Below are positions 1-34,860 of a DNA stretch of 34,860 nt, in pieces. Where the stretch lies: assembly GCA_000934665.2 (NCBI GenBank), contig JYFJ02004110.1, positions 1 through 34,860 of the forward strand, in the 5' to 3' direction. The notes beneath the pieces were generated by a model, which saw nothing but the letters and a program-made list of their open reading frames with translations, ran no database searches and was not told where the DNA came from. This stretch comes from Catajapyx aquilonaris. Taxonomy: Eukaryota. Numbering within the stretch: position 1 is the stretch's first letter; every line of letters starts with the position of its first letter. The position numbers were made by a program, and so were the translations under genes.

Positions 1-85
1 ATAGCACTGCACATGGTTATAGGCTGGAAGGGAGGGATGTAACCCAAGACACTAACGGTACTAATCAAGGTTGTCACTGTTGCAG

Positions 86-1067
86 ACACAGCTGGACAAG
101 ACTCTGGATGGACCAGTGGAGGGTGTGGAACCATCATATGACATTTTTCAAGTGGTCGAGGTGCAGGCAGGAGAAAAGCAGGCAGTCGAGGTGGTAAGTG
201 TTCTTGAAACCAACTTGTTAATAATTGGGGGAAAATAATGATATTGCATGCAATCAATTAAAAAATGAAATCATATTTTTGTGTTATTACATGAGAAGAT
301 CGCATGGTTTTGCCAAACACATAATTTGATAAATGCAACTGTTCCAAATGTATGGTTTCTGTATGTTGAGTACATTATTATTTTATTATATTTTTGTATT
401 TATTTTATTATTTATTATTTTATTATTTATTTTTTCATACCCCGTGCTCGAGCCTTTCGCTCCCTTGGTGGATTACCGCCATTGGATGGGACCAGGGATA
501 GGGAAGGAAGGAAGCGGCTGTGGCCAATTTTTACGGAAACGAGCCCAGAATTGTCTGGAGGGGACCATGGAAAACCACAGCAAACCCTAGTCGGGGTCGC
601 TGGCCCCGGGATTCAAACCCAGGACCTCCCGATTAGCAGGCGGGCTCCTTATGCCCTACACCAACCTGCTTTGGTAAATTTGTAGGTATTAAAAATGTCC
701 TAATTATTTTAATAATATCCAGGTGGCACCAACTGCCAGTGCCAGTGCTGGTGGCAGCAAAGAAGTCCCAGGCAGACGAACTAGCCGGAGGAACCCCTGG
801 ACTCGGCGCCGTCATCCCGACAAGTCAGGACCAACTCCTCGGGCTGTGGCTGCCAACCGCCTCTCCTCCCTGACTGCGACTAAAATTGCATATTATAAGC
901 AAAAAATAGAACAGGAAAGAGCCAGCCACGAACTGCAGGTGAAGGAGAGGACGTTACTGCTGGAGGTGGAGATCGAGCAGAGGAAAGAGCGCCATGCTGC
1001 TGAAATGGAGCTCATGAAAATGAAAATTGAGAACGAAAAAGAACTCCACAAGAAGAGAATGATTTAA
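86..1067 (+). CDS. 3' exons (86-193, 723-1067) of the putative Myb/SANT-like accessory gene of the Harbinger element (partial)
   Basis: ttgcAG acceptor before 86, GTAAGT donor at 194, cAG acceptor before 723. Phase-0 join reads ...EKQAVEV|VAPTASAS... and ends in a charged coiled coil (KIAYYKQKIEQERASHELQVKE...). Convergent with the transposase. The Myb domain itself is not in the window, so identity is inferred from context. Confidence 0.6.
375..673 (-). mobile_element. tRNA-derived SINE with Deu/Nin-like central domain, inserted in an intron of the Harbinger accessory gene
   Basis: Minus strand: tRNA-like head with B box GGTTTGAATCC (619-609); core GTGGTTTTCCATGGTCCCCTCCAGACAATTCTGGG...AATTGGCCACAGCCGCTTCCTTCC resembling the Deu/Nin SINE domain; 3' stem-loop, then an A-rich (TAAA-like) tail at 436-375. 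Confidence 0.8.
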
Positions 1068-1543
1068 AGAAAATAAATATCTGAGAGGATAATTGAAATT
1101 ATGTAGCATATTTTTATTAGTTGCGGTAATAACCTGTCCATACCAGTTTCAAGATAGAATCCAAGTCAATGTAGATCGAAAAGAGACAAACCTTAGCAAT
1201 CATCCTGTGTTTTGAATTTGACCCAAGACTATCATCCAAATACATAAATTAACACAACTGTACTATATCGCTCAAAAACATGAGACGATTTTGCATGTTA
1301 CTCAAGTGCTGCCTGCACTTGAATCAAATGCAAAATTGTCTCTTTATGTTTTTGAGCGATATAGTACATATGAATATCAGTTGCACTACAAAAGAAAATT
1401 TTCGGTATGAAGAGGTTAAAAAATGGTCAGACATCACTTGGCAGTTACCAAAATATTTTAATGAAACATTAAAATAGCAAAACAAACAAAAGGCAATATG
1501 ACAGACAGATTACCCCTCTCCTTATGAAAATATCTAACTATGC

Positions 1544-3099
1544 CTACAGAGAAAAGTGCCCGTCAATTAGGAGCCGCTGCTTGGGTACCAAAGCAGCAGG
1601 AGGAGGAACATTCGGTGTGTCCACTTCTTCATATTCTGTCCATTTCCCTCGTCTTCTGCACTCCTCAATAAATCCGTGCATTTCCACATCATCCGGGGGG
1701 TCCTCTTCATGGAAGGTCACAGCTATGTTGTGGAGCACAACACACGCCACAATGACAGGCAGGATGTTGTCCAGCCGTATACGCATGCCATACTTCAGGC
1801 ATGCGAACCTCCTCTTCAAGAGACCGTTAACCCGCTCTATGCAATTGCGAGCTAACACGTGTGCCCTGTTGTATTCACGTTCCGCAGCTGATGAAGGTAC
1901 CTCCAGCGGTGTCATCATGTATGACGTTAGGCCATAGCCACCATCTCCAATAAGATGGCCATCTCCTAATCCACCCGCCTCGCATACGGCCTTCATTCTG
2001 GAGGAGTTGAAGATGGTGCTGTCATGCACAGAACCGGGCCACCGGGCAACAACGTTGCTGATTAGCAGGCCAGGATCTGTCACCAACTGCACGTTAATAG
2101 AGAAATAACCTTTCCTGTTTCTGTACAGCTCTGCATCCTCCCCGCCTGGCGACTGGATGGGAATATGGGTGCAATCTATTGCACCCAAGCAGCCAGGAAA
2201 TTCGCTAACCTCATAGAACAACTTTTTGGTCACTCTCCTCTCCTCCTCCGTTGTGGGCAGCTTTGAGTATTTGGGGCGGAGGCGTGCAATGACATCAGTA
2301 ACGCGGTGGATAATTCGGCATGCCGTGCTCTTATGTACCCCAAATAAATCTCCCACAACCGACTGGAACGTCCCAGTTGCATAATAGCGCAAGGCTAAAA
2401 GCAGCTGGTTGAGAGGTGGAAGGCTCTGGTTGCAGTCCGTTGGGTATTCCAAATGCTCTTCAACCTGTCAGTGGAGATGACATTTCATAAATTTGTGTCT
2501 TCCATAGACAATATGTGTGCAATATTTACTTCACAATCACACTGAAATGTGCTAGAGAAAGTTCCATAATGGATACCTTGAAATCAGTATGTAATGAAGA
2601 AGGGTTCAACAGACTGCCATAAAAAATATGGTTGCATTTTATTTACATAATTGTCAGTGTTGTGTTCTTTCAAGTCTTTTGGACATACAGTACCTTGTAG
2701 CAATGTCCTAGAATTAACATTCTATCTCTGTACAGTGTTTATATTGCATAAAAAGGCAGCAAGACACATTTTTTGGAACAGCTTCCATTCACTATCCAAG
2801 CTATATTCCCCACAAAATGCAAGCCCAGTGCGTATACTACGCTGAATTTACACGCCTGGCAAAGGTGGCATGTGTTTTCTTACCTCTGACAACAAGTGCA
2901 GGACTGTAGTTTTACTCAGGCGAAACCTAGCCCTGAATTCATCGCCGTTGTACATTTCAAAGGGCTGGCAGCGAGTGCGATGAACTCTCGCATCTTGGAA
3001 CATGCTGAGATGGGTCAACATCAATCTCTCGTCGTCGTCGGAGTCCGACGATGAGCTGCAGCTGTCCGCCACGTACGGATCGGGCAAAGCGACGGCCAT
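1544..3099 (-). CDS. HARBI1-like DDE transposase, two exons (3099-2884, 2464-1544), 378 aa, apparently intact
   Basis: Exon 1 (72 codons) ends at GAG|GTAAG and exon 2 starts after CAG, giving FRARFRLSKTTVLHLLSE|VEEHLEYPT. Motifs LALRYYATG, GAIDCTHI, NRKGYFSINVQ, ARWPGSVHDS, IGDGGY, RNCIERVNGLLKRRF are present with no stops or frameshifts. Confidence 0.95.
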
Positions 3100-4947
3100 G
3101 ATTCCTCACCACACCCCTCGGGACCGACTGGTTAAGGTGGAGCGAACGCCCCCTCCTCCTTAAAAACCTGAGTGAAAAGCTTCCAGCTGGTACAAGGTTG
3201 CCTGCTTTACATGTGGCAGAGTTGCCACCTGGTGTCACACAGTACCCAAAATCCCAAGCACCAGTCCGCAACCATGACGACATCCATAAACCCGCGGTAT
3301 AAGCAACTTGTGCTGCAGGATCGGCGGGTAGATGGATCGGGCGGTAAATGGGAGGGAGAACGGGCCGTTTTAGAACAACCGTAGGTGGCGCAACACTTCT
3401 CGCGGTATACCGGAGTCAAAACCCGCCGTTTTCCATATACCGTGACTGGTGCAACCGGCCATTAATCTATATAAGAATAATGTTGGTTTTTAGTTTGTCT
3501 TCTGGGAAAAGTCTGTTATGTTTCTTTGTTTGCAAGAAAAATGGATATTTTTTTGGACTGTTGTTTGTTTAGCCATGCACGGATAATCTGCACCCAGATG
3601 ATCGGGAGTACAGTCTATTTATAATCAGTATTTATTGGGTAATGACTTGACTCGACACTGACTGAGTATTAATTTTGCCCATTTTCTCATTTACAGGTTG
3701 TGCAAGTAATGTATGTGCTGTCAAAGCCCCAGACAATGCTGCCAGTGTGGCAGCAAGCTTACCAACTGATCCTTGGTTTTTGTTGGACACACTCTGAGCT
3801 TACTACCTGCCAGATCAAGAAACTGGATGCTGGAGGGTGGTTCCAGAACTGACATTGCCATATGTCAACATAGAGAGTCAGCGATCTTCGTCCTTTGGTC
3901 AAGCCTTCTTCTAGAGTTCCACCTGAATTAACTAACAACCTATTGATATGATACCTACCCTGCCTTGCTCCAGTGATGTTCCCTTCTGCAAGCAGATGCC
4001 TGCCTGGTTTCCATGCAATTCCAATCTACAGTCCTTGCTAACAACAAATGCTTGACAAAAAAGGAGACAGATCCTGAGAACAACTAACACTTTGTAAAAT
4101 CCAGTGGACTTGGTTTAACTTCTTACCAAAGGTTTTGACATAGCATGTTGCTTTAGCCATGGTAGCCATGGTAGCCATGGTTTACTGGTAGTACTTACCA
4201 CTTTCAATGAGTTGTGTATGTCAGAGTTGACTTGAGCCAAAACGAAGAGAGAACCATACTGGAGGACTGAGCAGAAGGACTTGGAGGAGCAACATGGAGA
4301 GAGAGAGAGGCCTTTGGGACAATGGGGAAGGGAAGGGCTTCAATCCCCCAACCATCAAGAGATCCCTTGCGGGATGCTGGCGGGGACAACGTGAGGGTGG
4401 CAGTTGGGAAGAAGACCCAGGGGCCTAATCCACGCCTTCTCCTTGTTCAAGACAAGATGCAACACACCATGTTGCTGCCTGTAAGGCTCACGTCTCCTCA
4501 TGTACCATTAAATAACAAGATTTAATCCAAGTTGGCCAGCACATGAGACGAGCTGCAGCAGCATCTGCATTGGGGTCAGGTATCACCTTTGGCTACATGT
4601 TGAGTGTGAAATTTCCTGCTTACTCACAAAACTAGTATCAATGGGAGGTCAGTGGCAGTGACTGACATGACCTCTTGTCTTCAAGGTTGACCAAGCAGAC
4701 ATGAAACACAGCTTGTTCTGGGTTCGTGATTCCCATCTGCGTTTGTTTTATCATTTAAGCAAGGGTCAAGAACAACCCAACCTCCATATGCCAAATGTGG
4801 GTTCAAGAGTTGTCCCACCTGTGTTTTTTTCCACCCCAACGCCGCCTGCCGGCACCTTTCGCAGCTCTTCTCGCAGAGCACTGGAAACTCGGCTCTTTCC
4901 AGAGTCCATAAGAATCCAGCCCTAAGTTGATAAAATTTCTCCTTCAA

Positions 4948-5215
4948 TCACTTGGCTCGTTTTGCAGATACGGCTTTTTTTGGCGGGACAGCAGAATGCT
5001 GCACTTGAATGATATCATTGCAATTATATGAATGTCTACTTTGTGATGTGGAAGTCTCCATGGAATGTACTTTATGAATATGTTTGCACAGGTGGTTGTT
5101 TTCTGGACACTCACACCTGTACTTGTTATGAGCACCCGAGAGTGAATTTATATACATGGGAATTCTGAACCCGGAGGACATAATTAGACCTTTTGTTTTC
5201 CAATGGGGGAAATGT
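4948..5215 (-). pseudogene. SWIM zinc-finger fragment, probably from a MULE-type transposase C-terminus
   Basis: YRCECPENNHLCKHIHKVH fits the SWIM CxC-xn-CxH pattern. Flanking sequence is not recognisable. Confidence 0.6.
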
Positions 5216-7879
5216 TCCCTGCTCTCACTTAGTCCTTGCTGTTTGCAGTTGCAGCACCAGTTACAACTGGTGCAGTAGGGTGTCATGTACGAGCAGCTGG
5301 CTGGCCGTCTGGGGTGGTTGTAGTGGATGCGTGTCCACAGCCTGCGCCTCCACGGCTTCGGTGCAATTGCCTGCGCCAGCCTGAACATAGCCCTAAACCT
5401 CCTGTCTTGCTGCCTGTTTAGCGTCCACTTTTCCGTTTTTCTGCCCTTCTTTGTGTTCTGCAATTGGTGGACAGCACGTTAGTACATGCACTGTACGTAG
5501 CCTAGGTACATTCTGTTGTTGGACTGGAGGGGCTAGAGCAGGGGTTTTAGCTGCAGGGAGGACAATCTGGCCCATACATGGGCCTAATAGCCCTGGAAGT
5601 GGGGCCGGTGGCATTCGCTGCACCACCGGTGCCGCTTGACCCATAATTGTTGTGTGTGGGACAACGTTGATTCAGAAACCAAGCTAAAAAGACAGAACAT
5701 GTAAAATTTTATGATTGTTTGTACCACATGACTCATCAGCTAAATTTGGTATGCATTTGCTGGGTTGGTGTGACAGTTTCTTATTTGTGGTAAGAGTTAC
5801 TTTTAGATACACATTCCCACACTACAATCACTTGTCAGATATACCACGACACAGCCATTAAGCTAATCTTATCTTGTGCGATCAAGTTCTCATGCGTGGG
5901 ACATGGGTCATGCATGTATTTGACCGGCCCTTGCAGTCATGATACCCCTGGCCAGGAAGAGGCTCCAGCTTGTGGTTTCGCAGCCAAAGCTGCTGCCGCC
6001 ACTTCCCCTCTTCACTTCTCCTGCAGCAGCCTCATATATCTTTCCCGGATGGCCTTCCTTACCCGAAAAGTGCAGGGTACATGGTGGTGAATCCACAATC
6101 CTACTTATTTGTTAAAGTATTATGCCATTTTTGCAGGCAAAAGGTTTGCACATGTTTCAAGCATGATAATTTTTTTTTCCTGTCATTTTTGACTAAAGTC
6201 GCATGGGCAGGTGTCATATTGTCATTCTCTATTGCCCTGAATCGTGCTTTGCCTTGGATCTGCAGCAGGGCTCCTTTTTAGTGAAAGTATCACACATGTG
6301 GTGTGGGGTACAAATTGCACAGGTAAAAAGTGGAAAAATATCTTAAAATGGCACAATGGCTAGAAGCAGCTGGTTTATTGGAGAAATGGTTTGGTTACTC
6401 TGGTTGGTGTTCAACCTGTAATCAGAAGATATGGGGTTTCTTTCGCTTATGAATGACCTTGTTTGCATGTCATTTGTTGCTTCCTCATCTCATTACCCAA
6501 GTAATCCCTGAAGTTCTTGAAATTATCAATGCCCTTGTCAATCATGTAGAGCACTTCACATTTGTTTGTTGGTCAGATGGGACTTTTTGTTCCCATGCCC
6601 ATGGGATAGCGTGAGCCATGCTGGCGTACCTGGTGAATGTGTGGGACAGCTTCTCCCAGGGACACAATTTGCGTTGTGGAACTTCCACTCGTAATCTCCC
6701 AGGCGATGCAATACTTACTAAACTTGGAGGAACGACATCTTTTGTGGGTAACCCGAGACAGGGAAAATGTCGTGCAAACTGAGTCTTGCCTTATTCCAGA
6801 CTCCACTACTTCCCACGAGGATGTGTATGAATACACAGCGTAAGTTTCGAGGGGTACATGCGTCATCCACTGCTGGATCAAGCAGATGCATGGTCATGCT
6901 GGCAGAATTCCACGTTTCCTCTCGCATAAGCTCGATATGGCACTCAAATGTTTCTTTTCTAGGAAACTGAGGAAAAGGACAACCTTCTTCCTTCCATGAT
7001 TTCTCTATCGACAACAAAGGGTACTTCGGCCCTGTACCTTTGGATGAATTGGTTATTTATTTATTAATGATTAAAAACTGCCTAATTGAGTCCAGCCCAC
7101 AAAATTAGCAATGGCAGAAGGGCCATAAAAAATTTGCTGGCGTATCCCACAAGTGTTGCAAAAAAGGAAATCTTGAGATTCCAAACAGCTGGAGCACACC
7201 TGTTCTGAAACTACCAGATTCACCCCATGCAACCACGTGTTCTTGACTGGTGGTGGTCCTGTGTGGTCTCCATATCAAAGAAAATGTAGAGAAAGCTACA
7301 GTTATTGTTGTTACTTCCCCTTCCTCTCGGGCTGCCCACACCACGGTGTCAGCAGATGCTCAGGCACATACTTCTCCAGTGTGTGCAGCTCGGGTGTTGT
7401 ATACTTCTGGATGTAACAAAGGTGACCTCCCATCACCATGGTCTTACACGCCTTCCAGTACCTCTCCCCACAACGGTGTCAGGAGCCTTGTTTTCTCTTC
7501 CACATATCCACTAGCATTGAACATTTTTTACACATAAATAGGCTTTCGCGAAGGGAGAGACTGGTTATACCGACTATTACTACCACTAGTATTAACCTAA
7601 GGTAAACAGCAAGTCAAATCCTATACTTAAAATGCTCCACATACATATTGGAAACAATTATTGCGACGAAAGTGTAAGGCAGCTTGGGGTACGTGGTGCG
7701 GGAAGTGGAATATTGTAGGGGATAAGGAATGGTGTGACATGGTGGATAAATTAGGATCTCGAAGCGAGGCATGCGAGATTAGGCTGGCATTAAAGCAGCA
7801 TTCTTTTCCTCTACTTGCTACAACAAATTTTCATCTTTCTCCCTCGTCCTCGCTGATTGGTAGAATGTATGTCCACAGA

Positions 7880-8345
7880 GAGTGCTTTGCTTTCGCAATA
7901 GACCTTGTCTTCACTAACAACCTGAGCATGAACACTTGAAGGTCGCGGCACTCCTCCCACCAGTCGGCGTGCCCTGCTTCATTGGTAGCCCGCTCCAGCT
8001 AACTCCAAAGCTTCTTCATTATTCCCCTTTCTAATAGCCATTTTCGATAACCTAACCTGAAGGCTTTCAATTGGGTATGGACCACTGCTGCCAACTTCTC
8101 TGACGGCGCGATGCGACCTCCACATATGTATGTTTATATGCCTTGCATGATACATATGTCATCTCCCGGGTGTTGCTGGCTTCACTGGACGTGTCCTGAA
8201 TCATAGCACGACACTTGCTGCACTTGCTGCGGGCAAGGCATTTCCTAGCCATATAGCCGCTGAAATATTGGCATGCGTTGACATCTGCGATACCTGCCGA
8301 GGTCTTTTTGACTTGGTTGATGATGTCATCCTGCGCCTCTTCCAT
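7880..8345 (-). pseudogene. P-element/THAP9-type transposase C-terminal fragment
   Basis: NACQYFSGYMARK...CSKC...VSCKAY, then after a frameshift GGRIAPSEKL...KGIMKKLWS*...WWEECRDLQVFMLRLLVKTR. Matches the Y-x-[AS]-GY, CxxC and GG-x-x-x-PS pattern of P transposase C-termini. Confidence 0.7.
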
Positions 8346-8378
8346 GGTGCGTGCTGTACCCCGAGCTGTATTGTGTCC

Positions 8379-8436
8379 CTCTGACTGGTATGGCGGCTTC
8401 AATTCTCCTGCAACTGTGCCTCTTCTCTTTTAACCT
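8379..8436. repeat. Dispersed 58-bp direct repeat, copy 1 (copy 2 at 21580-21637)
   Basis: CTCTGACTGGTATGGCGGCTTCAATTCTCCTGCAACTGTGCCTCTTCTCTT is identical for 51 bp, followed by one mismatch and then TAACCT. Flanks are unrelated. Confidence 0.95.
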
Positions 8437-8537
8437 CTTCTTGTGCCCGAAGAAGGAGAAACCAGATTAGATTAGGCAATCGCATTGTCGCAAAAATATA
8501 TACTACCTCTCTTTCGATGGTGTATGAAGACTATGAA

Positions 8538-9445
8538 CTATGAAGGGACTAACCTCTGCAGTTCAATGGTGCAGCGAGACGTAGCAGTTCCTTGGGGCTG
8601 AACTGCTGACACCGCAGCTGTGTCCAGCATGTTCCATGCCGACAGGTTCTGTTCAGTGCTGCTCTGCTCCTGATGCTGGATGTTGGTGGATGTGTTGGTG
8701 TCATTTCCGCCCAGATTCTGGTGCTCCATCAACTTGGCCCTCTCCACCATTACAGAGAGGATATCACGTTTGACCCTTGCTTCAACGGACTCTCCCCCAG
8801 CAAACCCCAGCAGCTTAAAGCGTGGGTCCAGGAAAGTGCAGAAAGACAACGTCTTTGAATTTTGCACATTCCCGGTGCGCTTTTCTAAGGCCGCCTGGAG
8901 AGATTCCACCAATTTCTGGAGCAAAGGACTCTCCCACATCTTCTCCCGTAATGTCTGGCATACATCTGCCAGCCCATTCACAAGGACGATCACTTGGGAT
9001 CCTGAAACGTATTTCTCTCCGCAAAGATGCCTCGTTACCTCCTCAAATGGCATCAGAATGTCACAGAGATGATGACAAAGGTGCCACTCTTCGGCGGAGA
9101 TGGTAGGCAGCGTCACGTCAATCATCCCCATTGTGCTACGCAGAGGTTTCTCCAGCTCCACAAATCTCCGCAGCATGTAGAAGACTGAATTCCACCGCGT
9201 CTGAACTGACTATCATCCTCTTTGGTGGGTTTATTCCGAATCTACTTTGATTGTCTTTAAGTTTCACATATGAAACTGTGCTCCTCTTAAAGTGACCCAC
9301 GATGATTTTCACTTTTTCTATTATTCCCTGCACAACCCCGAGTGAATCCTGCATGACCAGGTTTAGAGTGTGGGCAAAACATCCAAGGTGCTTTTCTTTC
9401 ATGTGATCCTTGATCGCAGATGTAATATTTGTTGCGTTGTCTTTC
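8538..9445 (-). pseudogene. hAT (Ac/ZBED1-like) transposase internal fragment
   Basis: DNATNI, HLGCFAHTLNLV, IVGHFKRS, a frameshift near 9210, then TRWNSVFYMLRRF, EEW...LMPFEEVT, LDPRFK. Truncated at both ends. Confidence 0.92.
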
Positions 9446-9451
9446 TGCAAG

Positions 9452-10405
9452 TGCTTTCAGGAACCACGTACTATTATCGGCTGCTCTCACCTGGAGGTCC
9501 GAGTAGCAGCTGTTTGACTTGAGTAGAGAAACTGTGACAGGCTTGCATTTGATGATGTAACATACCTCACCACGTGTGAACGCTGTGTACCCTGGTTCGT
9601 TGCTCATAAGGGCATAAGCGAACTCATCAGGGTTGATGTAGGCCAGGGATTGCAGTGTTCTTAGTGTTTGCTGCCGATCCTGGCACTGTTGCTTCTTCAT
9701 AATTCCGTACATTCGCCCTATCTCAGATCCCAGGTGTTGCTCAAGGAATACGAACTTTGAATTATAATAATAAGCAGCCATATTGACATTCAAGGTGAGG
9801 ATCGACTGTTTTTTGAAGATGAACCCATTAGTCCCCTCAGGTATCAGAACTAGTTGGGGATGCTCCATACGAAAGACATGTTGATTGCACATCACGTCAC
9901 CATCACCCATCTCAACAGCGAAGGCCGTCCCATCGTCTTGGCCAATAGCAACCTTCCTCCCCTTCTCGGGATCAATCACCCTCACCTCTCCTTCATACAG
10001 CACATCAATTGATTGCCCATCACAGAGCGTGGGTGCTTGTGCAGTCCAGAAGGTCTATCCCAAGAAATCGTCCATGCAGTTCTCTTTCTTGTATTCACAC
10101 CTTGCTCCAGACGGCAGCACTGCCTCGTTCTTCTTCCGGTCGATGGTGATCCAATAATCCGAAAGGCGGATTGTTAGATAAACCTCAACAACCACATTCT
10201 TGTACACATACCCGTCAATATTGTAGTCACCTCCAGAGCATTCACCAGATGCTGAGTCGGTATGTCCCACGATGACAAGGGAGGCATGTGTCGTGATGTT
10301 GAGCGGGCTGTCGATAGGACGCAGGCTGGTTCAGTAGCGATAGACTCCAGTCCTAGTAAACATCTCGCATTCGTGTCGCGTATGTTCCTTTCTGTACGTA
10401 TTGAC
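9452..10405 (-). pseudogene. Endogenous viral element: chuvirus-like (Chuviridae/Jingchuvirales) glycoprotein fragment
   Basis: One frame with two internal stops: ...GECSGGDY...YKNVVVEVYLTIRL...LPSGARC...CMDDFLG*TFW...DVLYEG...MEHPQL...AYYYNSKFVFLEQH...QQC...LAYINPDEFAYALM...PGYTAFTRGEVCYIIKCKPVTV...CYSDLQV. Motif order matches chuviral G proteins as I know them. Confidence 0.85.
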
Positions 10406-10589
10406 TGGATTCTGCTGCTGCTGCATTCGCGCCAGGGCACATGATTTCCACTGTGGCATTGTCAGCTACGCGCCCATCTGCTCAGAATCCTCAGATAGTC
10501 GCTCTCATTATCATAAGAAATTATTTTTACCTGTGCTTGAGGAGAGGTAAGGATAAATTGCTTATCCACGAAGAGACCACAGAGCTTTG

Positions 10590-10900
10590 TTTGAAGCCAT
10601 GCTTCTCCTGCAGCTCTCTTCTGGCTTCCGACTCCGTGTCCAGGCCGTGCCTCATGTCGGCTGTGCAAGAAGCGCCATATATAATTCTGCGCATAGTTTT
10701 TTTTTTCTGCAACTGGTTGTGGGCCTCATGTGGCACACTGTCCCGTGGTGCGAAGCAGATAGCCTCTTCCGTCTCTCCGTGCCCCAGAAGCTGGTGCGAA
10801 GCTGCATTTGCTTAGCGTCTATGAGCTTCATTTCTTCATCGGTGAGGTTTAATTGGCTCAAGTATGCGCATTTTTCCCTGCAGGTCATTATCAGGAAAAT
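10590..10900 (-). pseudogene. YqaJ-like exonuclease domain, N-terminal fragment (transposon-associated)
   Basis: Q...FWGTERRKRLSASHHGTVCHMRPTTSC, then a frameshift in a homopolymer run to IIYG...ADMRHGLDTESEARRELQEK. Typical YqaJ W-x3-R-x2-R-L-[ST]-AS and M-x-x-G-x3-E motifs. Confidence 0.75.
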
Positions 10901-12156
10901 CTGTTATTCCTACAGAGCCATAGCCCTGATTTGACATTATTTATTGACTCTCTTCACAGTACATTTGATTGAAAAGTCGGGTTGCTTTTTGGCTGTACAT
11001 GTTTTTCCGCATAGGCCTCTCACCAACATTCAGCTCCATCAGCATTCTGTGAACATGAGAAAAAAAGTTTACTGTTGAGTATTCAAATGTGTTAAGCAAC
11101 AGGTTATGCTATCAGCCATAGTTTTGAGTAACAATACACGTCCTTCATATGTCCATTATTTGGACATTTTGATGAAGTGAAATCACAAACATTTTTATTA
11201 AGTGAGGCTCAGCAGAAGATGTACTCTCTGAAAATTATGAATACTTTTCTTCGTTGTATGTAGGCCTATATGACCCATACCTGCAGCTATAGATGCATAT
11301 AAGTCCTGACATGATGCTGTTTGAAATGATTGGTAACATATTTATCTAAGCTTCATTTTTCTCTGGCAGTACAGTAATAGGAAATTTCTGGGCCGTATAA
11401 ATGTTACTGATGATGATAATTAACATAAAAGTCTAGTGCCATTAGCCATTATTCCCTTGGAATTCCTATTATACTGTATATGCCATGATAGATCAGTTTA
11501 TATAGGGATTATTACCTCCAATATCCTATTTCGTCTTTTCTCACTGATGCGATTGTCCTTTAGACGTCCCCTTGCCCTCAGGCCATGGTCCCTCGACAGC
11601 GACTTCAAATAAGTCTGGATTACTCCTAAAAGGTAAAGAAAGTCCATATATATATTCAACGCTGCAGGTGCAGAACATTCACTATCTAGCTGGGCCCAAT
11701 GACAGAATTTTTGTCATATTGGTGGTTACTATGTGCATGCTCCCCCAGCAATCCCGGGATCACTAATTCACTAACTATGCACTATGATGTTTGTTGGGTA
11801 CCGTCAAAGTCTAAGGGCTTGTCCCTCATAGGCCGGCGGGCAGGCCCGCCTTTTTTTACCACGACGATTGACCAATTTTGGAAGCACCCACTGCACACAG
11901 AACGTGATGGCTTTGGGACTGATTCATGAGGGGAGGCGGGCGGCCTGAATTGGGCAGGGCCAGCAGGTCAGCCCGGAGTCCGGCCAGAATGGATCGTTCC
12001 ATCGGACACCCGGTAAGGAGCTGGGTAGGTGCCGGAGGGCCCGAGTCCATTTTGGGCTTGAGGGCCTCATCCCGGGCCATCATAATTTTGGCCCAACTGG
12101 TTTCGAGGTCCGACAGGGTCAATGTCTTTCAAGCGGGCCGTGCCTGGGGGGCACGA

Positions 12157-12427
12157 ACTCCATAAGTCGCTCACGTGGCTCTCCAGTTTCTAGAACATAT
12201 CGAATCACAATTGTTAGTTGATCCACATGGGATATGTCAGGAGTTGAATCCACGGTTAAGGAAAAGTACTCCCGTCTTCTCAATTTCAACACAAATACGT
12301 TTCAAGACCTTGTCAGCCATTAATTACATGAATTCGTTGCAGACATTCCTTGATAAGTAACTGGTGTTTCCACTACCCTGGTTTCCATATTTTTCAATAT
12401 GCTTGGCTAAGGAAGGGTCGAACTGCT
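12157..12427 (-). pseudogene. ZMYM1-like hAT transposase fragment (DUF4371 region)
   Basis: Manual translation: QFDPSLAKHIEKYGNQGSGNTSYLSRNVCNEFM*LMADKVL, frameshift, YFSLTVDSTPDISHVDQLTIVIRYV...PRERLMEFV. Confidence 0.88.
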
Positions 12428-13006
12428 CCATTTGATCCCCACATCAATCCATGCAGTGCAGTGGGCCGTTTTGGCGAGGAACTGATTGATTGAATACAGG
12501 TTCCTCGCCAACTTTTCGGTGGCCCGAACAATTTGTAAATCTTGCAGGACGTACTTGTGCTTTTTACGGCGAGCGATTTCGAGGCCTCTCTGAGATCTTC
12601 CGGTATATACTAATCTTGGCTGGAGGCCAACTCGATCTCCCGAAGTTTTTCTGAAATATTATGGGAGTGTAGCGTGAGGTGTTGGGTGCAAAATTATAAC
12701 CCTGAAATAACAAGTAAGTTCTTCCATCAGGTTGCTAAACTACCAAGGAAGTTCCACACAAACAGTGCACCAAACCCCTTGCTGCTTCATATGATATGCA
12801 GCATAGTGCACAAATGTAACTACACAGTCAGGCAGCAAGTGCTGTGGATCACGCTGTTATATACGTACTTGTATATGTGCAGACTAGTATGCACAACTTG
12901 AGGTGCTGCGGATTCCCCAGGTCTCTGTTATGAAAGCAACGGACCACTGTGTCGCTATACTTTAATTATTATATGCACAGTATGTATACAATGCATCCAT
13001 ATTTAC

Positions 13007-13173
13007 CGATCAGCAAATCACTCCAAGTAAGTTCTGCAAAAAAAAAAAAAAAACGTCCCCTTTGCGCCATGCCATTAGTAGCCCATTGCTACTTCATTTG
13101 TCATAGCTGCACGCAGCATGCGATTTGTTGCTGCCATCAAGGTGCTGCCTCCAATGGACCACAGGTAGGAGAC
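13007..13173 (-). pseudogene. DUF4806-like exon (accessory gene typical of EnSpm/CMC-like elements)
   Basis: Bounded by a ttccAG acceptor and a GTAAAT donor. Reads VSYLWSIGGSTLMAATNRMLRAAMTNEVAMGY*WHGAKGT...FAELTWSDLLI, matching the GG...TN-x-x-A-x-x-Y-x-W-x-G-x-KG pattern. Confidence 0.65.
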
Positions 13174-13205
13174 CTGGAAAAACAAACAAATATAGATTGC
13201 TTACT

Positions 13206-14570
13206 CAGCGCCGGATTAAGGTTGTGGGTGGCCCGGGGCCCATTTTGGTGGGAGACCCATAGTTTCAAGGGGGGGATATGTCGAAATGAAATGAACAGGT
13301 GTTCTTACCAAATTTATTTATGCAGAGAAATTCAGTTAAAATAATTGAATTTAAATCAGAGAATGGATGGAATTATAACCACTACAGTCCAGAGACTCCA
13401 GACACTTTTCTCGATTTTCGTGCGGCAATGTCGATGATGTCACTGAAGTCCAATTCACGCAGTATATCTGACTCGATGCTCATGATAGCCAGATTTACCA
13501 AACGTTCCTGCTTCATGGATGTCCGTAATCGGTTCTCAATTAATTTGAGTTTTGAGAAGGAGCGCTCGCCACTACAGTTTGATACCATCAAAATAAGGTA
13601 TATACGTATAGAGCTATCTCAATGTTTGGGAAAGTGTCCTGCACACCCTTGTCTATGATAAGTCTGTACAGGAAAAACCGAGTGCTGATATCTTTTGGCT
13701 CCTCGTCTGTGAAGATATTGGCAAATGTTACAAACTGACACAGTTCATCAATAAATGTAATGTCCAAGTCATCTGGATAAGACCTGAGGAGCTGCTTTGC
13801 TGCGGCCTGAAGCTCGTCTGAAGACAGTTCCTTCACATGGCTAAAAAAGCTAAATTTGCTTGATATCTGTTTATATTCTTGCAGATATTGGTCGGGAGAA
13901 GCGATAAACTGATCAATAACAGGCAAAAAAGTTTCTGTTCTGTATTTTTTAGAAGGGCTGAGTTCTATTTCTTTTGCATGGCCATAATCCAATGGGTTAA
14001 GACGCACATTGCGGAACTTGTGTCGAGTTGTCGTCTGCACATACTCTGTTGACCCAGACAGCTCTTCGCCTTGCTTCTCATAAGTGTCGAAGGAGTCACG
14101 CTTTGATGCGACATAGTTTTTCAAGCTGATCAGAGACGCCACAGCAGTATTTAGATGGAGTTTTGCATGTTGTAGATTTTTACTATTAGCATTTGTTCTT
14201 TGCAGGAGATCGTTCCAGAAGGTGGTGTAAATACCTATTTCAAGCCAAGTTCAAGCTGATTTATCTGTATTAACAGTCCTTCTGCTTCACAGCGTACACA
14301 CGATTTACAAAATCACGAACGCGTAAGAAGTTTTTTTTCCCAACATCCCAATATACAGATGATCCTAGGGTACGCAAAGGTCGCAAACGTTGTTATTCTG
14401 ATTTCCCTAGTCCTAACAAAGCAGTGGTCATTATATAATATTAAAAAATAAATCGAATTTCTGGCATGTAGGCCTATGTACGAATTTCCCATAGAGAAAA
14501 ACATTATTGCCCATATTGGTGGGAGGCCCAGGGCTCGGGCCCCTTGGGCCCTGCACTTAATCCGGGCCTG
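13206..14570 (-). mobile_element. Complete non-autonomous hAT element (internal deletion derivative, 1365 bp)
   Basis: TIRs CAGCGCCGGATTAAG (13206-13220) and CAGGCCCGGATTAAG (reverse complement of 14556-14570) match at 13/15. GGGCCC subterminal motifs. Perfect 8-bp TSD TGCTTACT at 13198-13205 and 14571-14578. Confidence 0.95.
13382..14300 (-). pseudogene. C-terminal part of a ZMYM1-like hAT transposase with dimerisation domain
   Basis: FLPVID...FSFF...YPDDL...TFPNIEIAL, frameshift, MVSNCSGERSFSKLKLIENRLRTSMKQERLVNLAIMSIESD. Confidence 0.92.
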
Positions 14571-14593
14571 TGCTTACTAATGTAATAATAATA

Positions 14594-14621
14594 ACTAGCA
14601 GGATACCCGGCGTTGCTCGGG
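14594..14621 (+). mobile_element. Possible Helitron-type terminal motif
   Basis: ACTAGCAGGATACCCGGCGTTGCTCGGG after a short (TAA)n run resembles the ACTAG...ACCCG...CGGG hairpin terminus of insect Helitron-like repeats. No other end found. Confidence 0.4.
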
Positions 14622-15199
14622 TTATGAAATACTTTTCCATAGTCTGAGTGACATTGATTTGGCAGTTACCTTTGCAATAATTATGGCTACACAATGTTGC
14701 CACATGGAACATAATTCTTGCAAGTACATGAAGTCCAAACTACACACTACGGATGTCAGATTGTAAGAAAATACACAATACACCTTCAAAATCCAGCAAA
14801 AGTATGTTACGAAAAATTGAAGGTTGTGCAATAAATGGGTGGGCGAAAAGTCCCATGACATATCAGACCCATTGCATGGCCGGATAGCTCCTGTAAAAGG
14901 GTTCTATCTACTGACAGATCCAGATTAAGGGACCACAGTATATTTTCCACTACAAGTGCAGCTGGCATGCTCCACAAAATACATCCGACCGGCTCCCTCC
15001 GAGCCCGGCCAACAACTCCCCTTTTTCCTCCTGGTGAGGAGAGGATACAACAGCTCCTGGGGGAGGAGAACCATCAGGATGGGGGGAAGGCCCTGCGCAC
15101 GCAGCCAACCGCCGCACAGTGGTCTGCAGACCCCTTTTAAGTGGACAAACGTCTAGAAGACGCAAATAAGTTACTTAATCTTCAGAAAATTCGGGATTA

Positions 15200-15376
15200 A
15201 CGGGTTTTGTCAGTCGCAAAATTCAAAATGGCGGATCCAACATGGCGGCCAGGCTGATCTAAAACTATTCCTTTTCAACCCGAAATTGGGATGCGGGGGT
15301 TTTGTCAGTCGCAAAATTCAAATCCGTTGTTAGAATTGAAAAATTCAACATGGCGGATCCAACATGGCTGCCAGCC
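15200..15376. repeat. Subterminal-type repeats of an unidentified DNA transposon
   Basis: Two copies of GGGTTTTGTCAGTCGCAAAATTCAAA and two of ATGGCGGATCCAACATGGC. A related AAATTCAAAATGGCGGA occurs at ~17669-17685. Confidence 0.6.
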
Positions 15377-15643
15377 GAATCCCAGTGGTCTGAAATGGCG
15401 ATTTAACACGACGAAAGTGATTGCCTCACGAAATCTGCGCAGTTCACTGAAAAACAATGTTGTTATAGGATGGCTAGTTGTAAAATGTACGAAAACTTGA
15501 AATATGTGCTAAAGCGGTCTGTGGTGCCAACGTTCTTAGGTAGGCTATACTTCCGGAATATGAGAGGCAAACAATTTGAGTGAAAGAATTTCCCAAATGT
15601 ATCATGAATAATGTTGCATATAATGCAGAATCATCTCGTTCCA

Positions 15644-15646
15644 AAA

Positions 15647-15677
<31 letters not shown>

Positions 15678-15680
15678 ATA
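15644..15680 (+). repeat. (TAAA)n microsatellite, possibly a retroposon tail
   Basis: About 9 tandem AAAT units. Confidence 0.9.
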
Positions 15681-16828
15681 CACCCTCAATACAAAATTAA
15701 CTACAAAAGATGTCTATAATAGTACATTACAAGACAATAGAGGAATAACAAAAATAAAATCGGTAAGCGTCAAAATTTCAAACAAAAGAAAAGACGAATC
15801 ACATTGACAATAATAATGCTCATACACAGTTCATAGGAAATATAACCATTCCGTTTCAGAAAAACCTATTACATATAGATTCCCTAGACAATAACAAAAT
15901 GATATAAATAAATCCTGCCACCGGCAGCGGTGCCTACTGACTGATCAGATGCACCTGTAAGAACCTGAGCACAGCGCGAACGCATTAGCGAGAGGGTCAC
16001 CGGTGCACGTTTGAACATGTCCGGCCGCCCAGCTATTTAGGCGCAAGTGGGCGCGGATTTTGTTTGTCCAGGTGTGTTCAGTAGACTGTAGACATCAGGG
16101 TATGTTATTATCACGGCGGGATGCTGGTGCCACGTGGTGCCATTCTTGCAGCTCACGCCTAAGTTGAGCTCGACGCATTTGGCGCATCTCATACAAAGTT
16201 TCTGAATTGTGACGTCAAGGGGACACTCAGCGTATGCATGGCTTTTTTTTACTGTGAAAACAAAGTTGAAGCAACACTCGACCCACATGATTGAATCGCT
16301 TAAGTATTTTGTTCCTTCATGATCAGTCTTTCCGCTAAGGCCTAAACGTTGACACTTTTGAGGGCTATTGTGAGAGGCTGTTTGAGATGGCATACTCTGT
16401 CGGTACTACAAATAATTTTCAATAACTCATCAGTGTTCTGAAATCTCTTGACATCTGTCTATCAAAGTAAGTTGTCAGAACTAACGTCCGCAACAATGTA
16501 AAATTCGACTGTTGTCGTGTTAAATCGCCATTTCATACCACTGTGCGCCGCGGCGCCACATCCACTTTCTTACGAGCCCCCCATCCTGATAATCCCCCCT
16601 ACCAATACAAGTCCGAAAAACACTTTTTGGACACTCAAACACGAGATAAAAACACAGCACTACAAACGCCACCGGCCCGTCCCCCCATTGTTTTTTTTTT
16701 TTTTTCCTGAAACGCCACACAGTTCACTGCACGTCACCGAGGATGTCCTCCTCTTCCAGTCCGTTCCTCCGGACCTCTTCCAAGAACCGGCCCGGAGTAG
16801 GCGGTGGCTGCTTCCTACCCTCAGCCAA

Positions 16829-17233
16829 CTACCGCAGCCGGTGCACCTCCATCCGGAGCTGTAACGCCACGCTGGTCACCTGGCCGAACAGCATGTCCGG
16901 GGTGATGTCCGGTCCTCCTGTGGGGATGCCCAACAAGGCAAGAGATGCCTTCTGCTCCTCTTGCTGCTCCAGGCGCCTCTCTTCTTCCATCCTCTTCCTG
17001 GCTGCGAACTGCTGCGTCTTCCTCCACTTCAGATAAGCCCTCGGTGCCAAATTGTGCACCAGGGGCTCCTCCGGCCCCACCGGGACAAGAAGTAGGCTAG
17101 GTCCAGCGTCGACCTCCTCCTCCTCCTCTTCCGCGGGTGCTGGGATGTCGGTGGTCTTTGCTGGCATGAAGTCAGAGTCTGTCAATACAGTTGAATCAAC
17201 TGGCCAGACATCAATTTCGCTGCCTTCTGACAA
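16829..17233 (-). other. Unidentified protein-like ORF (acidic tract plus coiled coil)
   Basis: 134-aa ATG ORF. The frame continues past one stop (LAEGRKQPPPTPGRFLEEVRRNGLEEEDILGDVQ). No family recognised. Confidence 0.35.
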
Positions 17234-18106
17234 AGTGTGTCCTTGAAGGCTTCACTGTGGAGGACTCCAGAGGATTCAAAGAGATAAATGAAATCACACT
17301 TACCACTGCATCTCCAATCTTTGGGGTTGCTGATAAGCGTCGCTTCTTGGCCCCAATTCCAAAGAGGCCTCGGCGGTTCTCTTCAGACGTTGCCCTAAAT
17401 CCGTCAAATGCCTCAAAGGACGGTGTTACTAATTGAGCATTAATCAATGGTACATTAGTGCCCATTAGTGCCAGAAGGGGTGGGGCCATCTTCACGGACC
17501 TCCACTAATGGCCTCCTGTATCCAGCAGTGATGGCTAGCTGCTGGATGACACTATCGGAGGCCACGACGCACAGTGGGGCAGATAATTAAATCCATGGCC
17601 AAAAATTCAGCAATTTTTATGGAACGGTTTTCAATTGGGCTGATTTCAGATCCGATGTCAAACAATCGAAATTCAAAATGGCGGACAGTGCCTTTCTCAA
17701 AATAATGTCCAGGTTATAATGAAATATATCCGAAGGGTTTTTTCGTACATCTTTCATTTCGAATGCAGTGCTAAATGGAGAAAGAATGGAGGAGAATGAC
17801 AAAGAAAGGGGCAAGTGTAAGTGTAGGACTGATCATATTCAGGAAGGAAGGAAGGAAGGGCACAGTGGCCGGCCAGGACACGACCGGACCAAAGGCCTCG
17901 AACTGGGCGTCGCCCTTGCTTATATAGGGGGTGGAACGGAATGCATGGTGGGAAACGAGGGAGGTAGAATGGCAGATGTCTAATGGGAATACAAGCATCA
18001 CATTGGGTGTGGTATGACGACAGATAGTGATATGACCGAGTCCAATGGTCTTACAATCCATAAGTGTCAAATTGAAACAATGAGGTCACACCACTCACCT
18101 CTGAGT

Positions 18107-18965
18107 CTAAAACCCTCCAGGCAGATAACTTGCTCCCTCTACTGCTACTGCTTCCTTCTGTGCATCAAGTTTGGCCTTTAGTCTGGCAGAACGAGCTTCT
18201 CTTGATGCTTTCTTGACCGCCTCATCACCAACTGACATCCGCCTTTCATCTTTGTGGTGGAGTCCTTCCTCTGCTCTTCTGCCAGGCAGTGTACCCATCT
18301 TCTTCATCACTTCCAGTATGGCGCCAGTGCCATTATTGAATGTAGCAACGGCCAAAAAAGTCGCAGTCTCAACTGTGTCAACGCCGCTGAAGGTTTCTTT
18401 GGGCGCAAATCTCCAGATCTTGTCATTGAGCGACTCATTTGGATTTGAAGAGTATCCACCTAAGCAGCGGGTTAGGAAATCATCACTGCTCAACTTTTCA
18501 AAAATTGGCTTCACAGCTTTCATGACAACCTGTGGTACATTCTCCTTGTGTCTGTATTTTTCCAGACGGTTGTGATACTTTGGTTGCTGCCATGAGCACC
18601 AGCTGCCCTTGCCTTCCGGACAATGGGAATGGCTGGGTTTCTTGTCAGTTGACACAGTGTGATAGTAAATGGCCCAGATAGCTTTTTTCATATCATCGAT
18701 GTTGTTTTTGTGGTTCCTAATTGCATTCCCGTACCACTTCTGCATACTGATTAAAGTACAATCTGTCAGTCTCGCTTTCCCGCCTAAAGTTTTTCCATCC
18801 TCCAGGACCACTCATTTCTTCTTCAGCTCTCTCAGCTGTCTTCCCATCCTTTTCCTCACATGCCCAACTTCTTCCAGTTTCTGGACTTCAATATCCTCAC
18901 CATACGGCTGTGCTTCCACAACGCTGCTATGGACTTTTGAGTCACCATCACCGATGTAATGACTG
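18107..18965 (-). pseudogene. Mutator-like-domain (Kolobok-type) transposase, C-terminal half with one in-frame stop
   Basis: YIGDGDSK, EAQPYG, KLEEVGHVRKRMG, stop at 18812-18814, then LGGKARLT, WYGNAIR, MKKAIWAIYYH, CPEGKGSWC, NPNESLN, APKETFSG, ending YLPGGF*. The 5' side joins non-coding, terminal-like sequence (18965-19226). Confidence 0.85.
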
Positions 18966-19226
18966 TAAAACACTGTAAACCACCTGCAAGTCGCCATCTT
19001 GCCCCCACAGTTACTAGGTGGGAGACAAAGAAGCCACATTGAGAGAGCGAGCAGCGGAGGAGCGCCCAGCGCGCGATTTGAATCGGTGCAGACTTTTACA
19101 AAAAGTGCTCCTGTGACGTCATTTCTTAATATTTCGTGAAAATATTTATATTCATGTACAGAAAGGTTCACTATTTCAAACAATGGCCAAAACTCGATTT
19201 TGATTTTTTGACATTACGGTATTAAT

Positions 19227-20850
19227 CTATATACATACCCTTCTGGGAGGCTTCGTTGCGTAACGGGCAGCTACGCAGCTTCTTCTCGTAACGAACTGAA
19301 TCTGAAGGCTTCTTCTGTGTACGACTCGACTTAGTCTTTTACATATAGAATACATTGCAGCATTCATCCAAATTATCAAGCTGTTTACGTATCTCGGTAC
19401 CACTTCGAAGGTGACATTGACTGGTAAGCTCAGGATAATCTGCGAAGGTTGCATGGCACATTCGGCACGTGTATCTAACTGGGCAAATCCCTCCTTTAAT
19501 CACCCTATGTAATGTATGGCAAGGGAGTTTCCAGCATACCCAATCAAACCTTTCCTTCCCATTGCATGTATCAAACGCAATGCCATCAGTGGAAAGTTTG
19601 TGAACAGTGCTTAGGAAATCCTGAAGCATCTCTGCTTTGGGTTGCATCAGTTGCACACCACGTGCTTCACCTACAGCAAGTAAGTGAGTAGCACAATTTG
19701 GAACGGAGATGGACAGGGACATTCAGGAAAACAATGTAAAAGAAGCACATTTTCCCCTTCATACCTCTCTTGCTGCCAATGGCATCAGCAAGTTCCACTT
19801 CGTCATTGTATAACAACATGTTTATCACATTGGAGTTGTGTTTCTGCATAACAGGGTGGGTCTGGGCTCTTTTTCCATCAGTGAAATCACATAGTACACC
19901 AAGAGGTCCCTGTGCAGCACTACCATCTTTGAAATACGTCACCATTTCAGGACTATTAAGCGTGTTAGCTATTAGAGAACTTAGCTTTTGTGCACCACCT
20001 TGCGATTTGAAAGATGCACTGGAGGTATGTACACACCTTGCTCCACATAAAAACCCTTCCTTTTCCTATCTGTATCAAATCTGCTAAGATCAATTTCTCC
20101 CCCCTTGCTTTCAACAATGCTTTGTATCCCCGTCCCTGTTTCATCGATCGTGAGCTTTGATGCTCTATGCCTGCCTTCAAGACCTCTGCACAGGTTTGAC
20201 GGCATGACATCATCTTTATTTGTCTCAGCAATTTCCTCAATCCACTCCTCACTTACAGAATGTTGTATCCCCATAAGCATGCACTCCAGTTGCAATATAT
20301 CCAGTTGTTGTTCCTGACAATCCATGGTATTGGTTTATTTTTACCCAGTGGGCACGAGGCCCTTTTGGGGGACTTCGCCATAATACATAATTGAGAGAGA
20401 AAAGTACCCTTAATCAATATGGTAAATATAAGGTGAGCAATTAGATACATAACTAGTAATCAAGTAACATAGCACAGCGAGTGGGGGTTACTTGGGTTCT
20501 ATAATGGGCCTTTACAACTTTACGTATATTCGAGAACTTTAATATGGCCACCACTGCTCTAAGAAAAGAAAATATTTTGTGGATGAGGTGCAAGTCACAG
20601 GAGTTGAACAATACATGCATTTTATCGATCGGTACCCTTCTTACATCATACCTGACAATCCTATATGTCCTTGTGCAGAATACAATGCTTTCTATGATGT
20701 ATCTTCTGTGCAAAAGAAGATTTGCAAACACTGCACACATGCTTTCGCAGCTGCGGATGGAACTTTGTAAAGTGAACCATATAACTGTTGTACTTCGTAG
20801 TGGCAAACCGACATTCCGTGCAAATGTGAGTATACGTAGGCCTACTAACA
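19227..20850 (-). pseudogene. EnSpm/CMC-like transposase remnant with N-terminal zinc fingers
   Basis: Zinc fingers CTEC...H...H and CSVC at 20830-20690. Across several frameshifts: DFTDG, HP, LLYNDEVELADAIGSKRG..KMCFFYIVFLNVPVHLRSKL, THLLAVG, DGI, GNSLAIH, CRMCHAT. Confidence 0.75.
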
Positions 20851-21579
20851 GTGAGCGATCCTGAAGCTTCTGCCGATGGTCTAGATCCTGGTTCAGGCAC
20901 TACTGGACTGCTCCTCGTTACTTCTGAGGCTGTTGTGGATGGTGTGGATACCAGTTCAGGCCCAAAGTTTCCAGAACTACTGCTCCTTGTTACTCCTGAA
21001 GCTGCTGCAGGTGGTCCTGACCGCACTTCAGGCACTGCCGGACTCCTACTGTGACAGGCTGAGGACAAACAACCAAACACACTACTGTTGAAAGTCCCCA
21101 GTGGCCTCCTGCCAAAGTTGTGGTGTAAGTGAGGCAAGGTTGGAAAAATGTAGTCGACAGTTTTTGCTCTTTAAAACCCAATTATTATTATCACAATAAA
21201 TTCTCAGTACAATTTACATCAAATCTCAAATCAATTAAGTTTACACATGATGTTTTCTCAACAACCACAGCTTACACTCGATACGCTGGATTCACGACGG
21301 CCAGCAACCCGTCTGTTGAGTAGCCGACTTGAGCAGGGAAACTCTTCTTCATCAAAGGGGCCTTGGTGTGTTCGACATGGTCACCCACGGAAGCGTTGAT
21401 CTTCTCCCTCCTTCCATCCGCCATGTTGTGGGGCGTTCCGCCATCTTGTGTCAGGGTCAGCCATTTTGGAATAGTCTTCTCAGGAGACGCGTGAATTTTT
21501 GGGGAGGATACTACAATAATTTTTCACCCGGGGTGACTGGATCACCCAAACCTAATCAAGCCACATCGGCACACAATGA

Positions 21580-21637
21580 CTCTGACTGGTATGGCGGCTT
21601 CAATTCTCCTGCAACTGTGCCTCTTCTCTTATAACCT
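21580..21637. repeat. Dispersed 58-bp direct repeat, copy 2 (copy 1 at 8379-8436)
   Basis: 57/58 identical to 8379-8436. Confidence 0.95.
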
Positions 21638-21644
21638 ATTCTTT

Positions 21645-22600
21645 TGCCACATACAGTGGAAGACGACACTATTGAAGGTACCTTCTACCCACTGAAACAG
21701 TGCAGCCTGTGTAAGGAGCAGTGTATTTCATGTGCCGAAGAGATTCGAAAATGGTCCTTCCTGTCGGCGTGTCCAAAGATGCATCCTTCACTTGCTGCTT
21801 ACCTTTACGTAAAGTCGAGGTTCTGTGCAGGTGAGGTGGCTCAACAGTATCCATGTGATCCATGAGTTTCGCTGCTCGATGCCTTCTGTAAAGAGCAGTA
21901 GACTGATGCTCAATTTCTATGCCAACCTCCTCTCTCAATGATCCCGAGCAATGACGCTTGGAGGTGTGGCTTTAACTTCTGGTGTCTTGTGCACGCCACT
22001 CCATTGGTAGGGGTTCTCCAGGAAGTGGTTCATTCTGCATGATTCCCTCTGCAGTGGCATAGTATTCGACACGCTTTCCTGGCATCTTTGTACGAAGTGC
22101 TTCCTGAGATCAGGGTCTCGCGAAACCTTCCCTTGCTTGGAGGCATACGCGCATGGCAGCTTGTGCTGATCCCAGAGTAGACGGGCCACAGTGTGCGTCC
22201 ATCGTCTATGTGGTCACCACTTGTAGGTTGACTCGGTCGGTCGAAGTTCCTCCCATATCTGCGGGGTGATTGTCACAATGAAGGTCTTCGTCGGCCTTAC
22301 TGCAGTCTGTCCAGAGTCACTGTACTTTTGCACATCTTCAGACTCCGAGTTACTGACGAGGGTGACGGTGTCTGCTTGTATCCCCTGAAGTGCCTGAAAC
22401 TCCGTCCTTACACCCCACCGGTCCTGTCCTCATTCAAGCAGACCCAAGCATACTTGGGTGTCATCAAACCATCCAGGAGTCCACTAATATCATGTGGTTA
22501 GCCGGGGGAACTGGACTGCCATCACTCTGTAGGATACCCTGGAGCTCCTGAAGAACGCTGAGAAACTTGTCACGAGGTACAGTGGGACCTTTACCCTGGA
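21645..22600 (-). pseudogene. NOF/FB-like (MULE-related) protein N-terminal fragment
   Basis: DISGLLDGLMTPKY; IWEELRP...WTHTVARLLWDQHKLPCAYASKQGKV; REEVG...AAKLMDHMDTVEPPHL...TLRKGKQQ...SLRHMKY. Resembles arthropod NOF-FB-like proteins. Multiple frameshifts. Confidence 0.65.
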
Positions 22601-22733
22601 ATAAAGGAAGAGGGTTGTTACATCATACTGGAGAAGTTTCGTAGCTTCGTAGTAGCCAAATTCCCACCAGTTCTGAAATTCACATTTGATGAATTAATAT
22701 TGTCATACAGAGCCTGTTTTCACTCAATCCTAC

Positions 22734-23520
22734 CTCCGTGGGTTGACGGTGTCCCTCATAAACAGCAGTGACTGATAGAAAGGCCAATTTGTTTCGTACA
22801 CTGCATTTGCCCCAGCACCTGAGCTGCAGCTATCTTCAGTCTTGCGAAATTCCTTCCCAAATCTGTCTCTAAGACCTTTCCATCTCTTCCGCAGCTCAGG
22901 TCCTAGAAAGAAAATTGGGTTGTGAGAGGGAAATAAAACACAATTTCCATTAAGGGCATGCTAAACACACCACCCACGACAGCTCAAATTTGGGCGCCTT
23001 CTGCGTGCGCACAATACATGCAACTTCTACGCTTTCCCCATTGAGTCAGGAGTCGAGTCACCATGTCACTGCTCAGTGTGCACAAAATATGCTAATAATA
23101 GGCCTACATGAGAGTAGGGCTATATGGAATTTCAGCATTTTCTTTGGGCAAGCATGTGAAGTGGAAAAAAAAATGCCAGGCCAAATGCCAGATTGTGACT
23201 CAATTTCCAGCCCAGCTTCGGGGTAGGTTTTGTAATTTGCATTGATACAATCTGGCCTGCATGGCCAAGGAATGGCCCAACCAGCATTATCGCTCCCCTC
23301 AAGCACAGCGGCCAGCACTGCTGAAATGTACATGCATAAATGTACCTGGGATATGCAATTCCTGGGATATTTCGTCCCACAGCGATGCCTGCAGGCGTAC
23401 GTCTTTGTACTGCTGCAGCTTCACATTCCATAGGACCGCCTTTGCACTTACTAGGGCAATCAACGTTTCTGTTCCCTCCGCCTTGGCCAGCTTTCGCTTC
23501 CTAGACATGTCGGCTGCCAT
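22734..23520 (-). pseudogene. MADF-domain gene, first two exons (23520-23346, 22902-22734); probably a Harbinger accessory gene, 3' part missing
   Basis: Spliced product: LIALVSAKAVLWNVKLQQYKDVRLQASLWDEISQELHIP|GPELRKRWKGLRDRFGKE...SGAGA...WPFYQSLLFMRD. GT-AG intron intact. Confidence 0.85.
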
Positions 23521-24206
23521 CTTTGCTTGTTCTTTCCGCACTTCAAACGTGAGAAGTCCACCCGATTGGACGCCAGCGCCACGCCGCAGCTCGGCTATCG
23601 CGCGCACCATTTGTGAATTGCCTTTCGCAAGTTTTCCGCTCTCCACACGCGGCGCTGGCGCAACGCAGAGTGTGTGAAGCAGCCTTTTGAGCAGGCAGAT
23701 TGAGGGGTGTGGTGGGAAAACATGAAACCCACATTTTTGTCATTTTCACTAGGCAACACGGGCTCGAGACAACGCCATCTTTTTTTACATTTCTCGGCTG
23801 ACAAATGACGCTCATATCGAAACAAACTAAGATGAGACCAAGCCTTTAGACATTTCTGAACATTTCAGCCAGCGAAATGGCTAACAACACTAGGAACACG
23901 AGGAACATAAACATTAATGTAAGTTAGGATTTTGCTGGCATAAAAATAGTACAATCCGACACGATCAAGTAATTTGGGTTAAAACAACCAGTACGTATTA
24001 GTGGAATGCTGGAATTTATTTTCACAAAATATATGTAGGAAACAATGAAAGAAATGGAACAATATTACATTTACTTAATTTAATCTATGACTAACGCACC
24101 ATTACATTATTAGAGAGATACATTGAAAATGTTCATTTTAGGCGATTTTTCAAAATTGGACAAACACGGGGGTTTCAGCTGAATCTAACCACCTTCTGAC
24201 ACTAAG

Positions 24207-24720
24207 TTATCTTAAGAACGCCCTTATAAATTGGTTGATGTCCCCGCGCCACACCGGGCAAGGTATATGGCTAGCTCGCATTACTTCCACACAAGTGTGA
24301 CAAATAACATGGCCACAGTTAGTTCCGTAATTCCAAAATCGAATTAGACATACGCTGCATGAATCGACCGGTCGATCGGGGATCATCATGGTCGTCGTCG
24401 TCATCGATAACAATAACATCATCGGCACCACCACCCCCAACTGCAGCGGCAAGAGCAGCAGCACCACCAACCGGACCGGCGGCGGCGGTTGAAGCAGCAC
24501 CAGCTGGATGGATAAAAGACAGGTGTGAAACAATCCTGCACTTTCTTTACATGCTGGTAGGTCCAGTACCCTCAATGATTATATGCTTACCGTTTATTTG
24601 CTGATTCAAATATGATCGAACTGTGTAGCATGCTCTGAGGAGATATTCCTTTAGCCTGTTCGCATACTCCCCACTGCTGAATCGTTGTTGAAGATTTCAG
24701 ATGTTTGTCTGTTGGCGAAT
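24207..24720 (-). pseudogene. Degenerate C3HC4 RING finger preceded by a possible MULE transposase C-terminal helix
   Basis: CSVC...CGHVICHTC...CPVWR (last Cys mutated to Trp). Upstream, LQQRFSSGEYANRLKEYLLRACYTV resembles MULE C-termini. The RING is well supported, the MULE link is weak. Confidence 0.6.
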
Positions 24721-24859
24721 CCAGTACTCAGGTGTGCTTGGGCTGGGTGCGGTTAGGCCTACGGCCTGCTGCGCAATGCTCAAAGCATTCATCCTCTACA
24801 AGACAAGGACTGGGCTAAAATCCTCAGCTTGTAGATTTTCCCAAGGAGCTCATAAGGCA

Positions 24860-25425
24860 ACTCATTGAAAAGCATCACGTCCAACCTACAGGCAGAAGTC
24901 CTTAATTCTAGAAAGCTTACTTGTGGCACCTATCACTTTCAACCCAGAACTAACTCTCCTATCAATCTCCCCATCCATTCTACCATTACTCTCAAGGGCA
25001 CAACCCAGGTATACAAACTGGTTGGGCTGCTCAACCAGTTTTCCTCGTACCTGCAACATACAAGGAGAAACCTGCTGTCCTCTCAAATACCAATACCTTA
25101 GTAGTAGTAGTAGTAGTAGTGTTTTATTTCCTGAATGCTTACAGCACATAGGAAAGACATCTCTCCTCACATTACTATATCAGCATGTTCCAATTTTGCA
25201 ACAACTTGTTCAAAATACTTATACCAATACCTTAGTCTTATCTACGTTAATCCTCATACCCCTCTTTTCACGAACATTATCTAACTTGCATAGGATCAAC
25301 TGTAAATCAGCCTCACTCTCCGCCAGAAGGGCAGAATCATCTGCATGCAGCAAGTGACTAACTAACTCATCACCAAACTGCACTCCTACACCTTCAATCA
25401 TTGTGTGACGCCAGGTTCTAAGGTA
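24860..25425 (-). pseudogene. RTE-like LINE reverse transcriptase fragment
   Basis: LVSHLLHADDSALLAESEADLQ...GMRINVDKTKVLVFER (after removing the 25103-25220 insert)...VEQPNQFVYLG...GEIDRRV. Confidence 0.9.
25103..25220 (-). mobile_element. 118-bp 5'-truncated retroposon insertion with (CTA)n tail
   Basis: Perfect 16-bp TSD ATACCAATACCTTAGT at 25087-25102 and 25221-25236, with a (TAG)n run at the left end. Excision restores KTKVLVFER. Confidence 0.88.
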
Positions 25426-25529
25426 GTACCACCTAGGTCGCAAGGATGTCGCGGAATGTCGCCTCGGTGTCCGACCATGATTCTTGCCGCTGTTCGGGTA
25501 CCCCCATGAACAACCAGATTCAGCCACCT

Positions 25530-26255
25530 CGACTGGTTTTCAGGCACTTGGTTAGTTTTTCCTCCCCTGAGGCACAGGCTGAGTTGAAGTCAGCAACTAA
25601 GACATCTGAGGCAGGCATGGATGACTGCAGTGTGCGAAGGACAGGTGAGGACTGATCGAACGGAAAGCTGTCGAACTCAATCATGCATGCGACAAGGTCC
25701 TGTACACACTGCTCATCTTCGCGCATCCGTTTGGGGCGACATTCTGTGTGCTTCATCTCGACGTTCTTTCGGTTGGCCAACTTGTTAGTTGCGGCTCTGA
25801 TTCGGGCAGCATACGGGCGAGGTACTATATCGCTCAAAAACATTTTCGCGCACTTCCTCTCTGGCGGTTCCGTTAAAAATGTTTGAAAATGTAAGTATCC
25901 CGGGAAATACATTGCCAATTAAAGGGTTCAGTACGATGGTTGTACAATTCATTGCAGTTCTACCGACCTTTTACGCAACTGCCACGTTACATTTCTACCA
26001 TGTGGTGATCGTCTTGGATTTCAGGGTCAGGATGGCGTCGTAACGCCAAACCAATGTCAGAATCGGAATCTTCGTGGTCGATTAACCCGAAAAAGTGCAA
26101 TTGTACATGATTCTATGTGCTTTGGATCTCAAAACTTACACGGTCATAAAGGTGCCGACGGCCATCTTTGATTTGAGGCCGTGGGAAAAAATTCTGGAAT
26201 TTTTCGGAGGGACATGGAGGCTTAATATGTTCCGATAGGTCCTAGGAACCCAACC
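25530..26255 (-). mobile_element. Fragment of an unclassified DNA transposon: coding piece (25530-25850) joined to terminal-type sequence (25900-26255)
   Basis: HTECRPKRMREDEQCVQDL...PFD...LRTLQSSMPAS...DFNSA...GEEKL resembles a widespread invertebrate transposon-associated ORF family. GCCATCTTTGATTT and CGTCTTGGATTT subterminal-like motifs. Superfamily not assignable by eye. Confidence 0.45.
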
Positions 26256-26309
26256 GGCTAGTCAAACCTTCCTTGCCATAGAATGGTCACGGAATATCGG
26301 ATTATGACT

Positions 26310-26495
26310 CTACTATTTAGCAAAAGAAGCTGCACCATAGCCATGTGTCCATTGGAAGCAGCCTGGTGCAGTGAGGTCTCACCATCATTATTGACTTCCA
26401 GCTGGGCACCCTTCTTCAGCAGCAGTTTCACCATATCAGTCAGTTGCTGCGACACAGCAAGATGAATAGGAGTCTCACCATCTCCGTTGGTTGGT
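26310..26495 (-). pseudogene. Ankyrin-repeat fragment (two repeats)
   Basis: DGETPIHLAVSQQLTDMVKLLLKKGA and NNDGETSLHQAASNGHMAMVQLLL fit the ankyrin consensus. Confidence 0.88.
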
Positions 26496-26529
26496 GCAAC
26501 TTGTTGATCTTCAGCCAGCATGATCTTAA

Positions 26530-27026
26530 AGGGACACTCCACTCAAAATGCAAGTTGGACTCTAAAAATCGGGCAAGAAATCCTGATTCCGAGTGTATAA
26601 GCAGTTTTTCTGAGAGACGAACGGTAAGGCCAGGGCGAGCCGTCAAAGTTAGGCAATTCGAATCTGCCGCAAAACAGCAGCGCCTCTCCCGGGACTGGGC
26701 AGAAATTGGCATATTCCTGCGCCATCTTGATCCACGCCATGGTCCGCGCCATCTTTGGTCCGTCCCACAGGTTTATCCCGCCACCTCTTGACCCGACCCG
26801 ACTTTCAGTACTGAAACACTTTCGCCTAGCGCCCAGTGGCGGCGCTCACGGCGGTGGCGGACTGGGTTGGCGGGGCAGCTCATTAGCAGACGACGCAAAT
26901 TATGAGTCTTTAACGCCTCGTCCTGGCTTTTCTGTTCCGCGTAGAAAAAAACCGATTGCACCTTCGGAATCAGGATTTTTTGCCCGATTTTTAGAGCCCA
27001 ACTTGCATTTTGAGTGGAGTGTCCCT
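26530..27026. mobile_element. Kolobok-type MITE (497 bp)
   Basis: 63-bp TIRs starting AGGGACACTCCACTCAAAATGCAAGTTGG (2 mismatches). TTAA TSD at 26526-26529 and 27027-27030. AG termini favour Kolobok over piggyBac (CC). Excision restores the frame ...LLATDFKIMLAEDQQ. Confidence 0.92.
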
Positions 27027-27952
27027 TTAAAGTCAGTGGCCAGGAGATTTGCCTTCTTGCATACCACTCCTAGATATGACTCGGGCTGAGGAAAACAAAA
27101 TTATTAGAACTTTAATTTACACTGCATTAAATGTTTCTTGACTGTTATTGACTTACCTATTCGGCTTTGGGCGTCAGGTTTCTCCCCCAATCTCAGCAGC
27201 AGTATGACAAGGGCAGCATTGACCTTAATTTTGTCATATTCAGTCTCAGGATATTTTCCCTCCATGGCATGTAAATCTCCCATGATTTTTCCGATTTCTG
27301 TGGTCTTCTTGGACTTCAGCAATTTTGGTACGAGAAGCCCAATTCCTTTCAGGAAGTGTTCCTCCAAATGCTCAATGTTGCCATTGAGCCGTTCAAATTC
27401 CTTGATTATCGGAAAAAATACATGTATATTTTACAAATACATTGCATGATTTCATTCCAATCAACAGAAAACCCACCTCGCTTCCCTGGAATATGGCTGG
27501 ATAGTTCTGCCGCAGCTCCGTTAACGACACTCCCTTCTCTATCATTCCTCGGCGATCTGCCATTGTGGCCGCCATCCGGAATGATATTTTTTCTTTGTCT
27601 GGTGACCTCTGTCATTTAAAAATGTCAACATTTACTGGCATGTCTTTAAACCTGAATAAAAAATACTTGAAAAAGCAAAAACTCCCACTTCGCATCTCTT
27701 TCCGCATAAAGTCTTTATGCTTCAATATAGAGGCTTCGTCTTCATCGCCTTCAGATTCTGGAACCTTCTTGCTGTAAGAAATGCGATGATCCCCCATTGT
27801 CATTGAGGCTTGTTTCTTTGGTTGACGCTCTTTCTTCGTTTGATAAGGCTGGAGGGCACCAATTTTTCTCAGCCTCACACGTTCATTTCTGAACTTTGCA
27901 CTAAGGGAGGACTTCCAATAATTCTGCAAATGAATTTTTATAGTTAGGCAAG

Positions 27953-28005
27953 ACATACTTAGGGCATGGACACAACATACTTAGGGCATGGACACAACAT
28001 ACTTA
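27953..28005. repeat. 22-bp tandem duplication inside an intron
   Basis: ACATACTTAGGGCATGGACACA x2 plus partial ACATACTTA. Confidence 0.9.
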
Positions 28006-28509
28006 CCACATTCACTTTCTTATCCTCCTCAGGAATGTTGGGAAACTCTTCTGCCATCATTGTGCTGACAAGCTGATAATGAAACGGCTTAGGCTCCCTG
28101 AAATATCATCCAAGTCAAAATTATTGTATACGTAATTATGCAATGGATGCTTAACAAAAATTACTTACAGTGTATATTTGGACATTTTTTCAAAAACGCT
28201 TTTCACAATGTTTAGTCTCTCACTGTTTCCCACATGGCCTTTCCTAACAGCTTCCAGGCAAGTGCGTCATGAGCCCTCTACAGCTGATGACGCAAATCGT
28301 ACTTGATGCTGTTACGGTGAAATTGAAGGTGACCGTTACCCCATCTACTTGCGCAGGAAAACGAGATTAACATTGGGTAACCTGTTACGCAACTCCTTGC
28401 GTAATCTTTGCGCAATCTGGTGCAATATTAAGGCAATGCGGTCCTACTTTACGAAAATAGGTAAAAGGCGACTCGAGTACACTCAGTACGGATGACACTA
28501 ATCATCCAT

Positions 28510-28790
28510 TAGTCAACCGTCAACAGTCATCAAACGCCAACTAATCCCCCGCGCATGGAATGAATGTCTTAGTCTGAAACTGACATTGTTCAATGTCACT
28601 GCACATGTTCTGAAGGAATTGTGCACATTCGTTATTTTCCCTCCCAAGCCCTCCTGGACTCCTTTTTGTCACTATAGGTAGAATTGAAACAATCAAAAAG
28701 TTGGTCCATTCTGCTAAATCCACTTGCCCGTGGCTTCTGCACCCTGCAATACATTGAACTATGCCATAGCCCCCATCGTCTTGCCAACAC
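28510..28790 (-). pseudogene. P-element transposase internal fragment
   Basis: Across frameshifts: AEATG..., SRMDQLFDCFNST...RRAW, QFLQNM, FIPC. Matches the D-x-LFD-x-x-NS motif of P transposases. Confidence 0.6.
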
Positions 28791-28839
28791 CTGCTGACTT
28801 TGGAGCACTCCAGGGAACCTCAGGTGTGCCGGTCATCAT

Positions 28840-29115
28840 CCGCAGCCGCTTCCTCATGGTCCGTGGCAAGTCCACAATCCTCACCAGGTGGTGCGTTCGG
28901 ACCAGCGACCTGGCCAGTTCATTCAAGAATGATGATCTGCCTGTCTTCCACTGTGTGGCCATGCTGTACAACACGAATGCGTTGATCCCCACCACATTGA
29001 GCAGGTGGAAGAAGAGAGCCAGCGGCCACCTGCGGGTCCACCGGCTGACGGTGTAGTTTCCCACCATTTGATCTACAACTCCTGCTTTTGTCTGGTTGTA
29101 AAAAGTCACGTAAAG
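28840..29115 (-). pseudogene. piggyBac (PGBD4-like) transposase C-terminal fragment
   Basis: FYNQTKAGVVDQMVGNYTVSRWTRRWPLALFFHLLNVVGINAFVLY...RSSFLNELARSL. Confidence 0.92.
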
Positions 29116-29867
29116 CCTCATCACTTCTCTCTAAAGTTCCATGTACTGTGCAGTATAGCGCATGAGGGATGACATTTAAAAAAACAAGTCACACTGTTGA
29201 CAATTAGAATAATTCAATCGTCACAGGATATTGCCATGTAAAGAAAATAGTAGTCACATTGTTGACTCTTAAAAGCAATTAAAGAATTATATACCGAACG
29301 TAATTTAATTATTACTGGTCGTTTTGACTAGTAATATGCCTACATGCCAATATGTTTACAAGGAGGTCGCAAGACAGGCTACAGTGATCAATTCAGGCCC
29401 TGCTGGCGTTCCGTTGTAATAAAATTTCATCTGTGGTGTGCGAATGTAATATGAAGATGTTATGATATGGGGATGTGGTGATGATGATATAAGTAGGCAA
29501 CAAAATAAACGTATTCTCTTATGTGTATTCAATATATTATAACCGTAGCATGCAATCACGATCGTTCATGCTGTAATTACTGTCTTAAACTCCCTATGCG
29601 CTGATAGACGTGTCATTTATGGTTTTCATTGTCACATTTATTATGCTTATTCAAGTAAAATCGTACACATTTTTATACCACTACATGCAGTTATATGCAA
29701 CTGGCCAGTTCTCCTTACATAATTAGATTATACCCTTTTATTGAATCCTAAGCACAGGTATATTCAAAAATCGGGGGTAGCAGGCTAGTTTTTTTTGTGA
29801 TACACTCTCCATCTGAAAAGAGAATCATGTTTAGACACCCATCTCTTGCTAGCTGCAAGTAATCTTT

Positions 29868-30491
29868 CCTGGCCGCTAAAATGCCAAATGCATTTTCAAC
29901 AGTTCGCCTTGCTCGGGACAGCCGATAATTGAAGATGCGTTCCATCTTGCCCAGATCTTTTTTGGAATATGGCCGCATCATGTTTACTTTCAGTGGAAAG
30001 GCCTCATATGCCAAAAATACATGTGGCAGAGTTAACGTACTGCCTGCAAGGTCGGTTGGTGGTAGAGGCAGTTCAGCATTCAGGATGGCCTGGCCCATGC
30101 TGCTCCGACCGAAAACGCCCCCATCACTCTCTCGGCCATAGGCACCCACTTCAATAAATGTAAATGCATACCCTGCATCTGCCACGGCCATGAGGACGAT
30201 GGAATGGAACAATTTGTAATTATAGAACATTGATCCTGATTTTGGGGGAGGGGGGCAACCAGAGCTACGTGCTTTCCATCGATGGCTCCCACCCAATTGG
30301 GAAAATTCCATAATTGCTGGAAGTCCCTCGCTAGTTTCCTCCATGCCTCTTCATTGGGGTTTGGCATGACCTCTTCCTGGAGGGCTGTCCAGAGGCTTTG
30401 GCAGGTGTCGTGGATAATAGTGGCCACTGTGCTACGGCCGCAGCGATAGCTAAACGCTATGCTTCGCACAGCATCCCCCGTTGCCAAGAAT
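29868..30491 (-). pseudogene. Second PIF/Harbinger transposase (different lineage from 1544-3099), frameshifted and truncated
   Basis: After a cAG acceptor: FLATGD...WNFPNWVGAIDGKHV, frameshift, SGSMFYNYKLFHSIVLMAVADA...GRESDGGVF...AYEAFPL...IFNYRLSRARRTVENAFGILAAR. The second catalytic-region Asp reads as Tyr. Confidence 0.93.
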
Positions 30492-30516
30492 CTGCAGTAG
30501 TTGTTAGAGATAAGAA

Positions 30517-31530
30517 TATTTATTTATTTATTTATTTCATACCCCGTTATCCGGCCTGGGGCCGTTATTGGGGGGACACCACCGCCATTACCATCAGTTA
30601 CATAATTGCATATATTTGACAAATTTACAGAAAAAAGAATACAAAGAGAATGCTTGTTGCTTAGTTAGGTTGTCGAACACATAAGGCAGAAGTTCCATAG
30701 GAAGTACTGATAGGTTATACAAATAGGCTTTGCGAAGGGTTTTAAATATAGGACAGTCGTATAACAAGTGATAAGGGGATAATTTTTATTTAATTTACCC
30801 CGTGTTCGAGCCTTTGGCTCGTTTTTGATAAGGGGATAAGAGGGCATTGATATTACACCAGTCACAGACATCATCAGAAATAACTTGGATCGAGACACCC
30901 GATTTAATAGGAAGATATTTGGAGCCATTTCTTAGATTAGCTATCATACGCTGCCAATAGAAAGGCAATCCAAGTGTAAGATATGGTTCTAGTCCAAAAC
31001 TGAGTTTGATTTATTTATAATGATTGTATCTGTGAGCGTGCTCTAATTTGGTTAGCAGTTGTGTTTTTAGCTGTAGTTCCACTTTGGTGAGTAGTGATGG
31101 TAGATCTGTCAAGAGATCTTGCCAATCTAGCCCAAGAGATTCTCTTAGCGCTTGTCCAGACTTGCGCCAGTTTACTCTGTCTGGGGCTATGGCATAACTA
31201 TAGGCCATCCGTAGTATAGTATTATCCGGGAGTTTGTCAAATTTGATGATAAGTTTAGCCACAGATTTAACTAAATTTACTGTCAGCGGAATTTGGCCGG
31301 TTTCCAAGTAAACAAAATATTATGCGGTGTTTTTTTGGTAAAAGTAAAGGTTTTTTCAGAAAAAATAGCTGGACTTGGTTTATGACCTCAAACTGGGTTA
31401 AGCCCCATAGAGATAAGAATATGCGGACTATGGTGACTATGTCTAAAATTACAGGAAGACTTGCCCTTTCATATGTATATCTCAGTTTTGAACTAAAATT
31501 AAGTCTTCAATTACTTTCTGATTTGCCCTC
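30517..31530 (-). mobile_element. 5'-truncated LINE: ORF2 C-terminus, 3' UTR and (TAAA)n tail
   Basis: LWGL...NQVQLFFLKK...LETGQIPL...YLT...IANLR...VCDWCNINALLSPYHLLYDCPIFKTLRKAYL (CCHC motif restored after removing 30783-30825 and one TSD copy). 3' stem-loop at 30552-30564, tail at 30517-30537. Confidence 0.8.
30783..30825 (-). mobile_element. 43-bp retroposon 3'-end insertion (stem-loop plus tail only)
   Basis: Perfect 14-bp TSD TGATAAGGGGATAA at 30769-30782 and 30826-30839. Hairpin CGAGCC-TTT-GGCTCG at 30807-30821. Closely similar to the SINE 3' end at 438-462. Confidence 0.9.
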
Positions 31531-32079
31531 GTAATTGACTCAAGGTACTCTCATAAATGCATGCATTATAATTAGTGCAAGGACAAGAAAATAATACTGA
31601 AATACGTTACCGAAGGGTTATAGCCAGCCTTTCCGCTCTTCCGCTCGTCATCTTCCGTTGTTTCTTCGTCTGATGAGCTATCTATGTGTTGTGCTTTCTT
31701 GGCACGTTTTGCAGTCGTCTTCTTTCCACTGCTTTGTTTTGCTTGGCTTTTCCATTTTCTTCCTCTTCCCTCTTTGCTGCTTCTCTTCCACCAACTTCCT
31801 TTTCACTGGTGTATCTGTCTGAATGGTCGAAACCCTCTTCTTTCATCCACGGTTAGATTGTGTTCGCGGTCCTGCTGGCGGGAGAGGTCTAACTTTATCT
31901 GGAGTAAACGACTTTCTGCTTTCAACGACCCCTGAGGTACTCGGTCCATCAGATGAAGGTTCTGCTGATATTTAAGCGTTTAGGCCTATGCTGTTGCTCG
32001 ATTGAGGCTGACTTTCATTCGGGCTGGGTGGGATGACTGTTGCACATTGTGCTTCTTGAGTTTCATTGTCCAGGTTTGG

Positions 32080-32857
32080 GTCAAGGCGATCAGTAGCATA
32101 ACCTGGCGTTGAAAATAAAACCTCTCCAACTTATGGATAACATCATGCAGGAAGTCATCGGACCGCATCACCAGAACTTGAACCTGTGTGTAGTACTTAT
32201 GTGATGGCTTTAACATCCACATACCATTACTGTCCTTCTGCAGGCACTCAACATTGCTAATGTCGCCTTGTATCACTCTCTGATGCTCACATGTAGAGGG
32301 GCACTTAATTTCAATAAGAATGACTCCAGTGTCTCTCATTACTAGTCCATCTGGACTACAGCAAAGCCAAGGATGTCTTGTACTAATATAATGTGTGTTA
32401 CCTGTTTATGGTTGGTAGTTACATCTACTGTGCCAAAGCAATTGGTTTTCCATCACTATACCATACCTCATGGCCTTGGTGGATCTTTTCTCGCAAGAAC
32501 CTCTTTGCAAGAATTTCATAATCTTTTCTTCGTGTTTTCATGTCATGGGCCCTTGTGCTAGCTGATATCCTTACCCTCCTATGTGATGCCCACAGACCCC
32601 TTTCATCCAAATGTTGTGACCTTGTCTCCATTGCTACAGTCCTAACACCTGGAGAACTGAGGCAGATCTTTGACTGGTAATACTGCAGCTCTGAGGCTGT
32701 CAAGTCTTTTCTAAAATCATACACAACTATGTTCAGTTTCACATCTGTATCACTTGGTGGAACTGTGGTCCAAAACCCACAAGTGATCCCATCCCTGAAT
32801 CCCTGCTCCAAAACATCAAGGACATGTTCGTTGCGTTTAGTCTCAGCAATGTCTGCA
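32080..32857 (-). pseudogene. YqaJ-like exonuclease gene fragment (ISL2EU/Harbinger-type accessory gene)
   Basis: ETRSQ...LWASHRRVRISAS, PWLCCSPDGLV, LIEIKCP, LKPSHKYYTQVQ, KLERFYF. PD-(D/E)xK motifs, with frameshifts and deletions. Confidence 0.85.
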
Positions 32858-32947
32858 GCTTTCCAGTTGCAGCCCAGCCACCTTCAAAGTTTGCCCCTGA
32901 GACTTGTTGATGGACATGGCAAAGTTGAGCCTTACAGGAAATTGGCA
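32858..32947 (-). pseudogene. 90-bp sliver of a PIF1-family helicase, most likely Helitron Rep/Hel
   Basis: Manual translation in a frame absent from the ORF track: CQFPVRLNFAMSINKSQGQTLKVAGLQLES. Confidence 0.88.
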
Positions 32948-34394
32948 TCAGCAGTGAGACGGGCCTGACGTTCTACCTCACTCTCCTGCCTCTTTTTTTT
33001 TCTTCGAGTAGCTGGTAGCTTGAGCACTCAGACGTACCTGGTGTTCTTCCTCAGTCTCTTGGTCCCTCCTTTTGCCGGACACTGCGTGTATGCGATGAGT
33101 TTTACTGCATGATATAGAGATGCTGACGCGTAAACCAGTGCCGAAACCAGACGCCATTGTCGCCGTCCGACTTTACGCCCGGGCCCGGCTAAACAGGCGG
33201 GAGGGGCGGGAGCCGGGAGCACCTGCGATCTGTACCGTGATCTGTACCCATAATGGCGGCCATCTCGGAATTGCCATCAGCGCCTCGATAGGCCGCCGCG
33301 CTTGCGAATAGGTTGTGACGATTTTTATAACCAGCTTTATGACATGGTTGTCATCTACCTGTGTGTCATACTGATGGTCATGTAATGAACTAAAAATGTC
33401 TTTTCCCTATAGCAGTTCTAAAACACTGCTGATAACGTTTCTCAATATAATATCCATACGTCCCTGCTTGCTTCTGCTTCCTGGAGTCTTGCGTTTCCTT
33501 CCTTGCGATGGTGCCGGAATCTGGTATGACAATGATGGCTGCAGGGGGGATGGGTTGTTGGTGCTAACAGTTACGCCTGATAATAACCCCCCTGATGGCC
33601 CCCCGATGGTATCTCCACCTTATCGTGGTGGTGGGGTTTGCGTTTCTCCCATGACCCCAAGAGCTATACCGGCGGTAGCTTCGTCTACTGGTAGGGCCGG
33701 ACAGGTCTTTGGGATAGGAGACAGACTGCCTGCGGTGGTCACGCGATGTCTACATCGAGCACATCACTGGAGTGAGGCAGTTCTAACTTTGCCTGTTTGT
33801 TTATGTAAAACGTCCCCCCCATGGGTGTCATAATGTCTTTTGTTTTATTACAGCTGTGAACCATTTTTTAAATATGGCATAGTGTTTTGCTGGGTTTACA
33901 TGATTGTGTCTATATGTGGCATGTTGAATTCTGTTTTTAAAACATTGTTTGCAGTTTTTATGTCGTTATGACCATCAGAATTTGAGATATTCAAGTCAAA
34001 GACATAAATAAAAACCAGTCTTTCCTCTCTTCTTTTTCCTCTTCGTTTCTCCCTCCATCTGTCCCACCTTTGCTTCTTCTTACAGCCAGATAGCCACAGT
34101 TGCTTTGGCTTCTTCCAAATAAACCAAACCAAACCTGACAATGGTGAAGTAAGCAGCATGGGATTGGGGACAGCTTGCAGAGATGGGCTCTGGTTGATCA
34201 TGCCATCCAAACCAGGCAATGGTCTAGCCATCCGTAGCAGATGATTGGAGGAAGCAGGGATAAGATATCCACGAGGCAGGCTAGGTGGCAGTGTAGACAG
34301 CACAATGGAAGGCTTTTGTGGCGCTGGGTATCTTATGACACCAGGGCAGACACGAGGTTGTGTGCTTGCAGGAGCTGACACGCACAGGGCCTTG

Positions 34395-34545
34395 GAAACA
34401 AGGCTTGTGTTGCTCCGGCTGGTTGAGTGCAGAGCACTGCTGCAGGCACCACAACGGAGACCTACATCCACTTGTCTGACTACATAACCTGCAATGTATT
34501 CTGTCACGTCCTCTACGTACACAGAGAGGGAGCTGCTTAGTTCTA
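34395..34545 (-). pseudogene. THAP9/P-element transposase C-terminal fragment
   Basis: YVEDVTEYIAGYVVRQV...CGACSSAL...SLVSK. Confidence 0.75.
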
Positions 34546-34554
34546 TTCACTTAC

Positions 34555-34690
34555 CACACTTGTAGTACTTCACTATTGCATTTTCAGGGAGTACCCAGAG
34601 TTTTTCATCTGGCTTCTCCTTCTGCACAATATATTGCTTTTGTGGGATTGCGGTAAGGAGGCCACCAACAAGAAGCAAGAGCTTCTATAC
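34555..34690 (-). pseudogene. Isolated exon resembling the N-terminal CWWPP region of DUF4806-type accessory proteins
   Basis: Bounded by ttttAG and GTAAGT. Reads SCWWPPYRNPTKAI, frameshift, KEKPDEKLW. Confidence 0.4.
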
Positions 34691-34860
34691 CTAAAATTGG
34701 GTAATGGGGAAAACTCATAATAAATACCGGAGCAAAGAAACTATGGAAAACGAAAATGTTGGTGGGGGAGTGGGGGGATGGTGGTGTGGGGGGAATCAAG
34801 GTAGAAGGGATTTGGAGCTGGCAGAGCGGCTCCCGGCAAATGCGCGCGGCCAAAATTCGG

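Follow-up and report, generated by a model that had tools for sequence, protein, structure and literature searches.

Co-oriented transposon and viral remnants in a 34.9-kb stretch of the Catajapyx aquilonaris genome: a candidate transposon trap resembling one-strand piRNA clusters

A preliminary description of a 34,860-nt stretch of the Catajapyx aquilonaris genome (hereafter the window, meaning the whole stretch analysed) placed about 23 unrelated transposon and virus fragments on one strand and proposed a flamenco-like piRNA cluster. This raises the question of whether the shared orientation is real, and whether it reflects a piRNA-producing locus. Pfam profiles were searched against the 361 stop-to-stop open reading frames (ORFs) of at least 50 aa in the window, 191 plus and 170 minus. 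All 12 ORFs at or above the curated cut-off lie on the minus strand (1547-2467, 9290-10054, 10058-10330, 13385-13618, 18110-18811, 18815-19213, 22733-22960, 23302-23739, 26261-26542, 28762-29130, 29751-30350 and 31989-32405), and they collapse into nine independent pieces:

1547..3099, minus: Harbinger/PIF-type (HARBI1-like) transposase gene, apparently intact, 378 aa (DDE_Tnp_4 1e-32, HTH_Tnp_4 7e-11)
9290..10461, minus: endogenous viral element (EVE), chuvirus-type (Monjiviricetes) fusion glycoprotein (PF24664 1.5e-56 and 1.5e-16)
13385..14250, minus: hAT transposase, C-terminal part (Dimer_Tnp_hAT 5.4e-6)
18110..19213, minus: Mutator-like (MULE) transposase, C-terminal part (PF20700 4.6e-8 and 2.8e-11)
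22733..23739, minus: MADF DNA-binding domain across two frames (PF10545 3e-7, profile 44-84; 1.2e-6, profile 1-41)
26261..26542, minus: ankyrin-repeat fragment (Ank_2 2e-15; 311 PDB ankyrin-repeat chains)
28762..29130, minus: piggyBac transposase, C-terminal part (DDE_Tnp_1_7 2.4e-6)
29751..30523, minus: second Harbinger transposase, frameshifted (DDE_Tnp_4 4e-18)
31989..32405, minus: YqaJ-type exonuclease domain remnant (PF09588 3e-6; 1.6e-8 through stops)

None of the 191 plus-strand ORFs reached the cut-off, the two matches among them (E 0.006-0.008) falling far below it; besides the above-cut-off ORFs, the minus strand gave four comparable noise matches. Among the 321 ORFs of 33-49 aa (162 plus, 159 minus), only two sub-threshold noise matches were obtained, both minus. 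When whole frames were translated with stops as X, the nine plus-frame translations (36,658 aa) matched no family and the nine minus-frame translations gave family matches at 10 loci. A PDB sequence search with the three plus frames of 21.6-34.9 kb returned 0, 0 and 0 chains; the minus frames of 23.2-34.9 kb returned piggyBac transposase (4.6e-9) and ankyrins, one frame being empty. Thus, missed plus-strand transposon matches, which could have undone the earlier reading, were not found by Pfam on both strands or by PDB over 21.6-34.9 kb. About six weaker pieces are likewise all minus:

375..665, minus: tRNA-derived SINE-like retroposon, head 598-665, A/T-rich simple-repeat tail 375-436
8541..9456, minus: hAT transposase, middle part, frameshifted (hAT-like_RNase-H E 0.021, below cut-off)
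24210..24578, minus: RING-finger-like remnant (zf-RING_5 6.4e-5, 23.3 bits, under the cut-off of 27.9)
25222..25539, minus: reverse-transcriptase remnant, non-LTR type by eye (RVT_1 2.5e-4, 21.2 bits, under the cut-off of 29.6)
32846..32947, minus: Helitron/PIF1-type helicase C-terminal motif, 34 aa
33899..34546, minus: 216-aa ORF opening with a P-element-type C-terminal motif (Tnp_P_element_C E 0.24, residues 12-27, weak)

Further minus-strand stretches were noted by eye or by a weak match:

4951..5478, minus: 176-aa ORF with a Cys/His pattern by eye, earlier called 'SWIM', without a Pfam match up to E 5
8070..8429, minus: P-element-type C-terminal motif by eye, no tool support
20664..21170, minus: ORF with C2H2 zinc fingers, weak (zf_C2H2_ZHX E 0.0013, below cut-off)

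Several identities were consolidated by further matches. Read through with X at stops, the glycoprotein EVE, which contains in-frame stops and covers profile positions 95-413 of 653, scored 5.4e-82. This one RNA-virus-derived piece is co-oriented with the transposon pieces. The MULE piece, treated in the same way, reached 3e-23 over profile positions 242-357 of 357; the earlier 'NOF' fragment is this piece. Atlas look-alikes of the hAT piece at 13385..14250 are hAT or FAM200-GTF2IRD2-like clusters (score 0.91-0.96), and ORF 9139-9456 carries a hAT-type motif by eye. The piggyBac piece aligns with residues 435-526 of 594 of the transposase in PDB 6x67 (the 4.6e-9 match). For the 34-aa helicase motif, the best PDB chain is Helraiser transposase 7lcc (E 0.002, residues 1415-1441 of 1496), and 13 of 14 further chains at E 0.12-0.9 are named PIF1 helicase. 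The motifs at 8070..8429 and 33899..34546 are taken by us to be of P-element type. The SINE had been placed on the minus strand, where its tRNA-like head indeed lies (Rfam RF00005, model 1-71 of 71, E 0.0048), but the score of 25.3 bits is under the gathering threshold of 29; ARAGORN called no tRNA, and a tandem repeat occupies 375-432 in the tail.

Co-orientation of all detectable coding remnants is therefore total, and its weight depends on the count. Nine of nine on one strand gives a two-sided binomial p of 0.0039 and the relaxed 15 of 15, weaker pieces included, gives 6e-5; 2e-7 would apply only if all 23 earlier-named pieces were real. The chance probability of about 1e-6 given previously leaned on unverified pieces and is replaced by 4e-3 (strict) to 6e-5 (relaxed). 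Every supported piece among the approximately 23 is on the minus strand, but about 10 named ones lack tool support, namely SWIM, two of three P, the third hAT, the second YqaJ, DUF4806, Kolobok-type, EnSpm-like, SAMD3-like and LINE. Since the window was selected in a very extensive scan, the strict p alone is not compelling, and this is where an ordinary, non-functional transposon graveyard, its shared orientation due to chance and exposed by scanning very many windows, has to be weighed. Dependent pieces, such as a MADF domain belonging to Harbinger or neighbours arriving together, would inflate the count. Tool-supported pieces make up 7,991 of 34,860 bases (23% of the window), so non-coding plus-strand repeats may lie in the unannotated 77%; for example, the A16 tract that the plus strand carries at 13038-13053 may represent a retroposon tail in plus orientation. 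Outside the annotated parts, ORFs of at least 150 aa show a modest minus-strand excess (5 vs 2) and stop-codon density is equal between strands (1158 vs 1189). Against chance, the relaxed count, ORF lengths (minus 7 vs plus 0 at 200 aa or longer; 11 vs 4 at 150 aa or longer) and composition agree independently, the plus strand being pyrimidine-rich across most bins, in agreement with minus as the coding strand. Moreover, the pieces cover 33 kb and at least eight superfamilies, with one 69-nt direct repeat as their only common sequence. We consider the graveyard explanation unlikely.

The copy number and relatedness of the pieces were read from contig depth and repeat searches. At 90% identity and above, the greater part of 4-24 kb is present in one copy, exact contigs over the EVE (8816-10790, depth 24), MULE (17096-19108, depth 21.8) and MADF pieces having depths of 22-33. 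The pieces, mostly single-copy and diverged, come from different superfamilies and are not related to one another. Repeats of at least 40 nt comprise only three direct families and one inverted pair; two direct families are local duplications within 15.2-15.4 kb, and the third is a distant 69-nt pair (96% identity) common to 8070..8429 and 21580-21648. Two inverted-repeat elements have no orientation, and one short repeat is assigned to neither strand:

14594..14810, strand unassigned: short, very high-copy repeat (contig depth)
15073..16690, no orientation: ~1.6-kb element with long imperfect inverted repeats (TIR-like), ~10-fold depth
26494..27062, no orientation: inverted duplication, two arms of ~165-190 nt

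Bins over 14006-15339 reach summed contig depths of 11,225 and 4,102 versus ~25 for single copy, with many loose contig ends at 14594 and 14642. The arms of the TIR-like element pair at 15383-15418/16508-16543 (92%), 15073-15086/16577-16590 and 15079-15093/16674-16688, and the inverted duplication, with 164-nt arms 76% complementary, is the sole inverted pair in self-tblastx. CpG observed/expected in the window is 0.4-0.9, which presumably indicates a DNA-methylating genome, unlike Diptera.

The first Harbinger piece, described earlier as a remnant, proved to be an apparently intact two-exon HARBI1-like gene (exon 1 3099-2884, a GT..AG intron, exon 2 2464-1547) with 1447 relatives, the best at 60% identity. 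Its joined exons read as one open frame that aligns collinearly with full-length relatives, and among 120 relatives nine match exon 1 at their N-termini. An intact, intron-bearing gene with its own upstream region suggests minus-strand transcription there. With 120 Harbinger proteins, tblastn gave 84 HSPs at 29751..30523, on the minus strand only, and no plus-strand match in the window. A further rival holds that polar capture on the minus strand, by Helitron or Pack-type transduplication or by reverse-transcriptase template switching over several mRNAs, gathered the pieces in one orientation, with no selection on orientation. Such capture would accord with the Helitron helicase tail and with the ankyrin, RING, C2H2 and MADF fragments, which are co-oriented with the transposon pieces and look host-like, a feature unexpected in a transposon trap. 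The viral piece must also have gone through reverse transcription, and most pieces are internal coding fragments with no element ends noticed, the search for ends having covered the surroundings of Harbinger. Sequence-capturing TIR elements are reported from animals in the available text of PMC8277862. Capture is nevertheless very improbable in our judgement: the HARBI1-like gene retains its intron and so is not a cDNA copy, and repeat searches gave no element boundary or terminal structure spanning the array. To our knowledge, all described captures are far smaller than 33 kb with at least 15 captured pieces.

The left edge of the window was examined for a plus-strand gene:

92..1077, plus: candidate 3' end of a gene, read from the sequence

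An exon-like stretch at 92-196 with donor GTG|GTAAGT is followed by another at 723-1067 that ends in TAA, with AATAAA at 1072, and the reading frames are compatible across 196|723. This stretch has no Pfam match and only one weak match (E 4.8e-4) among 1.84 billion proteins. These exon-like stretches with good splice-site-like borders lend some support to a rival in which the array sits in a plus-strand long intron, 3' UTR or non-coding unit, where sense insertions, bringing splice and polyadenylation signals, are purged and piRNAs play no role. Purging of this kind leaves intronic transposons with a shared orientation with respect to the long unit being transcribed (PMC3088655, available portion); there, the bias is given as a sense/antisense fold-difference with DNA transposons left out. 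Here, the bias is total and concerns mostly DNA transposons, of at least five superfamilies, with no flanking exons enclosing the array. Intronic transposon orientation bias is only partial. Furthermore, the candidate terminal exon, which has no homologues, closes with a stop codon and then AATAAA, placing the array downstream of the candidate gene rather than in an intron; no plus-strand coding match occurs anywhere in 1.1-34.9 kb; and the two strands carry AATAAA equally often, with no depletion on the plus strand (27 vs 30). A host intron, named in the preliminary description as a possible refutation, thus found no evidence beyond the stretches at 92-196 and 723-1067, and we regard this rival as decidedly unlikely.

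At the DNA level, the anatomy of a one-strand cluster is present, with many unrelated, co-oriented, mostly unique transposon pieces and a viral piece. In Drosophila flamenco and flam-like unistrand clusters, according to the consulted portion of PMC10643416, strand bias is likewise a sequence-level criterion and a trap model applies, but these loci are defined by LTR/Gypsy enrichment that drives the bias and span 227-1,085 kb. The window, by contrast, contains mainly DNA transposons, measures 34.9 kb and has an open 3' end, and Pfam ORF scans and whole-frame translations gave no LTR, Gypsy, integrase or gag match on either strand. The contrast with LTR-dominated flamenco drawn earlier is therefore real, and 'flamenco-like' does not hold in the strict sense. 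In mosquito clusters, as far as the accessible text of 10.1101/127498 and 10.1101/2022.08.22.504762 goes, a viral fragment lies among transposon fragments in a shared orientation, like the non-retroviral fragment here, and EVE-bearing clusters often begin at the end of an upstream gene and are transcribed by read-through (10.1101/2022.08.22.504762). The possible upstream plus-strand stop and AATAAA at 1065-1077, just before the first co-oriented piece, would fit such a layout, which is only a lead. The neighbours of the EVE here, by contrast, are hAT and unannotated sequence, LTR elements being absent; piRNA production was shown for the mosquito clusters. DNA transposons also dominate mollusc piRNA clusters: in the pond snail, Kolobok and hAT families reach up to 108-fold enrichment, and in the oyster Dada and Polinton are enriched (PMC6128900, available text); young, low-divergence copies are favoured there, whereas most pieces here are old and single-copy. 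The available main text of PMC6128900 lacks the terms 'strand' and 'unidirectional' and does not address orientation structure under them. DNA-transposon-rich and EVE-bearing one-strand clusters are thus already known, in molluscs and mosquitoes, and the kind is not new.

A piRNA reading fits this anatomy and is plausible, and our confidence is evenly divided on whether the window represents a long-lived trap for transposons, of the kind formed by one-strand piRNA clusters. Under this candidate reading we infer that the plus strand is transcribed, that the transcript is processed into piRNAs and that selection produced the shared orientation. Against it stand the suggested minus-strand transcription at the HARBI1-like gene, the host-like fragments, the undepleted plus-strand AATAAA and the lack of LTR or Gypsy matches. 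A long plus-strand RNA would be produced, perhaps through read-through of a candidate gene ending near 1.1 kb; insertions antisense to it would yield antisense small RNAs and would be retained. Small RNAs from 4-24 kb would map uniquely, that region being mostly single-copy. They would have few present-day targets, which counts against the reading, as most pieces lack a second genomic copy at 90% identity or more. The outcome would be a co-oriented, mostly decayed archive of many DNA-transposon superfamilies, a few retroposons and one chuvirus glycoprotein gene.

We scanned all stop-to-stop open reading frames (ORFs) of at least 50 aa in the window against Pfam (n = 361; 191 on the plus strand and 170 on the minus strand). 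Twelve ORFs reached the curated family cut-off, 12/12 on the minus strand, and these represent nine independent pieces, that is, remnants of transposon, virus or host-domain coding sequence (9/9 minus). With weaker matches included, about 15 of 15 pieces are on the minus strand and none on the plus strand, so the single orientation claimed in the preliminary description holds. The features found were:

1547-2467, minus strand: Harbinger transposase (DDE_Tnp_4, 1e-32, and HTH_Tnp_4, above cut-off)
9290-10330, minus strand: Monjiviricetes (chuvirus-type) fusion glycoprotein (Pfam 1.5e-56 and 1.5e-16)
13385-13618, minus strand: hAT dimerisation domain (Pfam at cut-off)
18110-19213, minus strand: Mutator-like transposase, MULE (Pfam at cut-off)
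22733-23739, minus strand: MADF (Pfam at cut-off)
26261-26542, minus strand: ankyrin repeats (Pfam at cut-off)
28762-29130, minus strand: piggyBac (Pfam at cut-off)
29751-30350, minus strand: second Harbinger (Pfam at cut-off)
31989-32405, minus strand: YqaJ (Pfam at cut-off)
minus strand: RING (Pfam E 6e-5, below cut-off)
minus strand: RVT_1 (Pfam E 2.5e-4, below cut-off)
8541-9209, minus strand: hAT-like_RNase-H (E 0.021; the adjoining ORF has a hAT-type motif)
start of ORF 33899-34546, minus strand: Tnp_P_element_C (E 0.24)
32846-32947, minus strand: 34-aa ORF, helicase tail (best PDB match Helraiser, a Helitron transposase, E 0.002, then PIF1 helicases)
598-665, minus strand: tRNA-like head (25.3 bits against a gathering score of 29)
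375-436, minus strand: simple A/T-rich tail, downstream of the tRNA-like head on that strand

The last two look like a SINE; Rfam at gathering scores and the tRNA scan found nothing in the window. In the Atlas, a collection used for look-alike clusters, 13591-14250 (minus) grouped with hAT / GTF2IRD2-like clusters. ORF 32742-32972 (minus) was discarded as the helicase tail, being in the wrong frame and yielding TAL-effector repeat rows only, with 0 matched stretches.

The same Pfam scans, run on both strands, revealed no overlooked plus-strand transposon matches. No plus-strand ORF of at least 50 aa had a match at cut-off, and the two far-below matches there (E 0.006-0.008) resembled four noise-level matches on the minus strand. 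Among the ORFs of 33-49 aa (n = 321; 162 plus, 159 minus) there were two sub-threshold noise matches, both minus, and nothing real on either strand. In six-frame translations with stops written as X, which lets HMMER bridge stop codons (nine proteins per strand), the plus-frame set (36,658 aa) gave 0 families at E ≤ 0.01 and the minus-frame set matched at ten loci, with the stop-bridged glycoprotein reaching 5e-82 and the stop-bridged MULE 3e-23. A PDB sequence search was empty (0, 0 and 0 chains) for all three plus frames between 21.6 and 34.9 kb. Of the three minus frames between 23.2 and 34.9 kb, one matched the piggyBac transposase 6x67 (4.6e-9), one had no match, and one matched 311 ankyrin-repeat chains. 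The minus-frame translations P0014, P0016 and P0018 had no PDB match.

About 23 pieces had been named from the sequence; nine are borne out at cut-off and about six by weaker matches, and about ten were not recovered by any tool (SWIM, two of the three P pieces, the third hAT, the second YqaJ, DUF4806, Kolobok-type, EnSpm-like, SAMD3-like and LINE). The 'Kolobok-type' piece (19670-20065, minus) had no relative among longer proteins, and 'DUF4806' (16832-17251, minus) had nothing in the Atlas; several of the unsupported pieces are plausible by eye in translations. The piece called 'NOF' is the MULE at 18110-19213 (minus).

The two-sided binomial p is 0.0039 for 9/9, 6e-5 for 15/15 and 2e-7 for 23/23. 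The earlier chance probability of 1e-6 is thus not established, because 2e-7 holds only if all 23 pieces are real, and the tool-supported pieces give 0.0039-6e-5. Chance orientation with a look-elsewhere effect gains from the strict count being only 9/9, and p 0.0039 alone is not compelling because the window was chosen out of a very large scan; it is nevertheless unlikely given the weaker matches plus the ORF and composition asymmetries. ORFs of at least 200 aa number 7 on the minus strand versus 0 on the plus strand, and those of at least 150 aa 11 versus 4. Most bins of the plus strand are rich in pyrimidines, the composition expected opposite a coding strand. Both measures are alignment-free and point the same way, to a minus coding strand. 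Tool-supported annotation covers 7,991 of the 34,860 bases, leaving 77% of the window outside it, where the asymmetry is modest (5 minus versus 2 plus ORFs of at least 150 aa, stop-codon density equal). Plus-strand depletion of polyadenylation signals was not seen (AATAAA, 27 plus versus 30 minus; ATTAAA, 12 versus 12). CpG observed/expected is 0.4-0.9 across window bins, a depletion that suggests a DNA-methylating genome.

Unlike the decayed pieces, the left-edge Harbinger (1547-3099, minus) is an apparently intact two-exon HARBI1-like gene, with an ATG at 3099, a 72-aa exon 1, a GT..AG intron (2883-2465) and a 307-aa exon 2 (378 aa in total). Its product is collinear with full-length HARBI1-like proteins (best identity 60%), and the named proteins closest to it come from arthropods, with 50% identity. 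The only candidate terminal inverted repeats around it, a 19-nt pair of 84% identity (1474-1492/3558-3576), were rejected as weak and without matching flanking triplets. The gene may represent an active element or may have been domesticated. Upstream of it, at about 3.1-3.45 kb, many CG dinucleotides are visible by eye, yet CpG observed/expected for bin 3001-4500 is only 0.53.

The pieces are otherwise truncated, with stops and frameshifts, the MULE covering profile positions 242-357 of 357, piggyBac 299-349 of 349 and the glycoprotein 95-413 of 653. The idea that they are preferentially 3' coding ends, as in 5'-truncated cDNA copies, was dropped because the glycoprotein stops at position 413 of 653, YqaJ spans 33-142 of 150, and the first hAT piece is a middle part. 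Host-like domain pieces (ankyrin, RING, C2H2 and MADF) have the same orientation as the transposon pieces. Polar capture, by a Helitron, a Pack-type element or template switching, would explain why the host-like fragments are co-oriented, but the Harbinger gene keeps its intron and no boundary structure supports such capture. We regard it as very improbable that reverse-transcribed fragments of transposon, virus and host mRNAs were added one-way to a dedicated locus and read oppositely into antisense small RNAs, in which case the locus would be a heritable, spacer-array-like archive and its co-orientation would not stem from selection among random insertions. Such acquisition would fit pieces that are single-copy, that include one from an RNA virus and co-oriented host-like ones, and that are nearly all internal coding fragments with no element ends seen (ends were sought only around the Harbinger gene); the intron retained in that gene argues against it.

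The endogenous viral element (EVE), a chuvirus-type glycoprotein remnant at 9290-10461 (minus), has a very strong Pfam profile match and shares its orientation with all other pieces. No longer protein was a word-sharing relative of its ORF, nor did the viral contig collection yield one. With a strong profile match but no relatives in either set, the EVE appears to come from a donor lineage far from the viruses sampled. Next to it lie the hAT remnant at 8541-9456 and unannotated sequence, and no LTR-element domains were found.

Repeats of at least 40 nt within the window comprise one inverted pair and three families of direct repeats. Local duplication at 15.2-15.4 kb accounts for two of these families, and the only direct repeat between distant places is 69 nt long (8379-8447 and 21580-21648, 96% identity). 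Both copies of this 69-nt repeat lie in P-like regions, separated by 13.2 kb. In each run, a single DNA contig connects 7472 with 21063 by a 29-base anchor, which could reflect another genomic copy of the 69-nt-repeat family or a deletion allele. The 120 Harbinger relatives match two minus-strand loci only, and the sole inverted similarity in the six-frame self-comparison is 26494-26685 versus 26871-27062. The inverted duplication at 26494-27062 (arms of about 165-190 nt, 76% complementary), which overlaps the ankyrin fragment at its end, could represent a foldback or a MITE-like insertion. Another element of about 1.6 kb (15073-16690, about 10-fold depth) lies between long imperfect inverted repeats. 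Within it are direct repeats that are short and local (15188-15381) as well as an (AAAT)9 microsatellite (15644-15680), and T15 follows it at 16691-16705. Neither of the two inverted-repeat elements has an orientation, and neither counts for or against the bias. A perfect 22-nt tandem repeat (2.4 copies) is present at 27953-28005. An A16 tract at 13038-13053 (plus), within single-copy sequence, could be a retroposon tail and, if so, would be the sole plus-oriented element.

Copy number was estimated over 4-24 kb from the DNA contigs that two runs of a single sample provided. Another run, X5, contained nothing but short pieces of the window, mostly diverged. Exact contigs at depth 22-33 contained the EVE (8816-10790), the MULE (17096-19108), the MADF piece and others. 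Repeated bins were found at 14.0-15.3 kb (about 150-450-fold), 4.0-4.7 kb (about 40-fold), 23.3-24.0 kb (about 30-fold), and 13.3-14.0 and 15.3-16.7 kb (about 8-10-fold). Since contig depth is mostly single-copy, most pieces are old and have no copy of at least 90% identity elsewhere. For a short repeat at about 14594-14810, contig depth sums to as much as about 11,000, versus about 25 for single-copy sequence, indicating hundreds of copies.

On the plus strand, an exon-like stretch at 92-196 has a GTAAGT donor, and an acceptor-preceded ORF at 723-1067 ends in TAA and is followed, five bases on, by AATAAA at 1072. The frames of the two are compatible, and the minus-strand SINE lies within the putative intron. 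ORF 693-1064 (plus) had one weak match (E 4.8e-4) among 1.84 billion proteins and, this being its sole match, was not accepted as a gene; with no further homologue, the 723-1067 ORF stays a lead. If real, this plus-strand gene would end about 0.4 kb ahead of the first co-oriented coding piece. No exon-like plus stretches were found further downstream within the window. These observations bear on the explanation that the window lies in an intron or another long plus-strand unit from which sense insertions were purged, which would give a partial bias. Intronic antisense transposon bias is partial, but here the bias is total, and most of it is due to DNA transposons (Harbinger, hAT, MULE, piggyBac and Helitron). 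The intronic bias described in PMC3088655 concerns mainly LTR elements and LINEs. Moreover, no enclosing exons were seen within the window, the exon-like stretches lying upstream and ending in a stop and AATAAA.

We compared the window with known piRNA clusters. In the unistrand class, most transposon fragments share one orientation, as they do here; transcription, by read-through or from a discrete promoter, yields a single long precursor on the strand opposite the elements, small RNAs of 23-30 nt with a 1U bias arise abundantly from one strand and are antisense to the elements, and the host has PIWI-clade proteins. Core one-strand clusters are described as transcribed by read-through of an upstream gene (10.1101/2022.08.22.504762). 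Strand bias is itself used to find flam-like loci in PMC10643416, which gives 227-1,085 kb for flam-syntenic clusters and more than 35 kb for de novo clusters; the co-oriented pieces here span 0.4-34.5 kb and reach the 3' end of the window, for which metagenome contigs held no exact 44-base match. In the flamenco-like class the bias is driven by LTR/Gypsy (env-bearing) enrichment, whereas LTR-retrotransposon domains (integrase, gag, protease, env) were found by Pfam on neither strand, the sole RT match being the sub-threshold RVT_1, which places the window outside this Drosophila-defined class. The contrast drawn earlier with LTR-dominated flamenco, that DNA transposons dominate here, was thus upheld. 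In mosquitoes, EVEs occur among transposon fragments in unidirectional clusters with antisense piRNAs (10.1101/127498); there, as here, the EVE is co-oriented with neighbouring transposon fragments, but the mosquito EVEs are embedded in Ty3/gypsy or Pao-Bel LTR sequence and that of the window has no LTR context. Because piRNA clusters dominated by DNA transposons are already reported, in a snail and an oyster (PMC6128900), the window is a plausible further case of a known kind of cluster, not a new one.

At the DNA level, the window shares with such loci total co-orientation, many unrelated families each present once or twice, a co-oriented RNA-virus fragment and unique mappability. Against this reading stand the 77% of unannotated sequence, the intact minus-strand Harbinger gene at the edge, the host-like domain pieces, the undepleted plus-strand AATAAA, the retroposon tail that the A16 tract could be, and the single-copy, diverged nature of the pieces, which would leave few present-day targets for small RNAs. 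On balance, we give the window an even chance of being a piRNA source; if expressed, it would function as a one-strand cluster, and so far it amounts to a good candidate rather than a discovery.

If small RNAs confirm this reading, the window would be a one-strand cluster predicted from sequence in an apparently little-studied species, and an archive of extinct DNA-transposon families and a chuvirus. It would also provide a data point on the frequency with which flamenco-type 'traps' have arisen outside Diptera and for elements beyond endogenous retroviruses, and it would mean that total strand bias of coding remnants in raw sequence can be used to predict such loci.

What the first reader, a model, noticed from the sequence alone, without database searches (positions are those of the whole stretch)
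3465..34860. Accessory genes are also antisense-only, suggesting orientation-aware acquisition or purging of sense pieces (a memory-array-like locus)
Known: Harbinger, ISL2EU and many CMC-like elements often encode the transposase and the accessory gene (Myb/MADF, YqaJ and others) on opposite strands, so a whole-element insertion would leave some coding sequence in each orientation. Seen: both transposase pieces and accessory pieces (MADF, YqaJ, SAMD3-like, DUF4806) occur only on the minus strand, as 0.1-1.6 kb fragments abutting each other without TIRs or TSDs (for example G/hAT at ~9450, piggyBac/P at ~28800, PIF1/YqaJ at ~32858). Inference: either sense-oriented portions are selectively deleted after insertion, or short fragments are captured with fixed polarity. 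Either route gives a compact, low-redundancy catalogue of invaders, conceptually like a spacer array.
Basis: inference. Interest (0 to 1): 0.8.

Follow-up and report, generated by a model that had tools for sequence, protein, structure and literature searches.

The report
One-strand graveyard of transposon fragments
A 33-kb stretch of an animal-type genome is packed with broken pieces of many unrelated transposons and one viral gene, all pointing the same way, which is what a known kind of small-RNA defence locus (a one-strand piRNA cluster) looks like.

Summary
The core observation holds. A symmetrical Pfam scan of all 530 stop-to-stop ORFs of 40 aa or more (257 minus, 273 plus) gave 12 minus-strand ORFs above Pfam's gathering score. 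They form 9 separate pieces: two unrelated DDE_Tnp_4 transposases, a Monjiviricetes-type viral glycoprotein, hAT, Mutator, MADF, ankyrin, piggyBac and YqaJ. Two weaker minus-strand hits (RING, LINE reverse transcriptase) add to this. No plus-strand ORF reached gathering. MADF and YqaJ are confirmed on minus; SAMD3-like and DUF4806 were not recovered on either strand. The pieces share no sequence with one another.

The best reading is a uni-strand piRNA-cluster-like transposon trap transcribed on the plus strand. That is a known kind of locus, and the "archive of invaders" analogy is already in print. No RNA data could be obtained, so transcription and small RNAs are inferred only.

The YqaJ piece lies 1.5 kb upstream of a co-oriented DDE_Tnp_4 piece, as one ISL2EU-type element with co-oriented genes would leave. 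The MADF piece keeps its start codon and a GT-AG intron, so it is not a short captured scrap. Interest is low to moderate.

The parts
1547..3105 (-). Harbinger/HARBI1-like transposase gene that looks whole. Exon 1 is ORF 2851-3105 with a Met. An intron follows, and exon 2 is open from 2467 to 1547. It lies left of the finding's start but has the same orientation.
   Evidence: DDE_Tnp_4 1.1e-32 (profile 1-158 of 158) and HTH_Tnp_4 6.6e-11; exon 1 ORF and an acceptor AG just before 2467.
4951..5478 (-). 176-aa ORF with a SWIM-like CxC...CxH zinc knuckle, possibly a MULE-type piece. Unverified.
   Evidence: translation, motif read by eye (recalled). No Pfam support.
8070..8429 (-). 120-aa ORF with a motif like the C-terminal end of a P-element/THAP9 transposase. 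Unverified.
   Evidence: translation, by eye (recalled). No Pfam hit.
8541..9456 (-). hAT transposase middle part in two frames (ORFs 9139-9456 and 8541-9209). The N-terminal third is missing.
   Evidence: hAT-like_RNase-H at E 0.021, below gathering. hAT motifs read by eye. No PDB match.
9452..10303 (-). Fragment of a Monjiviricetes-type viral fusion glycoprotein (an endogenous viral element). It covers profile positions 133-413 of 653, is frameshifted, and is truncated at both ends.
   Evidence: 1.5e-56 and 1.5e-16; depth 24, about single copy. No relatives found.
13385..14250 (-). C-terminal part of a second, unrelated hAT transposase.
   Evidence: Dimer_Tnp_hAT 5.4e-6 (profile 39-83 of 84); depth 123-242, about 5-10 copies; no similarity to the first hAT piece.
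14337..15003 (.). High-copy non-coding repeat, about 600 times single-copy depth. Orientation unknown.
   Evidence: bin depth 15063 against 24-36 for single copy. No Pfam or Rfam hit.
15383..16543 (.). 1.16-kb element bounded by inverted repeats (36-nt arms, 92% complementary). No target-site duplication seen.
   Evidence: pair I2. Flanks read; depth 186-288.
18110..19213 (-). C-terminal part of a Mutator-like transposase with one in-frame stop.
   Evidence: Mutator 2.8e-11 and 4.6e-8 (profile 242-357 of 357); depth 21-36, single copy.
20664..21170 (-). ORF with a weak C2H2 zinc-finger signal.
   Evidence: zf_C2H2_ZHX 0.0013 and zf-H2C2_2 0.064, both below gathering.
22733..23739 (-). 5' part of a MADF-domain gene: a start Met, exon 1 ending at 23346, a GT-AG intron at 23345-22903, exon 2, and a second donor near 22735.
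   Evidence: MADF halves 1.2e-6 (profile 1-41) and 3e-7 (profile 44-84); splice signals and reading frame; no homologues found.
24210..24578 (-). RING-finger-like ORF, below Pfam gathering.
   Evidence: zf-RING_5 6.4e-5 (23.3 bits against a cutoff of 27.9).
24889..25539 (-). 3' part of a high-copy LINE reverse transcriptase (the ADD-box region and what follows it).
   Evidence: RVT_1 2.5e-4, below gathering; motifs read by eye; depth 4800-13200.
26261..26542 (-). Ankyrin-repeat fragment that ends exactly where the foldback element starts.
   Evidence: Ank_2 2.1e-15.
26521..27035 (.). High-copy foldback or MITE-like element (164-nt arms, 76% complementary).
   Evidence: pair I1; depth 4345-20995, and a joint 26525->27027 at about single-copy depth.
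28762..29130 (-). C-terminal end of a piggyBac transposase.
   Evidence: DDE_Tnp_1_7 2.4e-6 (profile 302-349 of 349).
29751..30523 (-). Second DDE_Tnp_4 (PIF/Harbinger/ISL2EU superfamily) transposase piece in two frames. It is only 23% identical to the first.
   Evidence: 4.1e-18; 23% identity, E 0.01; nearest Atlas clusters are DDE_Tnp_4/Plant_tran at 0.95.
30597..31319 (-). ORFs that resemble the C-terminal end of a LINE ORF2 with its zinc knuckle. Unverified.
   Evidence: translations, by eye (recalled). No Pfam hit.
31989..32883 (-). YqaJ-type exonuclease gene piece in two ORFs. This is the accessory gene type of ISL2EU elements.
   Evidence: YqaJ 3e-6 (profile 82-142 of 150); eukaryotic YqaJ clusters at 0.92. 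PMC4482050 passages.
32846..32947 (-). C-terminal motif of a Helitron/PIF1-type helicase, 34 aa.
   Evidence: Helraiser (7lcc) residues 1415-1441 at E 0.002, then 14 PIF1 chains at E 0.12-0.9. No Pfam hit.
33899..34546 (-). 216-aa ORF that starts with a motif like the C-terminal end of a P-element transposase. Weak.
   Evidence: Tnp_P_element_C at E 0.24 only. Motif read by eye.

Best explanation
The window holds a uni-strand transposon trap of the piRNA-cluster type, at least from 1547 to its right end. Many unrelated mobile elements, and one RNA-virus gene copy, inserted here over a long time. They were then cut down by later insertions and deletions.

What survives is oriented so that a long precursor RNA read from the plus strand would be antisense to all of their genes. 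Such a precursor would be diced into piRNAs that guide PIWI proteins to the elements' messenger RNAs.

The one-way orientation would come from ordinary selection on whole insertions. Antisense insertions add useful guides. Sense insertions add none, and they bring their own splice and termination signals into the precursor, so they are lost.

Shown here: the strand exclusivity, the diversity of families, the lack of redundancy, the truncation of the pieces, and the mix of old single-copy pieces with high-copy ones.

Inferred: plus-strand transcription, small-RNA production, and the role of selection.
For: (1) Strand exclusivity. 12 of 257 minus-strand ORFs reach Pfam gathering, forming 9 pieces, against 0 of 273 plus-strand ORFs. 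Relaxed thresholds added only minus-strand transposon hints: hAT-like_RNase-H at 0.021 and Tnp_P_element_C at 0.24. A Helitron helicase motif also lies on minus.

(2) Diversity. At least seven unrelated mobile-element kinds are present (two DDE_Tnp_4 lineages 23% identical, hAT, Mutator, piggyBac, LINE, Helitron helicase), plus a viral glycoprotein.

(3) No redundancy. Self-tblastx finds no similarity between separate pieces, apart from one foldback and one stretch of about 100 nt.

(4) Truncation. The pieces keep only parts of their protein profiles: glycoprotein 133-413 of 653, Mutator 242-357 of 357, piggyBac 302-349 of 349, hAT dimerisation domain 39-83 of 84. They abut abruptly, for example at 9452-9456.

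(5) Age mix. Single-copy pieces (depth 21-36: glycoprotein, Mutator) sit beside a LINE at 200-550 times that depth, and that LINE is also on minus.

(6) Longest-ORF comparison. The longest ORF is on minus in 17 of 23 windows of 1.5 kb and on plus in 6.

(7) Literature. flamenco is a uni-strand cluster with 79% of its transposons antisense and is described as a trap (PMC10495008, passages). Mosquito core clusters are mostly uni-strand and enriched for antisense non-retroviral viral elements (bioRxiv 10.1101/2022.08.22.504762, passages).
Against: - No expression evidence of any kind is in hand.
- AATAAA is not depleted on the plus strand: 24 on plus against 22 on minus in 3465-34860. A canonical long plus-strand transcript is therefore not favoured by signal avoidance.
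- Some minus-strand genes look too well kept for a graveyard. The Harbinger-like transposase at 1547-3105 is open across two exons. The MADF piece keeps its Met and intron signals.
- Most pieces have no near-identical relatives in the genome, so guides made from them would have few present-day targets.
- The orientation of the non-coding repeats (14337-15003, 15383-16543, 26521-27035) is unknown.
- About half of the window has no annotation on either strand.
- p of about 0.004 from 9 pieces is weak when very many windows were scanned.
- The organism is not known to me, so I cannot say that it has a PIWI pathway.
Confidence: 0.55

Rival explanations
1. The stretch is a long intron, UTR or non-coding RNA of an ordinary plus-strand gene. 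Purifying selection against sense-oriented insertions, which bring splice and polyadenylation signals, has left antisense ones only. No small-RNA role is involved.
For: An overall antisense bias of transposons inside genes, ascribed to purifying selection, is documented for LINEs and LTR elements (PMC3088655, passages). It predicts the same polarity as seen.
Against: - No plus-strand exon-like coding signal exists anywhere in 34.9 kb: 0 of 273 plus ORFs reach Pfam gathering.
- The documented bias is partial, and that paper left DNA transposons out of its analysis. Here the pieces are mostly DNA transposons and the bias is total.
- AATAAA is as frequent on plus as on minus.
- This rival overlaps with genic or read-through piRNA clusters, so it is not fully exclusive.
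Confidence: 0.15
2. Chance. This is an ordinary transposon-dense region whose detectable coding remnants happen to share one orientation, and it was noticed because very many windows were read.
For: Only 9 pieces pass Pfam gathering (two-sided p = 0.004). Some neighbours may be one insertion rather than independent events: the YqaJ and DDE_Tnp_4 pieces, and the MADF, RING and zinc-finger pieces. That would lower the effective count. The scan covers on the order of 250,000 windows (from the tool description of the search of earlier findings).
Against: Adding the weaker minus-only pieces brings the count to about 17 with none on plus, which gives p of about 1e-5. These are RING, LINE RT, hAT-1, the Helitron helicase, two P-like motifs, a second LINE end and a SWIM motif; several of them rest on motifs read by eye. 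The longest ORF per 1.5-kb window favours minus 17 to 6.
Confidence: 0.1
3. Either fragments are captured with a fixed polarity, or the sense-oriented portions of two-gene elements are selectively deleted after insertion.
For: Accessory-type pieces (MADF, YqaJ) are on minus like the transposase pieces. Truncated pieces abut without recognisable element ends at 9452-9456 and near 32860.
Against: - Only two accessory pieces were confirmed.
- The YqaJ piece lies 1.5 kb upstream of a co-oriented DDE_Tnp_4 piece, as a single ISL2EU-type element would leave.
- The MADF piece carries its own Met and an intact GT-AG intron. That argues against capture of short scraps and against RNA-mediated capture.
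- There are no repeats or other punctuation between the pieces.
- I know of no mechanism for polarity-aware capture of DNA fragments (own knowledge).
Confidence: 0.05
4. The co-orientation was made in one step by a capturing element: a Helitron-type or template-switching retro-element that strings gene fragments together in its own orientation.
For: A Helitron helicase motif lies on minus at 32846-32947. An RNA-virus gene can only enter DNA through reverse transcription (established knowledge), and LINE reverse-transcriptase pieces are present on minus.
Against: - Only 34 aa of helicase are left, and no Rep domain was found.
- The pieces differ about 1000-fold in genomic copy number, so the stretch is not one repeated unit.
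- The intron kept in the MADF piece and in the Harbinger-like gene speaks against cDNA origin for those pieces.
Confidence: 0.05
5. Assembly artefact: a chimeric joining of repeats.
For: High-copy repeats at 14.3-15.0, 24.3-25.7 and 26.3-27.7 kb break the short-read contigs.
Against: Error-free DNA contigs cover 9001-10790, 10781-11425, 11501-12482, 12710-13234, 17055-19108, 19083-19606, 20837-21609 and 22605-23718 in three runs. All three runs are from one sample, probably the assembly's own source, so this is not independent support. An assembly error would not orient the pieces uniformly.
Confidence: 0.03

Closest known systems
flamenco-type uni-strand piRNA clusters (Drosophila)
   Same: Both are dense, nested, truncated transposon remnants with a strong one-strand orientation, many families, and few repeats of the same family. 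flamenco is read as a trap and archive of invaders (PMC10495008, passages).
   Different: flamenco is dominated by Ty3/mdg4 LTR elements and is 79% antisense. Here most pieces are DNA transposons (DDE_Tnp_4, hAT, Mutator, piggyBac, Helitron), with LINE pieces as well, and all detectable pieces point one way. No promoter, transcript or small RNA is shown here.
Mosquito core piRNA clusters carrying endogenous viral elements
   Same: They are uni-strand clusters enriched for non-retroviral viral fragments in antisense orientation (bioRxiv 10.1101/2022.08.22.504762, passages). This window has one Monjiviricetes-type glycoprotein fragment co-oriented with the transposon pieces.
   Different: Only one viral piece is present. 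The host is unknown to me. Read-through from an upstream gene could not be examined.
Antisense bias of transposons inside genes
   Same: The same polarity rule applies, and it is ascribed to purifying selection against sense insertions (PMC3088655, passages).
   Different: That bias is statistical and was reported for LINEs and LTR elements. Here it is total, it involves DNA transposons, and no plus-strand exon was found.
CRISPR spacer arrays
   Same: Only the concept is shared: a heritable, low-redundancy record of past invaders that is transcribed into guides.
   Different: There are no repeats between the pieces. The pieces are 0.1-1.1 kb rather than about 30 nt. No acquisition genes were seen. 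This is a eukaryote-type sequence with introns.
ISL2EU transposons (PHIS superfamily)
   Same: They carry a DDE/HTH transposase gene plus a YqaJ exonuclease gene and average about 4.8 kb (PMC4482050, PMC9179366, PMC4122938, passages). The window has a YqaJ piece and a DDE_Tnp_4 piece 1.5 kb apart on one strand.
   Different: No THAP domain, inverted repeats or target-site duplication were found. A LINE-like stretch lies between the two pieces. Whether they come from one element is an inference.

Membership tests
Uni-strand piRNA cluster | Dense, nested or truncated remnants of many transposon families | tested here: met
   at least 7 kinds of mobile element plus a viral fragment, each keeping only part of its protein profile, with no similarity between the pieces.
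Uni-strand piRNA cluster | Strong bias of the remnants to one orientation | tested here: met
   12 of 257 minus ORFs (9 pieces) above Pfam gathering, against 0 of 273 plus ORFs.
Uni-strand piRNA cluster | 24-32-nt, 5'-U-biased small RNAs from one strand only | not testable with these tools
   One search listed no RNA run for this sequence.
Uni-strand piRNA cluster | Long single-stranded precursor transcript starting from a promoter or from read-through of an upstream gene | not testable with these tools
   No RNA data, and the upstream flank is outside the window. The polyadenylation hexamer is not depleted on plus (24 against 22), which neither proves nor excludes it.
Uni-strand piRNA cluster | Host has a PIWI pathway (an animal) | tested here: inconclusive
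   No genome is held and the organism name is coded. Spliceosomal-type introns and animal-type transposons suggest an animal. The Atlas neighbours of two pieces are mostly from arthropods, which is a weak hint only.
CRISPR-like spacer array | Short spacers separated by a conserved direct repeat | tested here: not met
   no repeat family punctuates the pieces. The only direct repeats are one 69-nt pair and two small pairs near 15.2 kb.
ISL2EU element (for the YqaJ and DDE_Tnp_4 pair) | DDE transposase gene plus YqaJ exonuclease gene in one element | tested here: inconclusive
   both domains lie on minus, 1.5 kb apart. They are separated by a LINE-like stretch (read by eye).
ISL2EU element (for the YqaJ and DDE_Tnp_4 pair) | THAP domain at the transposase N-terminus; terminal inverted repeats; AT target-site duplication | tested here: not met
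   No THAP hit in any ORF of 40 aa or more. Atlas neighbours show no THAP. No inverted pair flanks 29.7-32.9 kb.
Helitron with captured gene fragments | Rep/helicase protein and Helitron termini enclosing the captured pieces | tested here: not met
   Only a 34-aa helicase motif is present. No Rep or longer helicase hit was found. The termini were not searched for.
Intron of a plus-strand gene with antisense insertion bias | Flanking plus-strand exons and a spanning transcript | tested here: inconclusive
   No plus-strand coding signal in the window. Exons could lie outside it.

The most novel reading that the evidence does not exclude
The total polarity is not just selection on whole insertions. 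In this reading the locus actively trims or rejects sense-oriented DNA at the scale of single genes within an element, or takes up fragments with a fixed polarity. Even two-gene transposons would then leave only antisense coding sequence, making this a eukaryotic invader archive with a directional acquisition or editing step.
Probability: 0.05. Interest if true: 0.75.

Novelty: new member of a known kind. Interest (0 to 1): 0.3.

Why it matters
If small-RNA data confirm it, this would be a clean example of a uni-strand cluster built mainly from DNA-transposon fragments with complete polarity, and carrying an RNA-virus glycoprotein fragment. That would be useful for comparing how such traps form outside flies and mosquitoes. 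As it stands it illustrates a known principle.

Tried and rejected
- Whole genome: none is held for this window.
- RNA evidence: no RNA holder was listed for 9001-19000, so expression could not be examined.
- Homologue searches (search for homologous proteins): none found for the ORF 32428-32883 (the N-terminal ORF of the YqaJ piece) with 'longer', for the glycoprotein ORF with 'longer', or for the MADF ORF with 'near'.
- Glycoprotein: no PDB sequence match and no relative in viral contigs.
- Plus-strand ORF 693-1064 was tested as a possible opposite-strand Harbinger accessory gene. It gave 1 hit at 4.8e-4 to a 5518-aa protein and nothing else among 1.84 billion representatives, so it was rejected as a recognisable gene.
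- Relaxed Pfam scan (E <= 5) of 29 minus and 25 plus ORFs of 100 aa or more. The plus strand gave only unrelated weak hits (DUF6830 0.019, DMRT5_DMB 0.023, DUF6542 0.057 and others).
- The 162-aa plus ORF 24869-25354 is the antisense of the LINE reverse-transcriptase piece.
- Whole-window read-through Pfam scans were too large and were not run. A smaller read-through of 32860-33902 on both strands gave 0 families in 6 frames.
- Two hAT-1 ORFs against PDB: nothing relevant.
- Rfam and tRNA scans for SINE heads: only a palindromic MITE-like match at 1260-1367, below gathering.
- Polyadenylation-signal asymmetry: none.
- Earlier findings of this scan: nothing by place, words or sequence.
- The relative orientation of the two genes in Harbinger and ISL2EU elements was not stated in the passages read. 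Figures and supplements of those papers were not seen and may hold it.
- Junction microhomology, and which part of each family consensus was kept, could not be examined without a repeat library for this genome.

Full report
WHAT WAS CHECKED. The finding claims that between 3465 and 34860 all recognisable coding remnants of transposons, accessory genes included, lie on the minus strand. It describes them as short fragments that abut one another without element ends. It infers polarity-aware capture or purging and a "memory-array-like" locus.

OBSERVATION. I listed every stop-to-stop ORF of 40 aa or more on both strands (273 plus, 257 minus) and scanned all of them against Pfam at E <= 0.01 under one rule.

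On the minus strand 12 ORFs exceed Pfam's gathering score, forming nine separate pieces:
- a DDE_Tnp_4/HTH_Tnp_4 transposase (1547-2467, 1.1e-32)
- a Monjiviricetes-type viral fusion glycoprotein (9290-10054 and 10058-10330; 1.5e-56 and 1.5e-16)
- a hAT dimerisation domain (13385-13618)
- a Mutator-like transposase (18110-19213, two ORFs)
- a MADF domain in two halves (23302-23739 and 22733-22960)
- ankyrin repeats (26261-26542)
- the end of a piggyBac transposase (28762-29130)
- a second DDE_Tnp_4 (29751-30350, 4.1e-18)
- a YqaJ domain (31989-32405)

A RING finger (24210-24578) and an RVT_1 match (25222-25539) fall below gathering. The RVT_1 match is backed by LINE reverse-transcriptase motifs that I read in two adjacent minus ORFs. 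On the plus strand none of the 273 ORFs reaches gathering. The two hits listed there (E 0.0075 and 0.0057) are of the same kind as five chance-level hits on minus.

A relaxed scan of the 54 ORFs of 100 aa or more added only minus-strand transposon hints: hAT-like_RNase-H at 0.021 for 8541-9209 and Tnp_P_element_C at 0.24 for 33899-34546. A 34-aa minus ORF at 32846-32947 matches the Helitron transposase Helraiser at E 0.002, followed by 14 PIF1 helicase chains at E 0.12-0.9. The longest ORF is on minus in 17 of 23 windows of 1.5 kb and on plus in 6.

Strand exclusivity is therefore real. It already starts at 1547, left of the stated start, and it runs off the right end of the window. Nine pieces on one strand give a two-sided p of 0.004. 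With the weaker pieces the count is about 17 to 0, but several of those rest on motifs read by eye. Because the scan covers very many windows, chance is reduced but not removed.

DETAILS OF THE CLAIM.
- MADF and YqaJ are confirmed. SAMD3-like and DUF4806 were not recovered on either strand.
- Low redundancy is confirmed. Self-tblastx shows no similarity between separate pieces except a foldback at 26.5-27.0 kb and a stretch of about 100 nt at 8351-8460 / 21552-21661. The two DDE_Tnp_4 pieces are only 23% identical.
- The G/hAT junction is abrupt. The glycoprotein match stops at 9452 (profile position 413 of 653), and a minus ORF with hAT motifs starts at 9456.
- "Without TIRs" is too strong. 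A 36-nt inverted pair bounds a 1.16-kb element at 15383-16543, and a foldback lies at 26521-27035. No target-site duplication was seen at the first.

DNA READS. Four DNA runs of one sample hold the stretch, and no RNA run was listed. Laying three of them, plus one run of another sample, on 9001-29000 gave a single-copy depth of about 24-36. The depths by piece were:
- glycoprotein and Mutator pieces: single copy
- second hAT piece: about 5-10 copies
- 14337-15003, 24342-25675 (the LINE) and 26343-27676 (the foldback): hundreds of copies

Error-free contigs bridge eight stretches, including 9001-10790 across the G/hAT junction. They probably come from the assembly's own source, so they do not count as independent support. 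The very different copy numbers show that the array is not one repeated unit. Several joints at about single-copy depth hint at empty sites or a second haplotype. Their flanks are only 20-30 nt, so they are leads only.

THE ACCESSORY-GENE ARGUMENT. ISL2EU elements carry a DDE/HTH/THAP transposase gene and a YqaJ exonuclease gene and average about 4.8 kb. Harbinger elements carry a transposase and a Myb/SANT-type gene (PMC4482050, PMC9179366, PMC4122938; passages only). None of those passages states the relative orientation of the two genes, and I did not see their figures or supplements.

In the window the YqaJ piece (32883-31989) is followed on the same strand by a DDE_Tnp_4 piece (30523-29751). 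A LINE-like stretch lies between them (by eye). One ISL2EU-type insertion with co-oriented genes, later interrupted, explains this. No THAP domain or inverted repeats were found, so membership stays open.

The MADF piece has a start Met. Its donor GT lies at 23345-23344 and its acceptor AG at 22904-22903, after a pyrimidine tract. This phase-1 intron of 443 nt joins the two Pfam halves in frame. It is therefore a stretch of an intron-bearing gene copy, neither a short scrap nor a cDNA.

WHAT IT MOST LIKELY IS. The anatomy matches a uni-strand piRNA cluster: many unrelated, truncated, non-redundant invader remnants, a viral fragment among them, old and recent pieces together, and all antisense to one putative precursor. 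flamenco is 79% antisense and is described as a trap (PMC10495008). Mosquito core clusters are mostly uni-strand and enriched for antisense viral elements (bioRxiv 10.1101/2022.08.22.504762). The archive analogy is in print (abstracts listed). In this reading the precursor is read from the plus strand, and the polarity comes from selection on whole insertions.

Everything about RNA is inferred. Points against:
- There is no depletion of AATAAA on plus.
- Two minus-strand genes are rather well kept.
- Many pieces have no close relatives left in the genome.
- About half the window is unannotated.

RIVALS. The main rival is a long intron or non-coding transcript of a plus-strand gene with ordinary antisense bias (PMC3088655). 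It predicts the same polarity, but usually only a partial bias, and no plus-strand exon was found.

VERDICT. This is a probable new member of a known kind of locus. The decisive test is strand-specific small-RNA mapping, which I could not run.

Noticed in passing
window 1547-3105 (-): A Harbinger/HARBI1-like transposase gene looks whole. Exon 1 has a Met (ORF 2851-3105), an intron follows, and exon 2 is open for 307 codons with the full DDE_Tnp_4 profile. No Myb/MADF partner gene was detected nearby on either strand.
   Followed up: partly
window 9452-10303 (-): A single-copy fragment of a Monjiviricetes-type viral fusion glycoprotein (Pfam 1.5e-56). It is frameshifted and cut at both ends. 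No relative was found in the protein collection, in PDB sequences or in viral contigs.
   Followed up: partly
window 22733-23739 (-): The MADF gene piece keeps a start codon, a canonical 443-nt GT-AG intron inside the domain, and a second donor site. It may belong to a fairly recent or even live gene copy (depth 2-3 times single copy).
   Followed up: partly
window 26521-27035: A high-copy foldback or MITE-like element starts exactly where the ankyrin fragment ends. A DNA contig at about single-copy depth joins 26525 to 27027 with 6 shared letters. This may be an empty site, which would mean a recent insertion that is still polymorphic.
   Followed up: no
window 13291-25859 (joints): Several contigs at about single-copy depth skip 46-1462 nt of the window (for example 15109->16546, 22634->23689, 13291->14302). 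This hints at a second haplotype or a paralogue with indels. The flanks are only 20-30 nt.
   Followed up: no
window 15383-16543: A 1.16-kb element is bounded by 36-nt inverted repeats (92% complementary) that begin with CAGTGG. It is present at about 8-12 copies, and no target-site duplication is seen at its flanks.
   Followed up: partly
window 1259-1368: A perfect 23-nt palindromic hairpin element matches the plant MITE-derived MIR1120 model on both strands, below gathering (41 bits against 86). It is probably a Stowaway-like MITE.
   Followed up: no
window 8351-8460 and 21552-21661: This is the only direct repeat between distant parts (69 nt at 96% identity, same orientation). It encodes the same short peptide at the start of two otherwise unrelated minus ORFs and may be the end of one repeat family.
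   Followed up: no
window 693-1064 (+): A 124-aa plus-strand ORF has a coiled-coil-like tail and lies convergent with the Harbinger-like gene. It has no real homologue among 1.84 billion representatives, so it is probably not a gene.
   Followed up: yes
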